NCBI GenBank assembly: GCA_016861085.1
Contig: BOKR01000001.1
Span: 451,271-515,270, forward strand
Source: Patescibacteria group bacterium
GTDB lineage: Bacteria; Patescibacteriota; Microgenomatia; UBA1400; PJMF01
Reading direction: 5' to 3'
Length of the DNA stretch: 64,000 bases
The notes under the pieces: generated by a model
Database searches by the model: none
Seen by the model: the letters and a program-made list of their open reading frames with translations, nothing else
What the model was told of the DNA's origin: nothing
Shown here: in pieces, positions 1 through 64,000 of the stretch
How the letters are laid out: each line of letters starts with the position of its first letter
Position numbering within the stretch: position 1 is the stretch's first letter
Position numbers and translations under genes: made by a program

Positions 1-563
1 AGTCAGCAAGTTGTTTAGTTGTGGCGATTGGTGTTTTAGAGGACTTAATTGCTTTTGCAATTCGTTTTGCTTCTTGTTCACCTCCCATAACCCTAAATAA
101 TTCAGTAAGTTGATTTTCTGGAATGACGGCTAATAAATCTTTTGCCATAACTCCGAGTCTTTGGTCCATTCTCATGTCCAGTGGTCCTTCACCTTCAAAA
201 CTAAATCCTCTTTCTTGAGAAGTTAGTTGCTGTGTGCTAGTACCAAAATCGAACAAAATACCATTGATTTGTCCTACTTGATTATTTTTTTGTAAGCTTA
301 CGATTGTATCTGCAAGATGAGCAAAATTTTCTCTAACAAGAATGAGGTCGCCGGCAATAATTTCAGACTTAAATGTCTGCTGACCGTATATGATTGCTTC
401 TTGATCGAAATCAAATGCAATCACTTTTCCACCTTGTTCTAAGATTTTTCTTGTGTGTCCACCTCTGCCAAAAGTGCCGTCAATATACCAAGCACCTTGC
501 TTAACTCCAAGAGCTTCGACAGCATCATTTAGCATGACGGTAATATGATTATTCATGATCCTC
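1..563 (-). CDS. rsmH: 16S rRNA (cytosine1402-N4)-methyltransferase RsmH, N-terminal part (gene runs off the left edge)
   Basis: The reverse-complement translation starts MNNHITVMLNDAVEAL...DGTFGRGGHTRKIL, the typical RsmH N-terminus and SAM-binding motif. It overlaps the mraZ stop by 15 nt, the canonical mraZ-rsmH order. Confidence 0.8.
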
Positions 564-974
564 CAACTGTTCAGCAATTTTTTCAGCGTTTGATTCTATT
601 GAATCGATATAGGCGTGATAGATGTCTCTGTCCCAAATTTCGATTTTTTCAAGACTTCCAACTAATACCACAGCTTTTTCTAATTTTGCGAAAGAAATCA
701 AGTACTCGGGCAGTTGTACTCGACCATTTTTGTCTGGAGTGACTACTTTAGCTTCATTTGTCATCAATCTTACAAAGTCACGATGTATTTTTTTTGTAAA
801 TGTGCGCGACATGAGATTCTGCAGTTGGGCTTGGAAGTCAGATTCTTTATAAAGAAACAATCCTCCGTCTAAACCTCTGGTAACAACCCATGAGTTGTTC
901 TCTTGTCTAAATTCTTTTGGTAAAGATATCCTGCCTTTTTCTTCTAAACTGTAGTAATATTTTCCAATAAACAT
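549..974 (-). CDS. mraZ: Transcriptional regulator MraZ
   Basis: 141 aa starting MFIGKYYYSLEEKGRISLPKEFR, matching the conserved MraZ N-terminus (MFxGxxxxxlDxKGRxxxP), and showing the duplicated MraZ fold pattern. It is followed by rsmH. Confidence 0.85.
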   Translation of the reverse strand: MFIGKYYYSLEEKGRISLPKEFRQENNSWVVTRGLDGGLFLYKESDFQAQLQNLMSRTFTKKIHRDFVRLMTNEAKVVTPDKNGRVQLPEYLISFAKLEKAVVLVGSLEKIEIWDRDIYHAYIDSIESNAEKIAEQLEDHE

Positions 975-1018
975 TTATTTTACAGGCTCTTTTACCATTT
1001 TTTACCACTATCAAGTGA

Positions 1019-1047
1019 AAGTATAATCTAAGTCTGGTTTAATGCAA
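1019..1047 (-). promoter_or_regulatory. Putative sigma70-type mraZ promoter, with GGGT direct repeats just upstream (possible MraZ boxes)
   Basis: Reading the minus strand: TTGCAT (plus 1042-1047), a 17-nt spacer, then TATACT (plus 1019-1024), about 45 nt upstream of the mraZ ATG. The minus strand at 1049-1066 reads CGGGTAATTTGGGTG, two GGGT repeats at about 10 bp spacing. Confidence 0.3.
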
Positions 1048-1102
1048 ACACCCAAATTACCCGAAAAGAGCTTAAAATTAGACCTATAAATAATTAGTTA
1101 AT

Positions 1103-1131
1103 TGACGTTCACAAAGATCTCCCTTAGTATC
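1103..1131 (+). promoter_or_regulatory. Putative sigma70 promoter for ilvE, possibly giving a leaderless mRNA
   Basis: TTGACG (1103-1108), a 17-nt spacer, then TAGTAT (1126-1131). The ilvE ATG at 1139 is only 7 nt after the -10 box and no Shine-Dalgarno fits. Confidence 0.35.
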
Positions 1132-1138
1132 AAGGTAT

Positions 1139-2242
1139 ATGGGTATAAGAATTAATAGCGTTGAGGATGAACGCGTTCACCTTCCTGACAATTTGAACGC
1201 TGTGAAATTTGGGTCTGTTTTTACTCGAAGAATGTATTTACAACAGTACATGGCTGAAAAGGGTTGGCACGCAGCAGTTATTGGTTTATGGGCCGATGTC
1301 TGGCCCCAGTTAGGACCAGAAGCTTCAGTGTTTCACTATGGGCAAGAGATTTTTGAGGGTTTAAAAGCATATCGTAGACCAGATGGAAATCTTAATCTTT
1401 TTCGACATTATGATAACGTGAGACGCTTTAATCGTTCTGCTGAGAGAATGGCTATGCAGGAAGTAAATGAACAGGACCATGCTGAAGCAATTGAGACACT
1501 TGTAAAGTTAGAACATGAATGGGTACCCAATCAGCCTGGTACGGCACTGTACATTAGGCCTACTCAAATTGCAACAGAAACTGCAATTGGGGTAGTTGAA
1601 AGTAGTTCCTATTTACACTATGTTATTTTATCTCCAGTTGGACCATACTTTCCAAGTGGTTTTAAGCCGATGGGAATTTTGGTGGAACCAAAATATCGAA
1701 GAGCTGTGGTAGGTGGAACTGGAGAAGCTAAAACTGGTGGAAACTACGCTGCAAGTATGATTGCTGGTAGAGAAGCAAAAAAAAAGGGGTTCTTTCAAGT
1801 ACTTTGGCTAGATGGCCAAGAAGGAAAATATGTTGAAGAGGCCGGTGCTATGAACGTTTGTTTTGTATATGGCAAAACAATTGTTACGCCTGCCCTTTCA
1901 GGAAGCATCTTGCATGGAATTACTAGAGACTCAATATTAAAACTAGCTCCGCAACTTGGTTACGAGGTTGAGGAAAGCAAAATTCCTCTAGAAAGAATGC
2001 TTGTAGATGTTGAGAATGGAACGATAGCAGAAAGTTTTGCTTGCGGTACCGCAGCCACAATTGCACCAATAGGAAAATTCGGCTATAAAGACAAAGAATA
2101 TGTCGTCAACAATGGTACTATTGGGCCTGTGACTCACAGGTTATATACTACTTTAACAAATATCCAGTATGGTCTTGAGCAACCACCTTTTCCTGACTGG
2201 ATAAAAGTGTTAGAAGTTGAAAAATCAAATAGAAAGAAGTAG
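1139..2242 (+). CDS. ilvE: Branched-chain amino acid aminotransferase (PLP fold type IV)
   Basis: 367 aa. It carries BCAT motifs: FEGLKAYR, YIRP, GGTGEAKTGGNYAAS, E.AGAMNVCFV, GSILHGITRD and FACGTAATIAPI. Confidence 0.85.
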   Translation: MGIRINSVEDERVHLPDNLNAVKFGSVFTRRMYLQQYMAEKGWHAAVIGLWADVWPQLGPEASVFHYGQEIFEGLKAYRRPDGNLNLFRHYDNVRRFNRSAERMAMQEVNEQDHAEAIETLVKLEHEWVPNQPGTALYIRPTQIATETAIGVVESSSYLHYVILSPVGPYFPSGFKPMGILVEPKYRRAVVGGTGEAKTGGNYAASMIAGREAKKKGFFQVLWLDGQEGKYVEEAGAMNVCFVYGKTIVTPALSGSILHGITRDSILKLAPQLGYEVEESKIPLERMLVDVENGTIAESFACGTAATIAPIGKFGYKDKEYVVNNGTIGPVTHRLYTTLTNIQYGLEQPPFPDWIKVLEVEKSNRKK

Positions 2243-2247
2243 TAATT

Positions 2248-3129
2248 ATGAAAATACGAAAAGCGCTGATTACTTGTGCAGGTTTTGGAACAAGATTTTT
2301 ACCTATCACAAAGACCATACAAAAAGAAATGTTACCGATCCTTACTAGACCAATGGTCGATTACGTGGTTACCGATTGTTTGGCAGCTGGAATTGATGAA
2401 ATTATCTTTGTTGTCAAAGAAAATGAAAACCGCTTGGTGGAACATTTTTATTCTGAATCAAGGTCTCTTAAACAACACATGGAGAAGCTTGGTAAAGCAG
2501 ATAGATATAGTAAGGCAGAAGTTAGGTTCCCTGAACATGTAAAGTTCAGGTTTGTAACTCAGACCATTGCTGATCGCTATGGCACAGCAATACCGGTGGA
2601 GCTTGCAAGAAAGTACTTGGAGGGTGAAGATGCATTTTTAGTGTTTATGGGTGATGACTTTATCTACAATCCGAATACGATTGAGGCTGCTGAAATGATT
2701 CGACTATTTGAGATGTCTGGCGCACAAGGGCTTGTGACTTGTATTACTAAACCAGAAGAGGAACTCTATCGTTATGGAGTTGCCCAAACAAGAAAAGATA
2801 ATGGCTTTACATTTTTGACGAATTTAGTAGAAAAACCTGTGACAGGTACGGCACCTTCTAACTTGATCAACATAAGTAAATACATTTTCACTCCAAAGAT
2901 TTTTGAGATACTTGAGAAACAAGGGCCAGATGCTCAAAGTGGGGAGTATTACGTCACAGATACCGCAACTGCATTAGCTCAGCAAAATCTAGTCGTAATC
3001 TATACCCCTGAAGGTAGATACCTTGATGGGGGGAACGTTTTGAATTGGCTCAAAGCTAATATTGTTATTGCCAAAGATGATCCAGAGCTAAACTCCGAAT
3101 TGCGAAAATTTATTAGTGAGGAATTTTAA
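2248..3129 (+). CDS. galU: UTP--glucose-1-phosphate uridylyltransferase
   Basis: 293 aa starting MKIRKALITCAGFGTRFLPITKTIQKEMLPI, the GalU nucleotidyltransferase signature (G-x-G-T-R-x-L-P), with a GalU-like length. Confidence 0.8.
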   Translation: MKIRKALITCAGFGTRFLPITKTIQKEMLPILTRPMVDYVVTDCLAAGIDEIIFVVKENENRLVEHFYSESRSLKQHMEKLGKADRYSKAEVRFPEHVKFRFVTQTIADRYGTAIPVELARKYLEGEDAFLVFMGDDFIYNPNTIEAAEMIRLFEMSGAQGLVTCITKPEEELYRYGVAQTRKDNGFTFLTNLVEKPVTGTAPSNLINISKYIFTPKIFEILEKQGPDAQSGEYYVTDTATALAQQNLVVIYTPEGRYLDGGNVLNWLKANIVIAKDDPELNSELRKFISEEF

Positions 3130-3339
3130 TTAGATTCCGCCAAAATAATAGAAACTCACGTACACGAATGTTGTAATTGAAGCAACAAGAATAATAATTT
3201 TTTTCGAAAAAAGATACAGACTTGGTCTAGATTTACCCTTTTTGGTAATTCCAAGAATTTGATTTATATCTTGGTTTGTGAATTGTGTTTCGTTTGAGTG
3301 TTCACTATCTGACGTAGCAGGCGAAGGATCCGGTTCCAT
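3130..3339 (-). CDS. Small hypothetical protein with a C-terminal hydrophobic (tail-anchor-like) segment; may be spurious
   Basis: 69-aa ORF lying 28 nt downstream of the preceding minus-strand gene. The C-terminus IIILVASITTFVYVSFYYF is TM-like. No homology is recognisable. Confidence 0.2.
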   Translation of the reverse strand: MEPDPSPATSDSEHSNETQFTNQDINQILGITKKGKSRPSLYLFSKKIIILVASITTFVYVSFYYFGGI

Positions 3340-3367
3340 AAGTTCAAGTATTATAGCAGAAGCACTT

Positions 3368-4162
3368 TTATTTCACAACTACGTACGCCTGCAACAGGTC
3401 AACTTTGGCGGTGATTGATTTTCCATCGACAGTACCTTTAAACTCTTTCCAAGCTTTTCCATCCCATCCCATGATTTTGAGATCACCTTCTTCATTTGCT
3501 CTCATGGTAAGCTCTGCTGTACCTGTGACTGCTGGTATTGTAGATAAAAAGTAAGGAGCTGAAACTACTGTTCCTTTTACATCATCAGGAAGACCTGAAG
3601 CGTCACCTATAATAGCAATACTTATTTTTGAAAGATCTGATCCGCTCATTTGAAACTTTGCGTCTGTGGAACCAAGCTGCGTAGCTTTCTCTTTGTTTTC
3701 AATGTACCTCCACTCTGCTTTGAGTGCATAATTTTCTTTACCAATAAATCTAGTAGTCAAGCTACCACCAGTTACATCCTCATGATATGAACATTTTCCA
3801 CCAGCACTACAGCTGCCCATGAGTTGTTTTGTAGATGCAGGTAAGGAAGCAAGTGAAAGTGAACCAAACACTCCCTGTTGTAATGAGCCTGATTTATATT
3901 CAAGCTCATATTCTGCCTCTGTTGCATCCTTTTTAAGGCTATCAACCTCGATAGTTAAATTACGACCGTCAGAATTTGGTTTTACAAGGATATATGGTCT
4001 CTCTGAGATATCTATAACATTAACAGGTTCAGAAATTTTTCGTTTTTTAAGTGTCTTTTCTTCTTGTGGTGCTTCAGTCTTATTTCCTTTGGTAAATAAG
4101 AATATGCCACCAACTATGACCAATAACACGACGCCAATTATAGGAAGTAATTTTTTATTCAT
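3368..4162 (-). CDS. Hypothetical membrane-anchored or secreted protein
   Basis: 264 aa. The N-terminus MNKKLLPIIGVVLLVIVGGIFLF is a TM or signal segment. The rest has no recognisable motifs. It sits 8 nt downstream of the glyQS stop and is probably co-transcribed. Confidence 0.5.
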   Translation of the reverse strand: MNKKLLPIIGVVLLVIVGGIFLFTKGNKTEAPQEEKTLKKRKISEPVNVIDISERPYILVKPNSDGRNLTIEVDSLKKDATEAEYELEYKSGSLQQGVFGSLSLASLPASTKQLMGSCSAGGKCSYHEDVTGGSLTTRFIGKENYALKAEWRYIENKEKATQLGSTDAKFQMSGSDLSKISIAIIGDASGLPDDVKGTVVSAPYFLSTIPAVTGTAELTMRANEEGDLKIMGWDGKAWKEFKGTVDGKSITAKVDLLQAYVVVK

Positions 4163-4169
4163 AATTTTT

Positions 4170-5588
4170 CTATACTAACATGGAAGTAATATGGCTTTCA
4201 AGTTCAGAGATTGGGATACGCACTTGTTCGGCAGTATCTCTACTCCTGAGTGTAACAGTATTATTTTCAAGACTTTCAAAGTCAACTGTAATACAGAATG
4301 GTGTTCCAATTTCGTCTTGATATAGATAGCGTTTTCCAATATTGCCTCTGTCATCCCAGAGGGTCTCAAACTTTTCTGATACTAAGCTAAAAACGCTCTG
4401 TGCTTTTTCAACTAATTCCGGCTTGTTTTTTAGCAGTGGGAATACAGCCACTTTATATGGTGCTAAACTTGGTTTTAGTTTTAGAACTACCCTATTTCTT
4501 TCTGTGTCATTCCAGTATGCGTCAGTGAGTACCATCAAAAATGCTCGGGCAATACCAAGTGCAGGCTCAATCACGTGAGGAACAAAAACTTCGTTTGTGT
4601 GGGGATCACGGTACTCAAGTTTTTCACCTGAATGCTTTATATGTTGTTTGAGATCGTAATCAGTTCTGTACGCTATGCCCCACAATTCTTTCCAGCCAAA
4701 AGAAAAGTTGTAGTCAAGATCATATGTATCTTTACTATAAAAACTTCGTTCACTATCTGAATGGCGGCGCCATTTAAGGTTTTTTTCTTGAATTCCTAAT
4801 GTTTGTGTAATAAATTGATGCATGGCTTGCTTCCAGGAATCCATGAGATCTTCCCATTTGGTTTGATTTGGATTAAAGAAATATTCAATTTCAGCTTGCT
4901 CAAATTCAAAAGTTCTAAAAACAAACTGGCCGGTAGTAATCTCATTTCTAAAGCTCTTACCCATTTGTCCGACACCGAATGGTAGCTGAACTCTGCTAGA
5001 ATCCAAGATTTGTTTGAAGTTAGAAAAAATTCCTTGGGCAGTTTCGCCTCTAAGATATACTTTTGCTTTGTCTCCGGCTACTGTTCCGATTGCAGTTTCA
5101 AAAAGGAGATTAAATGCTTTTGGTTCACTGATTGGATTGCCATCAGGACTCAAAATGTTGTGTTCTGTAATAAATTCAGCCATTTGTTCAATCGAAAGAT
5201 CCTCAACGACGAATGAATCAAATTGTGTATTTCCTTTTTCCTGTTGTTTTTTAATCCAAGTCTCAATCAAATGGTCAGCTCGGTATCTTTTTTTGCTCAC
5301 CAGATCATCAACTAATGGATCAGAGAAAGAACCGACGTGTCCAGATGCAACCCAAGTCTCTGGGTGTAACAGAATTTGGGAATCAAGACCAACCATGTCA
5401 GTTCTTCTATTAATAAAGGTTTTCCACCATGCATCTTTAATATTTTTGAGTAATTGACTGCCGAGTGGGCCATAGTCATATGAATTTGCAAGGCCACCAT
5501 AAATTGCAGATGTTGGATAGACAAATCCCCTTCTCTTACAGAGGCTTACAATTTCATCTAAAGTTGGTTGTTGCGTTTGCTGCGACAT
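4170..5588 (-). CDS. glyQS: Glycine--tRNA ligase (class II, alpha2 homodimeric type)
   Basis: 472 aa starting MSQQTQQPTLDEIVSLCKRRGFVYPTSAIYGGLANSYDYGPLGSQLLKNIKDAWW, the hallmark N-terminus of the dimeric GlyRS. The RBS AAAGGA lies 6 nt upstream. Confidence 0.9.
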   Translation of the reverse strand: MSQQTQQPTLDEIVSLCKRRGFVYPTSAIYGGLANSYDYGPLGSQLLKNIKDAWWKTFINRRTDMVGLDSQILLHPETWVASGHVGSFSDPLVDDLVSKKRYRADHLIETWIKKQQEKGNTQFDSFVVEDLSIEQMAEFITEHNILSPDGNPISEPKAFNLLFETAIGTVAGDKAKVYLRGETAQGIFSNFKQILDSSRVQLPFGVGQMGKSFRNEITTGQFVFRTFEFEQAEIEYFFNPNQTKWEDLMDSWKQAMHQFITQTLGIQEKNLKWRRHSDSERSFYSKDTYDLDYNFSFGWKELWGIAYRTDYDLKQHIKHSGEKLEYRDPHTNEVFVPHVIEPALGIARAFLMVLTDAYWNDTERNRVVLKLKPSLAPYKVAVFPLLKNKPELVEKAQSVFSLVSEKFETLWDDRGNIGKRYLYQDEIGTPFCITVDFESLENNTVTLRSRDTAEQVRIPISELESHITSMLV

Positions 5589-5653
5589 ATATTCCTTTTA
5601 TGTTCAGATACTATACTACCAGTATTTTGTGTTTTGGGGAATTTTTCTTGAAG

Positions 5654-5700
5654 ATAAAAATAAAAAAAGTCCCAAAACACTATTAGTTAGTGTTAGGGAC
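5654..5700 (-). terminator. Rho-independent terminator for the giant-protein/ABC operon
   Basis: On the minus strand the stem GTCCCTAACACT / AGTGTTTTGGGAC (about 11 bp with a small internal loop) and the loop AACTAAT are followed by TTTTTTTATTTTTAT. It lies about 175 nt past the permease stop. Confidence 0.6.
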
Positions 5701-5873
5701 CCTACCGGGCGGTTCCACCCTAGTTCACTCACAAATGCTATATTTTTGTCTGTATTTGTAAGTGCGCTTTATTATTTCGTTTTACTTGCTTGTAGAATGT
5801 ACAAGCAACCTTTTCCAAAGGGGGACGAAATGATCTTAACTTGTAAAAGAATTATAACACAGAATGCTCTTAC

Positions 5874-8402
5874 TTACTCATATCTGAGTGCATTAAGCGC
5901 AGATATCTTTGTAGCTCTGTATGAAGGATATAATCCTGTGGCAATGCCGATTATGAATGAAAGAGTGATGATGCTGATCGATAATATTAGTGGAATATCA
6001 ACAAAGTTAATGAGACCAAGTCCTTTGGTCACAGAGATTATTGAAAATAATAAGCTGAGTACTTGGCCGGTAACATACCCTAGTATTAGTCCAAAGAATC
6101 CACCTGTCAGACCCATAATTATTGACTCAGCTAAAAAGAGTCTTTGAATTTCGTTAGATTTCATACCAATTGCTTTCATTAAACCAACCTCTCTAGTTTT
6201 TTCGAGTAATGAAACAGTAAGTGTATTGAACATACCAAGGGCAGCTACCCCAAGAGCAACAAAACCGAGTAACGATAAGACAAACCTAACTGTACTAAAA
6301 AGTGAATTTATTTTCCCTACAGTGTCAACAACAGATGTTGTTTTGTATCCAAGTGATTCTATTGTTTGTCTTACTACCTTCAAATCATTTTGATTGAAGA
6401 CAACAACTTTAACTTGTGAATAATTTTTGATACCAAGTGCTTTAATATCGTTAAATGGGACATAATAAGCTGGAGTTTTATTATCAGGTATTATTCCAAT
6501 TATTTTGTATTCGACTGGTTCTGATTCAGCCTGGTATCCAGGTTCGTCAAAAAATTCTTCGTCTAATGTGAAGGTAGTTGTAAATTTTTGTCCAAGAGCA
6601 TCAGCTTCGTTAATAGTAAAGACGCTCAGAAGTGCACTGTTCACAATTGCTACTCTTTGTGCACCTGAAGAAAATGGAATAATATCTCTCTTTTGAGTTG
6701 TCAGCCCAGCTGATCCTGAGGAAATCGATACCCAGTCTATTGTTCCATCTGCTAACAGCGTAGACTGCAAAACACTGCCATCTGCTGTTATTATAGGCTC
6801 TGGTTCAGTTTCTTCCTCAGCAATGAGAGCACTCCCAGAGGCTATCTGAGCACTATCCGATGCGATACCCAAAACAGAGCCCGTCTGTTTTTGATGCAGT
6901 GGCGGTAGTGGGAGGTTTTCAATACGAGCTTTACTTGCTTTAATGTATGAGATTGCCTCAACTTGTTTTTCATTTTGGTCAACTTCTTTTAGATATAAAT
7001 TTACACAATCTTGGCAATCAAGTTTCCTCCAGAGGGGTAGTTTCGCTCGTATCCAGTATCCCAATTCCTTGCCATTTGGGTTTTTTCCAGCGTTACCCCA
7101 ACCACTTGGGTCATAGTATGATTCACCAAATATGAGTTCACCAGTAAAAATGGTAGTTTCTTTTTCTTGATTAGTGAATATGGTTGTTAGTTCGGCATTT
7201 TTAAATGAATCAGAATAAATTTGTTCATAAACATTTTTTGGGAGTGTAAATTCTACACTAGCAACTGCAGCACCCTCTTCAATTTTTTGTGGCTCATCAG
7301 AGAGAATTCTATATCTTGAGAGTGAAAGATCGGTTTGTTTAATATAGCCAGTCTCAATTGATTGGTTGTTTGATGTTCGCATTACAACATAGGTATCATC
7401 AACACAATCATAGTTTTGTTGTGTGCAAGTTTCTCTTCTCCAGAGAGGGAATGTATCTTTTATCCAAGGTGAATAAGAGTTATTAAAAACGTCATACCCC
7501 TCAGGAATGTCTGGAGCGTCATACTCTTGTCCCCACACTTCTACGGCGTCCTGTTCGCCAACAACTCTGGTTGTATACCCAATGATTTCTGAATCTGAGC
7601 TTGGTTCAGAGTAAACAGGTTTCCATGTTTGAGGATACAAAGAATATTTTATTTGAGAAATTTGTTTATTCATTTTTGCGCCATCATAGCGTTCAGTTTG
7701 CACACCTGCAACTGTTCCTGGTACTTTTTGATTTATACTAGATGTTGTGATGTCTTTATCATCAAATAGTTCGCCTTTTGTTGGCTGAATTGCGGATTCC
7801 TCCAAAAACTTTTTGGTTACAGCATATGCAATTGCATCAGAGATAGAATTATTGTAGTTAATTTTTGAAACAACTGATGCAACAGGAAGAACTGATTCCA
7901 CATTTTCTATTTTTGCAAATTCTTCAATGGTTTGATCATTCATTCTTAATGACGAAGCTTGACCAACAGTAACAATTATTTGTTTCATCTCACCTAGTCT
8001 TGCGACTCTAGAAATTACTAATTTTTGTGTTCCGTATCCGAGTGAAAGTAAAAATATAACTGAGCCAAATCCAACAGACATTCCACCTATGGTTATCATG
8101 GTCCTAGTTTTTTTTGCTGATAAGTGTCGAGTTGCCAAAGTAATTAAATCTAGAGATGAGATTTCACCCTCAACTTTTGTATTAAAAAAATATAGGGTTT
8201 TAGTTCTTACCTTTGAGACAAATTTTCGAAGAGGTTGTGCCCAAAAGAAAAGAAGTTTCTTATTCCCTAAAAACTTGAGTACCTGGAAGATTAAAAATAC
8301 AACAACTAGGAGAAAAAATTTAGAGAAAAAAAGTATTTCTTTACCAATCTTTATGTAGTTTACGGACCGAATGAATGAGAGTACTGATGCTATCTTTTTC
8401 AT
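5874..8402 (-). CDS. ABC transporter permease, FtsX/MacB family, with a roughly 600-aa extracytoplasmic insertion
   Basis: 842 aa. The canonical FtsX TM1 (MITIGGMSVGFGSVIFLLSLGYG) is present. The C-terminus REVGLMKAIGMKSNEIQRLFLAESIIMGLTGGFFGLILGY plus three further TMs is the FtsX signature. Between them is a large Cys-pair-containing domain (ETCTQQNYDC, LDCQDC). The start overlaps the ATPase stop by 4 nt. Confidence 0.8.
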   Translation of the reverse strand: MKKIASVLSFIRSVNYIKIGKEILFFSKFFLLVVVFLIFQVLKFLGNKKLLFFWAQPLRKFVSKVRTKTLYFFNTKVEGEISSLDLITLATRHLSAKKTRTMITIGGMSVGFGSVIFLLSLGYGTQKLVISRVARLGEMKQIIVTVGQASSLRMNDQTIEEFAKIENVESVLPVASVVSKINYNNSISDAIAYAVTKKFLEESAIQPTKGELFDDKDITTSSINQKVPGTVAGVQTERYDGAKMNKQISQIKYSLYPQTWKPVYSEPSSDSEIIGYTTRVVGEQDAVEVWGQEYDAPDIPEGYDVFNNSYSPWIKDTFPLWRRETCTQQNYDCVDDTYVVMRTSNNQSIETGYIKQTDLSLSRYRILSDEPQKIEEGAAVASVEFTLPKNVYEQIYSDSFKNAELTTIFTNQEKETTIFTGELIFGESYYDPSGWGNAGKNPNGKELGYWIRAKLPLWRKLDCQDCVNLYLKEVDQNEKQVEAISYIKASKARIENLPLPPLHQKQTGSVLGIASDSAQIASGSALIAEEETEPEPIITADGSVLQSTLLADGTIDWVSISSGSAGLTTQKRDIIPFSSGAQRVAIVNSALLSVFTINEADALGQKFTTTFTLDEEFFDEPGYQAESEPVEYKIIGIIPDNKTPAYYVPFNDIKALGIKNYSQVKVVVFNQNDLKVVRQTIESLGYKTTSVVDTVGKINSLFSTVRFVLSLLGFVALGVAALGMFNTLTVSLLEKTREVGLMKAIGMKSNEIQRLFLAESIIMGLTGGFFGLILGYVTGQVLSLLFSIISVTKGLGLINFVDIPLILSISIITLSFIIGIATGLYPSYRATKISALNALRYE

Positions 8403-9151
8403 AGTTTTTGGTTGACTGATAGTTTTCCACGTTTAGAAACGATCAAGGGTTTTAGACGAGCATCATTAGCTTTATATTCTCCAATAACGACACCATCAGC
8501 CATATTTATTGATTTGGTTGCTGCAGACAAATACTCAAGGTCATGTGTGACCATTATGACAGTTTTACCTTTTTTATTGAACTCTTTGAATAGATTCATG
8601 ATTTCAACACTAGCTTTTGAATCCAAGTTACCGGTTGGCTCGTCTGCAACAATGAGTGCAGGATCAGAGATTAGCGCGCGTGCAAGTGAAATTCTTTGCT
8701 GTTGTCCAGAAGAAAGTTCTGTTGGGGTCTGGTATGCTCCTTGTTTCATATCTACCATTTCAAGCATTTCCCAAGCCATCTTTTCTCTCAGTTCAAGTGG
8801 CATTCCTCTGAGTGTGAGTGGAAAGTATACATTTTCTATTACATTTAAAGATTTAACCCAATTAGATTGTTGGTATACCATACCAACTTGTTGTTTTCTC
8901 ATTTGTGCTCTGCCATCTTCATCATGTTCATATATTGATTTGCCTAAGAACCTAACTTCTCCTTTAGTTGGCTCTTCAAGACCGAGTAGTATATTTAAAA
9001 CAGTGCTCTTACCACAGCCTGATGGCCCAAACAGAATGACAAAATCACCTTCGTTGACGCTAAAGCTGACACCTTTTATAATTTCAACTTGTTGCGTGCC
9101 CAAAGTAAACGATTTAAAAATATTTGATAGCTCTAGGATTGTGTTAGGCAT
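8399..9151 (-). CDS. ABC transporter ATP-binding protein (MacB/LolD/FtsE-like)
   Basis: 250 aa with Walker A GPSGCGKST, the signature LSGGQQQRISLARAL, Walker B IVADEPTGNLD and an H-loop VTHD. Confidence 0.9.
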   Translation of the reverse strand: MPNTILELSNIFKSFTLGTQQVEIIKGVSFSVNEGDFVILFGPSGCGKSTVLNILLGLEEPTKGEVRFLGKSIYEHDEDGRAQMRKQQVGMVYQQSNWVKSLNVIENVYFPLTLRGMPLELREKMAWEMLEMVDMKQGAYQTPTELSSGQQQRISLARALISDPALIVADEPTGNLDSKASVEIMNLFKEFNKKGKTVIMVTHDLEYLSAATKSINMADGVVIGEYKANDARLKPLIVSKRGKLSVNQKL

Positions 9152-9153
9152 AA

Positions 9154-9543
9154 TTACTCTATTGTGCTCGGATCAAATGTTATAAAAAGTGGTTTTTTCC
9201 ATAAAAATCGACTATCTGATTCATTATGAAGTGTTATGTAAATGCCTTCAAGTGGAACACCGTCAACAACTACGGTGTGAATTTCACCAGGAGTACTACT
9301 TGTCTGTTCAATTCTATTTGTAACATTACTTTTTTTTGTGCCAGTTTTAATATACCCGATTGTATCGTGGTCAGTTTTCCAAAAAATTAATGCTTGATGT
9401 GGCTGAATAAAGGTAATTTCTAGAAAGTTATTTTTTTTATTTTCTGTGTAGTTAAAAATAAGAATTGAGAGCAACAATCCAATTAGTAATGAAATAATAA
9501 TAATGATTCGAAGTTGTCTTGGTTTCAGTTGGTGTTGTTTCAT
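9154..9543 (-). CDS. Membrane-anchored single FN3-like domain protein (resembles the purple-acid-phosphatase N-terminal FN3)
   Basis: 129 aa. The N-terminal TM is RIIIIISLLIGLLLSILIF. The segment ITFIQPHQALIFWKTDHDTIGYIKTGT...GEIHTVVVDGVPLEGIYIT resembles the FN3 units at the C-terminus of the neighbouring giant protein. It overlaps both neighbours by 4 nt (ATGA). Confidence 0.55.
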   Translation of the reverse strand: MKQHQLKPRQLRIIIIISLLIGLLLSILIFNYTENKKNNFLEITFIQPHQALIFWKTDHDTIGYIKTGTKKSNVTNRIEQTSSTPGEIHTVVVDGVPLEGIYITLHNESDSRFLWKKPLFITFDPSTIE

Positions 9544-12500
9544 TTTGCTAAAAATCCAAATATTGCAGACATGTTTGTCATTACGAGGTCGAGTGCATTT
9601 TCTGTTGCTTTTGGAGTGATCACAACCTTATCAATTGATTCAGCTTTATTATTAAACTCATCTTTTGAAATTGCTCTTAAATGATAGACCTTGCCAGGTG
9701 TTAATCCTGAAATTACGACTAAATGGTGGTTGGTGAGTGTTCCATCCTCTTGAGTTTTTTGAGAATATGTTGAACCACTTCCTTCACCAAACTCAATCTG
9801 AGCTGTAGCAGCTTCATCGGTGTTAAATGAAACTAATAGTTGAGCGCTAGCTACCTCATCTGTGCCTACTATTTCTCCTTCAACTTTTAGATCTGTGATT
9901 TGAGGAGGTCTTGTATCTGCTGAAGTGGTAACCTGTTGAATTTCTCCTGCTGCTTCGTTACCTGCGATATCCTTACCTTTTAGAATAACAGCATAAGTAG
10001 TTTGAGGTTCGAGGTTTGATAGGATCATTTGATGTTTTCCCTTTTTAAGTGCAATATTCACTTCATCTCTTGCTGAGGCTGGAGAAGATATTGGGTAGTA
10101 GGTTACAATTGAAGATACAGAAGTGTTTGATTCCCAGCTAACCAATAAAGTTGACTGGGCGGTTCCTTTTACCTGATTGATTTTTATATTTGATATCTTG
10201 GGTCTTGGTAAGGTTTCAAATGAATGAATTTCACCTTCATATTCTTCTCCTTCACTATCAAATGAGTTGATTTTGTAGTAATATTTGATGCCATCTGTGA
10301 GGTTGGTTAACTGTACGGTATGTGTTCCCTTACCTGTTCCTGTAACAATGTCAGTAATACCACCAAATGCCGAGGACTCACCGTAGTACACACGAATTCT
10401 TGCAGCATTTTGTGAGGTAAATTCCAGCAGCGCAAAATCAAGTCCAACACTTTTTACAGTCGCTTCTTCGGTTGTTGGTGGTGGTTCCGTGGAAAAGCTT
10501 AACTCACTAGACGATCCTGTGTTTCCGTCTTCGTCTGTCCACTTAGCTATGTAGTAGTATGTTGTTCCAGGAGCTAAATTAGAGAGAGTGAGTGAGTGAC
10601 TGGTAACTTGTTCAGAATTGGCAACTTCTTCATCAAAATACTCCCCTGAGCTTGTTCCGAATGCAATTTTTGAGTCAGCTGTTCTAGCAGTTGTCCAACT
10701 AACAACTGCTTTCTTTGTGGTAATACTACTAACTACAGGATCAGAGACAAGATCTGCTGGCACAATAAATTTACCATCAGGGTAAAGTGACACAATTTCT
10801 GAAAATGCTCCACAGTTATTTGTACTGTCACAGGCTTTTACTTTGTAGTAGTAGGTTTGTTGGGTTAAACCAGTATCAACGAATGAAATTCCACCACTTG
10901 TGGCTCTGTTGGTAAAGTTTACCCCATCCGTTGACCTATAGATTGAGTATGTACTTACTCCACTTCCAGTGTCAGATGGTGCTTCCCATGAAAGTGCTAT
11001 TTTCCAAGAGCTGGTGCTTTTAACCGAAACGTCAGCAATATCTATGTTTAAAGGAATTCCGGGAGCACTCGTGTTTGCGGTAAATGTTGTTTGTGCATAG
11101 TTAGAATAGTTAATATTCCCTGCTTCATCTTTTGATACTATGTAAAAAACATTTTCACCCGGAACAGTTGCGTATGCTCCAGCAATTAAATTTCTAACGC
11201 TGGTTGCAGTTGTAGTTGAAGCCGAAGGAAGTGCATTGATACTGTAGTAATACGATAAGTTTGCGGCAGAGCCAAAATATGTTCCAGTTGCAGGTGGATC
11301 CCATGAGAATGCAAATGAGTTGGCAGTATTGCTTGAGGGGGTAACAGTGAGGTTTACTGGCGGAGCTGGTGCATTGTCACTATTTACATAAAAATATGTA
11401 ACAGTGCTATAACTGCTGTAATTACCTGCAGCATCTTTAGTTCGAACAGAAAAGGTATTAACCCCAACTCTGTGTGATGGAATGTTATTTATTTCTGTTT
11501 CGCTAATACACTGGTCAGTTGCATACTCACCAGATTGAGCTCCTGTTTTATAACAGTAACTAGAGACAGGTGCGCCACTAGTAGTTGCCGTGTCCCAGGA
11601 AAAGTCAAAACTATCTATTGCACTATATCCTGATGGATCAGAAACCAAATTTGCTGGAGCTGATGGTGCTTCTCCATCATATTTGTAAATGAATGGATTC
11701 CAACTTTCGGCAGCAATATTCCCAGCATCATCAGTTGTTTTAATCAGTAAGTAATAATTTGACCCGCTGACCAAACCACTTGCTGTGTAGTCTGATTCAG
11801 TTTGAAGCTCTCCATCTTCAAATGGGTCAGCAGCTGCATTTGTTCCGAAATAGACATAGTAACCACTCACTCCCGAACCTGAACTCGTGTCTGAAGCACC
11901 ATTAGTTATTTCTGCATCAGGCCAATCAAAGTAAGGAGCTGTGTGGCTATACCAAGTATTGGTAACAATGGTTGATCCTGGTTCGTTGTTACTGTAGGCA
12001 CTAAATCCTGGAGTAAGTGGATTACTTGGAGCAGTAGTGTCACTAAAATAATTAATAGCATAACTATCTATAACTCCAGAATAGATGCCATCAGATGAGG
12101 TCAAAGTAAATTTAACTTCAATGTATCGAGCTGAAGGTGATTTAATTTGGTAAGTATAGGTTGTACCAAGTTGCTTTGTTGCTGCAACTGCAGTCCAGGA
12201 TGACCAATTAGTTGCATCTGAAGAGCTTCTTGTCTGAATTGAGAGGTTAGTGTTACTTGCCGATTCATATTCTACAACTAGGTTGGCCCATTTATATACG
12301 CTTGATAAATCATGTGTTTGAGAGGTGTACGTTCCTTCCTCTTCAAATGCACTAGTTGGTGTACTTTGAATGTAAGTATAAATACTATCTTGGAAACTAT
12401 TTGTTCCACCTCCAGTCAGCATAAAAATTTTATTGGTTCCATTACTTTCTGCAGAACCACCAGCAGAAATTCGTGCAGGTGAGTTGGGAAGTGTAGTCCA

Positions 12501-15500
12501 AGTATTTTCTATGATTGAATATTTAAAGAAATCAAAGAAATTTCCTCCTCTAGCAGCATACAGATAGCCATCACCACCATTGGTTAAAAATCCGTCGTTG
12601 TATACTGTAGTAGTCAGATCTGCAACAGCAGGATCACTCCAAGCATTTGCAGTAATATCATATCTATAAAATGGATTGTTAGCTACATTTTGACCTCGCA
12701 GCGTATAGAGGTAATTACCGTCTCGTGCTAATTCAGCACCATATCCCAATCCAGCTGGACTTGCCGTGAGAGCACTCCATTTCGTGCCACTACTACCTTG
12801 TGTGTCAAAGCGATAAAACTGTGTGCCTGTACCACCTCTATTCATATAAATATATCGTGAGCCATCATATACCATTGAAGTACCATAGTCTGTGTTTATG
12901 GGTGGTGGATCGCTAGTTTCCTCACTCCAAACGTTTGTTGCAATGTCATATACATAAAATTTCTGTACGTAAATTCCTCCTGTTAGGTAAATTTTGTTGG
13001 CAGTGCTGTCATATACGAGTGATGAACCTGTGTAAGTGCCAACAGGAGCAGTTGCTAATGGTGTGCTTGTTCCAGTAGCAGAGTTCCATTTGATAAATTC
13101 ATCGGAGAAATTTCCCCGTAAAATATAAAAATTGTCTTCATCACCTTTGAGAATATCTGCACCATAGTTTGCGTTTAGGTAACTGGTGCCTAAATATTCT
13201 CTGCTAAATAGCCCTCGATTTGGAATCATCCAGCTATCTTTATTAAGATTATATTTATAAACACTTGTTGAGTTGTTTCCGATAAATCCAAACAAATATT
13301 CACCAACAAGCTTTAATGAACCCCCATAGTAAAATCCATAAGGAGAGGAAGCAACCTGTGTCCATGCTTGTGCACCTACGTCATATTTGAACATTTTGTC
13401 GATTGAATAACCAGGCATATAGTACACAGTGTTTGTTTCAGGAACGTACTCAATAGATGAGCCTAAATATGGGAGTGAAGGCAAGTCTGGTAAAACTGTC
13501 CATGCGTTAGTGTTCATATTATAGACTGAGAAACCATCAAGAAGATTGCCCTGCGTTGCATAAATTAACTCGTTGGTTGTGTCTATTGTCAGATCTGCAC
13601 TAATATACGAAAGGTTTGAAATTGCTTCGTTTGTAGCACCAAAATCAGTATTGGACAAATTTTCCCATGTGTCATCAGCCGTGTTATAGCGCCAAAATGC
13701 ATCATCATTGTTTCCTCTCATCACATAAATGAATTGTTGCCCATCATATACCATAGCAGTGCCATAATAAGCTGTTAGCGGAGCGTCTGCTGCAGATTCG
13801 TCACTCCAGGTATTATCTTCAATGCTATATCTCCAGAATGAAGTTGTGTTATTTCCTCTCATGGCATACAAGTAGCCCTCTGGTCCTTCAACAACTCCTC
13901 CACCAATGTGAACAGTTGCTGGGGCGCTGGTGAGTGTTGTCCATGTATCTGTAGCTATGTCATAACTGTAAAAAGTAGTGTTGTTTGCACCTTGGAACAA
14001 GTAAAGTTTTCCTGATGATTCAACGTAGGCTACGTTTTTTGCACCATACTGTAATCCTGCAGGAGCATTTGTGAGTGTTTCTTCAACCCAAAAACCAGAA
14101 CTCCTACTCGCTAATTTAATTTGGTCATTTGCAACAGAAGTATTTGTCGTTGAACCGGTAAATTCAGCAGTAGTCCCAACCAGTAAACTTTGTGCAGGGG
14201 AAATTCCTGTGTAATTGTAAATGAATGTAGTTGTGGCATCACTGATATTTCCTGCACTATCTTTTGTTTTAATCCTTAAATAGTATGTTCCTGTGGAAAA
14301 TGGTTTGGTTACCAAGTATGTGGAAGCTGTTTGGTACTCTCCGACAATTTCGGGATCAGCAAGATTATTTGTGCCAAAGTAAACATAATAGCCGGCAACA
14401 CTTGTCTGTTCGTCTGCAGCTCCACTCCAACTAAAATATGGATTGACGTGTGTATAACTTTCGCCTGAAGTAAGCGCTGTTCCTCCGACCTCCTGAGAGC
14501 TACCAACTGTGGTATTAGGATTTGATGGGTCTATCGTATCGCCTACATATGAAATTGAAATGGAACTTAAAACAGGAGTGTTATTTGATCCTGAAGCAGC
14601 TAAGAGTATGGCTTTTACTTGAATGTATGTTTGTGCTGGCGAAATGATAGTCCCACCAGTAACTGTTTCCCAATCACTCCAGTTTGAACCATCAGTGCTT
14701 GTCCTAGTTTGAAAAGAAATGCTACTATCTGATGGTGTAGTCTGTTCACTAGAAAGTGACGTCCAGCTAGCGACAAACCCTAAATTTCGTGGTTCAGATA
14801 TCCAGGTACCAGAGCTAACAAAATTTTCAGCAGAAGGTGTGTAATTAAGGATACTTGTAAGTGAGTTTCCACGAAAAATATAAAATGATCCATTATCATC
14901 ATATTCTATTGAAGCACCTGCCCATGGACCAACATTTTGTGCTAAATAACCCGGGAGTGGCTCGAGTTTTCTCCAGGAGTCTGAAGCAATTGTGTATTCC
15001 CAGACATCAGTTTTATACCACCCAGCAAGTGCGATAACTTTCCCATTATGAAAAGCGATGTCAGTGCCATAGTATGGAGCAAATGGTGAACGGGCAAGTT
15101 CACTCCAAGTATTATCAGCAACAGAATATTTGAACCAGCGACTAATTCCAGTGCCAGCTAAGTAATAAACATCTGTTCCGTCGCTGACCATACGTGAGCC
15201 ATATGATGCTTCTGCATCAGTTGGCATATCAGTAACAGCAACATCATCCCAGCTATTACTTGAAATACTATAACGCCAGAATGAGAGGGTAGTAGCTCCT
15301 CTAGTGCCGTATATGTAATCACCACTTCCCGGATAGGCTAAAGAGGCACCAAACCTCACTGCAGCAGGGGTAGTAGCCATTGTTGTCCAGCTATTTTCTG
15401 CAGGGTCATACCTATAAAAATTTGAAGTATTACTTCCTTGAAAAAAATAAATATATGATCCGGCAACAATACCTTTAGTATCATCGTTAAAATTCGCAGG

Positions 15501-16664
15501 TGCGGTAGAAAGGGTTGACCAGGTGTTACTTGCAGTAGTGTATTTATAAAAAGTTGTAGTGTTTGCTCCTCTGGTGACATATAAATCACCATTGTAATAG
15601 ATACTATCACTACCAGTACTTAGGGTTGCCGGAGCATCTTGAGTCCCCAAGTATGTATCGTTGGTTGTATTGTATTTCCAAAAGTTATATGTTCCATTTC
15701 CTTGAAATATATACACATATGCATCACCACTATGATAGATTGCTCCGCCATATCTTGATAATCCAGGAAGTGCGGTTTTTGTTGACCAAGTACCAGTTGC
15801 AATAGTATAAGTATAGAAAGTATTGGTGTTGCCTTGTCTTGTTACAAAAAGGTCTGTGCCATCTGTGGTTATGTCGACCATTTCTGTCATAGTTGCAGGT
15901 ACATTAGTCAGTGCTGACCATGAATTAGCACTAATACTATACCTATAAAATGTCGCTGTGCTAATACCTCTTGGGGTGTAAATATAATCACCAACACGAA
16001 CTAAGTCAGCTCCAGCGCCAATTGTTGCTGGAGGAGCAGCAAGTGATGCCCATGAGTTTGATGAAGCTGTATATTTGTAGAAGTCTTGAGTATTGTTGCC
16101 TCTAACTGCATATAGATCTGTACCGTCAGTTGTTAGACTACCACCAGAATATACAAGATCAGGAATGTTGGCTAGGGTTTCCCAGGTATTTGCACTTATT
16201 GAGTATCGAGCAAATGTTTTTTGATAGCCACCAGCTAGTAGATAGACATATTCTCCTACTATTTCTAAGTCACCACCGGCATAAACACCTCTTGGGGTGC
16301 TTGCTAATTCATGCCATGTATCTGTAGCGGGAGTGTATTTCCAAAACGTTGTATCACCAACGCCTCGAGCAACGTAAATATTCGTACCATCTGATACAAA
16401 GGTGCTTCCAACATTAATTGCTAGATCTGGTGTTCTCCAATTACGAGCTCCCCACGAACCAGAGGCTTGTAATTGCATATCACCTTCTGAAATAGCTGTA
16501 GTTGTATTCGTTTTCGTACCTGCATTCCAATCAGCTCCTGAAGTAAAAGATGTTTCAGCTGCAAAAGAAACAGGCAACTTAAAAAATAATGCCAATAAAA
16601 AAAATAATAAAAATAAACAAACAACCCTCTTAAAAAAGTTGGTTTGTTTTACTGCGTAATTCAT
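9540..16664 (-). CDS. Giant (2374 aa) secreted surface protein built from Kelch-like β-propeller repeats and FN3 domains
   Basis: It has a Sec signal peptide (MNYAVKQTNFFKRVVCLFLLFFLLALFFKLPVSFA/AE). More than 30 repeats of about 47 aa fit the consensus G.DLY..RG..T..FY.Y....N.W..L...PA....G. Multiple FN3-like modules of about 95 aa follow, for example SKIAFGTSSGEYF...LAPGTTYYYIAKWTDEDGN. The protein is very rich in Ser, Thr and Asn. A good RBS (GAGGA) lies 9 nt upstream. Confidence 0.85.
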   Translation of the reverse strand: MNYAVKQTNFFKRVVCLFLLFFLLALFFKLPVSFAAETSFTSGADWNAGTKTNTTTAISEGDMQLQASGSWGARNWRTPDLAINVGSTFVSDGTNIYVARGVGDTTFWKYTPATDTWHELASTPRGVYAGGDLEIVGEYVYLLAGGYQKTFARYSISANTWETLANIPDLVYSGGSLTTDGTDLYAVRGNNTQDFYKYTASSNSWASLAAPPATIGAGADLVRVGDYIYTPRGISTATFYRYSISANSWSALTNVPATMTEMVDITTDGTDLFVTRQGNTNTFYTYTIATGTWSTKTALPGLSRYGGAIYHSGDAYVYIFQGNGTYNFWKYNTTNDTYLGTQDAPATLSTGSDSIYYNGDLYVTRGANTTTFYKYTTASNTWSTLSTAPANFNDDTKGIVAGSYIYFFQGSNTSNFYRYDPAENSWTTMATTPAAVRFGASLAYPGSGDYIYGTRGATTLSFWRYSISSNSWDDVAVTDMPTDAEASYGSRMVSDGTDVYYLAGTGISRWFKYSVADNTWSELARSPFAPYYGTDIAFHNGKVIALAGWYKTDVWEYTIASDSWRKLEPLPGYLAQNVGPWAGASIEYDDNGSFYIFRGNSLTSILNYTPSAENFVSSGTWISEPRNLGFVASWTSLSSEQTTPSDSSISFQTRTSTDGSNWSDWETVTGGTIISPAQTYIQVKAILLAASGSNNTPVLSSISISYVGDTIDPSNPNTTVGSSQEVGGTALTSGESYTHVNPYFSWSGAADEQTSVAGYYVYFGTNNLADPEIVGEYQTASTYLVTKPFSTGTYYLRIKTKDSAGNISDATTTFIYNYTGISPAQSLLVGTTAEFTGSTTNTSVANDQIKLASRSSGFWVEETLTNAPAGLQYGAKNVAYVESSGKLYLFQGANNTTFYSYDIATDTWTTLTSAPATVHIGGGVVEGPEGYLYAMRGNNTTSFWRYSIEDNTWSDESAADAPLTAYYGTAMVYDGQQFIYVMRGNNDDAFWRYNTADDTWENLSNTDFGATNEAISNLSYISADLTIDTTNELIYATQGNLLDGFSVYNMNTNAWTVLPDLPSLPYLGSSIEYVPETNTVYYMPGYSIDKMFKYDVGAQAWTQVASSPYGFYYGGSLKLVGEYLFGFIGNNSTSVYKYNLNKDSWMIPNRGLFSREYLGTSYLNANYGADILKGDEDNFYILRGNFSDEFIKWNSATGTSTPLATAPVGTYTGSSLVYDSTANKIYLTGGIYVQKFYVYDIATNVWSEETSDPPPINTDYGTSMVYDGSRYIYMNRGGTGTQFYRFDTQGSSGTKWSALTASPAGLGYGAELARDGNYLYTLRGQNVANNPFYRYDITANAWSDPAVADLTTTVYNDGFLTNGGDGYLYAARGGNFFDFFKYSIIENTWTTLPNSPARISAGGSAESNGTNKIFMLTGGGTNSFQDSIYTYIQSTPTSAFEEEGTYTSQTHDLSSVYKWANLVVEYESASNTNLSIQTRSSSDATNWSSWTAVAATKQLGTTYTYQIKSPSARYIEVKFTLTSSDGIYSGVIDSYAINYFSDTTAPSNPLTPGFSAYSNNEPGSTIVTNTWYSHTAPYFDWPDAEITNGASDTSSGSGVSGYYVYFGTNAAADPFEDGELQTESDYTASGLVSGSNYYLLIKTTDDAGNIAAESWNPFIYKYDGEAPSAPANLVSDPSGYSAIDSFDFSWDTATTSGAPVSSYCYKTGAQSGEYATDQCISETEINNIPSHRVGVNTFSVRTKDAAGNYSSYSTVTYFYVNSDNAPAPPVNLTVTPSSNTANSFAFSWDPPATGTYFGSAANLSYYYSINALPSASTTTATSVRNLIAGAYATVPGENVFYIVSKDEAGNINYSNYAQTTFTANTSAPGIPLNIDIADVSVKSTSSWKIALSWEAPSDTGSGVSTYSIYRSTDGVNFTNRATSGGISFVDTGLTQQTYYYKVKACDSTNNCGAFSEIVSLYPDGKFIVPADLVSDPVVSSITTKKAVVSWTTARTADSKIAFGTSSGEYFDEEVANSEQVTSHSLTLSNLAPGTTYYYIAKWTDEDGNTGSSSELSFSTEPPPTTEEATVKSVGLDFALLEFTSQNAARIRVYYGESSAFGGITDIVTGTGKGTHTVQLTNLTDGIKYYYKINSFDSEGEEYEGEIHSFETLPRPKISNIKINQVKGTAQSTLLVSWESNTSVSSIVTYYPISSPASARDEVNIALKKGKHQMILSNLEPQTTYAVILKGKDIAGNEAAGEIQQVTTSADTRPPQITDLKVEGEIVGTDEVASAQLLVSFNTDEAATAQIEFGEGSGSTYSQKTQEDGTLTNHHLVVISGLTPGKVYHLRAISKDEFNNKAESIDKVVITPKATENALDLVMTNMSAIFGFLAK

Positions 16665-16704
16665 GTGTAGTAATCCTCATCAATCATAGAGGTTTTTTGA
16701 GGGA

Positions 16705-16739
16705 AAAGCCATAATATCTTTTTAGTACATTATGGCTTT
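16705..16739. repeat. Perfect 11-bp inverted repeat (hairpin) overlapping the recO stop codon
   Basis: AAAGCCATAAT, a 13-nt loop, then ATTATGGCTTT. It lies between recO and the start of the giant gene. No U-tract follows on the minus strand, so it is not a classic terminator. Confidence 0.5.
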
Positions 16740-17275
16740 ATTTGTAAATATTCAAAGCTTTTCATCTTGCTGTCAGATAATGCTGAGATGTAATCAGAAA
16801 TGGTATTATATTTTGATTCATCAGGATGTTGAAATCCTAACTGAACGATGATTTTTCCAAGAATCTCACGGACAAATGAAGCAGGAGCCTTGCCGGCTAC
16901 CACTTGTCTTCGCAATAGGATTGCATAATGAAAAATTACTGGTTCAAGCTCAACTTCAACAAATAGTTTTTCAAAAATCTCTAGTAGTTGGGTAAGGGAG
17001 CGATAAGCACTTAAATTTTGTTGTAGCACTGAGCAATCTTCAATTAACGTTGCTTGGGTTAGTAAAGGCAGTGATTTTGTTTCCACACAAAACGCCTTAA
17101 CAATGTTTCCTGGCTCTAGATACGCTCGTTTAGTAGAGGACATTTTTCGAACACCTTTGGCCACAACAGCAATTTTTCCAAATTCCTGAGTAAGTAAGTT
17201 GACGATTCTGTCGGTCTCACCAACATTAACTCGTTTTAAAACAATACCGGTAACCGAAAAAGTTTTGTGCCTCAC
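16730..17275 (-). CDS. recO: DNA repair protein RecO (short form)
   Basis: 181 aa. The N-terminus TGIVLKRVNVGETDRIVNLLTQEFGKIAVVAKGVRKMSS matches the RecO OB-fold consensus (G.vL....ygE.d.i...lT...G.......GarK..s). It is short for RecO, so confidence is moderate. Confidence 0.55.
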   Translation of the reverse strand: MRHKTFSVTGIVLKRVNVGETDRIVNLLTQEFGKIAVVAKGVRKMSSTKRAYLEPGNIVKAFCVETKSLPLLTQATLIEDCSVLQQNLSAYRSLTQLLEIFEKLFVEVELEPVIFHYAILLRRQVVAGKAPASFVREILGKIIVQLGFQHPDESKYNTISDYISALSDSKMKSFEYLQIKP

Positions 17276-17379
17276 ATTGTAACTATAATTGTTTTTACCT
17301 GTTTCGTATAGACGAATTGATATGTTTGTATTATTATGCTACATAAATGTATATATAGTTATAGAAAAGGACTAGATAT

Positions 17380-17862
17380 ATGAAAAAAATTATTGAAAGT
17401 GGAGCAAAAGAAGCAAGACAAGTGCCTCCAGAACAGACAAGAGTGATTCTCGATCGTACTACAAGAAAAGACCGAAGATCTGGGGAAGAGTATCAAAAAC
17501 AGATAGCAACTGATAAAGGACTACAACAGCTCTTGAGACAAAATAGACAGCCATTAGTTTTGTTTTACCCAGACGATGCTGTTGGAACTGCTCATATTGT
17601 CTTTCCACCTTCCTCGTATGTTTCTAGAAGAAATTATCAACAAAGAATTACAGACATAAGTTATGCTTGGGAGACTGATAAAAAGTATATATTTCATAGT
17701 AATCAACTCAGAGGGCCAAAAACAGAGTGTAGTTTTGCTAGAACCACGATAAGAGAAGGTATTGCTTTAGTTAAGAGAATGATTGAACTATATAGGAAAT
17801 CAGGAAAGCAGGCTGAAGCTGCTGATCTTCAATCGTATATTGACTCGTTATCAGTGCTTTAG
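17380..17862 (+). CDS. Hypothetical protein (orphan plus-strand gene)
   Basis: 160 aa with no recognisable motif. The RBS AAAGGA lies 9 nt upstream. It diverges from recO and sits between minus-strand operons. Confidence 0.4.
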   Translation: MKKIIESGAKEARQVPPEQTRVILDRTTRKDRRSGEEYQKQIATDKGLQQLLRQNRQPLVLFYPDDAVGTAHIVFPPSSYVSRRNYQQRITDISYAWETDKKYIFHSNQLRGPKTECSFARTTIREGIALVKRMIELYRKSGKQAEAADLQSYIDSLSVL

Positions 17863-17870
17863 CTGATCCT

Positions 17871-19871
17871 TTAAAAGAATGTCTCGTAGGTTGTGTCTTT
17901 TTTAACCTCGATGATTTCTTGACCACCAGTGATATCCATCAGGTTTTGGACAGATTCAATACCACCTTGTTTCCAAATGTTCACCTTGTAGTCAGTCTGG
18001 TTTTCGTAAGGCACTGTATAGGTGAATGAGAGTTTGGCAGACCCAAGTGGTTCAAGTGTAAAAAAGCCATCAATTACAGTGAAGCCATTCTCATCATACG
18101 TTTTTGCTTCTTCCAAGAATCCTTGTGCTTCGACAAGTTGCGAACCCTGAGGCACATATAATCTGGTCCAATCTTTTAAGGTAGAATTTAAGCACAATAA
18201 ACCTGCCTCAAGGTTACAGTTATCAGCTTTGTGATTATTTTTGTAGGTAATTTCGACAGTTTTAGTAATCATTCCATCAACTGGAACTTCAGTTACTGTT
18301 TGTTTGACTTCATAGGTAATAAAAAGATTTGATTTTGCACCAGCTAGGTTTGCATTCACAATCCCAAGAAAATCTTCACCATTTTTTGGTGGAGTCATTC
18401 TGCCGGCAACATTGGCAAGTTCAGCTGCATTTTGTGCATCTTGATCAATAAAGTAGAACTGTGCATGTCTATTTTGAATGCTCTCAAATCCAGTCTTAAA
18501 CAATTCTGGCCAGGTTTGCTTTGGTGCAGTATAAGCCTTGGTTAACAATGAGCGCATTAGAGGCCCTAAAATACCTTTTCTATCTTCTCTCAAGTATGGT
18601 GTTGGTCTAGTAATGATTTCAGATAAGATATAGATAATCTGTGGGCAGTCACAACGAGTATCGTTTTCCGCAGTAAATGTACCGTACCCGGGAACCTCGA
18701 CTGGACCTAACACTTTCATTAGATTGGTCAAAAAATGGGTATCAACAGAAATGATCCCGTCAATATCCTGTGGTTCACCTTTCACAGTTTTGTAGTTCTC
18801 AAAAAAGAGATCCATTGCTATCTTAAAGTCTGGAGAGATGTTCATATCTCTAAGATTAAAATATCTTTCGGTTGTTAAATAACGGCCGAGCTCTTCGGGG
18901 ATAGCAATATTTTTGGTGAACTTTTGATCTAACTCATAAATATCGTCAGATTTTTCTGCTTCTACTTTACCGTCAGTGACGTTAATGATTGCATAAGCAG
19001 TTAAAAAGCCTCCTGTTGGGCGCAATTCATTATCATTTTGGAAAAGAATAAGATACTTCTTTTTTTGCCCACCAGAGCCAGCTACTTTTGGTAGTTGTTC
19101 AATCACTGGACGATACTCAACTAATCCATCGGCAGCTCCTGCACTCATCTCTTGGGCCATAAGGATGTACTCTCTCACTGGAATTCCTTTGAGTGTCTCT
19201 GGGTATCTTTTAGCATTGATGCTACCAAGTTCTGATTTAACTGTATTTAAATCAGTGCCAATGTCATCAAGGATGGGTGATACTTTTTCAAGTGTACCGA
19301 GAATGACCTTTAGGCGGTCTTCAGTTGTACCACCGGTGAATTCTGCACCAGCAAAACCTAAAACATCTGCATACGGGGTCACAGCGGTAACAGATTTTTT
19401 AGCAGCACTCAGTCCCGCCTCAGCAGCATTAAGACCATGTAATCCATCTTTATAATAGCCACTGGCAATAGGAACTATAGAATAAAAACCTAGCTTTTGA
19501 TATGTATTTTTGACAGTCTGAAACTCTGTCTCAAGTTCATTGAGCGTTTTTTCAGCTTCCGGCAAATTTTGGGCTTTAAATAGATCATAGGTAGTTTGGG
19601 CTTTAGCTTTGAGTGGTATAACCTGAGCTTGGAGTTCTCGAGCTACTGCGTAAGTATACACACCCATGATAGTGAGTACGAATGTGAGTACGAGCACTAC
19701 AACGATTCCACCCATGAGAACAGGTTTTTGTTTCAATTTCTGAACTAGCGTTCCACGACGAGATCTACTCTCACTTGTAACTGAGTTTTCGTTTATTTGG
19801 TACTCAAACGAATCTACAGAGGTAGTAACAGAAGTATCTTTAAGTTCGGTTTCTTTTTCTAGCATACTCAA
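17871..19871 (-). CDS. Membrane-anchored extracytoplasmic protein, DUF4012-like
   Basis: 666 aa. An N-terminal cytoplasmic segment of about 55 aa is followed by one TM (VLMGGIVVVLVLTFVLTIMGVY). It contains LILFQNDNELRPTGGFLTAYAIINV, which I recall as the DUF4012 hallmark (RPTGGF). It heads the glycosylation locus next to the initiating transferase. Confidence 0.45.
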   Translation of the reverse strand: MSMLEKETELKDTSVTTSVDSFEYQINENSVTSESRSRRGTLVQKLKQKPVLMGGIVVVLVLTFVLTIMGVYTYAVARELQAQVIPLKAKAQTTYDLFKAQNLPEAEKTLNELETEFQTVKNTYQKLGFYSIVPIASGYYKDGLHGLNAAEAGLSAAKKSVTAVTPYADVLGFAGAEFTGGTTEDRLKVILGTLEKVSPILDDIGTDLNTVKSELGSINAKRYPETLKGIPVREYILMAQEMSAGAADGLVEYRPVIEQLPKVAGSGGQKKKYLILFQNDNELRPTGGFLTAYAIINVTDGKVEAEKSDDIYELDQKFTKNIAIPEELGRYLTTERYFNLRDMNISPDFKIAMDLFFENYKTVKGEPQDIDGIISVDTHFLTNLMKVLGPVEVPGYGTFTAENDTRCDCPQIIYILSEIITRPTPYLREDRKGILGPLMRSLLTKAYTAPKQTWPELFKTGFESIQNRHAQFYFIDQDAQNAAELANVAGRMTPPKNGEDFLGIVNANLAGAKSNLFITYEVKQTVTEVPVDGMITKTVEITYKNNHKADNCNLEAGLLCLNSTLKDWTRLYVPQGSQLVEAQGFLEEAKTYDENGFTVIDGFFTLEPLGSAKLSFTYTVPYENQTDYKVNIWKQGGIESVQNLMDITGGQEIIEVKKDTTYETFF

Positions 19872-19896
19872 CAGTATATCAAAAATATGGTAGTAA

Positions 19897-20517
19897 TTAC
19901 CACTTGGAAATCATTGCTTGCGGTGTTTTGAATAAAATTGTGATGTCCGTAACTATTGATCTTTTTTTAGCGTAATCAGCATCCATTTTTGCTCTGACAT
20001 TAAACGGCACTTCATTTCTACCAGAAGTTTGCCAAGGTCCAGTGATTCCTGGTTTGACAGACAAAATTAAGTCTTTGTACTTTTTAGTTTCTGGATATTT
20101 TTGTGTTTGTTCATCAAGCTCTTTTTTTACATATGCTCGTGGGCCAACCATGCTCATTTCACCACGAATAACATTATATAACTGTGGAAATTCATCAATT
20201 GTGAGAGATCGTAGTGCTTTTCCTAGCTTGGTAATTCTTGGGTCATTCTCAATTTTCCAATCACCTTGTTTAAATTTTTTAAGTAAAGACTTATTGTGTT
20301 TATGCAAAATTTCATCAGCATTTGGAATCATTGAACGAAACTTAAAGAGCTCAAACTCTTTGCCATTTAAGCCAACTCGTTTATGTTTGAATAAAATAGG
20401 TGAACCGGAATCAAGATAGATCATGAGTGGAACTATTATCCACACGGGAAGAAATATGATCATCAATATGAGGGCAACAGTAATATCAAGAATTCGTTTT
20501 TGTTGTGTGTAATTCAT
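19897..20517 (-). CDS. Monotopic polyprenyl-phosphate sugar-1-phosphate transferase (PglC/WbaP C-terminal-domain type, 'bacterial sugar transferase' family)
   Basis: 206 aa. ILDITVALILMIIFLPVWIIVPLMIYLDSGSPILFKHKRVGLNGKEFELFKFRSM and PGITGPWQ are signature motifs of the PglC/WcaJ family. Confidence 0.85.
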   Translation of the reverse strand: MNYTQQKRILDITVALILMIIFLPVWIIVPLMIYLDSGSPILFKHKRVGLNGKEFELFKFRSMIPNADEILHKHNKSLLKKFKQGDWKIENDPRITKLGKALRSLTIDEFPQLYNVIRGEMSMVGPRAYVKKELDEQTQKYPETKKYKDLILSVKPGITGPWQTSGRNEVPFNVRAKMDADYAKKRSIVTDITILFKTPQAMISKW

Positions 20518-20519
20518 AT

Positions 20520-21623
20520 CTACAAATATTCTTTCTTATCTTCTTCTTTGAGTCGCTCAACAAATTTTTTGACGTCTTGACTCTGAGATTTTGGTATTAT
20601 CATCAAAATCTCACCTGTGTCAATAACAATCATGTCATTAACCCCAAGTATGGCCACTAATTTTCCATCGGCATGAATAAGATTGTTCTGCGAACCGATA
20701 GCAAGCACTTTTCTTGTGGCGTCATCACCAATGACTACGTTTCCGGCAAGATCTTTCTTTTCAAGATCATATACAACTTTCCAATCTCCAACGTCATCCC
20801 AGCCGAAATCACCAGGGATTAAAACTAGGTTGGTTGCTTTTTCTGAAATTGCATAGTCAACAGAGATTGATTCAGCTTTATCATAAATTGCAGGTAGTGC
20901 TTCATGGAACTTCTGTCCTTTGAGGTCTTCTAGTCCTGCTGTAAGCTCATACATAGTATGCATATGCGTTTGAAAAGCTCTTTGTAGCACGCCACTTGAC
21001 CAGACATACATATTTGCATTCCAAAAGTATTTTCCAGTAGAGATAAATGCTTTTGCAGTTGCTTCGTTAGGCTTTTCAGTGAAACTTGCTACCTTGAATA
21101 AAGAGAGACCTTGTCCTAGCTTCATTAAATCATCACCAATCTTAATATAACCAAACCCTGTTGCAGGTCTATTTGGTGCAATACCGACTGTAACTAAAAA
21201 ATCATTTTCTGCAGCAGTTTGTGCTGCATGTTTCATAACTCTGATAAATTCTTGTTGATCAGTTACAATATGATCAGAAGCAAGATTGATACAGACAGCT
21301 TCTGGATCAATTGATTTAGCATAGAGTGCACCAGTAAGCATTGCTAAGGCAGTATCTCTTTTTAGTGGTTCGGCAATAATGTTAAGTAGTGGAACCTCTG
21401 GGAGCTGTTTGTGAACTTCATCCTTGTATAGATTGTTGGTAACAACAATAATTCTTTCCCAAGGAATAATTTTTGTAATCCTTGAAACTGCGATTTGCAT
21501 CATGGTTTCATTACCAATCAGCTTTAGAAACTGTTTTGGTGTTTTATTTCTAGATTTTGGCCAAAGCCTGGTTCCACCACCTCCAGCCAAAATAACTGCA
21601 AATGTGTGATCAAGATACGACAT
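20520..21623 (-). CDS. manC: Mannose-1-phosphate guanylyltransferase (nucleotidyltransferase domain only)
   Basis: 367 aa starting AVILAGGGGTRLWPKSRNKTPKQFLKL, the typical GDP-mannose pyrophosphorylase N-terminus. Confidence 0.75.
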   Translation of the reverse strand: MSYLDHTFAVILAGGGGTRLWPKSRNKTPKQFLKLIGNETMMQIAVSRITKIIPWERIIVVTNNLYKDEVHKQLPEVPLLNIIAEPLKRDTALAMLTGALYAKSIDPEAVCINLASDHIVTDQQEFIRVMKHAAQTAAENDFLVTVGIAPNRPATGFGYIKIGDDLMKLGQGLSLFKVASFTEKPNEATAKAFISTGKYFWNANMYVWSSGVLQRAFQTHMHTMYELTAGLEDLKGQKFHEALPAIYDKAESISVDYAISEKATNLVLIPGDFGWDDVGDWKVVYDLEKKDLAGNVVIGDDATRKVLAIGSQNNLIHADGKLVAILGVNDMIVIDTGEILMIIPKSQSQDVKKFVERLKEEDKKEYL

Positions 21624-21624
21624 A

Positions 21625-22836
21625 CTATCCTTTCAGTTCTTTCTCTACTCTCGCTTTAAACTCTCGTTTGAATTTTTCTACTGAGTATTGCATAGCATGA
21701 GCGCGCAGCTGCTGTGCATCAAAACTCAATGAATCTAGCTTTCCAAGAGCATATATCATTTCAGATACTGTTTCTTTTTTTATATGTATAGCGTGTACAC
21801 TGTCTTGCAATAATTCAGCAACACCGCTTGTATAAAATAGTATCACAGGTTTGCCAAAAATTCCTGCTTCAAGTCCGGTGATACCAAAATCTTCTTGTCC
21901 TGGCATTAATACAGCCTCGCAGTTTTTGAAGAGTGTATACGTTTCTTTTTGTGATAATTTCCCGGTAAATAGGATTGTTTTGTTTTCTTTTGTAGCTCTT
22001 TGCATAAATTGTTCAATTGATTCGGAATCCTCTTTAATACATTTTTCGCCTCCGGCAAGACTGTGTAGTTTTTGTTTGGATTCACCTTCTCCTACAATGA
22101 CAAGGGGCTTTTTAAGTTTTAGGCAGGCACTGATACTCAAATCAATTCGTTTGTATTCTACAAGTCTGGAAATGCTTAAGTAAAATTTTTTGACTCCGTG
22201 TAATACTGGAAGATCATTTATTTCTTTTTCAGACAAGAGAACTGAAACTGGCGGATAGATGACTGGTGCAGTTTTTCTGTTATAAAAGGTTTTTACCCGT
22301 TGTGCAACAAGTTTTGAAATAGGAACAATAACATCAGGTCTAGTGCTAGCAGACAAATCCCATTTTTTAATATGGTTTAGAATTTTTTCTACTAATTGCT
22401 TCATAATTGGTAGTTGCAAATACCATTTACTGCTCAAATAGGTTTCATGGTGTGAGTATAAGTAGCGGGTCGGAGTAAGCATATAGCAGATATGTTTCTG
22501 ATTTGGTTTGGTTAATACTCCTTTTGCTTCAGCACTGGTAACTGAAATCACAATGTCATATGCGGATAAGTCAAAAGATTCAAATGCAAGCGGCATCAGT
22601 GGCAGCAATACTTGATGTTTATCGTTGAAGAATGGGATTTTTTGTAGGAATGATGGAATTATTGTAATATTTTTTGCCCATTGAGCCTTTTGAGAATGAT
22701 AGACTGAGGTAAAAATCGGAGCTTGTGGAAAAAGCTCATGAATAGCAGTTAATACTACTTCTGCACCCCCATATGACGTGTTTACTCGATCATACACAAG
22801 AGCTACAGAAGGTGTGTGTTTTTGTTCTTGGTTCAT
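21625..22836 (-). CDS. Glycosyltransferase, GT4 family (GT-B fold)
   Basis: 403 aa. The C-terminus has the GT4 E-x7-E-like region FGITGLEAGIFGKPVILF. Confidence 0.7.
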   Translation of the reverse strand: MNQEQKHTPSVALVYDRVNTSYGGAEVVLTAIHELFPQAPIFTSVYHSQKAQWAKNITIIPSFLQKIPFFNDKHQVLLPLMPLAFESFDLSAYDIVISVTSAEAKGVLTKPNQKHICYMLTPTRYLYSHHETYLSSKWYLQLPIMKQLVEKILNHIKKWDLSASTRPDVIVPISKLVAQRVKTFYNRKTAPVIYPPVSVLLSEKEINDLPVLHGVKKFYLSISRLVEYKRIDLSISACLKLKKPLVIVGEGESKQKLHSLAGGEKCIKEDSESIEQFMQRATKENKTILFTGKLSQKETYTLFKNCEAVLMPGQEDFGITGLEAGIFGKPVILFYTSGVAELLQDSVHAIHIKKETVSEMIYALGKLDSLSFDAQQLRAHAMQYSVEKFKREFKARVEKELKG

Positions 22837-22840
22837 GAAA

Positions 22841-23944
22841 CTATTTTTTTTTCACGATATCTTGATACACTTCTAGGGTTTGTGCAGCCATTTTTTCCCA
22901 GGAGTAGTTTTTCACGAGTGCTTTTCCTTCAAAGTTTGTTTTGTCGGAACTTTGTTCTAATGCATGAACTGCTTGGATAAATGAAGCGGATGAGTGAGGA
23001 CTAAAGTAGAAGGCAGCATTTTGATAAATTTCCTTGAAAATAGGAATATCTGAAGCCAATACTGAAGTTCCAAATGACATGGCTTCGATTCCCGTTAGGC
23101 CAAACCCTTCAGAGAAGGATGGTTGTACTAACGCAGTAACTTGCTGATAGAGCTGTGCTAATTTTTCATCAGGAACATATCCTAAAAATTCTACTTGTTC
23201 CTCAACACCTTTTTGTTTCACATATGCTTTAACTCTATCCTGGAAGACACTTCTGGCGCCTGCAATTAGTAATCTATATTTTGGTAAGGATCCAAGAGAT
23301 TGTAAAATGAGATTTAAATTTTTGTGTGGATACAATGATCCAACATACAACAAAGTATTTTTTAGTTTTGGTTGGTGTGTTATTTTTTTGGGATCAGCAA
23401 TTTCTGCTCCTTCTTTTGTAACTACAATTTTTAATTTCGTCTTTGGATAAAATTTAATGACTGTATTTTTAATCGTTTCAGCTGGCACAAGTATTTTTTC
23501 AGCTTTATGAACAGCAATTCTAGTGACAAGTCTATAAAAAAGATATTTCATTACATATTTGATTGGACTGAGTGTCGTAACAGAACTACCTTTATATTCA
23601 TGCCACAACAGATCATGAATAGTGATAATCAGCTTACCTTTGTAAAAAATTGGAATATTAAAGTGAGGAACGTGTAGTAAATCCAGATTTTCTGCTGCAA
23701 ATTGTTTTGGAAGCTCAATTTGTTCTGCTAGGGTGTAATGTCTAATTGGGGTGTAAACAACTAAAAGATTTTTATTATTTCTATAGGGACCTAGAACAGC
23801 TGTTGCTTGCTCTTCATTATAGAAAAAGCATACAAAGATATCTCTTTTATTTTGTTTAAGCGCTTCTCTAAGAAGATTTTGTGTGTATCTACCGATACCT
23901 GCGTGTTGAGCGCCAGATAGTCGAGCATCGATTCCAATTCTCAT
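22841..23944 (-). CDS. Glycosyltransferase, GT4 family
   Basis: 367 aa with the C-terminal motif EGFGLTGIEAMSFGTSVLASD. Confidence 0.75.
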   Translation of the reverse strand: MRIGIDARLSGAQHAGIGRYTQNLLREALKQNKRDIFVCFFYNEEQATAVLGPYRNNKNLLVVYTPIRHYTLAEQIELPKQFAAENLDLLHVPHFNIPIFYKGKLIITIHDLLWHEYKGSSVTTLSPIKYVMKYLFYRLVTRIAVHKAEKILVPAETIKNTVIKFYPKTKLKIVVTKEGAEIADPKKITHQPKLKNTLLYVGSLYPHKNLNLILQSLGSLPKYRLLIAGARSVFQDRVKAYVKQKGVEEQVEFLGYVPDEKLAQLYQQVTALVQPSFSEGFGLTGIEAMSFGTSVLASDIPIFKEIYQNAAFYFSPHSSASFIQAVHALEQSSDKTNFEGKALVKNYSWEKMAAQTLEVYQDIVKKK

Positions 23945-23970
23945 ATCATTTATTATACTCTATATACGAA

Positions 23971-23995
23971 ATCGCAGGGAGTTATTCCCTGCGAT
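23971..23995. terminator. Strong 10-bp GC-rich hairpin between the Cys-rich protein gene and the downstream GT4 gene (possible intra-operon terminator or attenuator, or an RNA-stability element)
   Basis: ATCGCAGGGA, loop gttat, then TCCCTGCGAT. On the minus strand only a weak U/A-rich tract follows; on the plus strand it is followed by ATTCTATTTTTAATTT. Confidence 0.35.
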
Positions 23996-24023
23996 ATTCT
24001 ATTTTTAATTTAAGCTGCAATTT

Positions 24024-24509
24024 TTATTTTTTAGCTGTTTTTTTCTTTGCTGGTGCTTTTTTAGAAGCAGCTTTTTCAGCCTTTTTTGGTTTTAATGCTT
24101 CGTCAACGATTTTTTCTAGTTCTTTTAGTTCTGCTTCGCTGATTTCTTCATCATCACCGTGTGTGTGATCGCCATCTGAGCAACAGCCATCACCACAATC
24201 TCCACAACAGCCACCGGTTAAAACAAATTCTTTTTCAAGGTTATCTGCTTTTCTGCATCTTACAAAGTTAGAAACCATTGCATATAAGAAATATGCTAAT
24301 GCGAGTGAATAGGTTACTAATGGGAAGTAGGTGAAAATTGCTGGTGCTTCTAGTAATGCAGAAGTATCAGTGTATACATACTTCAACAGCAGTTGTGGGA
24401 CCAACATGTTGGCAACGACAGCTCCAATTACTACTGCAATTGACTCAACTGCTGCAGTCATATTTTTTGTACGAAGTTGCTGAATTTTGAATTCAGTAAG
24501 GTAGTTCAT
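24024..24509 (-). CDS. Small membrane protein with a cytoplasmic Cys cluster and a polylysine tail
   Basis: 161 aa with two predicted TM helices, then GGCCGDCGDGCCSDGDHTHGDDEE, then KPKKAEKAASKKAPAKKKTAKK. The start overlaps the upstream GT2 stop by 4 nt. I recognise no family. Confidence 0.5.
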   Translation of the reverse strand: MNYLTEFKIQQLRTKNMTAAVESIAVVIGAVVANMLVPQLLLKYVYTDTSALLEAPAIFTYFPLVTYSLALAYFLYAMVSNFVRCRKADNLEKEFVLTGGCCGDCGDGCCSDGDHTHGDDEEISEAELKELEKIVDEALKPKKAEKAASKKAPAKKKTAKK

Positions 24510-25387
24510 AGTGCTCCTTTTTTTACTACTAAAATGTACTTAATAATGCTTCTAACAAACCTTGGGTAATTCTCCAAGTAGTGTTTGTCATAGTATTGTA
24601 ACATGGTGTCATAAAAATGCTTGCGTGTTTTTCTGGCTATACTTTGCGATGTGTTTTTAATTCCTGATTTATATTTATGGTGAATAACTGTTACTTCGGG
24701 GTTATATACTACCATATAGCCCGCCTCTCGAAATCGTCTACACCAGTCAAGGTCTTCTGCATACATAAAAAAACGTTCATCTAACAAACCAACTTTTTCT
24801 AAGAGTTCACCTCTTACTACCATAGCTGCTCCTGAGCAGGCATCTATTGTGTGAATGTTACGCAAATTTTTATATGTCTGATGATATTCAGAAAAAAGTT
24901 TGCTAGTTGGAAAAAGATTTTCTAGGCCACTCATATAGGTAAATGAGGCCCAAATTGTTGGTTCACCTCTGTGACAAGCTGGGTCTACCTCACCATCAGT
25001 GAATTCGATTCGAGGGGTAATAATACCGACTTTTGGTTTGTCATCCATAAACTTAAGTAAGACATCTAGGTTTGACTTTTCAGTAAATTCAACATCAGAA
25101 TTAAGTAACATCACATACCTTGCTTTTGTTTCACGAAGTGCTGCATTATTGGCAACGGCAAATCCAAAATTTTCTTTGAGCTTAATAGTGTTTACCCAGC
25201 GAAACTCACGACTCACCATTTTCATTGAGTCATCTGTTGAAGCATTATCAACCACGGTTACTATTACAGTCCTCTTTGTTTTATCAAGATAATACTCTTT
25301 GAGTGTAGACAATGTTTTTTTAAGCCAAAACTGACTATTATAGTTGACAATAATAATTTCTAAATCAATTTTTGCAGTCTTTGTCAT
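24506..25387 (-). CDS. Glycosyltransferase, GT2 family (GT-A fold)
   Basis: 293 aa. IIIVNYNSQFWLKKTLSTL...VVDNASTDDS is the GT2 signature, with a DxD-like motif YAEDLDW. Confidence 0.8.
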   Translation of the reverse strand: MTKTAKIDLEIIIVNYNSQFWLKKTLSTLKEYYLDKTKRTVIVTVVDNASTDDSMKMVSREFRWVNTIKLKENFGFAVANNAALRETKARYVMLLNSDVEFTEKSNLDVLLKFMDDKPKVGIITPRIEFTDGEVDPACHRGEPTIWASFTYMSGLENLFPTSKLFSEYHQTYKNLRNIHTIDACSGAAMVVRGELLEKVGLLDERFFMYAEDLDWCRRFREAGYMVVYNPEVTVIHHKYKSGIKNTSQSIARKTRKHFYDTMLQYYDKHYLENYPRFVRSIIKYILVVKKGAL

Positions 25388-26580
25388 TATTTGCTCCCAA
25401 TTCTTTGGTAAATCATATCAAGCTTATGAGAAATAAGCGACCAGTCATAGTTCTCTTTAACAAATTTCTTTCCATTCTTAGCCATATTTTTTCGTTCTTC
25501 TTGGTTGTTGAGTAATTCTACAGCTAGTTGCGCCATTCCCTCAGGGGTATCACTTGTCATTACGTGTTCACCATTTACTACAGCTAAACCTTCTACAGCA
25601 GTTGTTGTAGCTACAATAGGTGTTCCTGATGCCATGGCTTCAAGAACCTTATATCGTGTTCCTTTTCCGCTAAAAACCGGGGCCATCAAAATATCTGAAG
25701 TTGCAAAAGCATCTCTAATGTCAGGAATTCTGCCGATTACTTTTATTGATGAGTCTGCTTTTTCATATGCATAAACATCTTCAGTTGGTGCATTGCCAAC
25801 AATTTTTAACTGAGCAGTTGGCAATTGTTTTTTAATTAATGGCCACACCCTTGTAACTAAATATTTTACAGCTTCTACATTTGGAAGCCATTTGAACGTA
25901 CCAACCGATAAAACTGTAGGCACGGGTGTAACCTTTTTCTTAACTTCATCAAACCACTGAGTGTCAACTCCATTGGCAACGACTTCAATTTTTTTTGATT
26001 CACCAATTTCGTTCACGATATATTTTTTGTCTTCTTCGCTCATGACGATCAAGGTATCACATGCTTTCCAATAAAATTGCTCCCAACGTCTAATTTTATC
26101 TATATCAATATTTAATATTGGTCGCAAAAAAAATGGAGTTTTTTTTGCATAACTTTCGTACCCGAGATACTCAATTGTTTGTTCAACAAGAATTGTTGGG
26201 ATATTTATTTCTGGAATATGGGGCATCATATAGAATGTTTCTGCATGAATCAAATCGTATTGGTTAGATTGTAGCTCTTCTTCAACCGCCTTAATGATTT
26301 GAGGCGCATGGTTTCGAATCACTAAGAAAGGATATGAGGAAAAAGCGGTTTTTAAGATATTTTTAAAAGTAAATGGTTTTTCTGAACGTTTAAAAACTGC
26401 TACCTTAGAACAGTATTTTTTTAATTCGGGAATGTATTTTTTTTCATCTTCACTTTTGATGAGAGAAAATAAAGTTACTTCATGTTTGTTTGCTAGTTTT
26501 TTAAGCAAATTATATGTTCTGATTTGTCCTCCAGAGAGTAATGGATACGGAAGGTATGGAGTAAGCATTAAAATTTTCAT
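25387..26580 (-). CDS. Glycosyltransferase, GT4 family
   Basis: 397 aa with the C-terminal motif KGTRYKVLEAMASGTPIVAT. Confidence 0.75.
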   Translation of the reverse strand: MKILMLTPYLPYPLLSGGQIRTYNLLKKLANKHEVTLFSLIKSEDEKKYIPELKKYCSKVAVFKRSEKPFTFKNILKTAFSSYPFLVIRNHAPQIIKAVEEELQSNQYDLIHAETFYMMPHIPEINIPTILVEQTIEYLGYESYAKKTPFFLRPILNIDIDKIRRWEQFYWKACDTLIVMSEEDKKYIVNEIGESKKIEVVANGVDTQWFDEVKKKVTPVPTVLSVGTFKWLPNVEAVKYLVTRVWPLIKKQLPTAQLKIVGNAPTEDVYAYEKADSSIKVIGRIPDIRDAFATSDILMAPVFSGKGTRYKVLEAMASGTPIVATTTAVEGLAVVNGEHVMTSDTPEGMAQLAVELLNNQEERKNMAKNGKKFVKENYDWSLISHKLDMIYQRIGSK

Positions 26581-26589
26581 AGATAGAAG

Positions 26590-28029
26590 TTACTCTCTGG
26601 GACGAGTCAAATCAATAATACTATAATCGCTCGTTTTTTCTATAATTGTGTATTTTTTTTCAAGTTCTTTTGCTTCCTCATCAAAGGAGGTTGTTACATA
26701 ATGAGTAGCACCCATTTTGATTTTTTCATCTATATAGTGGCCAATTGGCCAGCCAGTACGGTTTATTTGGAATAGATAAGCTGTGTCTCCTCCATATTGT
26801 GGTGCTATCACTTTTGCATCTTTTGGCAATACTTCATCAGCAGCTTTGCCCGCTTTGGAATATTCCGGGTGGTTAACATTGTAGTAGCCTTTAACCTGAT
26901 TATATGAAAATAGTAACATGGCAACTACTAAGAAAGCCGAGATACCCATAGAGACAAGTGCATTAAATTTTTTGTTAAGAAATGTATCTAGAACTAAAAT
27001 TGCGTGAGCCAGTGTCAATGAAATAACAGGAGTGGTTATAGCTTGATAGTAGTCATGTTGGACATTCCCGGTTGCTACCACTACAAAATAAAGCCCTATT
27101 CCAAACCACCATGCTGGAAGAAAAAACTTTTTGTTTTTTAGCTGTTGAAATAAGCTGATTGGAAGAAAAATAACACCTACATATCCAAGAATTAGTTTAG
27201 TGATTCTTTCATAGCCCAACCACCTAAACCAAGCTGGTCGCAAACGGATGCCGTTGCCATTAAAGAGCCAATCTGAAGCAGGAATTCCCTCTGGAAAATT
27301 CGTAATCCAATTTCTCCATAATAAAAAGGGAATGATGGCCAAGATTGCATATGCATACAATCTGAAATCAGTGATTATTTTTTTTAGTGTTCTCTCTTCA
27401 AAAAGCATGACAGCATATACAGGAAGCAGAAAAGCCACGAATGGTTTTAGAAGTAAAGCAGCAGCCAACGAAATGAGAGAAACCCAATACAAATATGGTT
27501 TTGGTTTTTTTACATAAAATCGAAACATTGTAATTGAAAGAGTTGAGAAGAACACCATAATTGGTTCTGGTAGGATTACTCGGGAGTAGAAAACTGAATA
27601 TGGTAGTACTGCAAAAAAGAATGCTGCAAAATAACCAGCCTTTTTCCCAAAGTAGCTTCGCGCCAAAAAAAACAAACAAAAGAGAGTTCCAATCGAGAAT
27701 AGTGAAGATACTACACGACTGGTAGGAACCAGAGGAAGTGAGGGAGCAGCTTTAAGTAAGGCAGCAGTTATGACATTGTAAAGTGGAAATTCAACCATTC
27801 TATATCCATTAGGGTTATCAAGTCCTGAAGGGATATTTGAAAGATCATGATATGTTGGGTACAAAGGATTCAGTGTTTTCTTAGTAAACTCTCTGGTTAC
27901 CGATGCTGTATCTGCTTGTCGCCAGCTGTGCCAATCTAGTAAATCTGTATTAACCTTATAGAGTCTCAAAATCAGTGCAATGGCTGCAATAATAAACAAT
28001 AACGGATATTTTTTGAGGATGCTTTTCAT
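26590..28029 (-). CDS. Polytopic membrane glycosyltransferase, GT-C fold (PMT_2/ArnT-like, GT39/83-type)
   Basis: 479 aa with at least 10 predicted TM helices. The first-loop motif LLDWHSWRQADTASVTREF is GT-C-like. Confidence 0.55.
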   Translation of the reverse strand: MKSILKKYPLLFIIAAIALILRLYKVNTDLLDWHSWRQADTASVTREFTKKTLNPLYPTYHDLSNIPSGLDNPNGYRMVEFPLYNVITAALLKAAPSLPLVPTSRVVSSLFSIGTLFCLFFLARSYFGKKAGYFAAFFFAVLPYSVFYSRVILPEPIMVFFSTLSITMFRFYVKKPKPYLYWVSLISLAAALLLKPFVAFLLPVYAVMLFEERTLKKIITDFRLYAYAILAIIPFLLWRNWITNFPEGIPASDWLFNGNGIRLRPAWFRWLGYERITKLILGYVGVIFLPISLFQQLKNKKFFLPAWWFGIGLYFVVVATGNVQHDYYQAITTPVISLTLAHAILVLDTFLNKKFNALVSMGISAFLVVAMLLFSYNQVKGYYNVNHPEYSKAGKAADEVLPKDAKVIAPQYGGDTAYLFQINRTGWPIGHYIDEKIKMGATHYVTTSFDEEAKELEKKYTIIEKTSDYSIIDLTRPRE

Positions 28030-29765
28030 GTGTTGCTGAATTTATTTTTATTTGTACGAATTCTTTTTTTTGGTTTAACTTTAATAGTTTTTTCAATTGG
28101 TTTTAATTTGGCATATGCTAGCAAAACACCGGTCATTGCCCAGTAAGTGTATGCAACTTTTGAGGCCGCAAAGACATCAATGAAAGCTGCGTTAATGAGC
28201 AACCCAATTGTTGCACCGATAAATCCAACCGCAAACAGTTTTTTAAACGAGTCAGTTTCAAGTCTATTCTTTATAATGTTTTTGCACGTTGCTAATGCTA
28301 TGAATACACAGCCATAAAACGAGAGAAAGCCCAGTAAACCAGTTTCTCCTAGAGTTCTTAAGAAATTATTATCAGTTGAGTCAGCTTCTGTAAATTCTTC
28401 CACAACTGATTTGGTAAGTGTCGCGTAGCCGGTGCCAAGAGCTGGATTTTTGTAAAAACCGTTTAAGGCTTGTGGCCATAAAGTATCTAATCGAATTGCC
28501 ATAGATAAGCCGTGTTTTAAAGCATTTTCTGAGTAGGTTCGTGGCACTTCTAATGTCACGAATGTTTTTTGGCCTGTTGCAGAAACAGTAGCAACTTGAA
28601 TTTTATCTGGGACATCAACATATACATCACTTGGTTTTATTGGTGATGGTCGGGTGTCTGACGCAACTAATACTTCGGCTTGTTCTGTAGACAATCCATT
28701 TTCTGGTTTCTTAACAGTTTCAGCAATGTATTCCTGGACTTTAAATTGACTCAAAATCATGTTTGAGGTGTTTTTAATTCCGGTCAACACAGTTGTGATC
28801 TCAGGGCGATTTTCAATAACTTGATATAAACGGTCAGCCATATTGCTGCCAAAAAACACGAATAGAATCACAAAAATCAATCCGCTCACAAAAGATTGTT
28901 GAAAAAAGAATTGAACTTTAGAAATAAGTCTCTCTTTGAGGAGACTTGCAATTAAAATAGTTAAAAATAATCCAAGTACTAACCCAGCTAATGAAGTGCG
29001 TGAAGCACTCAACATCATCATCAGAAGTCCTAAAATATAAGTTGTCCACAGAACCATTCTTGGAAACAAGTTAATTTTTTTCTGAAACAGCATTACTAAA
29101 ATAATTGGTAGAACAATAACTAAATATGCTGCCATGTCATAGTGGCCAGCAAAGGTTGATTGTACCCGAGCATGTTCGGTTAGGTATAGGACTATTCCTT
29201 TGCTAAACTCTCTGTTCATGGTTGAGTATACCGGCCAATAAAAGTATTTTTGTCCTAAACCGTATATCCCTACTGCTAGAAGCGTAAACACCACAGAGAC
29301 GAGAATGATTTGTACGTCTCTTTTTGATTTGATTGAAGCATATAGCAAAAAGAAGAGTGAAAAGTATTCAATATATCTGCCAAAGTGCAAGAAGCTTTTA
29401 AGCAAATGAACTTGTGTGGTTGGAATTGTCTGAGTAATAAATATTCCCGAAATGGTTGATAAAAAGCCAACAACTATATAGGCAAATATGATTTTAGTGA
29501 GTGGTGTATCAAGTGATATTTTTTTACGAAGTAACTGTACTCCATAAATTAAAATACAAAATGCAATTAAAAAATCCTCTAGGCGGACACGAACAATATA
29601 CCCTTCTATCAAATCAAAGAGAGGTAACTTTGGGTACAAAGGAATAAATATCAGTAGAAATGTGCTCAAAATAAGCAAGATATTATCATCAAAAAATTTC
29701 AGCCAGTTATGTGGTTTTGCCTTTTTTTCCATTTGAAACTGTATACAAGTATACCCTATTTCCAT
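28026..29765 (-). CDS. O-antigen ligase/polymerase-like membrane protein (Wzy_C family)
   Basis: 579 aa and polytopic. It contains IPLYPKLPLFDLIEGYIVRVRLEDFL and the loop ARVQSTFAGHYDMAAYLVIVLPI. It is a clear paralog of the N-terminal half of the ORF at 39870-43235. Confidence 0.6.
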   Translation of the reverse strand: MEIGYTCIQFQMEKKAKPHNWLKFFDDNILLILSTFLLIFIPLYPKLPLFDLIEGYIVRVRLEDFLIAFCILIYGVQLLRKKISLDTPLTKIIFAYIVVGFLSTISGIFITQTIPTTQVHLLKSFLHFGRYIEYFSLFFLLYASIKSKRDVQIILVSVVFTLLAVGIYGLGQKYFYWPVYSTMNREFSKGIVLYLTEHARVQSTFAGHYDMAAYLVIVLPIILVMLFQKKINLFPRMVLWTTYILGLLMMMLSASRTSLAGLVLGLFLTILIASLLKERLISKVQFFFQQSFVSGLIFVILFVFFGSNMADRLYQVIENRPEITTVLTGIKNTSNMILSQFKVQEYIAETVKKPENGLSTEQAEVLVASDTRPSPIKPSDVYVDVPDKIQVATVSATGQKTFVTLEVPRTYSENALKHGLSMAIRLDTLWPQALNGFYKNPALGTGYATLTKSVVEEFTEADSTDNNFLRTLGETGLLGFLSFYGCVFIALATCKNIIKNRLETDSFKKLFAVGFIGATIGLLINAAFIDVFAASKVAYTYWAMTGVLLAYAKLKPIEKTIKVKPKKRIRTNKNKFSNT

Positions 29766-29774
29766 TAATAATGC

Positions 29775-30728
29775 TTATGAAAGGTCAGTGAGTATCTTTC
29801 TATAAATGAGGGCTTTATTTTTGTTAGGTGCTATGACGCTAAAGACGAAAATTCTGATTAATGCTCCATATTGTAAAAGAATTTTTGCAAGAACTGCTTG
29901 CATAGATGATTTGTGTTTTGAAAAAATATATTGGAGTCCTCTGAATTCTCCCCTTAGTGCGTTTTCCTGGTTTGAACTGGCATTTTGCAAGTGAATTATG
30001 GAAGCGGTTGGATCAAGAGCAACTACAAAGTTATGATTTTTTGCCCTCATACAAATTTCGGTATCTTCGCCATACATAAAAATATTTTGGTCAAAAGGGC
30101 CAAAAGTATCTATAGCTTGTTTGGAAATCATCATAGCTGTCCCGCCAATCCAGTCAACAGGAATAAGATCTGTATAGTGTTCTAATTGTGACAGAGTAAG
30201 TCTGTTTGCTTTTCCTGTATGTTGTGTTGACGGCAGCAGTTTCCCTATCACAGGCAAATCATCAAGCATGCTCATATGAAAAAAGAGTGAAGTCAGAGTG
30301 GGAAATGAACCACCTTGAGGTTGGTATGTGAGGTCAATATTTAGTAAAACTGGAGTGAGAATACCAAGGTTCAGTTTTTCATCTGAAAGAAACCGCTGTA
30401 CCATACGTTCTAATGCATTTTCCTGAACAATTGTGTCTGAGTTTAAAAATAAATAGTATTTTCCACTTGCCTTTTTTATTCCAAGATTATTTGCATTACC
30501 AAAGCCAACGTTCTTTGTACTCTCAATAATAATAATTGGTACATCTGTCTCTTTTTTAAATTGTTTGAGGGCTTTGACCGAATCATCTTGAGAATCATTA
30601 TCGACAACAATAATTTCTAAATTATTTTTTAATAGTTGAGACGATTTTGTTGAGTTGACAACAGAGCGCACTGTTTCTAGTGTTAGATTCCTAGTGTTGT
30701 ACGAAACGATAATGACAGAAAGTAACAT
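29775..30728 (-). CDS. Glycosyltransferase, GT2 family
   Basis: 317 aa with LSVIIVSYNTRNLTLETVRSV...VVDNDSQDDS and YGEDTE. Confidence 0.8.
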   Translation of the reverse strand: MLLSVIIVSYNTRNLTLETVRSVVNSTKSSQLLKNNLEIIVVDNDSQDDSVKALKQFKKETDVPIIIIESTKNVGFGNANNLGIKKASGKYYLFLNSDTIVQENALERMVQRFLSDEKLNLGILTPVLLNIDLTYQPQGGSFPTLTSLFFHMSMLDDLPVIGKLLPSTQHTGKANRLTLSQLEHYTDLIPVDWIGGTAMMISKQAIDTFGPFDQNIFMYGEDTEICMRAKNHNFVVALDPTASIIHLQNASSNQENALRGEFRGLQYIFSKHKSSMQAVLAKILLQYGALIRIFVFSVIAPNKNKALIYRKILTDLS

Positions 30729-30734
30729 GATAGT

Positions 30735-31373
30735 TTACTGGAATAGGCGCGCGCGGCCTAATTTATACTGTGGGTTTTTATTTTTTCTCTCCCCGATTGG
30801 TTTAGCTGGAATACCAGCAACGATAGAAAATGGTTCAACGTTTTTGGTCACTACTGCTCCAGCTCCAACAATTGCTCCATCTCCGATTGTAACTCCTGGC
30901 AAAAGTATCGCTCGTGGGCCAATAAACACGTAATCGCCAATGGTTACTTTTTCTTCTATCGCTTTAAAATGGGGATCATGCACATCATGTTGACTGGTCC
31001 AAATCATAACTTCACTAGCTATATCTGTATGGTTGCCAATTTCAAGACCACCACTTGAGTTTGGTAATTGTTTACGGCCATCTAAGGTAGCTCTTTCACC
31101 CACGAGAGTATCTTCACCAATACTGATGTATCTGGGGTCATATATTCTAGCCATCATGTGAATGGTAGAACCAGTACCAATACGCATGCCAAATGCTCTG
31201 TAAAAAAATCTCCTTATGTGATGAGAGGGTACAATACCAATTCCCCACCAGAGAAAACCAGTAACTGCTTCTAAGTACCAAGCTGTTAAGCGACCAGCAA
31301 CTTTTTGCGAAAAGGTTCTGCCTTGAATTGGTTGCGCTTCATGTGAATTTTCTTGCATGAGCTTAGTATACAA
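30735..31373 (-). CDS. Hexapeptide-repeat (LbH) acetyltransferase, WcaF/NodL-like sugar O-acetyltransferase
   Basis: 212 aa. The C-terminus has the left-handed β-helix repeats IGDYVFIGPRAILLPGVTIGDGAIVGAGAVVTKNV. Confidence 0.75.
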   Translation of the reverse strand: MYTKLMQENSHEAQPIQGRTFSQKVAGRLTAWYLEAVTGFLWWGIGIVPSHHIRRFFYRAFGMRIGTGSTIHMMARIYDPRYISIGEDTLVGERATLDGRKQLPNSSGGLEIGNHTDIASEVMIWTSQHDVHDPHFKAIEEKVTIGDYVFIGPRAILLPGVTIGDGAIVGAGAVVTKNVEPFSIVAGIPAKPIGERKNKNPQYKLGRARLFQ

Positions 31374-31862
31374 CTAAAAGCTCAAGAGATCGAGAAGTCT
31401 TCCAAGTACCGTTTTATTTTCTTCGTTAGTTTCGATTTCAACGGGGATTACTAGGAGAAGACGCTCAATTTTAGTTGATTTTTTTGACGCAGCAGTTGTA
31501 GGAGTAACCTGCTGCATTTTTTCTGTGGCAGTTTTGGCGTCATCTACAGTCACTTTTTGTTCGACTTCTAATGTTTCGATTTCATTATCAATTTCAAACT
31601 CCATAGATTTGTCAAGTTCGGCAAAACTGGCATCAAGTTCTGCTTCTAAATCATCGAGTGAATCTTCCATTGTATCGTTTTTACCTAAGATACCTCCAGT
31701 TTTTGTAATTGCGTTTCCAAAGGCAAATCTATATGAAAACGTTATTGCAACAAGCACTGCAGCTACCAAGAAAAGTTTGTTTGATTGTTTCATAAAACTA
31801 TTTTGACACAGATTTTGTAGGCTGTACAAGCGGAACTGGGTTTTATTCAGTACATTTTTCAC
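31374..31862 (-). CDS. Hypothetical acidic membrane-anchored protein (the true start may be the internal Met)
   Basis: 162 aa with a TM at LFLVAAVLVAITF, then a D/E-rich and probably coiled segment. The annotated start overlaps the ruvB stop by 20 nt, so the internal MKQSN start is more likely. Confidence 0.4.
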   Translation of the reverse strand: MKNVLNKTQFRLYSLQNLCQNSFMKQSNKLFLVAAVLVAITFSYRFAFGNAITKTGGILGKNDTMEDSLDDLEAELDASFAELDKSMEFEIDNEIETLEVEQKVTVDDAKTATEKMQQVTPTTAASKKSTKIERLLLVIPVEIETNEENKTVLGRLLDLLSF

Positions 31863-32889
31863 CTAGATGCTCATAGGCGATTTTACTAACTACTCTACCT
31901 TTAGGAGTGCGTTGAATCATACCTACCTGGATTAAATATGGTTCGAGGACTTCTTCTATAGTAAGTTGATCTTCATTGAGGGTAGCAGCAATTGTTGATA
32001 ATCCAACTGGACCACCTTTATGTTTTTGGATGATCTGGCGCAAGAAACGGCGATCAGAATCATCTAGACCCAATGTGTCTATTGCAAACATGTCAAGGGC
32101 TTCGTGAACTGCTTTATTGGTGATCGTTTTGAGTTTATGAACTTGCACATAGTCACGAACGCGCTTAAGGAGTTTGAGGGCTATTCTGGGAGTACCTCGA
32201 GCACGTCTACCTATCTCAAGCGCAGACGATTCATCTATGGTTACACCGAGCTTTTCTGCCGCTGCACTAATAATAGTGGAGAGAGCTTGCGGAGTATAAA
32301 ATTGTAAGCGTTGAATGATGCCAAATCTATCACGAAATGGACCAGCTAGCAGGCCGAACCGAGTGGTGGCACCAACCAAAGTAAATTTTGGTAAATCGAG
32401 TCGAATGGTGCGTGCAGAGGGACCTTTGCCAATAACAATATCCAGGGCATAATCTTCCATAGCTGGGTACAATGTTTCTTCGATAACTTTTGGGAGTCGG
32501 TGAATTTCGTCAACAAATAAAATATCACTGGGCTCAAGATTTGTTAAGATGGCGGCAAGGTCGCCTGTTTTACTTAGTGCTGTGCCTGAGGTAATCTTGA
32601 TGTTTACCCCCAGCTCTTTAGCTATTAAATGTGACAATGTGGTTTTTCCTAAGCCTGGAGGACCATAGAGGAGCGTGTGGTCAAGGGCCTCACTTCTACC
32701 TTTAGCTGCAGTGATAGCAATTTGTAAGGATTTTTTTGTATCATCTTGACCAAAAAAAGCATCCCAGCTGTTGGCACGCAGTGAAGTAAGTAATTCTTCT
32801 TCTCCCGGGGTTGTGTCTAGTGGGTCAGTAGGACTGTTTATAGGAGGAGTCTTTTTTCGTGGTTGTACTAAGTTATCTTCAAAGTTCAT
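31843..32889 (-). CDS. ruvB: Holliday junction branch migration ATPase RuvB
   Basis: 348 aa with Walker A LYGPPGLGKTTL, Walker B ILFVDEIHRL and the sensor/arginine finger region TTRFGLLAGPFRDRFG. Confidence 0.95.
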   Translation of the reverse strand: MNFEDNLVQPRKKTPPINSPTDPLDTTPGEEELLTSLRANSWDAFFGQDDTKKSLQIAITAAKGRSEALDHTLLYGPPGLGKTTLSHLIAKELGVNIKITSGTALSKTGDLAAILTNLEPSDILFVDEIHRLPKVIEETLYPAMEDYALDIVIGKGPSARTIRLDLPKFTLVGATTRFGLLAGPFRDRFGIIQRLQFYTPQALSTIISAAAEKLGVTIDESSALEIGRRARGTPRIALKLLKRVRDYVQVHKLKTITNKAVHEALDMFAIDTLGLDDSDRRFLRQIIQKHKGGPVGLSTIAATLNEDQLTIEEVLEPYLIQVGMIQRTPKGRVVSKIAYEHLGEKCTE

Positions 32890-32898
32890 AGTTGTAGT

Positions 32899-33471
32899 CT
32901 ATTTGTGTTTACCTAGTTCTTTTATTGTCATCTGAATTGCTTTCTCTAGTGGTAGGTCAGTAATATCAATAGTTTTAAGTGCTTGTGAAATATGTGTTTC
33001 ATCAAAGCCCATGCTTAACAATGCTTCCAGGATATCGGATTGTAGCTGGCTAAGAGGGGTGAGATCAACATCTTTAATGCCGCCAAGTTTAGATTTGAGA
33101 TCAATAATAATTTTTTGACCAGCTTTCTTACCAACTCGTTTGACACTCGTAAAAAATGCAACATCAGCATTTTGAATGGCAGTAACAATTTGCCCAGAGC
33201 CTTTGTTAAGTATTGCAAGTGCCGTAGTTGGCCCTACCCCAGAAACGCTGATGAGGAGTTTAAACAGTTCTTTATCATTGAGGGTGCTAAAACCATACAG
33301 TTCAAGGGCATCTTCTTTCACATGGGTATATATATGAAGTGAAATTTCTTTTGTATTTGCAGCTTGCGAAAGAACTTGATTGGTGGCTTTAACTCCATAG
33401 CCGACGCCACCAGTCATGATGATGAGTTCATTTAATATAAGAAGTGGTGTTCCAGTTAGATATGCGATCAT
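32899..33471 (-). CDS. ruvA: Holliday junction DNA helicase RuvA
   Basis: 190 aa starting MIAYLTGTPL, the RuvA N-terminus, with the helix-hairpin-helix region LISVSGVGPTTALAIL. The ruvC-ruvA-ruvB order is canonical. Confidence 0.85.
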   Translation of the reverse strand: MIAYLTGTPLLILNELIIMTGGVGYGVKATNQVLSQAANTKEISLHIYTHVKEDALELYGFSTLNDKELFKLLISVSGVGPTTALAILNKGSGQIVTAIQNADVAFFTSVKRVGKKAGQKIIIDLKSKLGGIKDVDLTPLSQLQSDILEALLSMGFDETHISQALKTIDITDLPLEKAIQMTIKELGKHK

Positions 33472-33515
33472 GAATCTCAGTATAACATTTGGGTAAGTTT
33501 TGGGAAGAGAGATTC

Positions 33516-34046
33516 TTACACTAAGCTTACTGCACAGGTCATCGCAATCGCTACCGCGTCAAGTGCATCATCAATAAATGTGTTTACTGATCCATTTACT
33601 TGTAGTCTCACCATTTTTTCCACGGCTTCCTTATCTGCTCTTCCATTCCCAGTTACTGCTAATTTTATTTCAACAGGATCGTATTCTAGAACTTCTAATC
33701 CTGCATCTAAACAGGTTCCAATAATCACTCCACGCGCTTCACTGACTCGCATTGCAGTTTTCTTATTTTTAGCAAAATAAACTGTTTCAATCGCTAGTTG
33801 AGTTGGTTCAAAATGCGCAATAATTTCTTTTAAATCACTCTGAATTTTTTTAAATCTTACAAAAATAGTTTCGTTTTTGTCTGTCTGAATGCAGCCAAGA
33901 GCAACACACTCGAATTTGCCTGATGCAGTTTTTGTGCCACGCTTTCCAATTGCCCACCCCACCCTGTCATATCCAGGATCAATTCCTAAAATCACATTCG
34001 AGTTTGACCTGAGTATTTGGTTTCTATTCTTTTCCTGCATCTGCAC
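33516..34046 (-). CDS. ruvC: Crossover junction endodeoxyribonuclease RuvC
   Basis: 176 aa starting ILGIDPGYDRVGWAI, the RuvC catalytic N-terminus, and it is RNase-H-fold sized. Confidence 0.85.
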   Translation of the reverse strand: MQMQEKNRNQILRSNSNVILGIDPGYDRVGWAIGKRGTKTASGKFECVALGCIQTDKNETIFVRFKKIQSDLKEIIAHFEPTQLAIETVYFAKNKKTAMRVSEARGVIIGTCLDAGLEVLEYDPVEIKLAVTGNGRADKEAVEKMVRLQVNGSVNTFIDDALDAVAIAMTCAVSLV

Positions 34047-35238
34047 CTTTTTTATTTTGAAGTTCCTGGGCAGTGGTGATCAAAGTTGTTAAAATTGTTT
34101 CGGCAGACAGCTTCCAACTGAATTTTTTAATTTGTTCACGGGCTAATCGTCTAAAACTACGGCGTTCAACAGTACTCAGGTTTTGTGCCTTCCACATTTG
34201 ATCGGCAATTTCTTGTGGATTAGTAGGGTTTGCATATAACCCAGCTTCACCAACTACTTCTGGTAAACTGGTAGTATTAGAGACAATCGGCACAGTATTA
34301 AAATACAATGATTCTAGTGGTGGAATGCCAAAGCCCTCATATAAACCCACCAAACAGCTTGCAGTCGCGTGTTGGTACAGGATTTGTTTTTCAATATCAC
34401 TGATAAATCCTGTGGTAATGATTCTATTCTTTATGTTTGAATCAGCAATCCGCTTTACAATGGGTTCAGCAAGCCAACCAACTTTGCCAGCAATGACTAA
34501 CTTAGGTTTTTGATTAGTCCTGTTTGATTTGGCATTCTTTTTTTGCAGAGATCTGCCCGCATCCATTCTGTAATAAATTTCGAAAGCCTCAATTAGTCGT
34601 TCAAGATTTTTTCTAGGTTGCATGGTACCTACAAACAAAAAGTAGGGTTCAGTAATAGTATGCTTCCTAAAAAAAGTATTCACTTGACTTGGCTCATAGT
34701 GCAATTTTTGTATAGCGGCAGAAGGGTATGCTACTACTATGTCATCAGGATTTTTGCCATAGTGTGTAACTATTTCATCTTTGGTAAATTTACTAATGGC
34801 AATAACTTTTTTGGCATGTTTGACGCTGTACTGTGTCCATTTTGTTAACTTGATAGTGTCTGATTTTTTAAATTGTTCTGGATATGCCAGATATGCAGTA
34901 TCCATGACTGAGCTTATATACGGAATTGGGCAAAGTCTTGGTGCATAATGTCCTGGTGTATAAAACACATCATATTTTTTTTGATTTTTGTATAAGTGAA
35001 TTGGTAAAGCCCACTGTGTCCAGAATTTTTCTGGCTTTATGACCTTATAGTCCCAGCCTTTTCTTTCATCAGGCAGATCAGTAATTTTGGGAGAAGCGAG
35101 CAATACAGTCACAGTAATGTCTTCATTTCTTCTTACTAGCTGTTCAAGTTGCACTAAAATTTCAAATGCATAGACATTACTGCCAACTCTGTTGAGAACA
35201 TTTGCTTCGTTGCCGTCAATTGCTATGTGTAGTTTCAT
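34024..35238 (-). CDS. Glycosyltransferase, GT4 family
   Basis: 404 aa with the C-terminal motif YEGFGIPPLESLYFNTVPIV. The stop overlaps the ruvC start by 23 nt. Confidence 0.75.
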   Translation of the reverse strand: MKLHIAIDGNEANVLNRVGSNVYAFEILVQLEQLVRRNEDITVTVLLASPKITDLPDERKGWDYKVIKPEKFWTQWALPIHLYKNQKKYDVFYTPGHYAPRLCPIPYISSVMDTAYLAYPEQFKKSDTIKLTKWTQYSVKHAKKVIAISKFTKDEIVTHYGKNPDDIVVAYPSAAIQKLHYEPSQVNTFFRKHTITEPYFLFVGTMQPRKNLERLIEAFEIYYRMDAGRSLQKKNAKSNRTNQKPKLVIAGKVGWLAEPIVKRIADSNIKNRIITTGFISDIEKQILYQHATASCLVGLYEGFGIPPLESLYFNTVPIVSNTTSLPEVVGEAGLYANPTNPQEIADQMWKAQNLSTVERRSFRRLAREQIKKFSWKLSAETILTTLITTAQELQNKKGADAGKE

Positions 35239-36359
35239 TTAAAATCCTGAATTGCTTGTTTGTATACTGCTACAGTCTCACGCGCAGTTGTTTCCCAGTT
35301 AAACATTTGTTGTCGAATAATCATACGTTGCAAACGTTTTTTTTGTTCCTCAGTCGTTTCATTCAGAATTTTTTGTAAGCCAAGCGTGATGCTTTCTACA
35401 GATTCTGGATTCACAAACTCAGCAGCATTGCCAGCTACTTCAATCATGCCAGAATTATTTGAAGTTACAACCGGAGTGCCATGATGAAAACTTTCTAAAA
35501 TTGGTAGTCCAAAGCCTTCATATAATGAGGGAAAGGCAAACACCTCGGCATTGGCATATAAAACAGAAAGAGCTTTATCGGTAATTCTACCCAAAAATCT
35601 AGGTTGGTATTTATATTGTTTTGCAGCTAAATCTGATTCATCCCAGCCGCTCTCACCAGCTATCAGTAAATCATATTCGCTGGCAAGTGGTTGCCAAGCT
35701 TGAATGAGTCGAGTTAAATTTTTGCGGGGTTCACGAGTACCAACAAAGAAAATATATGGTCTATTTAAAACCAACTTTTCCTTAATCAACAACTCCTGCT
35801 CTTCTGTGACACTATCTGCAGCTTTCAGGAATTCTTCTGGAACTGCTTCATGAACAACATGAACCATATACGCTGGATATCCAAGTAACTTCACAATGTC
35901 AGTTTTTGTTGTTTGGCTGACAGCTATAATGTGGGATCTATGTTCTTTGAGCATCTTCCATGATCTCTCGTGAGCTTTTAGAATTGCTGGATGAGCAGTT
36001 TTTGGAAATTTAAGAATTGCTAGATCATGGATAGTAGATACAATTGGAATATTTTTGTCCGGGGGCTGCACCCAGTCCCAGCTATGAAACACATCTAAGT
36101 TGGGGATATAGCCTGAAACAGGCTTGAGTCCAAATTGCCATAATTTCTCAATTGCAGAAGTCGGCAGTCGTAAAAACTGGGTAGCAACTCCAGGAATTTT
36201 TTCAGCTTGTGTTTCTAAGACATCTTTTTGTCGAAGTGAATAGCCAAATAATGTTAATTGTATTTCCGGGAGTTGCGCTAAACTACGTGATAAATTTTGA
36301 GTATAGCGTGAGACCCCTCGACCATAAATAACTGATGTAAAGTCAATTCCAACATGCAT
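35235..36359 (-). CDS. Glycosyltransferase, GT4 family
   Basis: 374 aa with the C-terminal motif YEGFGLPILESFHHGTPVVTS. Confidence 0.75.
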   Translation of the reverse strand: MHVGIDFTSVIYGRGVSRYTQNLSRSLAQLPEIQLTLFGYSLRQKDVLETQAEKIPGVATQFLRLPTSAIEKLWQFGLKPVSGYIPNLDVFHSWDWVQPPDKNIPIVSTIHDLAILKFPKTAHPAILKAHERSWKMLKEHRSHIIAVSQTTKTDIVKLLGYPAYMVHVVHEAVPEEFLKAADSVTEEQELLIKEKLVLNRPYIFFVGTREPRKNLTRLIQAWQPLASEYDLLIAGESGWDESDLAAKQYKYQPRFLGRITDKALSVLYANAEVFAFPSLYEGFGLPILESFHHGTPVVTSNNSGMIEVAGNAAEFVNPESVESITLGLQKILNETTEEQKKRLQRMIIRQQMFNWETTARETVAVYKQAIQDFK

Positions 36360-36360
36360 A

Positions 36361-37860
36361 TTATTTCATTCCAATCACGTTTAGTGGTTGCATAAACACT
36401 CTAACAAAACCGATATTCGGATAGTCTAGCACACCTACTTGTCTAAATCCTAGCTCAAGAAGCACTGATTCAATTTTGTTATTTGGATCAGTAAGATCGC
36501 GCAAATAGTCAAAAACCAAAATAGTTTTATAGCTAGCTGCAACTTTAAGATCATTTGTAAGATTTGGAACGTTTTCAATGTACAACGTTTTTGTTGAGAA
36601 AGTTGGGAAAGTGTTGAGATTTTTTTTGGCCTGTTGCATCTCATACCACCGCATTGGTGCAAATTCTTCTGGGAACGAATAGACCAGCAATGTCTCACTT
36701 GGAACAAATTCACGGTGCATTTGAGTTACTAATTCTCGCCAATTTTCACGCTGTAAATTTGGAGTTGCGTAATATGCAGTTGTTCCCAGCAGATTAATAG
36801 TAAGAAAAGTGCTCACAAAGAATATTGCGACTTTTCTTGATTTAGAGTTCATAAGTATGTCAGCAATATGGGCAATTAGAATATAGATTCCCGGTAGTAA
36901 AAAGAGCAGTCGTTTTGGTTGAATTACAGGGACTACAAATGAGATTAACCACGCTGTAATAAGAGGAACGATAATCCAAAAAAATAGTAATTTGAAGTTA
37001 TATTTTTTGAGGTTTTTTAAAATATGTGGAACTATCAGCAGTAAGGCAGCTGTGAGAGCAACTGCTAAAACAATAACAAGAACAGATGCATCAAGTGGCA
37101 GAACTCCGAATAATAATTTTCCAAACACTAGCGGAATAGCTTTGAGTTGTATTACGCTGACTACTTGTTCCCATCCTGGTAGTTGTTTTCTTACTACTCC
37201 ACCCTCTGCAAGTTGTTGTAAGAAAATTGGTAGGAATGGAAAAAATGTAGCAATAGTTACACCAAAAGAAATAAAAAGTTTTTTAGTTTTTTTGATTTTT
37301 AGAGCTAAAAATGTATACGCAATTTGGGCAAGCAGAAAAAAAGGATACAAGTATGAGGCATACAAACCCAATGTATTAAAAATTGTCAAAAAGACAATGC
37401 TATCTTTCGAATTTTTTTGTTCTAAGGATTTAATAAAATAGTACATGCTCAATACTGCTAAAGCAGTTGGCAATGAATATGGTCGCAGTTCTTGTGAATA
37501 GAAAATATGAAACGAAGATGTTGCCAATAATAAGGTACTCAAAAAGGCAACTTGCTTAGAAAATAACGTAACAGCAATTTTATAGGTAAAAATAATGGTG
37601 ATAATTCCAGGGATAACAGCCCCAATAGTTCTTAAAAACCACTCGCTTCGTGAGAAATATTGGGCAAAGTGCAAAATAAAATGTAGCAATGGTGGTTGAA
37701 AATCAGAGATGATATCAAGTTGTTGGTTGAATGGTCGAATAATTTCGAGCGCTTGTGCAGCTTCATCTAGCCAAAATGATCCATTCAATAATGGTAGACG
37801 TAGTATGATTGTCAAGACGAGTATGCAGGCGAGTGGGTATTTCAATATCAGTTTTTTCAT
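36361..37860 (-). CDS. Polytopic membrane glycosyltransferase, GT-C fold (ArnT/PMT_2-like)
   Basis: 499 aa with at least 11 TM helices. The first-loop motif NGSFWLDEAAQALEI has the DE..A/Y catalytic pattern of GT39/GT83. Confidence 0.6.
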   Translation of the reverse strand: MKKLILKYPLACILVLTIILRLPLLNGSFWLDEAAQALEIIRPFNQQLDIISDFQPPLLHFILHFAQYFSRSEWFLRTIGAVIPGIITIIFTYKIAVTLFSKQVAFLSTLLLATSSFHIFYSQELRPYSLPTALAVLSMYYFIKSLEQKNSKDSIVFLTIFNTLGLYASYLYPFFLLAQIAYTFLALKIKKTKKLFISFGVTIATFFPFLPIFLQQLAEGGVVRKQLPGWEQVVSVIQLKAIPLVFGKLLFGVLPLDASVLVIVLAVALTAALLLIVPHILKNLKKYNFKLLFFWIIVPLITAWLISFVVPVIQPKRLLFLLPGIYILIAHIADILMNSKSRKVAIFFVSTFLTINLLGTTAYYATPNLQRENWRELVTQMHREFVPSETLLVYSFPEEFAPMRWYEMQQAKKNLNTFPTFSTKTLYIENVPNLTNDLKVAASYKTILVFDYLRDLTDPNNKIESVLLELGFRQVGVLDYPNIGFVRVFMQPLNVIGMK

Positions 37861-37891
37861 GCAATAATCCTAACTACATTGTACTCATAAA

Positions 37892-38920
37892 GTGAGGATT
37901 CTGAAAGCTATGTTTGAATTTTTACAGGGAAAAACAGTATTGGTAACGGGTGCAGCTGGATTTATTGGCTCAAACTTGGTTGCAAAATTAATTCCCTTAG
38001 GTGCCCACATAATCGGCGTTGATAACTTATTAACTGGAAGAATTGAAAATCTTGCAGGTTTTTTGGATGACGCCAGAATTTCTAGAGTTTCTAACTTTGA
38101 ATTTATTACTGCAGATGTTACTCAACCTGTTGCGTCGTACCTACCTGAAGGCAAAAAAATTGATGTTGTCTTGCATTTTGCTTCACCTGCTTCTCCACCC
38201 AGATATCAAAAATACCCAGTTGAAACCTATTTAGTTAATTCTCTTGCCACACATTATTTAGCAGAGTATTTACACAAAACTAACCCTGAGGGAAGGTTTG
38301 TGTTTGCGGGAACTTCAGAGGCATATGGTGATCCTCAGGTGCATCCACAGCCAGAAACGTATTGGGGTAATGTCAACCCAAATGGCAAGCGATCTTGCTA
38401 TGACGAATCAAAACGGTTAGGTGAAACTATTTGTGGAGTGTTCTATCGTGATTTTGGTTTAGATACTAGAATAGTGAGGATTTTTAATACCTATGGACCA
38501 AACATGGATCCAACTGATGGTAGAGTAATTCCAAATTTTGTGATGCAAGCACTCAAGGGAGGACCGCTTACAGTGTATGGTGATGGCAGTTACACCCGTT
38601 CGTATTGTTATATAGACGACTTAGTTGAGTACATTTTGCGAATGACCTGTAAAGAGGGGCTTGCTGGTGAGACTGTAAATATAGGTAATCCCCAAGAATT
38701 CACTATATTACAAACTGCTCAGCTGATACATGAAGCAATCAATCCTGGAGCTGAGTTCAAAGCAGACTTTAAACCACTGCCCTCTGATGACCCGACTAAA
38801 CGCAAACCAGACATTACCAAGGCCAAACAATTGTTGGGATTTGAACCACAAGTTCAATTTGCAGAAGGTTTACAAAAAACGATTGAGTATTTTAGGCCCA
38901 TTTATGCGGCGGTTTCTTAA
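37892..38920 (+). CDS. UDP-glucuronate decarboxylase / UDP-xylose synthase (SDR family)
   Basis: 342 aa with the Rossmann motif VLVTGAAGFIGSNL. The stretch SEAYGDPQVHPQPETYWGNVNPNGKRSCYDESKRLGE closely matches the conserved UXS block, and the YxxxK motif is present. Confidence 0.85.
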   Translation: MRILKAMFEFLQGKTVLVTGAAGFIGSNLVAKLIPLGAHIIGVDNLLTGRIENLAGFLDDARISRVSNFEFITADVTQPVASYLPEGKKIDVVLHFASPASPPRYQKYPVETYLVNSLATHYLAEYLHKTNPEGRFVFAGTSEAYGDPQVHPQPETYWGNVNPNGKRSCYDESKRLGETICGVFYRDFGLDTRIVRIFNTYGPNMDPTDGRVIPNFVMQALKGGPLTVYGDGSYTRSYCYIDDLVEYILRMTCKEGLAGETVNIGNPQEFTILQTAQLIHEAINPGAEFKADFKPLPSDDPTKRKPDITKAKQLLGFEPQVQFAEGLQKTIEYFRPIYAAVS

Positions 38921-39758
38921 CTTTTGATGGTCTTCGTAAATATTCTTCTATTGTTCTGACTAGGTCTGCTCTCATTTGAGCAGTAAATCCGGGGGTCGTT
39001 TTAAGGCGGCTGATTCTTGTTTTAATTTCTTCAACCGATCTTTTATCGTCTAAATCATCAAGTCTGTAAGAAATAGAAAACATAAGTGAATTTTCCCAGG
39101 TACGCTTTGCTTCTTGTTCAAAAATAATGGTGAAGAGTTCGATTAAGTCACTATCAGTTAACTGTGTTAGTTTAAACTCGTCAAAATGCCTCAGTCTATA
39201 GGCATAGTAGTTTCCAAGGATTGTTTCAATAGCATCTTTAGCTCTTTTTTGTTGATCAGGGGTAAATGTTTTTATTTGTTTGGCAATGAGGGTGATTTGT
39301 GCCTCACTATGTACAGAGAGTGCTCTTACTAGCTGGTCAGTTGTTTCTTTTCCTCGTTTTTCCCTTTCATTTCCCTCAGCATCATAGGCTTTTTCATTCC
39401 TAGCTCGCTCTAGAGCAACTATCTTTTGGCACAATGTTTCGTTATCAAAACCAATAAGTCCAAATGTTAGTAACTCTCTTTTTTTGTAGGCTTCATATTT
39501 TCTCTCCTCTGCTATTTTAGTTTTTTCTTCTTGCCTTTTTTTTCTTAAAAACTCTTGGCGATATTTACTCCATGCGTGGCGTTCATTTGCAGTTAATCTC
39601 TTTACTCCTAGAAGCCTAGCTATCTCAACAGGAGTCATGGAGTGGTAACTATCATCTTTGGCAACCTTTGCTATTTCGTAAAGCAATCGTTGGATAGTGG
39701 GCTGTGGTGTAGTTTTGTTTTCTTGTTCATGATTATTGGCTATAATTTTTTTTAGCAT
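38892..39758 (-). CDS. Hypothetical K/E/R-rich protein with a possible N-terminal HTH
   Basis: 288 aa. MTPVEIARLLGVKRLTANERHAW is helix-turn-helix-like, followed by charged, probably coiled-coil segments. Its 3' end overlaps the convergent UXS gene by 29 nt. Confidence 0.4.
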   Translation of the reverse strand: MLKKIIANNHEQENKTTPQPTIQRLLYEIAKVAKDDSYHSMTPVEIARLLGVKRLTANERHAWSKYRQEFLRKKRQEEKTKIAEERKYEAYKKRELLTFGLIGFDNETLCQKIVALERARNEKAYDAEGNEREKRGKETTDQLVRALSVHSEAQITLIAKQIKTFTPDQQKRAKDAIETILGNYYAYRLRHFDEFKLTQLTDSDLIELFTIIFEQEAKRTWENSLMFSISYRLDDLDDKRSVEEIKTRISRLKTTPGFTAQMRADLVRTIEEYLRRPSKVKKPPHKWA

Positions 39759-39810
39759 TCACCACTTTCTGTTTATTAATAAATTGAATTACTATAACAG
39801 TATCCAATTA

Positions 39811-39831
39811 GTTAAAAAAACCTTGTGGTTT
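39811..39831 (-). terminator. Weak candidate intrinsic terminator after the 1121-aa gene
   Basis: On the minus strand AAACC, loop acaa, GGTTT, then TTTTTT. The stem is short with only 2 GC pairs. Confidence 0.2.
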
Positions 39832-39869
39832 ATCACAAATTTCTTTATAATGATTTTTTTCAAACAAAA

Positions 39870-42800
39870 TTAGAAATTTTCTCCTTTAACGCGATACATG
39901 ACGTCAACAGAATTGTCAGTGTTGACTGTAAATTCAAAAAACGAATCATTTTTCCAGTCACGTACGAATGATGAGAGATAGTGCATATTTGTATCAGGAT
40001 CAGTTATATGCTTTGTTGAAAGCTCACCTTGTAGTTTTTCTGCGTCATTTGAATCAGAATGGTGACTGGTAATAATATATTTTTGCAGATTTGGATACTG
40101 TGAGAGTTTTCTTTCTAGTTCAAAAATAAAATTATTTGGTTGAGTGCGATCTTCCCAATTTAGATTATGAGAAATAATAAACAGGTTTTTAATTGTAGGT
40201 AGCTTTTCAATTTGGAGTAATGCGTTATACAAAAAAAGCTGTTGGGCTTGGGAAATTTGTGAGTCTTCATTTACATTAAGCAACACAAAAAATTCTGATT
40301 CTGTATAGAAATAGCTATCTTTGGCTTGATGAAATTTAGAATCATTCAGATCAATGTTGCCAATTGTGTATAAAATAGGTATTTTATTAAAAACTGTGTT
40401 GAAGATAGTATCTGATTTCAGGCTATTGTCATGATAAATATCACCAGTTATGACAGCAAAACTATTGCTAGCAGAAAGAGATGCTTTTAATACAGAAGCA
40501 AATTGCGCAGTAGAATATTCTTGCAGCAAGCCAGTATCAATTTGAGTTTTTGGTTCATATCTATTTGAGATTACTGCAAAAGAATATGATTGATCTAAGT
40601 TTTTCAGTGAGATTTTTTGTTTATTAACAATGGGTACTTCTGGAGATGATTTCTGCGCAATCGGAGAAACTTTGAACAAACTACAACTGTCATTGCAACC
40701 GATAGCTACATACATCAGATCAAAGTTGTTTTTAAGGTTTTGAAAGGCGGAGCTTAAGGTTTCGTTGGATTGTGTTTGAAAATCAGTTGCGTATAAGTTG
40801 GTGTCTATCACGAGTGAATTGTATTGGTCAATAAGGGGTCTTTCAGAGCTTATAACACCATAAACAGATATTGCTGTATCGAAATATGGTTGAGATTCTG
40901 ATAAAGGTAACGGGTTATAGTTGCCATTAGAAAAGAGATCTACATAATACGGGTTCATAGAAGTAATAACAAAATAGTCTTTTTCTCGATTAAGAAAAGA
41001 ATGAGTATCGATATGAACATTTGCTAGATTTAAAGCAGTGCGTTTGTCGGAAAGTACATCATTTCTAAATTGGTTAGTAAATGTAGTTTTAAAGTCTTGG
41101 TTTGCTAAAAATAACGTAACAATCAGTACTGCACAAATTTGAGTAAAATACGCTAGTTGATACCGAATGGTATGAATCAGAACCGTAAAAATGATGATGA
41201 GGATAGGAAGTAGGATAAAAAACAATACCATGTCTTGGGAAGAAAGAGGTTTATTACTGAATTCCAGTGCGGTTGCGATAAGTGTATATAAAAGCAATGA
41301 GCCGAAAATCAGTATTTGTTTTGCTGATGAAGTGTCAAATTTTTTGAGTAACATCTCAGTAGCTTTGTATATTCCAAATAAAATGATAATCCCTATCGCC
41401 ATGTTAAGAAAATAAAACATGGTAGGGGTATTATTGATCATGAGGAATGGCACTAACAGTATTGAGTATACGTCTACATTTTTTCTTAAAATCATACCGT
41501 TATTGCTACAAACGGTAAAAGAGCCAGTTTCTAGGAAACATTTTGCTGAGGTTAGGGATTCAATTTGCGGATCAGAAATAGATAGATCTCTGATAAGTGC
41601 ATACTCATGGAGTGGATTTTTATGTAAAAGGAAAAGTGCTAAGAAAATAGTGAAATACAACGGCCAGTGCTTGAGGAAATTCTTAACTACAAACTGAATT
41701 GAATGTAAAGTATTTGGTTTTACGGCCGCAATTGTAATACCAGCAAACGCCCAAAAAGTGTAGGCAACTTTTGAAGCAGCAAAGACATCTATATATGTCG
41801 CATTGATGAGTATCCCTAGAATTGAGCCAAGAAATCCAATTCTGAGAGCTTGAATGATTGGTGCAGTTTCTGTTTTTTGTTTGAAGATTTCTAAAGCAAT
41901 AATACAGATGAAACCGTAAAAAGTTAAAAATCCCAAAATCCCTGTCTCCCCTATTGTTCTCAAGAAGTTATTGTCAGTTGATTCAGCAGTGCTATATTCT
42001 CCTGGATTACTAATGCTCACAAGAGTGGCATAGCCATTTCCAAAGAGTGGATTGTTGATAAATCCCTTCAGCGCATTTGGCCAGAGTGTGTCAAGACGAA
42101 TTCCCATAGAGAGACCATATTTCAGCGCGTTTTGTGACCAAGTGCTTTTTTCTTCAATCCATTCCTTTCTTTCTGTTCCATCGTCATTTTGAATAGTTAT
42201 TTGTTTAAAGACTACTCCGTCTCCTACTAAGTCATCAGGGGTAGCATCAGGATTGGCCGGAATGTCAGAACCATTGAATGCTGTTTTGATTAGTGAAATA
42301 AATTTGTCACGAGTCGTTAGAGCAAAGAAATTGAGAAAAATGGTAAGAGCGATTGTAACCAAAACTACTGCTATACTTCCCCATTTGAGCTGTTGTTTAA
42401 TATTTCCTAATTTTTGTAAATGAAGCAACAACACAACGAATATTCCTACCACATACGCCAAAAGAGCCGTTTTTGAGCCACTTGTGACGAGCATCCAGGC
42501 ACCAAGAATATGTACTATATGTAGAAATATGCTCGTGTAGGTAGATTTTTGTTTTATAGTTTTTTGTAACCGTTTTAGATCAATCTGCAACGTGTTTAAT
42601 GCCAATGAAAAAATAATTGGTAGGACGATAACTAAGTATGCTGCTAGATCGTAGTGACCAGCAAAAGTGGATTGCGGTCTGGCTCCCTCTTGTAAATACA
42701 GTGTTGTTCCCTTTGAGTACTCACGATTCATGGTTGAGTATAATGGAAAATGCAAATATTCTTGACCAAAACCATACAAGACTACTCCAAGAATCGTAAA

Positions 42801-43235
42801 TGCTAATAATACCAAAACTATTTTGAGCTGTTTTTGAGTTTTAATACTTGAGTAAGTAAAAAAGAATAATGCGAAGTATTCTAGATAGCGAAAGAGATGA
42901 AGGCTACTTTTTCCAATGTGTAAGAGTTGTGCTGGAATGCTTTTAATTAGGAGTGTACCCAACAAAATTGAAATAAGCCCAGAAATTGTGTATAAAACAA
43001 CCATCCAGAAATAGGTTGACTTAACTTTAAATCGTTTTTTGTAGGCATCTTTAAGCCAAATTAGAGCGGTAATAAAAATGAGGATATCTTCAGGTCTGGC
43101 CCTAACGATATATCCAGGAAGCACATCAAAGATTGGGATTTTGGGAAACAATGGTATAAATACTATAAGAAAAGCACTGAATACGAAAAGTCCATGAATA
43201 TCTAACCAGGCTAAGATGTGTTTAAGTTTGTTCAT
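39870..43235 (-). CDS. Fusion protein: N-terminal O-antigen-ligase/Wzy-like polytopic domain plus a roughly 600-aa C-terminal extracytoplasmic domain of unknown function
   Basis: 1121 aa. The N-terminal half is paralogous to the ORF at 28026-29765, sharing MNREYSKGTTLYLQEGARPQSTFAGHYDLAAYLVIVLPI and STDNNFLRTIGETGILGFLTFYG. It has further TMs in the middle and a large soluble C-terminal region without recognisable motifs. Confidence 0.6.
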   Translation of the reverse strand: MNKLKHILAWLDIHGLFVFSAFLIVFIPLFPKIPIFDVLPGYIVRARPEDILIFITALIWLKDAYKKRFKVKSTYFWMVVLYTISGLISILLGTLLIKSIPAQLLHIGKSSLHLFRYLEYFALFFFTYSSIKTQKQLKIVLVLLAFTILGVVLYGFGQEYLHFPLYSTMNREYSKGTTLYLQEGARPQSTFAGHYDLAAYLVIVLPIIFSLALNTLQIDLKRLQKTIKQKSTYTSIFLHIVHILGAWMLVTSGSKTALLAYVVGIFVVLLLHLQKLGNIKQQLKWGSIAVVLVTIALTIFLNFFALTTRDKFISLIKTAFNGSDIPANPDATPDDLVGDGVVFKQITIQNDDGTERKEWIEEKSTWSQNALKYGLSMGIRLDTLWPNALKGFINNPLFGNGYATLVSISNPGEYSTAESTDNNFLRTIGETGILGFLTFYGFICIIALEIFKQKTETAPIIQALRIGFLGSILGILINATYIDVFAASKVAYTFWAFAGITIAAVKPNTLHSIQFVVKNFLKHWPLYFTIFLALFLLHKNPLHEYALIRDLSISDPQIESLTSAKCFLETGSFTVCSNNGMILRKNVDVYSILLVPFLMINNTPTMFYFLNMAIGIIILFGIYKATEMLLKKFDTSSAKQILIFGSLLLYTLIATALEFSNKPLSSQDMVLFFILLPILIIIFTVLIHTIRYQLAYFTQICAVLIVTLFLANQDFKTTFTNQFRNDVLSDKRTALNLANVHIDTHSFLNREKDYFVITSMNPYYVDLFSNGNYNPLPLSESQPYFDTAISVYGVISSERPLIDQYNSLVIDTNLYATDFQTQSNETLSSAFQNLKNNFDLMYVAIGCNDSCSLFKVSPIAQKSSPEVPIVNKQKISLKNLDQSYSFAVISNRYEPKTQIDTGLLQEYSTAQFASVLKASLSASNSFAVITGDIYHDNSLKSDTIFNTVFNKIPILYTIGNIDLNDSKFHQAKDSYFYTESEFFVLLNVNEDSQISQAQQLFLYNALLQIEKLPTIKNLFIISHNLNWEDRTQPNNFIFELERKLSQYPNLQKYIITSHHSDSNDAEKLQGELSTKHITDPDTNMHYLSSFVRDWKNDSFFEFTVNTDNSVDVMYRVKGENF

Positions 43236-43244
43236 GTAAATCTT

Positions 43245-44972
43245 ATTTTACACGAGAATTGGGGTCTTGGGATTGTGGACTCTTTATTTTCTCAAACCCA
43301 ACAGGGAATTCATAATCCTGCGCTGCAGGAGTGTTAGCAACTATTCCGACTGGAATACAGTAATCTCGTGGCACAAGCTTCATCACTCTGCTACGGTAAT
43401 CAACATCGGTTGTTTGGTAAAAGTCATTTAGTGTCGCATATATTTTTCCCCAATCCCTAACTTTGACAGGGTTAATACAGATTACTTCTATCTTTGATTC
43501 AAAGAATTTCTTTTCTTGAGTTATATTCTCAATCTGAGCGATTCTCCAGCGGCCATGTTCATGTTCCCATAGTATTTTTTTCTGATTATTTTTTCGCCAA
43601 ATGGGCTTTTCAAGGTTAAAATAATTATTTGTTCTGTAGTTTTAAGGGTTTGGGTTTCAGATTCAATAATTGTCTCTATAGAGCTGGGGTGTAGATCTTC
43701 ATATTCTAATATACTTTTTGCGGTGAACTCCTCTCTAGAAATCTCACTTTTAAAATGTTGAGAGAAGTAATTATAAAGTTCTTCATATGCTCCTGAGTTG
43801 ACAAAAGCCAAGTAGTCAGTCGGAGGCATGTATGATTGAAGAACTAATTTAGAGGTAGTAATAAGTGGAAATACAAGCAAAAGTAGTAGCACTCTTTTTT
43901 CTTTTATCGTATTGAGCACAAACAACCAAAAAAATGGTATAAAAAATATCAAATATCTTGGCCAAAATGGGATTTTAAGTAATAGTAAAAAAATAAGGGA
44001 GAGAGAAACAAGGATAGCTCCTAACTCAGAATTTTTTGGTGCTTTTGATTTAAACCAATCTTTTATTGTAATTAGTAATGCAATGATTCCAAGTCCCCAT
44101 TCACCATTCCAAGTAAAAATAGTCTGCCAGTTTGTGTCAACCCAGCCCCGATTAAGACCAGTAAATGAGGTTATGATCAACATGCCGATAGGGGCTATGA
44201 CATCAGAGCTGAGGTAAAAGTTTAGTGTCCATTTTTGAGCTTGAAGGAAGGAAATAAGCCCATCTGATACTAAAACTGGTAGGTAAGGTAATAAGTATCC
44301 GGTTATACTAGAAATCAGCAGTAATGGAGTTAGTTTGAGTTGTTTGTTTTTAAAAAGGTACCAAACATCGGCCAAAATAATAAATGGAGTATACAATCCA
44401 AATTTTGTAGCGGTCATAAAGCCAAGAAACATTCCTGCAATAGCTAGGTTCTTGAACGTATTTTTGTTATTCCGAGCGCTTTTGAACAGAAAAACTAGAT
44501 GCCAAGCAAATAAGGCTACCTGAGGCAAATCTAGTAATGTTAGTTTTACTTGTTCCTGTATTTCTGCGGAGCAAAAAATAAATAATGCGAGAAAAATTCT
44601 TTTTGTTGTATCAAACTTAAAGTAGCTTTTGGCTAAATTATCCATTGCTAATAGCAGCAACAACAAAAATAGTGGTGAAGCTAAATGTTGATTTCCAAAT
44701 AAAAATGCGGAATATCCAAAAAAGAGTTTTGCAAATACTGGTGTTTCGGGGTTTACAGAAAATGGTTTGAACTCTTGAGTAAGACTGTATCCCGAATATG
44801 TAAAGAGATCTGCATCCCCCATGATTCTTGAACTGAGAGGAACTGCCCATTGAGACATTGAATAGTGGTCATGTGCATACTTGGGATCAAAAGTATCAAA
44901 GAAAATATGGCGTTGAAACCACGTTACTACTATTAAAAGCAGCACTGCAATCAACCTAGCTATCTTATTCAT
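43245..44972 (-). pseudogene. Polytopic membrane (GT-C-like) glycosyltransferase gene disrupted by a -1 frameshift in a T7/A7 homopolymer; either a sequencing error or a phase-variable gene
   Basis: The annotated 483-aa ORF (43521-44972) ends in out-of-frame residues (..NMNMAAGESLRLRI*). The adjacent frame is open from about 43640 to the TAA at 43245-43247 and encodes a conserved-looking tail (..LWEHEHGRWRIAQIENITQEKKFFESKIEVICINPVKVRDWGKIYATLNDFYQTTDVDYRSRVMKLVPRDYCIPVGIVANTPAAQDYEFPVGF..). Adding one T to the T7 run at 43575-43581 fuses the two frames. Confidence 0.6.
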
Positions 44973-45600
44973 AGTTCATTGGTATCTCTGACTCATAAGT
45001 TGTGTTTTGCTCCTGTGTAGGAAGTACTGTTGGTTCTGGCTCTACTGGAATTTCCTCTACTGTTTCAGGAAGTAATTCCATATTTGTAGCTTCACTAATA
45101 AACAAAGTATTCGTTTCTTGATTATATTCACCTGTTGCAAATATTCTTCTACCTATCAATTTTTCCAAATCTACGTTTTCCAAAACAGTAATATTAATGG
45201 CTTCAGCTGAGCTTGTGAGTAAATAGAATTTTGCTGTTTTTTTTGAAAATTGAAGTGTGCCAGTAAAAGCTGTTTCTCTTAAAGGGCTAATAGATGGCAA
45301 AGGAGTTTGTTTTACTGTAGGTTGATAGTGAATAAACGGCTTTTGTTTCGAAATAGTAAATTGTCCTACTCCAAAACCCAGCGTTGCAACAACTGCAGTG
45401 ATTGCAATTGCAGTGAGTGGATGAATTTTAAAGTGAAAATCGACCCCTTCTTTACTCATAACCTTTTTCCACCAGTTTTTGAGATAAGTAATAGGGTTCG
45501 CTATCTGTAGGTTAATAAAAGGTGGTTCTTTTTTTCTGAAGTCGGGTTTGACTTCACTCACTTCAACAAACGAATTTTTCTCTTTATTCATATTGCTCAT
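44965..45600 (-). CDS. Hypothetical single-pass membrane protein
   Basis: 211 aa with one TM (LTAIAITAVVATLGFGVGQF). It overlaps both neighbours by 8 and 4 nt, so it is translationally coupled. Confidence 0.45.
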   Translation of the reverse strand: MSNMNKEKNSFVEVSEVKPDFRKKEPPFINLQIANPITYLKNWWKKVMSKEGVDFHFKIHPLTAIAITAVVATLGFGVGQFTISKQKPFIHYQPTVKQTPLPSISPLRETAFTGTLQFSKKTAKFYLLTSSAEAINITVLENVDLEKLIGRRIFATGEYNQETNTLFISEATNMELLPETVEEIPVEPEPTVLPTQEQNTTYESEIPMNYE

Positions 45601-47306
45601 TTAACCATAACCACCAGATATTCGCTACTATCTAATAGTATCTTATAAGCACCAGTTGTAAATAGTTTAGTGACTCGGTTGATTGAATCTTCAAGCATCA
45701 TAGTTTTGTTGAATTTAATGTAGGTAATGTTTTTATTTTTTATCATATTCTCGATAGTTTTTGTGTCCGAGTTTTCAACTGAAATTCGAAAGAAATGGAC
45801 AAAATCATCAATATGTTTTGGTTGAAAGCCACTGTAGCCATTTACCAACTGACAATCATAATGCATTAAGTTCAATATCATTTTTACCCAATAATTTAAG
45901 GTAATCAAAACATGAGTGTTTGGTTGCTCTGGTGCAAATGGGTACTCTAGAACCACTTGATCTTTTTGACAGTTAGCGATGATTTGGTCGTAGCTTGAGC
46001 TTCTATAGGTATCTACTGTTGTTCTTTGTTTGATAGGGATAATTTCGATGACATAAAGTGTAAGTACAAAAAAAATAAGTATCCATGCTTTTTTTATTGA
46101 GTATTTATTGAAAACATATTGCAGTGCGAAGCCGACAAAATAGAGTAGTCCTATCTCGACAACAAAAAACCATCTTGAAATTACGCGCAAGGCATCGAAA
46201 AATGGAGTTAATTTAAGCGGGAATATATATGGTAATGGGATCGCTAAATACTTACCGTTAATACTCAGTCGTGGTCCCAAAATAGCAATCATTCCCCAAA
46301 TGAACATCAGCCACATAAAGCCATTAATAAATTTATCACGCTGTGTAAGCTTAGTCTTGTTAAGTGCAAATACACCAAAAAAAATTAGAGCCATAAATAC
46401 AAAACCTGTTCCGAAAGTTTCTCCACCCAACCTATGGTTATTCACGTTAACGTACTTATATATTGTTTCAGTCCACAAGCTTGGAAGGGGGTTAAAGAGA
46501 AAGTCAGTGATTTGCATTGAGTGGTTTACGTACTCTTCTGCGGATCTCTTTATGTTATATGCTTTTTGTACTAAAGAAAACTTTAGTGCAAAATATCCAG
46601 CTACTACTACAAAACCCAGTAAAAAACATATACTAAATTGTAATGTTTTAGTTAATTTCTTTTTAGAGTACATTTGCCAAATAAAAAATATTCCAGAAAT
46701 CGTGATCGAGTATATTCCGATATACACTGCAGCAAGAAACTGTAACCCACTTAAGATACCAGAAATAAAATAGTCTGATGCTTTTTTCGCTTCAAGTAAT
46801 TTTCCTAAGGAAAAAAAGAAAAACCAGTAAGAAATCATCTGATAATGCGAGTACATACTTAAGGTATAGGGGGAAAAAGTGAATAACAATGTAAGCAGAA
46901 AGATTATTTTTTTGTCTGAAAATACTTTAGTCCAGAAATATTGCAATGAAATTATATTCACAAGACCCACTATAAAAAAAACAATGTTATGTGTAGTTAT
47001 ATAGTTTTGTGTAAGGGGAAAAATAAACAATCCAAGAATACTTTGCGGTAATAATAGGTCTGTAAAATACATACCTCCAGGGGAGTTATAGTACATAGAT
47101 ATGTTATCGTGGTTTACAAAATCTAGCGCAGAAATATGCGATATGTTCTGTTGCATGATATAGACCATTAGCGGATAGTCATACCAATCACTTAGTGCAG
47201 TAGAAATATTTAGTAAAAGTTTCTGGTTGTATAAGAGGAACAACAGAAAGGTGATAAAAACCGAAATGAAATGAGTTCTGTTGATCTTAAAAAAGTTATT
47301 TATCAT
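45597..47306 (-). CDS. Polytopic membrane protein, putative GT-C-fold glycosyltransferase (YfhO/ArnT-like)
   Basis: 569 aa with at least 12 predicted TM helices. The family assignment is tentative. The surrounding DNA is very low-GC. Confidence 0.4.
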   Translation of the reverse strand: MINNFFKINRTHFISVFITFLLFLLYNQKLLLNISTALSDWYDYPLMVYIMQQNISHISALDFVNHDNISMYYNSPGGMYFTDLLLPQSILGLFIFPLTQNYITTHNIVFFIVGLVNIISLQYFWTKVFSDKKIIFLLTLLFTFSPYTLSMYSHYQMISYWFFFFSLGKLLEAKKASDYFISGILSGLQFLAAVYIGIYSITISGIFFIWQMYSKKKLTKTLQFSICFLLGFVVVAGYFALKFSLVQKAYNIKRSAEEYVNHSMQITDFLFNPLPSLWTETIYKYVNVNNHRLGGETFGTGFVFMALIFFGVFALNKTKLTQRDKFINGFMWLMFIWGMIAILGPRLSINGKYLAIPLPYIFPLKLTPFFDALRVISRWFFVVEIGLLYFVGFALQYVFNKYSIKKAWILIFFVLTLYVIEIIPIKQRTTVDTYRSSSYDQIIANCQKDQVVLEYPFAPEQPNTHVLITLNYWVKMILNLMHYDCQLVNGYSGFQPKHIDDFVHFFRISVENSDTKTIENMIKNKNITYIKFNKTMMLEDSINRVTKLFTTGAYKILLDSSEYLVVMVK

Positions 47307-48924
47307 GCAGTTCTAATTTGTAAATATTACAAAGGTTATAACAACCAGAATGGACTTGCTTTAACTGAAACTTTTCAGAAATTGTTTTATAAGATTTCTG
47401 AAAAGAGTCAGAAGCATTTATTCTATAGTTTGTGACATATAAGTTATCACCATTAGTAATTTTTGTTTTGTAGAGTTCCAATAAATTTATGTAGTTGTTA
47501 CTCCCCCAGACTTCTTTCATATTCCCGTTAAAGTCTTGTTTCTCATTTAATGGCAATGTTGTATACGTATTATTTGAATAATTGTCCGTAAAAAATGGTG
47601 CATCTAGTGTGACTAGTATAGGTTTGGTGTCTGTTTCTTTTAAATTGTCAAAATAACTATTAAGTTCATTTTGGGCAAGGTAGTTCCATGGAGTTTCATT
47701 ATATTTCAGGTTTACCATGATTACTGATTTCAATCTAGTAAAATTTGTTACTGCGTATATTAAAAGTAAAGTAGATAGGAATGAGAAAAATAGTATTTTA
47801 TCTTTAAATAAGGTAGCATAGAGGTGTTGTAGAAAAAAACCAAAGCCGAGTAACAAAATTGGCAAAAGGTGGTACAAATAGCGAATATCAACTACGTAGA
47901 AGGTGGACATAAAGAGCAGTTGAACTATCACTGCTATAATAAGCCATACTTTTGCATAGATAAATTGCTTTTTTCTTAAATTAATAAGTAGTCCAAAGAT
48001 TCCTGGAAGAGCTATCCACCTTTCAGTAAGGGGTGTATTGTCCCATAAAAATCTTTGAGATTTTCCAACAAGCGCATGTGAGTATTCTCCAATATTTTTG
48101 GTAAAATAATTGATTGAAAAGTAACTATTTCCAGAAGTAACAGTGGTAGAGCTGTTTTTATCTAACGATCCATTTGAAACCTCATTTAGTACACCTATGA
48201 GCTCCACAACACCAACTAGTTTACCAAGTATAAGTGCTCCGGGTATAGCTGCAGAAAGTATCAGGCGAGATCTTTCTTTTAAAGATTTGTTTTCATTCCA
48301 GACCTTGAGTATATAGAGTATTGGGAAAGTCACCGTGAGTGGTGCGTAGGCATATTTTGTCGCGTAGAAACCTGCCGCTAAAACACCTGCAAACACACTT
48401 GTTGTTATGGAGAGTTTTTTTTGTTGTAAGATCAGGATACTCAACAAAAATAATGGAACAAGTAGATTCTCTGCCATTGCGAGGGTTGGGTACCAGTAAG
48501 AGAAGTAGTTTGTTACGTATAAGAAAAGAATAAATGTAGTAATATACTTATTTTTGAAAAAATTTTGACTAATTTTATACAAAAGTAAGAGTGAAAATAG
48601 TGCTAACAGTATGTTTATAAAATAAAACGTTCTAACGTCATTATTAATGAGGTAACCTATTGCTAATGTGAAAGGATATGCTGGTGGGACTTCAGCTTTT
48701 ATTCCTTCAATACTTTGATCGCTTAATCTACACATTCTCCATTCACCATTTTTTAGAAAGCACCTTGGTATGGTTGTGTAATAAAGAGCGTCTGGAAATG
48801 GCTCTAAATTCGGGATTAATGTGCGAGTTGAGTACGGGTTTCTGAAAAGTAAAACACAAAAGATACAAAACACTGTAGCAATTAAAAAGTGAGATTTTAA
48901 AAGTTGTAAAATTTTTTTCTTCAT
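47296..48924 (-). CDS. Polytopic membrane protein, putative GT-C-fold glycosyltransferase
   Basis: 542 aa with at least 10 TM helices plus a C-terminal soluble domain. It overlaps the previous gene by 11 nt. Confidence 0.4.
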   Translation of the reverse strand: MKKKILQLLKSHFLIATVFCIFCVLLFRNPYSTRTLIPNLEPFPDALYYTTIPRCFLKNGEWRMCRLSDQSIEGIKAEVPPAYPFTLAIGYLINNDVRTFYFINILLALFSLLLLYKISQNFFKNKYITTFILFLYVTNYFSYWYPTLAMAENLLVPLFLLSILILQQKKLSITTSVFAGVLAAGFYATKYAYAPLTVTFPILYILKVWNENKSLKERSRLILSAAIPGALILGKLVGVVELIGVLNEVSNGSLDKNSSTTVTSGNSYFSINYFTKNIGEYSHALVGKSQRFLWDNTPLTERWIALPGIFGLLINLRKKQFIYAKVWLIIAVIVQLLFMSTFYVVDIRYLYHLLPILLLGFGFFLQHLYATLFKDKILFFSFLSTLLLIYAVTNFTRLKSVIMVNLKYNETPWNYLAQNELNSYFDNLKETDTKPILVTLDAPFFTDNYSNNTYTTLPLNEKQDFNGNMKEVWGSNNYINLLELYKTKITNGDNLYVTNYRINASDSFQKSYKTISEKFQLKQVHSGCYNLCNIYKLELHDK

Positions 48925-50462
48925 TAGTTTTTAATTATTTGTATGAATTTTTCCTTAAAGTTTTCCTTGCTAAAAAATCTGCTTCTGTTGATGGCTGCAA
49001 GCTTCATTTTTACCATTGTGTCATCATTTTGAATAAGTTTTATCGTATACTCAATGAGCTCATTTCTGGTATTCCATCTAAAGCCAGATTCATTAGTTAC
49101 TATCTCTTTTTGTCCACCCATGTTTATTACGACTGGCACACATCCTGAAGCCATGGCTTCAACAGTGGTAATTCCAAAGTGTTCTAGTGCAACTGGATTT
49201 TTATCCTCGTTTTCATCTAGACCTGTGGCATGCCAATATATTTTACTTTCTGCAAACAGCTCTTTAAGTTCATTAAATGAAATGTCTTGATGAAAGAATA
49301 CAGGAAAATCTTTAGCTTCATTTTTAACTTTATTAAAATACTTTTCATGAGTTTCACCATTTTCAACGCTGCCAACAAAATGTAACTCCCACCCATTAAT
49401 TCCGTGTTTACTGACTATTTGTTTAAATATCTTAACTAGTTCCAATTGTTTTTTTGAGTGACCTGTAATGAAAAATCTTCCCACATGGAGAATAATATTC
49501 CTTTTTGTCTTTGCAGAATGAAAATTCTTAACATTAACTGGAGGGTACAGAACTTCACTTTTTATTCCCCAGTATCTATAAATCCATTTTTGACAAAACT
49601 TTGAGATGGTAATAATTTTGTTGTAGGATGAGAGGTCAGATCGTTTCGTGACACCTGGCCCTCCATGTAATCTCATTTCCCAAACTGGGAATAGTGATTT
49701 AAAAATATTGTAAAGCATGTAGCGAATATTAGGGATAGTTAGACTAACTAATGCAACTTCATCAGAATACTCATTTTCAGGCAACACTATTGTAAACTTT
49801 TTGTTTTTTGTATCTAATCCTTTAAAGTTAAAAATAACAGTATTTTTCTTTTCGTAAAAAACTTTATTTGAAGGTCTAATCTCTTTGTTATCGAGAAAGA
49901 ATTTGATTTGGTCTATTACAGAGAAAGTAAAATATTTAAAGAACAAGGCAATTTTAAAATCAAAAATTGAGTCTTTAAACACGATGCTAGACTTATGAGA
50001 AAGCCACTTATAAATCTTTCTCCCTATATGCTGATCAAATTTGAAGTTCTCGTATCTAGAAGGGTAAATAAACAACTTCCTAAATGAAGGAATAAAAAGT
50101 GCTCTTTTAAGGTATTCAAAAACTGATAAATGCAGCATTGCTGGGAAAAAGACAGAAAGATACCCCTGTTTACTCCTGTTTGGAAAGTATTCTAGGTGAG
50201 ATGTGTTAATAAAAATATCATACTCTTCAGAAACAGCCGAAAGGTTATCAGTCATTGATTCGTGTAGATATCTGATATTTATATTTTTTAAGGAAAGACC
50301 CATTTTTTTCTCTGCTTGTTGTACATCAACTTTTTTAAATGTAACTAAATCAACACTATAGCCTACTTCGAAAAGTGCCTGAGCATAAGCAAATGCGACC
50401 TGTTCTCCACCCCCCAATGTAGAAAGCCACCTGTCATATACGGCTGCTTTTTTTTGTTTCAT
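48924..50462 (-). CDS. Glycosyltransferase, GT4 family with an extended N-terminal domain
   Basis: 512 aa with the C-terminal motif LEHFGITTVEAMASGCVPVVIN. Confidence 0.7.
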   Translation of the reverse strand: MKQKKAAVYDRWLSTLGGGEQVAFAYAQALFEVGYSVDLVTFKKVDVQQAEKKMGLSLKNINIRYLHESMTDNLSAVSEEYDIFINTSHLEYFPNRSKQGYLSVFFPAMLHLSVFEYLKRALFIPSFRKLFIYPSRYENFKFDQHIGRKIYKWLSHKSSIVFKDSIFDFKIALFFKYFTFSVIDQIKFFLDNKEIRPSNKVFYEKKNTVIFNFKGLDTKNKKFTIVLPENEYSDEVALVSLTIPNIRYMLYNIFKSLFPVWEMRLHGGPGVTKRSDLSSYNKIITISKFCQKWIYRYWGIKSEVLYPPVNVKNFHSAKTKRNIILHVGRFFITGHSKKQLELVKIFKQIVSKHGINGWELHFVGSVENGETHEKYFNKVKNEAKDFPVFFHQDISFNELKELFAESKIYWHATGLDENEDKNPVALEHFGITTVEAMASGCVPVVINMGGQKEIVTNESGFRWNTRNELIEYTIKLIQNDDTMVKMKLAAINRSRFFSKENFKEKFIQIIKN

Positions 50463-50471
50463 ATAGATTCT

Positions 50472-51899
50472 TTAGTATAATTTTCCATAAATTTGACCCA
50501 TATCTTTTTTTTGATTTTTTTGAAGATTTTTTCTAACCTGATACATTCTCCATAAATTTGTCCTGATTTTAGATAGTGCTGAACTATAAGCCTCAGCTTT
50601 AATTAGAGATACTCTGTATATTTGACCATAGTAGTTAGTTTTTTTAAAGACCAGAACCATGCATTTTGTATAAAGATACTTTAAACAAAAAAGAGCAAAT
50701 TTTATTAAAAAACTGTGTAGAGGAAAATGGCTCAACAATAAAAACAAATGATTTTTTTCTATGTTAGCTAAGAAAAATGAAGTAGGCTGCTGGTCTGTTG
50801 TAGCACGATGCTTATGATATACAACTGACTTTGGTTGGTATAGTATGGTGTATCCTTTTCTCCATACTTTCAACGACAAGTCTACATCTTCATAATACAT
50901 AAAGTATGCGGGGTCAAAAATTTGTTCGCCAATTACTTCTCTTTTGATAAGACAACTTGCCCCACAAGCTGCTAATACTTCTTCTTCATGGTTGTAGTAC
51001 GATGAGTCAAAGTCATAAAATTCTTTGACACCATTTTTTGCTCTTAAGATTACACTACCTCTGTCTCTTCCTAATCCTTTCTTAAAAACTACACTACCGG
51101 CATTTTGTACAAGATATATTAGGTCATCCTTAATATCTTCTCTCTTTACTGTGATATTTAATTGCTTAACTTCTCTAGAAGGAAGAAAGTCAGAGACTAT
51201 TATTTTTCCAAATGTACTGATTTGAAATTTAGTCTTAATATTCGAGACATGAGGGTAGCCATGTAAAGAAATGTTGTATGTTTCGCTCTCTTTTCCTTTG
51301 AAAGGTAACAGCACTACTCCATGGCCGTCAGTCCATCTGCTTGAATAGTTTCCCTTTGTTTTTTTATAAAATCCTTTTTTGTACCATATCTGTTGACTTT
51401 TTTCTTTTGTGGAGCAACTAATGTTATCAACAATTAGCCCTAGTGGTTTGTAGCTATTACTGTTGGGATAAATGTTTACTTTTATTTCTGTGTCAGAAAT
51501 TATATCTAGTTCTATAAAGGGAGTACTAAAAAGTAATTTGGAGGTTACAATTCCAACGTTTTTATTTTTTTTGGCTGTTGAGACTAAGGATCTTAACCAG
51601 TTCCTATCAACTACAGTATCATTGTTGAGAAGTACGATGTATTCTCCGACAGCCTTACTATAGGCGAGATTGTTACCTTCAGCAAAACCAAGATTTGCTT
51701 TGCTTTCAACTAGCTTCACCCACGGAAAATCTTTTTTTACACAACTTACTGAATCGTCTTGTGAGTCATTATCTACCAATATAACTTCATACTCATTTCT
51801 CGGGAAATTAACATTATCAATAGAAGTAAGACAATCTTTTAAGAATTTTTTGCCATTATAGTTAATAATGAGAATTGAAACTAATGGTTTTTTTTTCAT
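50472..51899 (-). CDS. Glycosyltransferase, GT2 family with a C-terminal extension
   Basis: 475 aa with ILIINYNGKKFLKDCLTSI...VILVDNDSQDDS and YEDVDLS (a DxD motif). The extra C-terminal region of about 150 aa includes a TM-like segment. Confidence 0.75.
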   Translation of the reverse strand: MKKKPLVSILIINYNGKKFLKDCLTSIDNVNFPRNEYEVILVDNDSQDDSVSCVKKDFPWVKLVESKANLGFAEGNNLAYSKAVGEYIVLLNNDTVVDRNWLRSLVSTAKKNKNVGIVTSKLLFSTPFIELDIISDTEIKVNIYPNSNSYKPLGLIVDNISCSTKEKSQQIWYKKGFYKKTKGNYSSRWTDGHGVVLLPFKGKESETYNISLHGYPHVSNIKTKFQISTFGKIIVSDFLPSREVKQLNITVKREDIKDDLIYLVQNAGSVVFKKGLGRDRGSVILRAKNGVKEFYDFDSSYYNHEEEVLAACGASCLIKREVIGEQIFDPAYFMYYEDVDLSLKVWRKGYTILYQPKSVVYHKHRATTDQQPTSFFLANIEKNHLFLLLSHFPLHSFLIKFALFCLKYLYTKCMVLVFKKTNYYGQIYRVSLIKAEAYSSALSKIRTNLWRMYQVRKNLQKNQKKDMGQIYGKLY

Positions 51900-52020
51900 T
51901 GTTTATTTATTTGTATCACAATATGTGTATTCTGTATCTTATAAAACGGTGCTTTGTGAAGTAGTGATGAGTCCCAAATGCTAAAAAAAGCAAGCTAGTC
52001 AATCTGAATTTCTAATTTAC

Positions 52021-54123
52021 ATGAGTAATAATCTAGTATACAACATACAACAAGTGATGAAAAAATTTCTTTTTAGCTATTTTTGTTTTTGTTTTTGTTT
52101 TTTTACTTTTTTTGCTTCGGGATTTGTAGATTCTCAAGATGGGTTCCTATATTTAACTATCGCAAGAAGGATGTATTATGACAAAACGTTTGAAATGCCA
52201 GTTGAATCTTTCCCAGAAGAAAATATCCACATGAGTACGATGAAGGCAAAAGATGGAAAAATATATAGTCCAACAGGACTAGGCTATTCTCTCTCACTTT
52301 TACCAGCAGTTTTATTGGAAGATGTATTTTTACGTTTAAGTGATACAGAACCTATTTCAGCATTTCCACTAAGAAATGACTGGCCAGTATTATTATTTGC
52401 TAGCATGACCAATTCTTTTTGGGCTGCTCTTTTAGTGGTTACTTTTTATCTTTTTCTTAGAGAACTTTCGGTAGAACATAAGCCTGCAATTTTTCTTAGT
52501 TTTATTTTGACTGTAGCAACTAATTTATTTGTATACGCAAAACATTCTTTTGCTCACATGATGTTTACAAGTGTGTTATTTTTAACTTTTTTATGTATCA
52601 AAAAATCTAGTAAGTCAAAGCACGTATATTTTATGTTGCTTGCGGGATTTGCATATAGTATTGTAGTAATTTCTTATAATCCAACATACCTTTTTCCAAT
52701 CCCAGCAATTGGAATTTACTATCTTTTTACTCATAAAATTAACTTTTCTCTTTTTAAAGTAAAGGAGTTATTGAATAATTTATTCTTTGCTCTTGTTGGG
52801 GCTCTACCAATTATAACTTTATATGCATGGTTCAATAGTATTAGATTTGGTGATGCCATAAGTACTGGTTACGGGACAAGCGGTATAGAAATTCCACAGT
52901 TTCCCCCAATATACGTTATTATTGAAGGTTTTTGGGGACTACTTGTAAGTCCAGGAAAAAGTATATTTTTATTTTCACCAATCCTATTAATTATAATTTT
53001 ATTTTGGTTTCACTTGAAGAAAAAGATTTATCCTGAATTACTGGCTGGGTTAGCACTTTTTTTTGTATACCTTTGGTATATAGGGACTCTACTTGGTGGA
53101 GTCGATTTTTTGCTTTGGCATGGTGACTCTAGCTGGGGTCCAAGGTATATGTTACCAACCTTACCATTACTACTTCTACTTGTTGGATATATTTTTACGA
53201 AACTAACTAAAAGACAAAAAATCTTAGTTTTTTTTCCGCTGCTACTGTTTGGATTATATGTTAACCTCTTGGGTATTTTATTACCATATCAGATTAGATT
53301 TGCTGGTTTACAAACCAATGTTCATCTTAATGGTAGAGAATTTAATATGCATGAATATGGAAACGAAATTCCTAGATATTCCCCAATATTCAAGCAATCA
53401 AAAACGCTATTCCAGAGATTAGGAAAGTTAGACCAGTTGTTTGATCACGGGACATATAATTTACGACTTGTTGACGGTTTTGATTATCCGTTTGATATCG
53501 GATGGTCAGTTTGGAGAGGAATGCAGCCGTCTTCAGTTTTTTTATTCAACTCAAAAAAGGATCAAGGACCAAGGAAGCTTAGCTTAAAGCTAAAAAATCA
53601 CCAAATTGATCCTGTAAGTACCAAGTCAGCAACACTAAAATTTATCATAAATGGTCAAGAGGTCAAGAACGGTCAAAATTTTCTTATACCTACTGAACAA
53701 GAAAAAGAGTTTAATTTTGATCTTTCAGAGTATAAGTTGCTGGAAAAAAATAATGAGATGCTGATCCATTTGAGTTTTGAAAGTACGGCAGCAGCCTACT
53801 TAAAAGGAAAACAAGTACTATTTTTACAGTCACTCAGTTTCGATGATATTCACCAAAATATTCGAACAATTGATTATCCATATGTATCTGAAGTCTCGAA
53901 AAATCTTTTTGATGCTGAATATACTTTTTGGGGGAAGATACAAACTAACCCTTGGGAAATTTGGCACATGCACTCAGGGGTTTATGAACAGACGTTTGAT
54001 TTGTGGTGGTTGCGACCATTCCACTACTGGGATTACCCTAAAAACTTTTTCATTAGCTTATTTATTCTAGACTTTTCTGCTATCATATATTTTGGGTATC
54101 GAACGCTATGTTACAAACATTAA
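52021..54123 (+). CDS. Polytopic membrane protein, putative GT-C-fold glycosyltransferase with a large extracytoplasmic C-terminal domain
   Basis: 700 aa. The N-terminal loop FVDSQDGFLYLTIARRMY is GT-C-like with an acidic motif. It has at least 11 TM helices and a soluble C-terminal domain of about 250 aa. A (TTTTTG)n repeat plus T7 tracts lie at codons 22-30. Confidence 0.4.
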   Translation: MSNNLVYNIQQVMKKFLFSYFCFCFCFFTFFASGFVDSQDGFLYLTIARRMYYDKTFEMPVESFPEENIHMSTMKAKDGKIYSPTGLGYSLSLLPAVLLEDVFLRLSDTEPISAFPLRNDWPVLLFASMTNSFWAALLVVTFYLFLRELSVEHKPAIFLSFILTVATNLFVYAKHSFAHMMFTSVLFLTFLCIKKSSKSKHVYFMLLAGFAYSIVVISYNPTYLFPIPAIGIYYLFTHKINFSLFKVKELLNNLFFALVGALPIITLYAWFNSIRFGDAISTGYGTSGIEIPQFPPIYVIIEGFWGLLVSPGKSIFLFSPILLIIILFWFHLKKKIYPELLAGLALFFVYLWYIGTLLGGVDFLLWHGDSSWGPRYMLPTLPLLLLLVGYIFTKLTKRQKILVFFPLLLFGLYVNLLGILLPYQIRFAGLQTNVHLNGREFNMHEYGNEIPRYSPIFKQSKTLFQRLGKLDQLFDHGTYNLRLVDGFDYPFDIGWSVWRGMQPSSVFLFNSKKDQGPRKLSLKLKNHQIDPVSTKSATLKFIINGQEVKNGQNFLIPTEQEKEFNFDLSEYKLLEKNNEMLIHLSFESTAAAYLKGKQVLFLQSLSFDDIHQNIRTIDYPYVSEVSKNLFDAEYTFWGKIQTNPWEIWHMHSGVYEQTFDLWWLRPFHYWDYPKNFFISLFILDFSAIIYFGYRTLCYKH

Positions 54124-54887
54124 TGCTACCACTGGTTTCACACAAGTACCTTTTGTTACAGCTCATACAAAGGGAGATTAAGGCAAGGTACAAACAATCA
54201 ATCATTGGTTATTTTTGGGTTATTTTGAATCCTTTGTCTCAAATGTTAGTGTATACATTTGTTTTTAGTATTGTTTTTAAGTTTCCAACAAGTGTTCCAT
54301 ACCCGTTATTCTTGTTTGCAGCCTTGCTTCCTTGGACGCTATTGCAAGGAACTATAACAACAGCTACAAATAGTCTGGTCTATAATGATATTTTGCTTAA
54401 AAAGGTAGCTTTCCCAAGAGAAATTATTCCATACTCTGTGATAGCTGCAAAAACGATTGATTTTGTTTTCTCGTCACTCATTTTTGTTTTTTTGATGTTT
54501 TTATATAAAGTTCCTTTTTTACCTACAACACTTCTATTTTTCCCATTGTTTTTTGTACAAATAATTTTGATTGCGGGTATTTCATTATGTTTATCCGCAT
54601 TTAACTTATTTTATAGAGACATTCAGTATCTTACGAACTTAGTGTTGATGATTTGGATGTATATAACACCAGTAGTATATCCTCTGGCATTAGTTCCGAA
54701 AGAATTTTTACAGTTATATAAATTGAATCCAATGGTTGGAATCATTGAAGGGTATCGAGCGGTTTTGTTCGGTGAGAGGTTTGACCTTGACTCATTTCTT
54801 TGGTCTGCTATTGTCTCAGTTATACTCTTTGTTGTTGGTTTTTTGATTTTTAAAAGATTAGAAAAAACTTTTGCAGATATTGTATAA
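54108..54887 (+). CDS. wzm: ABC-2 type polysaccharide/teichoic-acid exporter permease
   Basis: 259 aa with six TM helices. It has the ABC-2 family layout with YRDIQYL in the loop before TM5, and is followed by the cognate ATPase. Confidence 0.8.
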   Translation: MLQTLMLPLVSHKYLLLQLIQREIKARYKQSIIGYFWVILNPLSQMLVYTFVFSIVFKFPTSVPYPLFLFAALLPWTLLQGTITTATNSLVYNDILLKKVAFPREIIPYSVIAAKTIDFVFSSLIFVFLMFLYKVPFLPTTLLFFPLFFVQIILIAGISLCLSAFNLFYRDIQYLTNLVLMIWMYITPVVYPLALVPKEFLQLYKLNPMVGIIEGYRAVLFGERFDLDSFLWSAIVSVILFVVGFLIFKRLEKTFADIV

Positions 54888-54895
54888 AAAAAGCT

Positions 54896-55627
54896 ATGAG
54901 CAACCTACCACACATTTTACTATCAAATGTAACTAAGAAGTTTATGTTACAAGGTGACAGAACTTTTAAAGAACTTCTTCCTAGTTTGATTAAAGGAAAC
55001 TCTTGGGCTCAAGAACTGCAAGCGCTTAAGAAAGTTAATTTAGAAATTCAGTCTGGTGAGACTGTCGGAATTGTTGGGCATAATGGAGCTGGTAAGTCAA
55101 CCCTTATGAAACTAATTGCAGGAGTTACATACCCAACAACTGGTGAAATTTCAGTTCAGGGAAGAGTTGCCCCGTTGATTGAGCTTGGAGCAGGGTTTCA
55201 TTATGAGTTGAATGGGTACGAAAATATTTATTTAAATGGTGCAATACTAGGCATGCACAAAGAGAAGATTGAGTCAGAAAAAGAAAACATAATAAAGTTT
55301 AGTGGTATTAAAAAATTCTTACATGAGCCTTTGAAGCGTTTTTCTACTGGTATGGTTATGCGTTTAGCTTTCTCCATAGCAGTACATGCCCATGCGCAGA
55401 TTTACCTTATTGATGAGGTTCTGGCTGTGGGAGACTCTGAGTTTCAGCAGCAATGTTTAGAGAAGTTAAATGAGATAAAAAGAGAAAAAGATAAAATTGT
55501 TGTTTTTATTAGTCATGATGAACAAGCAGTTCAGCATTTTTGTGAAAGAGTTGTTGTTTTAGATACTGGCAAAGTGATATACGATGGAGGTGTCAAAAAC
55601 GCTTTCGATGTATACCATCGAAAATAA
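54896..55627 (+). CDS. wzt: ABC exporter ATP-binding protein (Wzt/TagH/KpsT-like, without a C-terminal glycan-binding domain)
   Basis: 243 aa with Walker A GHNGAGKSTLMK, the signature FSTGMVMRLAF, and Walker B IYLIDEVLAVGD. Confidence 0.85.
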   Translation: MSNLPHILLSNVTKKFMLQGDRTFKELLPSLIKGNSWAQELQALKKVNLEIQSGETVGIVGHNGAGKSTLMKLIAGVTYPTTGEISVQGRVAPLIELGAGFHYELNGYENIYLNGAILGMHKEKIESEKENIIKFSGIKKFLHEPLKRFSTGMVMRLAFSIAVHAHAQIYLIDEVLAVGDSEFQQQCLEKLNEIKREKDKIVVFISHDEQAVQHFCERVVVLDTGKVIYDGGVKNAFDVYHRK

Positions 55628-55632
55628 TTTTT

Positions 55633-56766
55633 TTACTTTTCGTCCCAAATGTTATCTTTTTCCCATTCACGTTTGGAATTCAGTCTCCAGACTCTTGGGT
55701 CACGAAAACTGTTAGCTACTTGCCAAAATTCTTTTTCTTTCATACCAACGTAGTCTAGCCAATACTTCAGGTCACTTGGGACTACGTGGTCGTATTTTTT
55801 GACCATTTCGATCCCCTTTTCTCTAGTCATTAATCCACTGCGGATATCTTTTGAAGCATGATCAGAACCCCTTCCGTAACCGAATTTTATATATTTGAGG
55901 TAATCATGTAATCCGTTTTCATATCTATCATCTAAGTTGGACATTTTACGATAGGTTCTTTCGAATGGTTGAACAGCTTCTTTCCAACCGTATTTCTTTT
56001 GGACAAGTTTTGTATGTTTATATGGTTCCCATTTGAAAAAGTTTCCGATGTACAATCCTCTTACCCCAACTTTCAGAATTTCTTCGTCGGTAGGATATTT
56101 TGTCCATAGAAGGTCTTTTTCTGTTAAAGGTTCTTTTTCATCATTAATCAAGTTGTACCATTCATAACCCCTCAAGCCATGTTCATGACGTACACGAGCA
56201 CTGAATTCAACATAGTCTTCTGGCTCAAACATTCCTGATATGTCCCATACTATTTCACCCCATATAATAAGGGGAATATTAAATTTAACTGCAATTTGAA
56301 CCGGATAAGTAAAAATTCCGCAGTGACCATGCCAGTTCATATCGCCCATTTTTCTGAAACAGAGCCTATTGAGTTTTTTAAGCACCTCAACACTTGGTCC
56401 AAATACAATATGATCTGCGTCAAAATTATGTCTCATTCTGTCTCGATTGTAATCGCCTTCTGGTAGGTAATTGTTTCCATGATAGGTAACTAGGAGAGGT
56501 TTGAGACCATACTCTTTTGCCATGATATGAGCTTGATAGTAGCTGTCCTTTCCACCACTAACAGGTATGATACAGTCATAGTTTGAAGTGTTGTTTCTTA
56601 ATGTTTCTTCAATAATTCTTTCAAATCTCTTTTTTCTTTTATCCCAGAATTCCGGAGTAAGTTTATCCATTTTTTCTGCAACTCTACAACTAGAACATAT
56701 GCCGTCTTTATCAATTCCAAGATTAACTGCAACTTCTGGATATACACAACGTTTACAATATTTCAT
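55633..56766 (-). CDS. N-acetyl sugar amidotransferase (WbuX/WbpG/PseA-like PP-loop ATPase)
   Basis: 377 aa. It has the N-terminal Cys motif CKRC...CSSC and a PP-loop PVSGGKDS, and is co-located with HisH/HisF paralogs. Confidence 0.75.
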   Translation of the reverse strand: MKYCKRCVYPEVAVNLGIDKDGICSSCRVAEKMDKLTPEFWDKRKKRFERIIEETLRNNTSNYDCIIPVSGGKDSYYQAHIMAKEYGLKPLLVTYHGNNYLPEGDYNRDRMRHNFDADHIVFGPSVEVLKKLNRLCFRKMGDMNWHGHCGIFTYPVQIAVKFNIPLIIWGEIVWDISGMFEPEDYVEFSARVRHEHGLRGYEWYNLINDEKEPLTEKDLLWTKYPTDEEILKVGVRGLYIGNFFKWEPYKHTKLVQKKYGWKEAVQPFERTYRKMSNLDDRYENGLHDYLKYIKFGYGRGSDHASKDIRSGLMTREKGIEMVKKYDHVVPSDLKYWLDYVGMKEKEFWQVANSFRDPRVWRLNSKREWEKDNIWDEK

Positions 56767-57581
56767 AATGTTTCATCAATTCCTAACAAATTTGGTGGAC
56801 GAACCTTATAATTATTATCATATAAATACTTTTTTGCAAGATAAACACTTTGGTCAATATGATGGAAGACATTGGCAGCTGCAACAGCATCTACTGCACT
56901 TTCATCAAATGCTTCAGCAAAGTCAAACCATTCTCCAGCTCCACCACAAGCAATTACAGGTATTTTTACTGCCTGAGAAACTTCCTGTAATAATGGTATC
57001 TCATATCCATTTTTCTTACCATCTCTATCAACTGAGTTCAAGAGTATTTCTCCTGCCCCACATTCTTCGGCAATCTTTGCCCACTCTTTTGCTCCATATT
57101 TTGTAATTTCACTGCCTGAATTTTTCATTACGATGTATGAATCATCGATTTTTTTAACATCAATGGAAACAACTACGCATTGTGAACCAAACTGTTTAGC
57201 TGCTTGTGTAATGAACTTTTTATCTTCAAGTGGTTTAGTATTAATAGAAATTTTGTCAGCACCTCTTGAGAGTCGATCTTCTATATCTTTCAAAGTTCTA
57301 ATTTTTCCTCCAATTGTAATAGGCATAAATGTTCTTTTTGACACATCATCAAGAATCTCAAAAATCGTATGACGGTTTGGATTATGTAAGTCTTCTCTTC
57401 TCATGTCATAGTTTTCATCTGTAGATATATCCAAGTAAATCAACTCATCAGATGCCCATTGACTCAATCTCTTTACGGCAGTGATTGGGTTTCCAAGGTT
57501 TTGGTACTCTGAAAATCCTTTGCTTTGCACGAGCCAGCCATTTCTCAGTAGAAGTACGGGGATGAGACGTTTCTTTTTCAT
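56763..57581 (-). CDS. Imidazole glycerol phosphate synthase cyclase-subunit paralog (HisF-like, WbuZ-type) dedicated to sugar amidination
   Basis: 272 aa with LIPVLLLRNGWLVQSKGF...LDIS and GADKISINT, the HisF (βα)8 barrel signatures. It overlaps its neighbours by 4 nt. Confidence 0.75.
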   Translation of the reverse strand: MKKKRLIPVLLLRNGWLVQSKGFSEYQNLGNPITAVKRLSQWASDELIYLDISTDENYDMRREDLHNPNRHTIFEILDDVSKRTFMPITIGGKIRTLKDIEDRLSRGADKISINTKPLEDKKFITQAAKQFGSQCVVVSIDVKKIDDSYIVMKNSGSEITKYGAKEWAKIAEECGAGEILLNSVDRDGKKNGYEIPLLQEVSQAVKIPVIACGGAGEWFDFAEAFDESAVDAVAAANVFHHIDQSVYLAKKYLYDNNYKVRPPNLLGIDETL

Positions 57582-58189
57582 ATCCTCAAAAAGTTTTCAA
57601 GTAATATTTTTCCTGTTTGTTGGCTTTTCTCTGGGTGGAATTGCACACCATAAATATTATCTTTTTGGAGTATTGAGCAAAAATCAGTTCCATAGTTTGT
57701 ATGTGCAACTACTACCTCCTCATTTTTTGGTTCAAAACAAAAGCTGTGGACAAAATAAAAGTCGGAATTTTGAGGTAAATGCTTTGTTAATACTGATTCT
57801 TTTACAACTTCAATATTATTCCATCCAACATGTGGGAGGGGTAGTGAATCAACTGAAAGAACTTTGACTACTCCTGGTATCCATCCCAAACCTTTGTGTA
57901 TACCGAATTCATGTCCTGTATCTGCTAAAACTTGCATGCCAACGCAAATACCAAGAAATGGTTTTTTTTGATTAAAGACTGCTGTCTTTAAAAGTTCTAG
58001 AGGAATATTTTTTTGTATTTTTTTCATTGAAGAACCAAATGCCCCAACCCCTGGAAGTATGAGGTGCGTTGCGTCGATAATATCTTTTGGTTCGTTGGAT
58101 ATCACAACTTGTTTTTCAATGAGGGAGACAATATTGAAAACAGATCTTACATTACCTGATCCATAATCTAGTATGCAGATTTTTTTCAT
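57578..58189 (-). CDS. Glutamine amidotransferase, HisH paralog (WbuY-type)
   Basis: 203 aa with a class I GATase triad context (GICVGMQ and FHPEKS). Confidence 0.8.
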   Translation of the reverse strand: MKKICILDYGSGNVRSVFNIVSLIEKQVVISNEPKDIIDATHLILPGVGAFGSSMKKIQKNIPLELLKTAVFNQKKPFLGICVGMQVLADTGHEFGIHKGLGWIPGVVKVLSVDSLPLPHVGWNNIEVVKESVLTKHLPQNSDFYFVHSFCFEPKNEEVVVAHTNYGTDFCSILQKDNIYGVQFHPEKSQQTGKILLENFLRI

Positions 58190-59670
58190 ATTTCTTTGAT
58201 TATAGCATTGGCCATAGTATCAATTAATAGATTTCTTGGTTGGGGTGATAATGCTGCTAACTCTGGTGATGTAGCTGTGTTGATAAATTTTTTCTTATAG
58301 TACAAAAGGTATCTTAAGACTTCTTCAAGCACTGTTGTTTTTTTTATATTGCTTATCATTTTTAAAGCTTCTTTACATTCATTTTGAGAGGTCACAATGT
58401 AACAGGCATTACAAGGACTATACCAAGCTGAAGCACTAAAGGTAAGCACTGGTTTACCCATAATAAGCGACTCCCAGCCACTACTACCAGTTAATGTAAC
58501 AGTACACTGAGAATGTTTGATGAGATCCTGAGAGCTAGTATCTAGTGAAACTAATCTAATATTTTTATATTGATTGATTTTTTCGTAAAATTCTTTAGTT
58601 CTAAAGTTCATCTTTCTAGTATCAGTCCTTGAGAACTGGTTTGGATGTTCTTTCACATACAACAACCAACCAGTGGGAAGAGATTTTGAAAGTATATCTA
58701 TTGCTAATAGCTGATTCTCAAAAATGTCACCTTCTGGCATGCTAGTTCTTTCTGGCTGAAAGTGTAGTGCAAAGTAGACAAATTTTTTGTTAACTTGCAC
58801 TTGCTTTGCTGTTTTATTATAAAAATTAAATAATGCTTTGTTTTTGAAATAGTATTGGAATATCATTAAATAGTATCCAAACCAGTTTGTTGGTTTTTCC
58901 ATGTATGTAGGACTAAAATAAACTCTTTCGAATGGATTATGAATGAGAGAAAACAGTGCTTTGATGGTTGGAATATCGATAATTGCTTTAAAAAAACTGG
59001 AATTATTTTGTTTTGTAGCTGTCTTATTATCTTGAATGTTAATTTTCATTAAGATGCTTTGCTGAAAGATCTGCGAAAACTGTCTTTCTCCAAGCTTCAT
59101 TTTTAATTCTTTAAAGTTGTTGTCAGAGAGGTATGTTGAAGGAATTTTTTTAAAGTTATTGTAATCATTAGTGATAAGGGCTGTATCATCAAGCAAAGTT
59201 TCTCTCACGATAATACATTTAATATTGAGCTGTTTTGCTAAAGCAAGCACAATATTTCCGTATCCAAGGTGTGGAACTCTTGGAAAAATAATCCTTTTTA
59301 TTTTCTCTTTTTCTAGAAAGTGCTTCCAAAATAAGAGGAGTTCATAGTATTGCTGTTTTCTGAATTGAACTGTTTTTGGATAAAAACAAGTTCTATCTGT
59401 AATGCTTAAGTATAAGCTTTCGAGCTCAAAGTTCTGGTAAATGGTCTTTTTTGATAAGCTTTTTGGGTTATTCTTATTGATTCCATTTATTTTATCTGCA
59501 AAGTGAAATTGTTTTTCATCTATGATTTTTATGTTTGAAAATTCTTTTTTATTTCTATAAAGATCAGGAAAAGTTGTAACAATGTGGGTGATTGGGCAGT
59601 CTTTTTTTACAAGCGCTTCTACCACATCCCTGTAATAGTTATCGTTAAATTCAAGGAGCAATATGCTCAT
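58186..59670 (-). CDS. Capsule-polysaccharide biosynthesis family protein (Capsule_synth, KpsC/KpsS/LpsZ-like ulosonic-acid transferase)
   Basis: 494 aa. LLYVKEHPNQ...(about 40 aa)...VTLTGSSGWESLIMGKPVLTFSASAWY resembles the HP motif and C-terminal block of KpsC/KpsS. It is assigned from memory of the motif only. Confidence 0.35.
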   Translation of the reverse strand: MSILLLEFNDNYYRDVVEALVKKDCPITHIVTTFPDLYRNKKEFSNIKIIDEKQFHFADKINGINKNNPKSLSKKTIYQNFELESLYLSITDRTCFYPKTVQFRKQQYYELLLFWKHFLEKEKIKRIIFPRVPHLGYGNIVLALAKQLNIKCIIVRETLLDDTALITNDYNNFKKIPSTYLSDNNFKELKMKLGERQFSQIFQQSILMKINIQDNKTATKQNNSSFFKAIIDIPTIKALFSLIHNPFERVYFSPTYMEKPTNWFGYYLMIFQYYFKNKALFNFYNKTAKQVQVNKKFVYFALHFQPERTSMPEGDIFENQLLAIDILSKSLPTGWLLYVKEHPNQFSRTDTRKMNFRTKEFYEKINQYKNIRLVSLDTSSQDLIKHSQCTVTLTGSSGWESLIMGKPVLTFSASAWYSPCNACYIVTSQNECKEALKMISNIKKTTVLEEVLRYLLYYKKKFINTATSPELAALSPQPRNLLIDTMANAIIKEI

Positions 59671-59713
59671 AGTAGCTTTCTAAAAAATTTGGTAGGTGGA
59701 TACTGTGAGCTCA

Positions 59714-61123
59714 CTATTTGTTTACACAATTATAGTAAGATTCGTTTTCTAACTCTCCAAAATCACCATTTTTAATTGCTATATTTATTTCTGAGATTGC
59801 GTCAGATATTGTATGCTTTGCAGTAAACCCTAATTCTTTCTCAATTTTATCAAAAGATACTTGGTATGTTCGTTTATCAGTCACAGAGCTATTCTCTGCT
59901 TTGTGCAATTCTACTTTGGTGTTTGGTAGTACCTTTTTTACAACATCACCTATTTGTTTAATAGTAAAGTTTTGTTGGTTTGTTCCAACATTAAAAATAG
60001 TATTATCTATATTTTCAAATGACTTTTCTAAAACAGAAACATATGCTTGTGCTGCGTCAGCAACATGTAATAGTGGTCTCCATTGATCTCCACCAAAAAT
60101 ACTTATTTGTTTTTTTGTGGTTGCCATTTTGGCAAAAATATTAACAACTAAATCAAATCTCATTCTAGGAGAGTAACCATATAAAGTGCTCATTCTCATA
60201 ATGATTGGTTTAAAGTTTTCATCAGCAAGACTGAGAATAGCCTTTTCTGACTCAATTTTTGTTCGAGCATATAGAGAAACTGGGTTGAGATCAGAGCTTT
60301 CATCGAGTCTCTTTGAACCAACTCCGTATACGCTACAAGTTGAAGCAAAAATAAATTTATTGATTTGATAGTATTTACATGCTAACGCCAAAGTCATAGT
60401 TGCTAAGTAGTTAGTTGCAATAGTTTCTTGTGGGTATTTTGTACTGGCTGGATCTCCAACTATTGCAGCCAAATGAATAACAGAATCAACATTTTCAAGT
60501 GATTCATGCATTGTTTGTATATTACGGACGTCGCCTTTGATAAGCTCAAAATTAGGATCATTATATAAGTCAGAAATACTTGTGTCACCAAACTTAAGAA
60601 CATCTAGAACTCGCACAATGTAGCCTTTTTTTAAAAGTAGCCTAGATATTATTGAGCCTAAGTAACCTGCACCTCCAATGATCAAGACACGTCTAATTCC
60701 GGAATCTACGTTTGGAGTTTCTGGCTGAAAATTTAAAGAAATGTTATTTTTTGTCTGTGAATAACTCAAGATGTCGACAATTTGTTTTTTTTCGTTAATT
60801 ACTGGGATTTGTAGATAAAGAATTTGTTCGCTGATTTTTTCTTCATGTTCTTCAATATATTTAAGAACATTCTGGGTGATCTTTATTTTGCTCTGACCTT
60901 TTTTTACAGTAAGAGGACTCTTATTCATGATCTCAGCAACAGGAGCATTAATGTCAAATCCATTATTTAGAGCTCTTCTAATATCCCCTGGAGTAACAAC
61001 ACCTTTAAGAACATTGTTGTTATCTACTACAAAGACAATTCCCCAACCATTCGTATCAATTTTTTTCATGATACTTTTAGCAGCAGCATTTTTTCGGATA
61101 AAGAGTTGTTCTATGTTTTTCAT
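59714..61123 (-). CDS. CBS-pair domain fused to an NAD-dependent sugar epimerase/dehydratase (SDR)
   Basis: 469 aa. The N-terminal 130 aa form two CBS motifs. Then come the Rossmann motif RVLIIGGAGYLGSIISRLL and the catalytic YARTK. Confidence 0.75.
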   Translation of the reverse strand: MKNIEQLFIRKNAAAKSIMKKIDTNGWGIVFVVDNNNVLKGVVTPGDIRRALNNGFDINAPVAEIMNKSPLTVKKGQSKIKITQNVLKYIEEHEEKISEQILYLQIPVINEKKQIVDILSYSQTKNNISLNFQPETPNVDSGIRRVLIIGGAGYLGSIISRLLLKKGYIVRVLDVLKFGDTSISDLYNDPNFELIKGDVRNIQTMHESLENVDSVIHLAAIVGDPASTKYPQETIATNYLATMTLALACKYYQINKFIFASTCSVYGVGSKRLDESSDLNPVSLYARTKIESEKAILSLADENFKPIIMRMSTLYGYSPRMRFDLVVNIFAKMATTKKQISIFGGDQWRPLLHVADAAQAYVSVLEKSFENIDNTIFNVGTNQQNFTIKQIGDVVKKVLPNTKVELHKAENSSVTDKRTYQVSFDKIEKELGFTAKHTISDAISEINIAIKNGDFGELENESYYNCVNK

Positions 61124-61225
61124 AATGTAGCCTTGATACTACATCAGACTATATAAATTTTGCAATACATATTTCAAGTATAGCTTGTTGTAGGTGACTG
61201 TTAATCAAGTTAGCTGAGTGGTAGA

Positions 61226-62779
61226 ATGGTGAAACGAATGAATAAACTTCTTAAAAACAGTATTTACCTTTCACTATTCACTGTTATTTCTCTACCTGCT
61301 TCTTATGTAATTAGACTTATTTTATCTCAGCATCTTTCACTATCTGATTTTGGACTATTATATGCACTTATTGGTTTTTTTAGTATGGTTCAATCTTTTA
61401 ATGACCTAGGATTTTCCGAAACTCAAGCATACTTTATCCCAAAATATATTGAGCAAAAGAGAGAGGACAAGATAAAAGCTGTAGTTAAGACTCAATTATT
61501 TAATCAGTTATTCACAACATTCCTGATTGGTTTAGTTTTGGCTATATTTGCGGAATGGTTTGTTACGACAATTTTTCACTCTCCAAACGCAACTAACCTT
61601 TTTAGATTATTTATCTTAGCTTTTATTGGAAAAGATTTTTTACAAAATACAAAGATGCTTTTCTTCGCCTATCAGGAAGGAAAATTTCATGGCTCTCAAG
61701 AACCACTTCGAATCTTTTTAACACTTTTTTTACTCATCATTGGGGTAGCACTTTTTAAGGTAGATATTTTATTTGTTGTTTGGACATGGGTAATTGTGTA
61801 TGGAGTTTTAGCACTTCTTTATTTTATTTTGTTTGTGATTCGCTATAAAAAGATTTTACAAGCAAAGCATTATCCTATGAAAGAAATATATAAGGAATTT
61901 TTTCCTTTTTTGGTACCAACTTTATTAGCAAATAATGCTGGAGTCATGTTTTCTGCAGGAACAGAAATCTTCTTAGCTTATTTTAAAGGAACTGCAGATG
62001 TTGGACTATATAATATTGCTAAGCCAATTTCTAATCTAGCTTTGGCAATAACTACTCCGATAGCAAATTTGCTTAAACCACACGTTTCTCAGATAGATGA
62101 ACAAAAAAATTACGAATCAGTGGAAAAACTTATTAGTATTACAATAAATGCTGGAGTATTTTTATTACTACCATTTTCTATAACTTTAGCGTTTTACGCT
62201 AAAGAAAGTATTGTTTTTCTATTCGGAAGTAAATATGTTGCTGCTACTCAAGCACTTCAATTTATCTCTTTTGAGATCGTTCTAAATATATTAAGTCTTT
62301 TTATATTTGGCATTATTTTTGGTTTGGGTTTACAAAAAAGTAGAGCAAAAATAATCTACCTTTCTTCTGCTATAAGCTTGGTTTTTTCTCTTATTTTAAT
62401 TCCCAGATTTGCATCTGTTGGTGTAGCATTAGCAAACCTTGGATATGCGTTAACAGCAGTTATTGGTGGACTATATATCATTAGGCAGAAAATTCCTTTT
62501 TCTTTTCCTCTCTCAAACTATCTTAAGATGCTAATTCTTTCTATGATTCTTATCTTTAGTCAGGTCTTGCTTAAATTTATTTCACCTTTGGAACTTTCAC
62601 AACAGTTGTTGCTTTTTATACTTAAGGCAGCAGTTGGTCTTTCACTTTATTATGGAATCGGTATTTTTATATTTAAAATTGTTGATATTCGTTTTGTAAC
62701 TAAATTGATTTTTCCTTCGATCCCTGCTAGAGTACAAATATTAATTGCAGCCCTGAAAGGCAAACAACAGGTGTTTTGA
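61226..62779 (+). CDS. wzx: Polysaccharide biosynthesis protein / oligosaccharide flippase (MOP superfamily, Wzx-like)
   Basis: 517 aa with 12-14 predicted TM helices and Wzx-like topology. It lies between the sugar-modification genes and neuA. Confidence 0.65.
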   Translation: MVKRMNKLLKNSIYLSLFTVISLPASYVIRLILSQHLSLSDFGLLYALIGFFSMVQSFNDLGFSETQAYFIPKYIEQKREDKIKAVVKTQLFNQLFTTFLIGLVLAIFAEWFVTTIFHSPNATNLFRLFILAFIGKDFLQNTKMLFFAYQEGKFHGSQEPLRIFLTLFLLIIGVALFKVDILFVVWTWVIVYGVLALLYFILFVIRYKKILQAKHYPMKEIYKEFFPFLVPTLLANNAGVMFSAGTEIFLAYFKGTADVGLYNIAKPISNLALAITTPIANLLKPHVSQIDEQKNYESVEKLISITINAGVFLLLPFSITLAFYAKESIVFLFGSKYVAATQALQFISFEIVLNILSLFIFGIIFGLGLQKSRAKIIYLSSAISLVFSLILIPRFASVGVALANLGYALTAVIGGLYIIRQKIPFSFPLSNYLKMLILSMILIFSQVLLKFISPLELSQQLLLFILKAAVGLSLYYGIGIFIFKIVDIRFVTKLIFPSIPARVQILIAALKGKQQVF

Positions 62780-63462
62780 TGTCAAAAACAATAGCACTGA
62801 TTCCTGCTAGAGGTGGTTCACAGTCTATTCCGCGAAAAAACATTAAGTTATTGGGTAATAAACCTCTTGTTGCTTGGCCAATCGAGCTTGCTTTAAGTAT
62901 CCCTCAAATTGATAGAGTTATAGTTAGTAGTGATGATGATGAAATCATGACAATTGCTCAGAAGTATGGTGCTGAAGTTTTATTTAAACGACCTCAAGAT
63001 TTATCAGGCAGTGATGTTCCAACTTTACCGGTTTTACAACATGCGGTGAACTATTTACGTAAATCGGAGGGTTATTTTGCAGAGAACGTATTATTGCTCT
63101 ATCCTACAACACCTTTTTTGAAAAAAGAAAGAATTTTAGAAGGTATTGATTTGTTGAATGATGGAGCTGATAGTGTTATAGGAGTTAGAAAGATACGAGG
63201 CTATATATGGAAGAAAACTAAAAATAATGAAAACAAACTCATACCTTTTTATCCTCCAAAAAGAGTGAATAGACAAAAATTTGAGCACCTGTTAGAAGAA
63301 GTTGGTAATATTTACTTCATGAAAAGCTCAGTTTTAATAGAGCAAAATAGAATTGTTTCAGAGGAAAACTGCCAATTTATATTCGTAGGGCAAGATGAGA
63401 TACTTGACATAGATGAGCCGAGTGATTTTTTAGAAGCAGAAGAAAGATTAAGAAAGAATTAA
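62776..63462 (+). CDS. CMP-nonulosonic acid (N-acylneuraminate/pseudaminate) cytidylyltransferase family
   Basis: 228 aa starting IALIPARGGSQSIPRKNIKLLGNKPLVAWPIELA, the CTP_transf_3 (NeuA/PseF/KdsB-like) N-terminal signature. Confidence 0.8.
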   Translation: MMSKTIALIPARGGSQSIPRKNIKLLGNKPLVAWPIELALSIPQIDRVIVSSDDDEIMTIAQKYGAEVLFKRPQDLSGSDVPTLPVLQHAVNYLRKSEGYFAENVLLLYPTTPFLKKERILEGIDLLNDGADSVIGVRKIRGYIWKKTKNNENKLIPFYPPKRVNRQKFEHLLEEVGNIYFMKSSVLIEQNRIVSEENCQFIFVGQDEILDIDEPSDFLEAEERLRKN

Positions 63463-63463
63463 A

Positions 63464-64000
63464 ATGCAAAAGCAACAATTCATCCCTTTTTGTAGAGTTG
63501 AGTTAACCCAAGCAGAAATAACTGCTGTGACTGAGTGTTTAAGGTCTGGTTGGTTAACTATGGGAAATCAGGTTCAAAAATTTGAGCAACAGTTTGCTGA
63601 GTATGTTGGAGTCAAGTATGCCATCAGTGTTAATTCTTGTACAGCAGCTCTAGATCTTGCTTTATTAGCTCACAATATTGGTAAGGGTGATGAGGTTTTA
63701 GTTCCTTCTTTCACGTTTGTTGCTACTGCAAACGTGGTGATTCATGCAGGAGCAAAACCAGTTTTTGTTGACATTGACAAAAACACGTTAAATATCGATC
63801 TTGAAGATATAGTCAAAAAAATAACAAAAAAAACAAAGGCAATCATTGTAGTTCACTATGCCGGATTACCGGTTGAGCTCACAAAAATTAAAAAGATTGC
63901 TAAAGAACATAATTTAATTATTATTGAAGACGCTGCTCATGCTGTTGGAAGTAAATATAAAGGCAAATACGTTGGTGCACACGGAAATACAACATGTTTT
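63464..64000 (+). CDS. DegT/DnrJ/EryC1/StrS family PLP-dependent sugar aminotransferase (N-terminal part, runs off the window)
   Basis: Starts at the ATG at 63464. SGWLTMGNQVQKFEQQFAEYVGVKYAISVNSCTAALDLALLA is a DegT signature (PseC/ArnB-like). Confidence 0.85.
   Translation, partial: MQKQQFIPFCRVELTQAEITAVTECLRSGWLTMGNQVQKFEQQFAEYVGVKYAISVNSCTAALDLALLAHNIGKGDEVLVPSFTFVATANVVIHAGAKPVFVDIDKNTLNIDLEDIVKKITKKTKAIIVVHYAGLPVELTKIKKIAKEHNLIIIEDAAHAVGSKYKGKYVGAHGNTTCF

Follow-up and report, generated by a model that had tools for sequence, protein, structure and literature searches.

A conserved gene module of Patescibacteria pairs a giant Kelch/FN3 surface protein with a type VII ABC system and points to an undescribed cell-envelope machine

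Four adjoining genes in the genome of a Patescibacteria group bacterium, encoding a giant secreted protein, a small membrane protein, an ABC ATPase and an ABC permease, form a module whose conserved synteny points to an undescribed cell-envelope machine and not to a chance neighbourhood. The genes lie in a stretch of 64,000 nucleotides (GenBank assembly GCA_016861085.1, contig BOKR01000001.1, positions 451,271 to 515,270), here called the window. On balance we consider it probable that a dedicated type VII ABC complex serves as the base of a surface fibre, exported by Sec, and holds or actuates this fibre via a helix at its C-terminus. A large part of bacterial diversity belongs to the CPR (Patescibacteria), most of them uncultured and believed to live on the surface of other cells; little is known of how they build envelope and contact structures, and the present module is large, ATP-costly and widespread in several of their lineages. 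Its parts are currently annotated as 'hypothetical', 'FN3 domain protein' and 'ABC permease'. A description of the module was not found in the literature on CPR, Patescibacteria and Microgenomates in connection with Kelch, FN3, FtsX, MacB and SH3b, in agreement with a preliminary description of this DNA, made from the sequence alone, which knew of no characterised system with such an architecture.

The four ORFs were recovered on the minus strand exactly as first delimited, in the order giant (2374 aa, 9540..16664), small protein (129 aa, 9154..9543), ATPase (250 aa, 8399..9151) and permease (842 aa, 5874..8402); all features given below are on the same strand. Overlaps of 4 nt (ATGA) had been assigned to all junctions and are present at two of the three (giant/small and ATPase/permease), whereas the small/ATPase junction reads TAA-tt-ATG, with a 2-nt gap. 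Coupling by overlaps or gaps of a few nucleotides was also seen in three Kelch-type loci, those with gene calls that were compared. The giant ORF is evidently a genuine gene, since 7.1 kb of open frame in DNA of 36% GC, with full-length homologues elsewhere, cannot be due to chance. The locus is flanked by RecO/aaRS genes in this genome.

The giant protein begins with a predicted Sec signal peptide (aa 1-36, 16557..16664) and has a hydrophobic segment at aa 8-38; the cleavage site, of the signal-peptidase-I type and placed by eye between VSFA and AE, is not accompanied by a lipobox in the sequence, and the N-termini of the homologues are equivalent. With a Sec-type signal of its own, the giant does not depend on the ABC system for export. 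Two Kelch blocks of 12 blades each were delimited with a blade HMM built from the giant itself, the first also with the Pfam Kelch families: block 1 at aa 78-614 (14823..16433) and block 2 at aa 866-1431 (12372..14069). Between them lie a β-sandwich, termed J1, and one FN3-like domain (aa 615-865, 14070..14822), an internal duplicate of the J2 region described below. The 24 blades, which would make four propellers' worth in two blocks, fall short of the more than 30 that had been estimated. Of the families named in the preliminary description Pfam found Kelch_1/2/3/4/6 (best E 1e-32 for Kelch_6 and 9e-25 for Kelch_1), fn3 (1e-16) and Pur_ac_phosph_N (2e-10) on the giant, and MacB_PCD (aa 101-220) and FtsX (aa 711-834) on the permease. 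J1 gave nothing in Pfam except a weak match to Big_13; no useful Pfam family (E<=5) was obtained for the J domains, the permease insert or the small protein, and the giant, searched at full length against PDB sequences, yielded weak Kelch matches only. The composition of the giant is rich in Thr, Ser, Ala, Gly and Tyr, poor in Cys and acidic (pI 4.4). The abundance of Ser and Thr noted earlier thus stands, but the supposed richness in Asn sequons does not: 36 N-x-S/T sequons were observed and 35 are expected from the composition, and a glycosylation-rich giant was rejected on this ground.

The C-terminal part of the giant is a constant cassette of a β-sandwich, eight FN3-like domains and an amphipathic helix of ~29 residues. 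The cassette starts with the β-sandwich J2 (aa 1432-1597, 11874..12371), which has no Pfam family and is conserved in the big proteins whether or not they are of the Kelch type. It continues with the FN3-like domains (aa 1598-2345, 9630..11873), detected by Pfam fn3 and Pur_ac_phosph_N, and closes with a conserved tail (aa 2346-2374, 9543..9629) ending in ITPKATENALDLVMTNMSAIFGFLAK, a predicted amphipathic helix by hydrophobicity and hydrophobic moment. The tail consensus, SxDxVxITPKATxNALxLVIxNLxxxFGFLG, is shared by 74 distinct homologues, in which it stands at the very C-terminus. In the tail a TPKAT motif precedes a hydrophobic stretch, and the end is often basic; the whole is only moderately hydrophobic, with conserved polar residues within the hydrophobic stretch. 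One copy is present in the window and one per locus in most loci, the exceptions being five short or tail-variant loci with none by pattern and one locus (L069) with two.

Identity of the cassette to its homologues is 59-85% in Kelch-type loci, about the same as that of the ATPase (58-85%) and above that of the permease (37-68%), and 40-58% in the other loci, again level with the ATPase. A profile of the FN3 array matched 3659 cluster representatives at E<=1e-30, and in at least 140 of the best 150 cluster representatives the match covered the entire cassette profile and was flush with the C-terminus, total protein lengths ranging from ~620 to 4400 aa. The N-terminal heads differ by lineage (Kelch, FGE-sulfatase-like, Laminin_G_3, LamG, DUF2341, 'subtilisin'). 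The partner that is conserved with the ABC system is not Kelch, one of several interchangeable heads, but the FN3 cassette at the C-terminus with its terminal helix. The preliminary description had tied a dedicated ABC system to the giant and to a small FN3 protein; synteny and paralogy support that tie, but the conserved partner is the cassette instead of the Kelch region, and the small protein is restricted to Kelch-type loci.

Among the 76 related loci with enough flank to judge adjacency, 69 have a tail-bearing ORF that ends <=700 nt upstream of the ATPase gene on the same strand; the other seven break strict adjacency, with a tail-bearing ORF elsewhere within the 10-kb flank in five of them. 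The adjacency of the giant to FtsX/MacB-type ABC genes therefore extends to other genomes, so that the refutation offered in the preliminary description, homologues never lying next to such genes, does not apply, and chance was rejected as its cause on the strength of this synteny. The module occurs in Woese-, Pace-, Collier-, Shapiro-, Davies- and Dojkabacteria and in WWE3, with varying flanking genes such as ribosomal protein clusters or ThrRS, and a permease scan of species-representative genomes gave at least 567 relatives. Identities to the giant of the window are 84, 65 and 54% over the whole protein, and those of the permease 68, 54 and 43%; the full-length Kelch-type giants recovered measure 2357-2405 aa, a length fixed across genera. 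Fixed length together with an identity above that of the permease argues against a fast-evolving adhesin. Display, anchoring or actuation of an appendage, perhaps for attachment of an episymbiont to its host, as suggested in the preliminary description, is still an inference.

The same fixed length would suit an S-layer or other lattice protein, for which the ABC system would act as an assembly or anchoring device. The acidic, Cys-poor composition rich in Thr, Ser, Ala and Gly would fit such a role, a large glycan-biosynthesis region adjoins the giant in this genome, and Luef and colleagues are said to have reported S-layers on ultra-small CPR cells in 2015. However, S-layer proteins tend to show little conservation from genus to genus, unlike the giant at 54-84% identity, and heads swapped between lineages (lectin-like, protease) are easier to reconcile with a display stalk than with a lattice. 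With SLH, LysM, LPXTG and known S-layer anchoring domains all absent from the giant in Pfam and NCBIfam searches, we regard a lattice protein as highly improbable.

The ATPase matches ABC_tran (3e-33, Pfam) and belongs to the MacB/LolD/FtsE clade; its motifs GPSGCGKST, LSSGQQQR, LIVADEPT and VTHD, read from the sequence, represent an intact Walker A, signature, Walker B and H-loop. The permease consists of an N-terminal extension, TM1, an outside domain of ~575 aa (aa ~124-697) and TM2-4; its core thus has four TM segments, and a further hydrophobic helix lies at the N-terminus. In its AF2 model (pLDDT 77.5) the expected helices are present. Long helices at aa 98-133 and 691-745 of this monomer model (pTM 0.45) may be the stalks that prolong TM1 and TM2 towards the outside domain and on which mechanotransmission is based in type VII systems. 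The best Foldseek matches of the model were LolE/LolC, MacB, Spr0695 and YtrF (E 3e-14 to 1e-10), and together with the Pfam matches the model places the permease in the type VII ABC (MacB/LolC/FtsX) fold. An extracytoplasmic insertion of roughly 600 aa containing Cys had been proposed; the four Cys residues (326, 333, 463 and 466) are there, but of the ~575-aa outside domain only ~370 aa are an insertion into the MacB-type core. Two repeated β-rich units with one Cys pair each form an insert at aa 225-505 of the permease (6888..7730); they are tentatively SH3b-like and may bind the cell wall.

MacAB-TolC, Spr0693-0695, YknXYZ and YtrEF have the same MacB_PCD plus FtsX permease architecture and an ATPase of the same clade, and some homologues of the permease bear the JGI label 'ABC-type antimicrobial peptide transport system permease'. 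On the strength of that label and the MacB-like fold, the ABC genes could be taken for an ordinary antimicrobial-peptide or drug efflux pump that stands beside a large surface protein by chance. This reading, already disfavoured, is scarcely credible given that adjacency is kept across several lineages with variable neighbours and that the genes are translationally coupled. Unlike such pumps, moreover, the module has a giant partner in cis, the large insert described above and no outer-membrane duct at the locus, and no gene for a membrane-fusion (HlyD/MacA) adaptor was found in the operon, the window flanks or five related loci. The best distant match outside the CPR, a Ktedonobacter permease (24% identity), was rejected as a member of the module because it is a duplicated MacB-type protein with no FN3 neighbour; the pairing thus belongs to the CPR clade and not to MacB pumps in general.

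The structures closest to the permease are those of LolE and LolC with bound lipoprotein, and LolCDE, as is proposed for the module, handles the membrane-associated end of a Sec-exported protein at the outward face of the membrane. The tail might equally well be a transient sorting signal as a permanent handle: after Sec export it would rest in the outer leaflet until the ABC system, an assembly factor and not a permanent base, extracted the giant and released it into the wall or surface layer. The resemblance of the tail to C-terminal sorting signals (TPKAT, hydrophobic stretch, often basic end) and the presence of a single signal-bearing protein per module in most loci would fit such a role. 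Once released, however, a giant with no recognisable wall or surface anchor (SLH, LysM, LPXTG) would be lost; the wall-binding-like inserts are on the permease and not on the giant; and it is the whole 750-aa FN3 array, not the tail alone, that is conserved like the ATPase, which fits a lasting complex better. Similarity to the LolCE fold is, in addition, common to all type VII systems. LolCDE itself is a system of diderm bacteria with a LolC/LolE heterodimer that recognises an N-terminal triacyl group and hands its client over to LolA, whereas the module has one permease gene, occurs in a monoderm-type lineage and has a single client in cis with a proteinaceous C-terminal helix and no lipobox. 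The lolCE and LolD models scored 62 and 196 bits, far from their respective cut-offs of 362 and 308. Transient sorting of this kind is, in our judgement, rather unlikely.

In NCBIfam the ATPase was matched best by FtsE, LolD, DarD and MacB, in each case below the equivalog cut-off. FtsE (TIGR02673) came closest, and FtsEX systems (EnvC-AmiA/B in E. coli, PcsB in S. pneumoniae, CwlO with SweC/SweD in B. subtilis, RipC in mycobacteria) are type VII ABC systems that do not transport their partner. Their outside loop binds a Sec-exported extracellular protein, which is controlled by ATP-driven mechanotransmission; in the module the corresponding contact would be with the giant. A link to the cell wall is a further likeness, as are the small membrane cofactors, SweC and SweD, that B. 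subtilis FtsEX-CwlO uses; the inserts, if SH3b-like, would be of a kind typical of wall-active proteins. The module also lies 5 kb from mraZ in this genome. It is nevertheless improbable that the ABC system is an FtsEX-like regulator of wall remodelling or division with the giant in place of EnvC, PcsB, CwlO or RipC. The shortfall from the equivalog cut-offs is wide (FtsE 200.5 against 264.85 bits; FtsX models 22-30 against 225-255), and the outside domain, built on a MacB-type core with further inserts, is five times as large as an FtsX loop. FtsEX partners carry a coiled coil plus a hydrolase or hydrolase-activator domain, whereas Pfam, NCBIfam and PDB sequence searches of the giant and the small protein detected no coiled coil and no peptidoglycan hydrolase or activator domain; the giant is a Kelch/FN3 protein whose C-terminal helix is conserved. 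In none of the five related loci surveyed for gene content is the dcw cluster close by, and some genomes have two modules with different heads (L029/L037, L033/L035). The order partner-ATPase-permease is conserved in the operon of the module.

Type VII ABC systems have been described as mechanotransducers (PMC11466899). By analogy, a lasting base for a surface fibre, the reading that we prefer, would work as follows. Sec, not the ABC system, would carry the giant across the membrane, and the ABC dimer would become its membrane base by taking hold of the terminal helix together with the FN3 domain next to it. The permease inserts may brace the dimer against the wall, and ATP-driven mechanotransmission, as in other type VII systems, could load, hold or move the FN3 stalk, which would project a ligand-binding head past the wall. 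Such a base would be a new job for type VII ABC mechanotransducers. The functions known for them so far are efflux, lipoprotein extraction, hydrolase activation and target protection.

Other systems share single features with the module. Giant adhesins of the RTX/LapA type, which are surface proteins full of repeats, are likewise encoded next to a dedicated ABC system, here one of type I secretion, and have a recognition element at the C-terminus and an Ig/FN3-like stalk bearing ligand-binding modules; type I secretion, however, uses an HlyB-type ABC fold with an adaptor and TolC and exports substrates that have RTX repeats and no Sec signal, in contrast to the type VII fold of the present permease and to the giant, with its Sec signal and no match to RTX in Pfam. 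LPXTG/sortase, PEP-CTERM/exosortase and PGF-CTERM/archaeosortase signals also consist of a short motif followed by hydrophobic and, in many cases, basic residues at the C-terminus of Sec-exported proteins. The tail differs from them in being amphipathic with conserved polar residues instead of a clean TM helix, and none of the NCBIfam sorting-domain models matched it. The module, moreover, usually has one client, the adjacent machine is an ABC complex and not a transpeptidase, and no sortase-like gene is present in the window. TagGH, the ABC transporter of teichoic acids, carries an SH3b-like domain outside the cell, on its ATPase subunit; it is a type V ABC system and its substrate is a glycopolymer. 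BceAB systems have a single permease with ten TM segments and one outside domain, against the four core segments here, and are accompanied by BceRS; two-component genes are not found near the present locus.

A wider reading, which we put forward as a tentative possibility, is that the tail helix is a new sorting or docking signal with the MacB-type ABC complex as its machine. The two would then form a CPR-wide, ATP-powered pathway of display or actuation, in which an invariant FN3 stalk carries swappable heads (Kelch, LamG, DUF2341, lectin-like, protease) that are mechanically loaded, extended or retracted from the cytoplasm as an apparatus for contact with a host or substrate. If it is true that the ABC system holds or moves the fibre via the helix, the tail would provide a tag for finding surface-displayed CPR proteins, and tail, ABC base and heads would be a concrete target for the study of CPR attachment; the constant cassette could mark head domains for mining as candidate ligand binders.

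The small protein, single-pass with an FN3-like ectodomain, has one N-terminal TM segment (aa 6-34). Its initial designation as a membrane-anchored FN3 protein found no counterpart in Pfam or among PDB profiles, but is favoured by the TM segment and by hhalign, which aligned the ectodomain with the last FN3 domain of the giant at a probability of 88% (E 2.9e-6; other domains below 5%). By this comparison the small protein is a paralogue of that last domain. Every Kelch-type locus has a gene for it and no other locus does; the small protein is thus not essential to the core mechanism.

Two plus-strand ORFs, at 8412-9185 and 5629-6147, were taken to be shadows of the genes for the ATPase and the permease. 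Searches of the whole window, including the 285-nt gap 3' of the permease gene, detected neither a tRNA nor any Rfam family. The clean intrinsic terminator reported at the end of the operon was not called by a scan for the consensus pattern and was revealed by folding alone: a terminator-like hairpin at ~5653..5703 with a 15-pair interrupted stem is followed by U7AU5, and the 91-nt segment of this region folds at -26.4 kcal/mol (z -2.0).

The module consists of four open reading frames (ORFs) on the minus strand, all found at precisely the coordinates of the preliminary description: the gene of the giant protein (9540-16664, 2374 aa), the gene of a small protein (9154-9543, 129 aa), an ATPase gene (8399-9151, 250 aa) and a permease gene (5874-8402, 842 aa). 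Regarding the 4-nt ATGA overlap reported for every junction, it is present between the giant and small genes and between the ATPase and permease genes, whereas the small and ATPase genes are separated by a 2-nt gap (TAA-tt-ATG). A hairpin 3' of the permease gene (~5703-5653, minus strand), with an interrupted 15-pair stem followed by U7AU5, looks like an intrinsic terminator; a simple pattern scan did not report a terminator at this place. A second, GC-rich hairpin, CUAGGGUGGAACCGCCCGGUAG (5704-5724, minus strand), is located directly upstream of the terminator hairpin, within the 285 nt that separate the permease gene from an aaRS gene, and has no Rfam match; tRNA or Rfam elements were not found in the window. 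The ORFs on the opposite strand over the ATPase and permease genes (8412-9185, plus strand, 257 aa; 5629-6147, plus strand, 172 aa) were treated as shadow ORFs.

The giant protein carries a Sec-type signal and is acidic (pI 4.4); Thr, Ser, Ala, Gly and Tyr are abundant, and there are five Cys residues. It had been described as very rich in Ser, Thr and Asn sequons; the Thr/Ser richness stands, but its 36 N-x-S/T sequons are close to the 35 expected from composition. Its Pfam matches are Kelch families, with E values as low as 1e-32, as well as fn3 and Pur_ac_phosph_N; together with ABC_tran, MacB_PCD and FtsX, Pfam thereby confirmed all the families that had been named for checking. An HMM built from the giant's own blades detected exactly 24 Kelch blades, 12 at aa 78-614 and 12 at aa 866-1431, in place of the more than 30 claimed before; these probably form four six-bladed propellers. 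After each Kelch block come a β-sandwich without a Pfam family, here called J, and then FN3-like domains. Eight FN3-like domains (aa ~1598-2345) and a 29-residue tail (aa 2346-2374) make up the C-terminal third of the protein.

The small protein, identical to BroJett025_04450, has one N-terminal TM segment and no Pfam or NCBIfam match. Its profile (18 homologues) aligned with the last FN3 domain of the giant, which adjoins the tail (hhalign probability 88%, E 2.9e-6), and with none of the other FN3 domains (hhalign probability <5%). With the match confined to that domain and a TM segment present, the small protein is, as judged by profile comparison, a membrane-anchored paralogue of this last domain; the 'matching FN3 anchor' proposed earlier holds at this level.

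The ABC pair is ATP-competent: in the ATPase (Pfam ABC_tran), Walker A, signature, Walker B and H-loop are intact. Its best matches are FtsE, LolD, DarD and MacB, every one below its equivalog cut-off. In the permease, Pfam recognises MacB_PCD (aa 101-220) and FtsX (aa 711-834), and the AF2 model of the protein (pLDDT 77.5) matches LolE/LolC, MacB, Spr0695 and YtrF (E 3e-14 to 1e-10), followed in rank by BceB, HrtB and FtsX; the fold, as modelled, is that of a type VII ABC system. Of the ~600-aa Cys-containing outside insertion first proposed, the Cys residues were recovered and the extent was not: the outside domain spans aa ~124-697, and its MacB-type core is split by a β-rich insert of ~280 aa (aa 225-505), after which comes a linker modelled with low confidence. 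Internally, the insert is duplicated (aa 290-357 resemble aa 435-490, E 2e-5), and each copy holds a Cys pair; C326, C333 and C463 do not vary within the family. Foldseek gave nothing significant for the insert, the few matches with a probability >0.3 being largely hydrolases, and no sequence family matched it; an SH3b-like wall binder is a tentative reading of it. In the linker (aa ~504-569, window 6693-6890), G508, V510, L511 and G512 are invariant and W557 nearly so, which suggests a short binding motif within a flexible segment. Unusually, the permease carries an N-terminal extension of 95 aa ahead of TM1 (window 8118-8402) that is conserved in homologues; in it, a hydrophobic helix of 31 residues (aa 16-46) precedes a strongly basic stretch.

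The neighbourhood of giant-type protein and ABC pair is strongly conserved. A permease-alignment scan with one genome per species yielded at least 567 permease relatives. Around five permease homologues (41-68% identity), a large FN3 protein is encoded directly upstream of ATPase and permease in 5/5 cases, and the flanking genes of these loci differ (ribosomal protein clusters, ThrRS, acetyltransferase). For the locus comparison, 80 loci were fetched around permease relatives, and the parts of the window were compared with all of them by tblastn. Upstream sequence of 1 kb or more was available for 76 loci. In 69 of them, the adjacency of giant and ABC genes put forward in the preliminary description is kept: an ORF that bears the giant's tail lies on the strand of the ATPase gene and ends no more than 700 nt upstream of it. 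A tail-bearing ORF is located elsewhere inside the 10-kb flank in five of the remaining seven. In Ktedonobacter, outside CPR, a distant relative of the permease lacks such a neighbour. That the ABC pair is an unrelated efflux pump which happens to lie beside the giant gene is hardly credible.

The permease homologues carry the names Woesebacteria, Pacebacteria or Microgenomates. (Note that the lineage labels of the loci are record titles, many of which are unreliable as taxonomy.) The title of L007 (CP011212.1), 'TM6 bacterium GW2011_GWF2_28_16', stands on a locus of 37% GC whose protein is named Pacebacteria elsewhere, and many 'binchicken' loci, clearly patescibacterial, are titled 'uncultured Pseudomonadales', 'Gammaproteobacteria' or 'Bdellovibrionales'; these titles look wrong or like placeholders. 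Some genomes contain two modules, either on the same contigs (L029/L037, L033/L035) or in the same assembly (L069/L073). In L069, two tail-bearing genes are arranged in tandem (~700 and ~5000) on the strand opposite to the ABC pair, so the rule of one client per system has exceptions.

The J β-sandwich, FN3 array and tail form a cassette that is common to Kelch and non-Kelch types and is paired in cis with the ABC genes. The cassette profile retrieved 3659 proteins at E<=1e-30 from 1.84 billion cluster representatives; at least 140 of the top 150 matches cover the full 634-position profile and are flush with their own C-terminus, and their total lengths range from ~620 to 4400 aa. The heads of named cassette proteins (Pacebacteria, Dojkabacteria, CPR3, Kerfeldbacteria) include DUF2341, LamG-like and 'subtilisin', and Pfam identified FGE-sulfatase-like and Laminin_G_3 heads in non-Kelch examples. 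Because the cassette is constant and the heads vary, Kelch is one interchangeable head, and the cassette is the constant partner of the ABC system. The tail, amphipathic and of moderate hydrophobicity, has the consensus SxDxVxITPKATxNALxLVIxNLxxxFGFLG in an alignment of 74 distinct C-termini and always lies within a few residues of the C-terminal end; one copy is present in the 64-kb window and one in most loci.

The Kelch type is represented by 20 loci with Kelch sequence and four truncated contigs retaining the small protein (labels Woese-, Pace-, Dojkabacteria/WS6). Its gene order is giant, small protein, ATPase, permease (~810-870 aa), and the giant measures 2357-2405 aa in loci from which a full-length ORF was recovered. 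The non-Kelch type (55 loci; labels Collier-, Shapiro-, Davies-, Beckwithbacteria, WWE3 and others) has a big protein of 1000-2100 aa without Kelch, no small protein, and a permease of ~630-790 aa with a single insert unit, L023 with its long permease being the exception; the paralogue of the last FN3 domain is present in one subfamily. Regarding identity to the window among Kelch-type loci, the FN3 array (59-85%) is on a par with the ATPase (58-85%) and lies above the permease (37-68%), with 42-86% for the Kelch blocks. The whole giant is 84, 65 and 54% identical where the permease reaches 68, 54 and 43%. Neither a passive FN3 spacer nor an adhesin under fast evolution would usually be so well conserved and so constant in length, which suggests, at the sequence level, extensive specific contacts of the giant. 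A role of the giant in an S-layer is quite improbable.

The Kelch-type giant was called as two ORFs in L005 (1561-4242, 4223-8677) and is split or shortened also in L021 and L025, which could reflect a frameshift, faulty assembly or a genuine split. In non-Kelch big proteins, a conserved motif (...EPRFHFSRFQFNL..., ...KKITIAKWQFNLF...) was noted just before the N-terminal hydrophobic segment (L006, L029, L032, L034, L039, L053, L074-L085). It resembles a specialised signal-peptide n-region or signal anchor, and a conserved W/F-x-F-N motif accompanies the hydrophobic anchor.

Type VII ABC systems work by mechanotransmission from the outer face of the membrane, their tasks being lipoprotein extraction, hydrolase activation and the pushing of substrates into adaptors (PMC11466899). 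A Lol-like role, in which the ABC complex would extract the tail and release the protein, is conceivable but unlikely. We consider it reasonably probable that the module is instead the base and actuator of a surface fibre. The giant would be exported by Sec, and its C-terminal helix and last FN3 domain would be captured by the ABC dimer as the base of the fibre, possibly braced to the wall through the permease inserts. ATP hydrolysis would load, hold or move the stalk, and the stalk would present a head that binds ligands or acts as an enzyme. As for the small protein, it might fill the second of the dimer's symmetry-related sites or provide an additional membrane anchor; in non-Kelch giants, a hydrophobic N-terminal anchor of their own is present instead.

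The module failed the defining features tested of FtsEX, LolCDE, MacAB-TolC, BceAB and type I secretion. FtsEX with its extracellular partner is the nearest functional analogy, from which the module differs in partner class, C-terminal helix, FN3 cassette and enlarged outside domain; wall remodelling of the FtsEX type is considered improbable. The module is regarded as a probable type VII mechanotransducer whose client and docking element would be new. Databases name its proteins no more precisely than 'hypothetical', 'FN3 domain-containing' or 'ABC transporter permease', and no description of it was found in the literature.

Elsewhere in the window lie genes of the kind usual in patescibacterial genomes: MraZ, RecO, a class II aaRS, RuvABC and ~45 kb of surface-glycan biosynthesis. 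The glycan genes occupy 17871-63462 almost without interruption and include DUF4012, a Bac_transf priming transferase, NTP transferases, many GT4 and GT2 genes, two PMT_2-type glycosyltransferases, two Wzy_C proteins (one of 1121 aa at 39870-43235), an ABC-2 Wzm/Wzt-like pair, a HisF/HisH-like pair, epimerases, a flippase and a cytidylyltransferase. Their products might glycosylate or decorate the envelope crossed by the giant. A RuvC, RuvA, RuvB block is located in the middle of the glycan cluster, at 31843-34046.

What the first reader, a model, noticed from the sequence alone, without database searches (positions are those of the whole stretch)
17871..64000. A 46-kb glycoconjugate locus with an unusual concentration of GT-C-fold membrane glycosyltransferases and both Wzx/Wzy-type and ABC-type export machinery
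One continuous, mostly minus-strand locus holds:
- a PglC-like initiating phosphoglycosyl transferase;
- 6 GT4 and 3 GT2 enzymes;
- at least 6 polytopic GT-C-like proteins (26590, 36361, 43245 frameshifted, 45597, 47296, 52021);
- 2 Wzy/O-antigen-ligase-like paralogs, a Wzx flippase and a Wzm/Wzt ABC exporter;
- sugar-nucleotide enzymes (manC and UDP-xylose synthase in the locus, galU upstream; also a CBS-epimerase, neuA-like, degT);
- an O-acetyltransferase and an acetamidino-sugar module.

GT-C enzymes work on the outer face of the membrane with lipid-linked donors. Established examples are protein O-mannosyltransferases, oligosaccharyltransferases, ArnT and arabinofuranosyltransferases. Six or more in one locus in a small genome suggests either extensive protein glycosylation or several distinct lipid- or wall-linked glycopolymers. 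The S/T/N-rich giant surface protein encoded a few kb upstream is an obvious candidate acceptor, so the locus could be a surface-protein O- or N-glycosylation system. It carries both a Wzx/Wzy route and an ABC route. That differs from the characterised Campylobacter pgl and Gram-positive S-layer glycosylation paradigms.
Basis: partly seen in the sequence, partly recalled or inferred. Interest (0 to 1): 0.8.

Follow-up and report, generated by a model that had tools for sequence, protein, structure and literature searches.

The report
Patescibacterial cell-envelope glycan assembly gene cluster
A tiny-genome Patescibacteria bacterium devotes more than 46 kb to building surface sugar polymers, including six membrane enzymes that add sugars outside the cell; the gene list is real and partly conserved in related bacteria, but the design resembles known cell-wall polysaccharide factories, and nothing shows that it decorates the neighbouring giant protein.

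Summary
The inventory holds. Between 17,871 and 64,000, 31 of 39 ORFs are glycan-related. They include a small PGT, ManC, six GT4, three GT2, two Wzy_C paralogs, Wzx, Wzm/Wzt, a WbuX/HisF/HisH amidino module and a nonulosonic-acid module that runs past the window end.

All six polytopic proteins are GT-C-like:
- Two hit Pfam PMT_2 directly.
- One is PMT_2 through its orthologs.
- The frameshifted one rests on profile links only.

None has the WWDxG oligosaccharyltransferase motif.

The stretch is not one uninterrupted system: ruvCAB sits inside it, and it splits into three modules. The middle module (Wzm/Wzt, GT2, GT4, three GT-C families, a Wzy_C fusion) recurs in about 20-25 of 29 related loci, mostly labelled Patescibacteria. 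Distant members of one GT-C family are fused to polyprenyl-phosphate-sugar-synthase-like GT2 domains.

Best reading: envelope glycopolymer assembly, with cytoplasmic synthesis, ABC or Wzx export and extracytoplasmic GT-C elaboration. This parallels Gram-positive rhamnose-polysaccharide and mycobacterial arabinogalactan loci. Glycosylation of the giant protein is untested.

Verdict: a new variant of a known kind, of moderate interest.

The parts
17871..19871 (-). DUF4012 protein (666 aa, one N-terminal TM). Function unknown. First gene of module A, next to the PGT.
   Evidence: Pfam PF13196, E 3e-26. One TM by hydropathy. No NCBIfam hit.
19897..20517 (-). Small monotopic phosphoglycosyl transferase (206 aa, PglC-sized). 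Initiates a glycan on polyprenyl phosphate.
   Evidence: Pfam Bac_transf, E 2e-60. NCBIfam EPS_sugtrans C-terminal domain, E 2e-70.
20520..21623 (-). Mannose-1-phosphate guanylyltransferase (ManC); supplies GDP-mannose.
   Evidence: Pfam NTP_transferase plus ManC beta-helix. NCBIfam GMP_PMI, E 3e-90, 303 bits, below its 373-bit cut-off.
21625..26580 (-). Module A cytoplasmic glycosyltransferases: GT4 (21625-22836), GT4 (22841-23944), an unknown 161-aa Cys-rich TM protein (24024-24509), GT2 (24506-25387) and GT4 (25387-26580).
   Evidence: Pfam Glycos_transf_1 and Glycos_transf_2.
26590..28029 (-). GT-C1: polytopic PMT_2-type GT-C glycosyltransferase (479 aa). Acidic motif DLLDW follows TM1.
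   Evidence: Pfam PMT_2 E 3.7e-13 and PMT E 7e-7. Nine hydropathy peaks. hhalign to the 36361 family 95.8%. Motif.
28026..29765 (-). Wzy_C-type membrane protein (579 aa); polymerase or ligase candidate. Paralog of the N-terminal half of 39870-43235.
   Evidence: Pfam Wzy_C E 2.4e-5, below the gathering score. 41% identity over 551 aa to 39870. Shared motif.
29775..31373 (-). GT2 (29775-30728) and hexapeptide-repeat acyltransferase (30735-31373). End of module A.
   Evidence: Pfam Glycos_transf_2 E 5e-27 and Hexapep E 3e-15.
34024..36359 (-). Two GT4 glycosyltransferases (34024-35238 and 35235-36359). Start of module B.
   Evidence: Pfam Glycos_transf_1. Homologs found with the cassette in 6-8 related loci.
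36361..37860 (-). GT-C2: PMT_2-type GT-C (499 aa) with an LDE motif after TM1.
   Evidence: Pfam PMT_2 E 1.5e-9. Present in 14 of 29 related loci. hhalign 96% to the 45597 family. Motif.
37892..38920 (+). NAD-dependent sugar-nucleotide dehydratase or epimerase (SDR). The specific UDP-xylose synthase assignment is not confirmed.
   Evidence: Pfam Epimerase E 4e-51. All NCBIfam hits are below their cut-offs.
39870..43235 (-). Wzy_C fusion protein (1121 aa) in three parts: an N-terminal Wzy_C domain; a degenerate 47296-type GT-C remnant with its extracytoplasmic domain (about residues 514-860); and an unannotated C-terminal domain of about 260 aa.
   Evidence: Pfam Wzy_C E 5e-13. BLAST to 47296. 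hhalign 100%, E 5e-53, with the central TM core deleted and the loop-1 motif lost. Orthologs of 1100-1270 aa in 9 loci.
43243..44972 (-). GT-C3: polytopic GT-C-like protein with a C-terminal NTF2-like (MecA_N) domain. It is frameshifted in an A7 run near 43575; the first ORF is 43521-44972 (483 aa).
   Evidence: Frame continuation. Intact homologs of 560-580 aa. Same allele in 3 runs. hhalign 93.8% to the 52021 family. MecA_N in 8 of 15 members; one PMT_2 and one GT-C_AftD hit. PBP3/PBP2a N-domain hit, E 9e-8.
44965..45600 (-). Conserved 211-aa single-TM protein of unknown function, adjacent to GT-C4 in close relatives.
   Evidence: No Pfam hit. Homologs at 57-74% identity in 6 loci, next to the 45597 homolog in most.
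45597..47306 (-). GT-C4: GT-C-fold glycosyltransferase (569 aa, DUF6311-related). Conserved DWxD motif (D40, D43) follows TM1.
   Evidence: No Pfam hit at E<=0.01. Homologs carry PF19830. AF2 pLDDT 90.6, pTM 0.91. Foldseek top hits DPY19, STT3, AglB, PglB, ArnT, probability 1.0. Invariant residues.
47296..48924 (-). GT-C5: GT-C-fold glycosyltransferase (542 aa) from a family with no Pfam model. Invariant R34, N39, P42, D45 after TM1. C-terminal extracytoplasmic domain carries a Cys pair.
48924..51899 (-). GT4 (48924-50462, 512 aa) and GT2 (50472-51899, 475 aa): the conserved cytoplasmic glycosyltransferase pair of the core cassette.
   Evidence: Pfam. Both present in 21 of 29 related loci, usually ordered GT2>GT4>GT-C5.
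52021..54123 (+). GT-C6: divergent PMT_2-type GT-C (700 aa) with an invariant S-Q-D-G (D40) motif after TM1. Transcribed divergently, with Wzm/Wzt downstream.
   Evidence: No direct Pfam hit. NCBIfam LA_3751/3752 putative glycosyltransferase, E 2.8e-10, below its cut-off. 5 of 10 orthologs hit PMT_2, best 5.8e-8. Invariant residues.
54108..55627 (+). Wzm (ABC-2 permease, 54108-54887) and Wzt (ATPase, 243 aa, 54896-55627, too short for a C-terminal carbohydrate-binding domain): glycan ABC exporter.
   Evidence: Pfam ABC2_membrane E 9e-17 and ABC_tran E 2e-21. Found with the cassette in 10-11 loci.
55633..58189 (-). Acetamidino-sugar module: WbuX N-acetyl-sugar amidotransferase, a HisF-like cyclase subunit and a HisH-like glutaminase subunit.
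   Evidence: NCBIfam WbuX, 343 bits, above its 203-bit cut-off. Pfam His_biosynth and GATase.
58186..64000 (.). Module C, a nonulosonic-acid-type sugar pathway: a 494-aa PseG/Capsule_synth-like protein (-), CBS-SDR epimerase/dehydratase (59714-61123, -), Wzx flippase (61226-62779, +), PseF-like cytidylyltransferase (62776-63462, +) and a partial DegT aminotransferase (63464-64000, +). It continues beyond the window with NeuB, GNAT and others.
   Evidence: Pfam. NCBIfam PseF, 150 bits, below its 206-bit cut-off. Translation of the window end. Downstream genes on contig DRR258780_905.

Best explanation
The region is a composite cell-envelope glycan island of a Patescibacteria bacterium: the strain deposited as BroJett025, whose nearest relatives carry Microgenomates-group names. 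It consists of three modules rather than one system.

Module A (17.9-31.4 kb)
- A PglC-like PGT starts a glycan on polyprenyl phosphate.
- ManC, three GT4, two GT2 and an acyltransferase extend and modify it in the cytoplasm.
- A PMT_2 GT-C and a Wzy_C protein act on it outside the membrane.

Module B (34.0-55.6 kb), the evolutionarily conserved core
- GT2, GT4 and two further GT4 build a lipid-linked chain on the cytoplasmic face.
- Wzm/Wzt exports it.
- Up to five GT-C enzymes (36361, 45597, 47296, 52021 and the frameshifted 43243-44972 gene) then extend or branch it on the outer face, using polyprenyl-monophosphate sugars.
- The 1121-aa Wzy_C fusion polymerises the product or ligates it to its final acceptor. 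That fusion carries a catalytically degenerate copy of the 47296 extracytoplasmic module, so both proteins probably recognise the same polymer.

Module C (55.6 kb to beyond the window end)
- It makes an acetamidino and/or nonulosonic-acid sugar as a CMP-activated precursor.
- It supplies the only Wzx in the window.

Shown: the gene identities, the GT-C fold of two families, the homology links among all six, the synteny, and the GT2 fusions.

Inferred: the donors, the order of steps, the final acceptor (most likely a wall-linked or membrane-anchored glycopolymer in a monoderm envelope), and cooperation between the modules.
For: Gene inventory
-.

GT-C status
- Direct PMT_2 hits for 26590 and 36361.
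- AF2 models of 45597 and 47296 with pLDDT 90.6 and 92.4.
- 5 of 10 orthologs of 52021 hit PMT_2.
- hhalign links all six families at 58-96% probability. Controls against the Wzy, Wzx and Wzm families all score 0.7% or less.
- Every family has a conserved acidic motif just after TM1.

Conserved cassette
- Homologs of 47296 occur in 25 of 29 related loci, GT4 and GT2 in 21 each, the Wzy fusion in 21, 52021 in 12 and Wzm/Wzt in 10-11.
- The order recurs: [Wzt<Wzm<GT-C6<] GT-C4> GT2> GT4> GT-C5> Wzy fusion>.

Donor type
- Six distant 47296-family members of 729-780 aa carry an N-terminal GT2 domain.
- I read the polyprenyl-phosphate-sugar-synthase motif (IPVYNEE...DGStD...GKG...DGDxQH) in five of them.
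- NCBIfam scans of three of those five gave AglJ, PgfS, ArnC and PpgS as best matches.

Wall-directed hint
- The 43521 family ends in a MecA_N NTF2-like domain, as found at the N-terminus of PBP2a and PBP3.

Precedent
- Gram-positive Rha-CWPS loci combine an ABC-exported backbone, a Wzx flippase and several GT-C enzymes (PMC9574508).
Against: - No glycan structure, expression data or biochemistry exists for this organism.
- No GtrB/Ppm1-type polyprenyl-phosphate sugar synthase and no GtrA flippase is encoded in the window. By my reading, the three GT2 all carry the F-x-Y-x-ED-x-D motif of WbbL-type enzymes rather than the synthase motif, and their NCBIfam hits are generic. The source of monophosphate donors is therefore unaccounted for.
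- No LCP-family ligase and no Wzz-type regulator was found in the window.
- Only one PGT and one Wzx were seen, and they lie in different modules. The three-module split is therefore partly my construct.
- Tight packing with ruvCAB shows that adjacency in this streamlined genome does not prove functional linkage.
- GT-C3 rests on profile evidence only, and it is frameshifted.
- Wzy_C proteins include protein O-oligosaccharyltransferases, so a protein acceptor cannot be excluded.
Confidence: 0.5

Rival explanations
1. Surface-protein O-glycosylation system. Lipid-linked glycans made by the PGT and the GT4/GT2 enzymes are exported by Wzx or Wzm/Wzt. The Wzy_C proteins, acting as PglL/WsaB-type O-oligosaccharyltransferases, transfer them en bloc to an S-layer or giant surface protein. 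The PMT_2-type GT-C enzymes add single sugars to Ser/Thr.
For: - The Wzy_C family includes protein O-OTases, and Geobacillus S-layer glycans are ABC-exported and then transferred by a WaaL-like enzyme (my own knowledge, not tested here).
- Two Wzy_C paralogs are present.
- An S/T-rich 2374-aa Kelch/fn3 protein with an N-terminal signal/TM segment lies 1.2 kb upstream of the locus.
- CPR genome papers have speculated about glycoproteins or a glycosylated S-layer (PMC5220378).
Against: - None of the six has the MIR or PMT_4TMC domains of GT39 protein mannosyltransferases.
- The giant protein is in a separate operon, with a MacB-type ABC system, behind recO.
- No homolog of it lies within 10 kb of the cassette in 29 related loci.
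- The MecA_N-like domain of the GT-C3 family points to the wall rather than to a protein.
- The position where I recall a conserved His in WaaL/PglL is Asp in all members of this Wzy_C family (the canonical residue is from memory).
- Fold similarity among GT-C enzymes does not report the acceptor type.
Confidence: 0.25
2. Chance juxtaposition. The 46 kb holds several unrelated glycan pathways, for example a wall polysaccharide, a capsule-like heteropolymer and a pilin or flagellin-type nonulosonic-acid modification. They are neighbours only because the genome is small and co-directional. There is no functional unit larger than the conserved GT2-GT4-GT-C cassette.
For: - ruvCAB and unrelated small ORFs are embedded with intergenic spacing of roughly 0-45 bp.
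- Modules A and C have essentially no homologs beside the cassette in related loci.
- Promoter and terminator scans are at background and do not define operons.
Against: - 31 of 39 ORFs over 46 kb are glycan-related, and another 10 kb of the same kind follows. That is far denser than a random sample of a genome of about 1.17 Mb would give.
- Only one PGT and one Wzx are present for all modules, which suggests shared use.
Confidence: 0.2
3. N-linked protein glycosylation by a PglB/AglB/STT3-type oligosaccharyltransferase among the polytopic proteins.
For: STT3, AglB and PglB are among the best Foldseek matches of both models.
Against: - No WWDxG motif occurs in any of the six proteins.
- There is no STT3 Pfam hit. 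The only related signal is a weak archaeo_STT3 NCBIfam hit for 26590 (E 2e-4, 20 bits against a 450-bit cut-off).
- The same models match ArnT, PMT, ALG and Aft enzymes equally well.
- The giant protein has only 3 D/E-x-N-x-S/T sequons.
Confidence: 0.03

Closest known systems
Rhamnose-rich cell-wall polysaccharide loci of lactococci, streptococci and enterococci (rgp/cwps/gac/epa; 'dual-chain' assembly)
   Same: - A monoderm envelope.
- One locus combines cytoplasmic GT2/GT4 enzymes and an ABC (Wzm/Wzt-like) exporter for a backbone with a Wzx-type flippase.
- Several poorly conserved GT-C enzymes polymerise or attach side chains outside the membrane, and are recognisable only by fold (PMC9574508).
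   Different: - No rml genes or rhamnosyltransferase signatures were found here.
- No GtrB/GacI-type C55-P-sugar synthase, GtrA or LCP ligase is in the window.
- There are more GT-C genes: six, plus a remnant.
- Wzy_C proteins are present, one of them fused to a GT-C remnant.
- The GT-C families are lineage-restricted. The 47296 family has 653 representatives at E<=0.001 among 1.84 billion proteins.
Mycobacterial arabinogalactan/LAM cluster (Rv3779-Rv3809c: GlfT1/2, Wzm/Wzt, AftA, EmbCAB, AftB); from my own knowledge
   Same: - A GT2-built lipid-linked chain is exported by Wzm/Wzt.
- It is then elaborated outside the membrane by about six clustered GT-C enzymes using polyprenyl-monophosphate sugar donors.
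- AftA, AftB, AftD and Emb are among the structural matches.
   Different: - No DprE1/E2 or UbiA-type donor pathway, no Glf and no mycolate context.
- Sequence identity to the Aft/Emb structural matches is only about 8-14%.
- Wzy_C proteins and a Wzx are present here.
S-layer protein O-glycosylation clusters of Geobacillus stearothermophilus and Paenibacillus alvei (WsaP/Wzm/Wzt/WsaB; WsfP/Wzx/Wzy/WsfB); from my own knowledge
   Same: An initiating PGT, GT2/GT4 enzymes, ABC or Wzx export, and a Wzy_C-type enzyme acting at the final step.
   Different: - Those systems have no GT-C enzymes, and a defined S-layer acceptor gene lies nearby.
- Here six GT-C enzymes dominate, and no acceptor is genetically linked.
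Three-component Gtr-type periplasmic glycosylation (GtrA/GtrB/GT-C; ArnC/ArnT; CsbB/YfhO)
   Same: - A GT-C enzyme uses a polyprenyl-phosphate sugar made by a GT2 enzyme.
- Distant 47296-family members are physically fused to such a GT2 domain.
   Different: In this window the GT2 and flippase partners are missing. The GT-C genes sit in an assembly cassette instead of forming a stand-alone modification operon.
Campylobacter pgl N-glycosylation locus
   Same: A small PglC-like PGT and cytoplasmic GT4 enzymes. PglB appears as a structural match for the GT-C fold.
   Different: - No WWDxG oligosaccharyltransferase motif.
- No PglK-type flippase was found in the Pfam scans.
- Multiple GT-C enzymes instead of one.

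Membership tests
GT-C glycosyltransferase superfamily (fold level) | Polytopic membrane protein with about 8-13 TM helices and N-in topology. | tested here: met
   Six to nine strong hydropathy peaks in each of the six proteins. The AF2 models of 45597 and 47296 show more than 10 long helices. The N-termini are Lys/Arg-rich.
GT-C glycosyltransferase superfamily (fold level) | Conserved acidic (D/E) motif in the first extracytoplasmic loop. | tested here: met
   Conserved or observed acidic residues just after TM1:
- 45597 family: D43 invariant, D40 nearly invariant.
- 47296 family: D45 invariant, E41 nearly invariant.
- 43521 family: D53 invariant.
- 52021 family: D40 invariant, D37 nearly invariant.
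- 36361 has LDE and 26590 has DLLD.
GT-C glycosyltransferase superfamily (fold level) | Structural similarity to solved GT-C enzymes. | tested here: met
   - 45597 model: Foldseek probability 1.0 to DPY19, STT3, AglB, PglB and ArnT.
They are supported by PMT_2 hits or profile links only.
GT-C glycosyltransferase superfamily (fold level) | Uses polyprenyl-phosphate-linked donors on the outer face of the membrane. | not testable with these tools
   Indirect evidence only: GT2 domains of the polyprenyl-phosphate sugar synthase type are fused to distant 47296-family members.
STT3/PglB/AglB oligosaccharyltransferases (GT66) | WWDxG motif in the C-terminal extracytoplasmic domain. | tested here: not met
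   A regular-expression search found no WWDxG in any of the six proteins. No STT3 Pfam hit.
Protein O-mannosyltransferases (GT39, PMT) | PMT domain together with MIR domains in loop 5 and a PMT_4TMC C-terminal domain. | tested here: not met
   Only PMT_2, or the N-terminal part of PMT, is matched in 26590 and 36361. No MIR or PMT_4TMC hits were found.
Wzx/Wzy-dependent polysaccharide pathway | An initiating PGT, a Wzx flippase, a Wzy-type polymerase and a Wzz/PCP chain-length regulator. | tested here: inconclusive
   - PGT present.
- Wzx present.
- Two Wzy_C proteins present, one below the gathering score.
- No Wzz/PCP domain found.
- PGT and Wzx are 40 kb apart.
ABC-transporter-dependent polysaccharide pathway | Adjacent Wzm (ABC-2 permease) and Wzt (ATPase), next to glycosyltransferases. 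| tested here: met
   ABC2_membrane and ABC_tran at 54108-55627. The pair is syntenic with the cassette in 10-11 loci. Wzt is 243 aa, so it lacks a carbohydrate-binding C-terminal domain.
Gtr-type three-component glycosylation | A GtrB/ArnC-like polyprenyl-phosphate sugar synthase and a GtrA flippase encoded with the GT-C enzyme. | tested here: not met
   - By my reading, the window's GT2 enzymes carry the F-x-Y-x-ED-x-D motif of WbbL-type enzymes. Their NCBIfam hits are generic.
- No GtrA hit.
- The 225-aa GT2 beyond the window end is not similar to the fused synthase-type domains.
WbuXYZ acetamidino-sugar module | A WbuX amidotransferase with HisF-like and HisH-like partners. | tested here: met
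   WbuX scores 343 bits against a 203-bit cut-off. His_biosynth and GATase genes are adjacent.
Pseudaminic/legionaminic acid pathway | A dehydratase, aminotransferase, N-acetyltransferase, NeuB-type synthase and CMP-transferase. | tested here: inconclusive
   - PseF-like protein at 150 bits, below its 206-bit cut-off.
- Partial DegT in the window.
- NeuB, GNAT and an Epimerase_2-like gene lie downstream, outside the window.
- Which nonulosonic acid is made was not determined.

The most novel reading that the evidence does not exclude
The conserved cassette (Wzm/Wzt + GT2 + GT4 + GT-C4/5/6 + Wzy_C fused to a GT-C remnant) is the assembly line for a major envelope glycopolymer specific to this Patescibacteria lineage and not yet described. 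On this reading it is built largely outside the membrane by three GT-C families that have no Pfam or functional annotation. A new type of ligase/polymerase has borrowed the substrate-binding module of one of them. It would give a first genetic handle on what the envelope of these Patescibacteria is made of. The A7-tract frameshift in GT-C3 would then act as an on/off switch that varies the polymer.
Probability: 0.3. Interest if true: 0.7.

Novelty: new variant of a known kind. Interest (0 to 1): 0.5.

Why it matters
The envelope of Candidate Phyla Radiation (Patescibacteria) bacteria is essentially uncharacterised. [quoted passage not shown] These organisms are thought to live attached to hosts, so surface glycans are likely to matter for attachment and phage recognition.

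This analysis pins down a concrete, conserved gene cassette and contributes four things:
- It assigns a GT-C fold to two unannotated protein families.
- It finds a Rosetta-stone fusion pointing to polyprenyl-monophosphate sugar donors.
- It describes an unusual fusion of Wzy_C with a GT-C remnant.
- It corrects the impression that the architecture lies outside known paradigms. The logic matches Gram-positive wall-polysaccharide and mycobacterial arabinogalactan assembly.

The cassette gives testable targets: heterologous expression, metaproteomics of the anammox-reactor samples, and comparative genomics.

Tried and rejected
- Direct sequence searches of 45597, 52021, 36361, 26590 and the 1121-aa fusion against PDB sequences found nothing useful. 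Profile searches with the 47296 and 52021 families also found nothing. Fold-level methods were therefore needed.
- Pfam at E<=0.01 gave no hit for four of the six candidates.
- I looked for a GtrB/Ppm1-type synthase among the window's GT2 enzymes and in the 225-aa GT2 beyond the window end. None was found.
- The UDP-xylose synthase assignment for 37892 could not be confirmed.
- The promoter and terminator scan of 30-45 kb was at shuffle background and does not define operons.
- Literature searches for Patescibacteria/CPR with GT-C, mannosyltransferase or protein glycosylation, for BroJett025 and for DUF6311 returned nothing relevant.
- The afdb50 fold library was unavailable.
- A look-up of the TTG-start cytidylyltransferase failed because no gene with exactly that product is on record.
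- The giant protein could not be tested as an acceptor. Sequon counts are uninformative, with only 3 D/E-x-N-x-S/T sites.

Full report
**Source and context**

- The window is identical to part of Logan contig DRR258781_16092 (361,746 bp).
- Two of its proteins are identical to proteins named BroJett025_04710 and BroJett025_04740 of a 'Patescibacteria group bacterium'. Their longest contig is 1,173,889 bp.
- Homologs of the locus proteins come mostly from Patescibacteria genomes, many with Microgenomates-group names (Pacebacteria, Daviesbacteria, Woesebacteria). About half of the records carry 'Pseudomonadales' or 'Gammaproteobacteria' bin labels, which I take to be mislabels.
- GC content is 32-41%.
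- Upstream of the locus lie a class IV aminotransferase, a GalU-like nucleotidyltransferase, a class II aminoacyl-tRNA synthetase and a MacB-type ABC system. They are followed by a 2374-aa Kelch/fn3 protein with an N-terminal hydrophobic segment, then recO.

**Checking the observation**

- a 206-aa Bac_transf PGT;
- ManC;
- six Glycos_transf_1 (GT4) and three Glycos_transf_2 (GT2) proteins;
- two Wzy_C proteins, 41% identical over 551 aa;
- a Polysacc_synt Wzx;
- an ABC2_membrane/ABC_tran pair;
- a hexapeptide acyltransferase;
- WbuX (343 bits, above its cut-off) with HisF-like and HisH-like partners;
- a CBS-SDR protein;
- a PseF-like cytidylyltransferase;
- a partial DegT at the window end.

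By my count, 31 of 39 ORFs from 17,871 to 64,000 are glycan-related.

The discrepancies are these:

- ruvB, ruvA and ruvC (31843-34046) and four unannotated small ORFs lie inside the stretch.
- The 'UDP-xylose synthase' is only a generic SDR.
- The cluster continues at least 10 kb beyond the window, with DegT, NeuB, a GT2, a GNAT, methyltransferases and an Epimerase_2-like gene.

**Are the six polytopic proteins GT-C enzymes?**

Only 26590 and 36361 hit Pfam PMT_2 directly (E 3.7e-13 and 1.5e-9). The other four gave no Pfam hit, so each was tested separately.

45597:
- Its homologs carry faint PF19830 (DUF6311) hits.
- A 32-sequence alignment shows D43 invariant and D40 and W41 nearly invariant, directly after TM1.
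- The AF2 model has pLDDT 90.6 and pTM 0.91.
- Its 18 best Foldseek PDB matches are all GT-C enzymes: DPY19, STT3, AglB, PglB, ArnT and AftD, each with probability 1.0.

47296:
- None of the 120 homologs listed (of 179 found) has any Pfam annotation.
- R34, N39, P42 and D45 are invariant after TM1.
- The AF2 model has pLDDT 92.4.
- Foldseek gives STT3, AglB and ArnT, with TM-score 0.59 to ArnT.

52021:
- It scores E 2.8e-10 against an NCBIfam 'putative glycosyltransferase' model, below that model's cut-off.
- Five of 10 orthologs hit PMT_2, the best at 5.8e-8.
- An S-Q-D-G motif is invariant after TM1.

43521 (the weakest case):
- hhalign gives 93.8% probability over 371 columns to the 52021 family.
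- One homolog hits PMT_2 at 5e-4 and another hits GT-C_AftD at 8.5e-4.
- D53 is invariant after TM1.

Profile-profile comparison links all six families into one network at 58-96% probability. The same families score 0.7% or less against the Wzy, Wzx and Wzm families of the same locus. The links are therefore not an effect of membrane-protein composition.

**The frameshift**

- The 483-aa ORF at 43521-44972 continues in another frame after an A7 run (CAGAAAAAAATAC) to a stop at 43243.
- Intact homologs are 560-580 aa.
- The identical allele occurs in DRR258781, DRR258780 and SRR8466088, with 100% identity over 4.2 kb.
- It is therefore a property of the strain and not a read error. It could be a fixed pseudogene or an 'off' phase state.
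- The shifted part encodes an NTF2-like MecA_N domain, related to the N-terminal domain of PBP3 and PBP2a (E 9e-8; 8 of 15 family members).

**Architecture and conservation**

I searched the window proteins by tblastn against 29 related loci, each covering 10 kb on either side of a 45597 homolog. The results were uneven:

| Window gene | Related loci with a homolog (of 29) |
|---|---|
| 47296 (GT-C5) | 25 |
| GT4 48924 | 21 |
| GT2 50472 | 21 |
| 1121-aa Wzy_C fusion | 21 |
| 36361 (GT-C2) | 14 |
| 52021 (GT-C6) | 12 |
| Wzm / Wzt | 11 / 10 |

- Module A (17.9-31.4 kb) has only paralog-level matches, and most of module C (55.6 kb onward) has none. The giant protein has none at all.
- Gene maps show a recurrent order: [Wzt<Wzm<GT-C6<] GT-C4> GT2> GT4> GT-C5> Wzy fusion>.
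- The functional unit that evolution preserves is therefore module B, not the whole 46 kb.
- The 47296 family is small and lineage-restricted: 653 representatives at E<=0.001 among 1.84 billion proteins.

1. GT2 fusions.
   - Six distant 47296-family members (729-780 aa) carry an N-terminal GT2 domain.
   - Five of them show, by my reading, the polyprenyl-phosphate-sugar-synthase signature IPVYNEE...DGStD...GKG...DGDxQH.
   - The three of those five that I scanned against NCBIfam match AglJ, PgfS, ArnC and PpgS best.
   - This Rosetta-stone fusion argues that the family uses polyprenyl-monophosphate sugars.
2. The Wzy_C fusion.
   - Residues of about 514-860 of the 1121-aa protein are an unmistakable homolog of 47296 (hhalign 100%, E 5e-53).
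   - The central transmembrane core is deleted, including the positions of the invariant E152, K190, D346 and R348. The loop-1 motif is lost.
   - What remains is TM1, loop 1, TM2 and the C-terminal extracytoplasmic domain.
   - The Wzy_C enzyme thus carries a non-catalytic copy of the GT-C5 outer module, which suggests a shared substrate.

**Mechanism proposed**

- Shown: the gene identities, folds, homology links, synteny and fusions.
- Inferred:
  1. A lipid-linked chain is built in the cytoplasm by the GT2 and GT4 enzymes.
  2. It is exported by Wzm/Wzt. The Wzt is 243 aa, so it has no carbohydrate-binding domain.
  3. It is elaborated outside the membrane by the GT-C enzymes using polyprenyl-phosphate sugars.
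  4. It is polymerised or ligated by the Wzy_C fusion.
- Module A supplies a PGT-initiated, mannose-containing, acylated unit, with its own PMT_2 GT-C and Wzy_C paralog.
- Module C supplies an acetamidino and/or nonulosonic sugar and the only Wzx.
- The final acceptor is unknown. I favour a wall-linked or membrane-anchored glycopolymer (confidence about 0.5) for three reasons: the close parallels below, the MecA_N-like domain, and the absence of features specific to protein glycosyltransferases.

**Weak points**

- No GtrB/Ppm1-type synthase, GtrA, LCP ligase or Wzz is present in the window.
- Only one PGT and one Wzx were found.
- Adjacency means little in a genome where ruvCAB abuts glycan genes, with spacing of roughly 0-45 bp.

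**Comparison with known systems**

That is true for Campylobacter pgl. It is not true for Gram-positive rhamnose-rich cell-wall polysaccharide loci. Those loci pair an ABC-exported backbone with a Wzx flippase and several sequence-divergent GT-C enzymes (WpsI, WpsJ, CsdB, GacL) that are recognised only by predicted fold (PMC9574508).
- From my own knowledge, the mycobacterial Rv3779-Rv3809c region likewise clusters about six GT-C genes with Wzm/Wzt and GT2 polymerases.
- Canonical oligosaccharyltransferase membership fails: no WWDxG motif.
- Canonical GT39 PMT membership fails: no MIR or PMT_4TMC domains.
- Protein O-glycosylation through the Wzy_C proteins remains a live rival (about 0.25), because that family includes O-oligosaccharyltransferases. 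Nothing links it to the giant protein beyond proximity.

**Novelty and verdict**

- The components are known kinds.
- New are the particular conserved cassette, two GT-C families without annotation, the fusion of Wzy_C with a GT-C remnant, and the setting in a lineage whose envelope is uncharacterised (PMC5220378).
- The literature held here has nothing on GT-C enzymes or glycosylation in Patescibacteria.
- I rate it a new variant of a known kind, with interest 0.5.

Noticed in passing
window 31843-34046 (-): ruvB, ruvA and ruvC (Pfam E 1.6e-75, 3.7e-16 and 2.7e-36) sit in the middle of the glycan gene array, with only small gaps to the flanking glycosyltransferase and acyltransferase genes. 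Tight packing in this genome is therefore not evidence of shared function.
   Followed up: partly
window 43243-44972 (-), A7 run near 43575: The frameshift in GT-C3 lies in a homopolymeric A7 tract and is identical in three independent sequencing runs. This could be slipped-strand phase variation of a surface-glycan gene, or a fixed pseudogene.
   Followed up: partly
window 43243-43700 (-) and homologs P0168-P0181: The C-terminal domain of the GT-C3 family is an NTF2-like MecA_N domain, otherwise known from the N-terminus of PBP2a and PBP3. This is an unusual partner for a GT-C membrane domain and hints at a peptidoglycan-proximal role.
   Followed up: partly
window 39870-43235 (-), residues about 514-860 and 860-1121: The Wzy_C protein is fused to a core-deleted, motif-less copy of the 47296 GT-C family. 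A further C-terminal region of about 260 aa has no Pfam or PDB sequence match. Orthologs of 1100-1270 aa occur in at least 9 related genomes.
   Followed up: partly
window 28026-29765 and 39870-43235 (-); orthologs in L003-L019: All members share the motif IRLDTLWP...NPLxGxGYATL...EADSTDNNFLRTLGETGxLGF. As I recall it, WaaL-type ligases have a conserved His-Asn at the position that is Asp-Asn here. The canonical residue was not checked against a reference alignment.
   Followed up: no
proteins P0279, P0285, P0297, P0303, P0319 (distant 47296-family members): These are natural fusions of a GT2 domain resembling polyprenyl-phosphate sugar synthases to the GT-C body. P0278 carries a WbbL-like GT2 instead.
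   Followed up: yes
window 9540-16664 (-), with 9154-9543, 8399-9151 and 5874-8402 (-): The 2374-aa S/T-rich Kelch/fn3/purple-acid-phosphatase-N protein is followed on the same strand by a small TM protein and a MacB-type ABC ATPase/permease pair. This looks like its own operon, possibly for export or anchoring.
   Followed up: no
window 24024-24509 (-): A 161-aa single-TM protein with a Cys/Asp-rich stretch (GGCCGDCGDGCCSDGDHTHGDDEE) and a Lys-rich tail is embedded between GT4 and GT2 genes. It has no family hit.
   Followed up: no
L035 12239-21554 (beyond the window end, contig DRR258780_905): The glycan island continues with DegT, NeuB, a 225-aa GT2, a GNAT, a DUF4910/M28-like protein, three methyltransferases and an Epimerase_2-like gene. 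The true locus is therefore longer than 56 kb.
   Followed up: partly
window 38892-39758 (-) and 31374-31862 (-): Two ORFs without family hits: a 288-aa Lys/Glu-rich soluble protein and a 162-aa single-TM acidic protein. The first has a homolog only in the closest syntenic genome, L010.
   Followed up: no

Follow-up and report, generated by a model that had tools for sequence, protein, structure and literature searches.

The Wzy_C superfamily (PF04932) comprises the O-antigen ligases, the Wzy polymerases and PglL, which transfer polyprenyl-diphosphate-linked glycans to an acceptor on the outward side of the cytoplasmic membrane. A second family, the calcineurin-like metallophosphoesterases (PF00149), includes the purple acid phosphatases and Mre11/SbcD. 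In its canonical members the histidine of the GNH motif serves both as the general acid and to stabilise the transition state. The same fold also occurs with substituted metal ligands in Vps29-type pseudo-phosphoesterases, where it is put to scaffolding or binding use; Vps29 is a cytosolic subunit of the eukaryotic retromer. To our knowledge, no characterised Wzy_C member carries a C-terminal pseudo-GT-C module together with a phosphoesterase-fold domain, and a literature search found none. A protein with this layout is encoded in a 64,000-nt stretch of contig BOKR01000001.1 from a tiny, uncultured Patescibacteria group bacterium represented by a MAG (the window, to which all coordinates refer).

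Two open reading frames of the window, A and B (Table 1), had been taken in a preliminary description for paralogs of the Wzy_C/WaaL family on account of near-identical blocks, and pairwise alignment bears this out. The blocks are present in both proteins (QSTFAGHYDMAAYLVIVLPI and STDNNFLRTLGETGLLGFLSFYG in A, QSTFAGHYDLAAYLVIVLPI and STDNNFLRTIGETGILGFLTFYG in B), and BLASTP aligns residues 22-553 of A with 8-506 of B at 225/551 identities (41%, E 1e-118), a similarity therefore far above chance level. Pfam Wzy_C matches residues 243-439 of B with 49.5 bits (E 5e-13), above the gathering cut-off of 31.7, and A with 24.6 bits (E 2.4e-5), below it. A also shows a weak NCBIfam match to the IctB family and a K/R-rich C-terminal tail that is presumably cytoplasmic. 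At the sequence level, membership of both in the superfamily as diverged paralogs is supported. B is identical over its 1121 aa to a GenBank deposit, 'hypothetical protein BroJett025_04700 [Patescibacteria group bacterium]', and recurs identically in independent Logan assemblies, so the fused protein is genuine and not an assembly artefact.

Table 1. Features of the window discussed in the text.
Feature	Coordinates	Strand	Evidence or remark
Bac_transf phosphoglycosyl transferase	19897..20517	-	Pfam Bac_transf E 2e-60
PMT_2a, PMT_2 (GT-C) glycosyltransferase gene	26590..28029	-	Pfam PMT_2 E 3.7e-13
ORF A, 579 aa, stand-alone Wzy_C-like paralog	28026..29765	-	BLASTP, Pfam, NCBIfam
PMT_2b, second PMT_2 (GT-C) glycosyltransferase, conserved neighbour of B	36361..37860	-	Pfam PMT_2 E 1.5e-9
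NAD-dependent sugar epimerase/dehydratase, conserved neighbour of B, opposite strand	37892..38920	+	Pfam Epimerase E 3.8e-51
ORF B, 1121 aa, fused Wzy_C-like protein	39870..43235	-	GenBank BroJett025_04700
B ~875-1121, degenerate metallophosphoesterase-fold domain	39873..40613	-	AlphaFold, Foldseek, Pfam, profile alignment
B 665-858, copy of G542-family C-terminal part	40662..41243	-	G542-family profile, BLASTP, AlphaFold
B 519-652, copy of G542-family N-terminal part	41280..41681	-	G542-family profile, BLASTP
B 1-506, Wzy_C-like domain, ~12 TM helices, large outer loop 305-431	41718..43235	-	Pfam, hydropathy
G542, full-length 542-aa multi-pass membrane protein	47296..48924	-	Source family of the central part of B
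GT4 glycosyltransferase, 512 aa, conserved upstream of G542 and B	48924..50462	-	Pfam Glycos_transf_1
Wzx/MurJ-type flippase candidate	61226..62779	+	Pfam Polysacc_synt E 1.8e-16

The N-terminal domain of B shares with WaaL, Wzy, PglL and PilO a multi-pass membrane architecture in which a large outer loop precedes the final helices. Its loop motif, D421-N-x9-G432-xx-G435, has exactly the spacing of H338-N-x9-G-xx-G in E. coli WaaL, yet the catalytic histidine of the WaaL motif H[NSQ]x9Gxx[GTY] is replaced by aspartate in 36/36 fused proteins. H194, D196, R380, D382, D421, N422, R426, E430, D483 and K489, among others, are invariant in this domain across the same 36 proteins, and these motifs are common to A and all fused relatives. 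Sequence search with the domain detected none of the solved WaaL, PglL or Wzy structures. Given this and the invariant aspartate, its chemistry could differ from that of known Wzy_C members.

Beyond residue 506, B continues with the extra hydrophobic segments that had been noticed at the outset and a non-hydrophobic tail of ~410 aa. This whole region had been described as a single extracytoplasmic domain of some 600 aa matching no family. Its proposed location outside the cytoplasm still appears sound, whereas its unity does not, as it consists of a G542-derived copy and then a metallophosphoesterase fold. Both have stand-alone homologs: G542 within the window, and the phosphoesterase relatives P0151 and P0101. 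Neither part is Wzz-like.

A G542-family profile (hmmsearch) matches residues 519-652 of B at positions 3-129 (66 bits, E 1.2e-22) and residues 665-858 at positions 337-534 (105 bits, E 2.6e-34), and BLASTP against G542 itself recovers the two segments at E 0.001 and 7e-9, respectively. By homology they correspond to the first third and the last third of the family. The former spans the first TM helix, an outer loop bearing the cysteine pair C566/C576 and subsequent TM helices; the latter contains the last TM helices and a periplasmic domain of alpha/beta type, in which C847-x3-C851 forms the second pair. The AlphaFold model, which covers 716-1121, is confident in this latter segment. Profile positions 130-336, about 200 positions of TM core, are absent from B, and the same two-part match with an internal deletion is found in all 36 fused proteins. 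Judged by this homology, the middle of B is an internally deleted copy of a G542-type protein, comprising five TM helices and a small periplasmic domain. Both cysteine pairs and several structural residues are common to the G542 family and the fused copies, from which the family invariants D45, E152, K190 and R348 have been lost. G542 itself is probably a GT-C-type glycosyltransferase (PMT_2/YfhO/ArnT type). Pfam PMT_2 matches 3/61 family members (best E 3.6e-7), NCBIfam gives a weak match of G542 to the LA_3751/LA_3752 putative glycosyltransferases and hhalign weakly matches its family to that of PMT_2b (probability 43%), so that placement of the family in GT-C is weakly supported.

For the remainder of the tail, Foldseek on an AlphaFold model of residues 716-1121 (pLDDT 92.6, pTM 0.91) returned metallophosphoesterases throughout its top matches, with purple acid phosphatase 1qfc (E 1.5e-5) followed by Mre11, SbcD and YmdB (probability 1.0). 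The domain shares with these enzymes their fold, GD and GN(x)D; its profile aligns GD and GN(H)D in register with T. maritima Mre11, and each of the five motif positions (S890-N-R-Y893, G931-D932, G959-N960-I-D962, H1023 and S1057-H-H1059) falls at the C-terminal end of a modelled beta strand. Pfam Metallophos is matched by 12/43 family members, and B itself gave no match even at E<=10. Unlike PF00149 enzymes, the B family is degenerate in motif I, the GNH histidine and motif V, only GD and GN being conserved. Motif I, DxH in canonical enzymes, reads S-[NHQ]-R-[FY] in the fused proteins, the Asp position being occupied by N, H or Q and in none of the 36 by D; the GNH histidine is Y, F, I or L; and motif V is variable, its first histidine being D, N or Q in most. 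Retained are D932 (31/36), N960 (33/36), R892 (24/36) and H1023 (20/36), and D962 is strongly conserved. Since the metal-2 ligand set of B (D932, N960, H1023 and H1058, that is D, N, H, H) seems complete and two thirds of the proteins retain R892, residual catalysis or phosphate binding may persist. Substituted metal ligands within this fold recall Vps29, although the lineages are unrelated and Vps29 is neither extracytoplasmic nor bacterial.

The stand-alone relatives P0151 and P0101 keep a canonical GNHD, pass the Pfam Metallophos threshold and have a signal peptide at one end and a TM anchor at the C-terminus. These signal peptides, the two pairs formed by the four invariant cysteines of the fused tail and a positive-inside pattern compatible with such an orientation, to which the K/R-rich end of A conforms, all suggest, together with a crude hydropathy analysis, that the tail of B faces outward. 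Such a location, and fusion to a membrane glycan transferase, would set the domain apart from PF00149 enzymes. P0151-type genes occur in an operon, CotH - Wzy_C - CotH-like - MPE-like - epimerase - AsnB, conserved in five loci of a non-Patescibacterial lineage, which count as one evolutionary observation because the relatives are 59-76% identical. This operon is a second, independent tie between the phosphoesterase lineage and a Wzy_C protein.

At least 120 distinct full-length relatives were found (980-1270 aa), the best 120 of 1266 database matches being full-length fusions throughout. They bear names such as "O-antigen ligase family", "metallophosphoesterase", "YfhO family" and "hypothetical"; for instance, one is a 'YfhO family protein' at NCBI. 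A search of 185,579 species genomes yielded 355 relatives, and nearly all of the 78 loci listed, as well as all 26 full-length genomic loci, are in Patescibacteria MAGs. One neighbour-joining clade holds 24/25 fused N-domains, from which the fusion seems to have arisen once.

As with WaaL, Wzy, PglL and PilO, B has in its gene context a Bac_transf enzyme, glycosyltransferases of the GT2 and GT4 types and a Wzx-like flippase. The conserved gene order runs GT4, G542, B, epimerase, PMT_2, GT4, GT4 and RuvCAB, onward to A and PMT_2. PMT_2b is present at 20/26 fused loci, the epimerase at 19/26 and the 512-aa type of GT4 at 11/26; a G542-like gene directly adjoins the fused gene in 6/11 loci. The start of PMT_2a overlaps the end of A by 4 nt, and at 38/44 related loci a PMT_2a-like gene comes immediately after an A-like one. 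Bac_transf, found at 28/53 A-type loci, is likely the initiating enzyme of a lipid-linked glycan pathway.

Taken together, these features suggest a B protein with a catalytic N-terminal domain and an outward-facing, mostly non-catalytic tail for binding or docking, a reading we consider evenly balanced between right and wrong. Catalysis would reside in residues 1-506, where the invariant motifs common to A and all fused relatives lie. The phosphoesterase-fold domain might instead be a working, atypical, possibly single-metal enzyme coupled to the Wzy_C reaction, hydrolysing the polyprenyl diphosphate that glycan transfer sets free, and so recycling the carrier lipid, or, like LCP proteins, cleaving or transferring phosphodiester-linked glycans. 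The preserved metal-2 positions, the conservation of D932, N960 and D962 with partial retention of H1023 and R892, the intact GNHD of P0151 and P0101 and the P0151-type operon all speak for such an enzyme; the missing motif I aspartate, the replaced GNH and motif V histidines, the absence of a Metallophos match in B and the single evolutionary observation behind the operon make it unlikely, if still worth serious attention. Conversely, loss of catalytic residues from both parent families and deletion of much of the GT-C-like core could mean that the tail is a functionless leftover of a tolerated fusion. Conservation argues strongly against this: at least 120 cluster representatives, with identities as low as ~30%, carry a full-length tail, which has four invariant cysteines, preserves positions in GD and GN as well as P and W, and gives a compact, very confident AlphaFold model. 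Genomes of ~1 Mb seldom retain 1.8 kb of useless coding sequence, and we regard a leftover as highly improbable.

The nature of the acceptor raises a further alternative. By current descriptions Patescibacteria have neither an outer membrane nor LPS, which separates B from the LPS-linked systems and makes a lipid A-core acceptor unlikely. B, and perhaps A, could then be a PglL/PilO-type protein O-oligosaccharyltransferase whose tail recognises a protein acceptor such as a pilin or S-layer protein. PglL and PilO are established Wzy_C members, and the conserved genes of the cluster include several PMT_2-type GT-C genes, whose family has protein O-mannosyltransferases among its members. However, no PglL- or PilO-specific similarity was found, the B family has aspartate in place of the histidine that WaaL, and reportedly PglL, requires, no pilin, S-layer or other acceptor gene was identified beside B, and the tail bears no likeness to known protein-binding modules. 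We consider this reading doubtful, and somewhat more so than that of a working phosphoesterase.

Under the binding or docking reading, B would be a Patescibacterial Wzy_C-superfamily enzyme that transfers a glycan onto an acceptor on the outward side of the cytoplasmic membrane. Its last 600 residues would be an accessory module that faces outward and consists of two degenerate parts, presumably without GT-C or phosphoesterase chemistry, the phosphoesterase-fold domain keeping only part of one metal site. The ligand of this module could be the acceptor, the glycan or a group carrying phosphate; alternatively, it could dock B to the full-length G542 enzyme encoded alongside. The coupling of ligation or polymerisation to an acceptor or to chain-length control, as suggested in the preliminary description, is a speculative possibility. 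The pathway would proceed from initiation by Bac_transf through GT2/GT4 elongation and flipping to outer-face transfer by A and B, during which GT-C enzymes may decorate the glycan. Within this one conserved pathway, B may have a role distinct from that of A, for instance ligation versus polymerisation, carried out by a fused layout that is uncharacterised yet common and recurs across Patescibacteria.

ORFs A and B, two reverse-strand genes whose coordinates and lengths are confirmed as originally given (see table), are ancient paralogs of the Wzy_C superfamily (PF04932). In a pairwise BLASTP comparison, residues 22-553 of A align with residues 8-506 of B at 41% identity over 551 aa (E 1e-118), and the near-identical sequence blocks quoted in the preliminary description are found in both proteins. 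The superfamily assignment made there also stands: B has a Pfam Wzy_C match of 49.5 bits (E 5e-13; gathering score 31.7 bits), and A, which by itself scores 24.6 bits and falls below the cut-off, belongs through its identity to B. The Pfam match is present in 31 of 43 fused relatives, that is, proteins that carry a Wzy_C domain and a tail as B does. GenBank holds B, 100% identical over its 1121 aa, as 'hypothetical protein BroJett025_04700 [Patescibacteria group bacterium]' on a 1.17-Mb contig, where the surrounding genes are likewise all BroJett025 'hypothetical proteins'. An assembly or frameshift artefact is ruled out by the identical protein in independent Logan assemblies and by many orthologs. 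The window itself has a G+C content of ~35% and gives no tRNA or Rfam matches.

The tail of B was initially regarded as a single domain of about 600 aa outside any recognised family. Direct searches bear out the latter point, as Pfam and NCBIfam give no match for residues 511-1121 alone even at E<=10 and phmmer of the tail against PDB sequences returns nothing. The single novel domain is ruled out by profile matches to the family of G542, a 542-aa multi-pass membrane protein encoded in the same window, and by phosphoesterase neighbours in Foldseek; the tail instead resolves into G542-derived parts and a metallophosphoesterase fold. A Wzz-like domain or polysaccharide co-polymerase, the trivial alternative raised at the outset, is also excluded: Pfam finds no match of any kind in residues 511-1121, the AlphaFold model consists of alpha/beta domains and not of a long helical hairpin, and its structural neighbours are phosphoesterases.

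The homology of the middle module to the G542 family, as judged from profiles, is solid. Within the window, residues 528-631 and 667-857 of B match the N- and C-terminal parts of G542, and a profile of 61 family members aligns its positions 3-129 with B 519-652 (E 1.2e-22) and its positions 337-534 with B 665-858 (E 2.6e-34), positions 130-336 being absent from B. This two-part match is present in all 36 fused relatives examined, every one of which lacks the middle section, from position ~115-240 up to ~330-400. The fused copies have lost the family invariants D45 (in the PFPD loop motif), E152, K190 and R348, and the equivalent of the PFPD aspartate is Q, N or H and never D. They keep structural residues together with both cysteine pairs. 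The G542 family itself is probably GT-C, as weakly indicated by a Pfam PMT_2 match in 3 of its 61 members (best E 3.6e-7), an hhalign probability of 43% against the family of PMT_2b, the second PMT_2 gene of the window, a weak NCBIfam match to a putative glycosyltransferase, and the NCBI name 'YfhO family protein' for one fused ortholog. The module in B lacks the complete transmembrane core with an acidic residue in the first outer loop that characterizes GT-C enzymes.

The C-terminal domain of B is predicted to adopt a metallophosphoesterase beta-sandwich fold. An AlphaFold model of residues 716-1121, built from a 43-sequence alignment, reached a pLDDT of 92.6 and a pTM of 0.91 (the single sequence of residues 711-1121 gave an unusable model, pLDDT 38), and its best Foldseek neighbours are metallophosphoesterases, led in the PDB by the purple acid phosphatases 1qfc and 3zk4 (E ~1.5e-5, probability 1.0) and followed by Mre11, YmdB, SbcD and PP1/PP2A. 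Pfam Metallophos (PF00149) has no match in the tail of B at E<=10 and matches 12 of the 43 fused relatives (best E 1.2e-6); in the domain profile, GD and GN(x)D align in register with motifs II and III of T. maritima Mre11. By its sequence, the active site is degenerate. Column counts over 36 fused proteins, set against the canonical two-metal centre (DxH, GD, GNH[DE], H and GHxH), show that the five-motif set is incomplete. Motif I reads S-[N/H/Q]-R-[F/Y], with N (14), H (11) or Q (5) and never D at the aspartate position. D932 of GD is retained in 31/36 and N960 of GN in 33/36, and the GNH histidine is replaced by Y, F, I or L. The motif IV histidine persists in 20/36, and motif V is variable, its first histidine being D, N or Q in 26/36.

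The Wzy_C domain of B is itself atypical. Its loop motif, D421-N422-x9-G432-xx-G435, has the aspartate in 36/36 fused proteins by column counts. E. coli WaaL reads HNEIIEAGSLKGLMG at position 338, giving the motif H338-N-x9-G-xx-G; the spacing is identical, whereas the histidine, catalytically critical in WaaL according to the literature, is aspartate in B. The family motif H[NSQ]x9Gxx[GTY] is accordingly kept in spacing and departs at the histidine. A crude hydropathy profile shows ~12 hydrophobic segments in residues 1-506 with a large loop at 305-431 (308-475 in A), and the K/R distribution is consistent with it. Together they predict a Wzy_C domain of 12 transmembrane helices with both ends cytoplasmic, then five further helices, a topology that would place residues 711-1121 of B outside the cell. 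Three features agree with an outside location: the K/R-rich C-terminal tail of A; the cysteine pairs C566/C576 and C847/C851, invariant in 36/36; and the signal peptide and C-terminal membrane anchor of stand-alone phosphoesterase-fold relatives.

The fused architecture, for which literature searches found no describing paper, is largely a Patescibacteria phenomenon. A HMMER search with the tail returned 215 proteins, among them ~35 full-length fusions and ~110 stand-alone G542-like proteins. Stand-alone relatives of the phosphoesterase-fold domain include P0151 and P0101. Word-indexed searches gave one match with the tail, a fragment of a frameshifted ortholog, and four with the phosphoesterase-domain profile. 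A scan of 185,579 species genomes with the full-length alignment found 355 relatives, and a profile search gave 1266 matches, of which the best 120 are all fusions of 980-1270 aa. Patescibacteria MAGs (Pacebacteria, Woesebacteria, Roizmanbacteria, Falkowbacteria) account for nearly all of the 78 loci listed, and 26 of the 78 loci kept encode a full-length fusion. Neighbour-joining analysis of the Wzy_C domains groups 24 of 25 fused proteins in a single clade, which indicates that the fusion is old and of essentially single origin. Databases already contain the family under inconsistent automatic names ('O-antigen ligase', 'metallophosphoesterase', 'YfhO family', 'hypothetical').

Two observations concern the records themselves. 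Many GenBank MAGs labelled 'uncultured Pseudomonadales bacterium', and one labelled 'Methylococcaceae', carry the Patescibacteria-type cluster (L002, L004, L008, L016, L017 and others) with up to 71% identity to the window protein; these organism labels look wrong, and a few further records bear other labels. The closest metagenomic ortholog first found (L001, JGI 3300076801, 2863-6276) encodes the full 1-1121 protein broken by several frameshifts into at least five called genes. Its neighbour genes are fragmented too, and sequencing errors are likely, rather than a pseudogene.

A and B lie in a conserved glycan-assembly block of >30 kb with ruvABC embedded. The conserved order is GT4 - G542 - B - epimerase (opposite strand) - PMT_2 - GT4 - GT4 - RuvC/A/B - hexapeptide transferase - GT2 - A - PMT_2 - GT4 - GT2, with NTP-transferase - Bac_transf - DUF4012 farther along. 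A PMT_2 gene directly follows the A-like gene in 38 of 44 loci and a G542-like gene adjoins the fused gene in 6 of 11, so that each Wzy_C paralog has a GT-C-type partner, encoded next to it in one case and fused to it in the other. The genes at 43521-47306 may encode further GT-C-like enzymes; the 569-aa protein has counterparts in 8 of 26 fused loci, the 483-aa and 211-aa proteins in the closest relatives only. The Lys/Glu-rich protein is found in only 3 related loci and thus looks like a lineage-specific insertion.

Selected features of the window
Feature	Position	Strand	Remarks
MacB/FtsX-type ABC pair	5874-9151	-	downstream of the 2374-aa ORF, after a small ORF
Giant 2374-aa ORF	9540-16664	-	many Kelch repeats, fn3 domains, purple-acid-phosphatase N-terminal domain
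ORF A, 579 aa	28026-29765	-	Wzy_C-like
ruvB, ruvA, ruvC	31843-34046	-	amid the glycan cluster
PMT_2b	36361-37860	-	second PMT_2 gene
288-aa highly charged Lys/Glu-rich protein	38892-39758	-	immediately downstream of B; no family match
ORF B, 1121 aa	39870-43235	-	Wzy_C-like residues 1-506 and C-terminal tail
483-aa multi-pass membrane protein	43521-44972	-	between G542 and B; no Pfam match
211-aa single-TM protein	44965-45600	-	between G542 and B; no Pfam match
569-aa multi-pass membrane protein	45597-47306	-	between G542 and B; no Pfam match
G542, 542 aa	47296-48924	-	multi-pass membrane protein, probably GT-C
Second glycan module	52021-55627	+	contents given below
Second glycan module	55633-63462		contents given below

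Other parts of the window merit mention. The ruv genes stay in place in 17 of 26 fused loci and ~35-38 of 53 related loci carrying an A-like gene (L002-L076, Patescibacteria), an association of DNA-repair with envelope genes that is unusually stable. The second glycan module contains a 700-aa protein without a Pfam match, an ABC-2 (Wzm/Wzt-like) transporter pair, a HisF/HisH-like pair, a Capsule_synth-like protein, a CBS-epimerase, a Wzx-like flippase and a CMP-sugar cytidylyltransferase, contents which suggest that ABC-dependent and Wzx-dependent export routes are encoded side by side. The giant ORF has the look of a large protein that is secreted or displayed at the surface, with an exporter of its own.

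P0151 provides a second apparent link, by gene context, between the phosphoesterase lineage and Wzy_C. It matches the phosphoesterase-domain profile at E 2e-17, retains canonical GNHD and passes Pfam Metallophos, a model that gives the stand-alone relatives 25-29 bits (cut-off 21.5). Its operon reads CotH - Wzy_C - CotH-like - MPE-like - epimerase - AsnB; the order up to the epimerase occurs in five loci, three of which extend to AsnB, and these are close relatives that together count as one observation. In these loci (L081 1489-11284, L083, L084, L087, L088) the MPE-like protein is secreted and anchored, and AsnB is an asparagine synthase. The Wzy_C protein of the operon carries the canonical HN-x9-G motif. 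The lineage lies outside Patescibacteria and is probably Bacteroidota because of CHU_C and DUF6089 neighbours; no published description of the operon was found. The gene context of P0101, the second stand-alone relative, is uninformative.

How the tail serves the enzyme admits several readings. The one we favour, with about an even chance of being right, is that B acts as a glycan transferase of the Wzy_C kind on the outer face, its catalytic part common to A, and that a pseudo-GT-C remnant and a pseudo-phosphoesterase together form the tail, an accessory module that faces outward. Such a tail would probably bind acceptor, glycan or phosphate, or dock to G542, and would set the role of B apart from that of A within one conserved pathway. 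The four metal-2 positions of B itself still read D, N, H and H, and B may hold a mononuclear metal site; an atypical phosphoesterase that is active and coupled to the transfer reaction is a conceivable and rather unlikely alternative. Less probable still is a PglL-like role in protein O-glycosylation, with the tail recognising the protein acceptor. A profile of 27 fused proteins finds no Wzy_C-type match among all PDB sequences at E<=10, and this search detected no similarity to structurally or biochemically characterised WaaL, PglL or Wzy. That the tail is a functionless relic is very improbable, as its strong conservation argues against it.

Beyond the accessory module that we favour for B, the fusion in Patescibacteria and the encoding in one operon in another lineage raise the doubtful prospect that an atypical extracytoplasmic phosphoesterase lineage is a dedicated partner of Wzy_C-type glycan transferases. 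If so, it would represent an undescribed step in outer-face glycan assembly, possibly on-site processing of the polyprenyl-diphosphate product or phosphate-linked attachment of glycan to the wall, and the Asp-for-His Wzy_C variant would use chemistry unlike that of WaaL.

Patescibacteria (candidate phyla radiation) have genomes of ~1 Mb, and how they build their envelope is little understood. What is new here is a Wzy_C enzyme that has an accessory module not described before and Asp in place of His in its motif. As a 'Rosetta stone', the fusion suggests that Wzy_C-type and GT-C-type enzymes act jointly on the outer face of the membrane in these organisms, and it offers two clear examples of an enzyme fold put to new use in a module that is apparently non-catalytic. 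The altered motif and the division into three modules supply concrete targets for mutagenesis and assays, and allow better annotation of a family now named four ways in public databases. Taken together, the findings leave existing ideas standing and are of moderate relevance for the envelope biology of the candidate phyla radiation.
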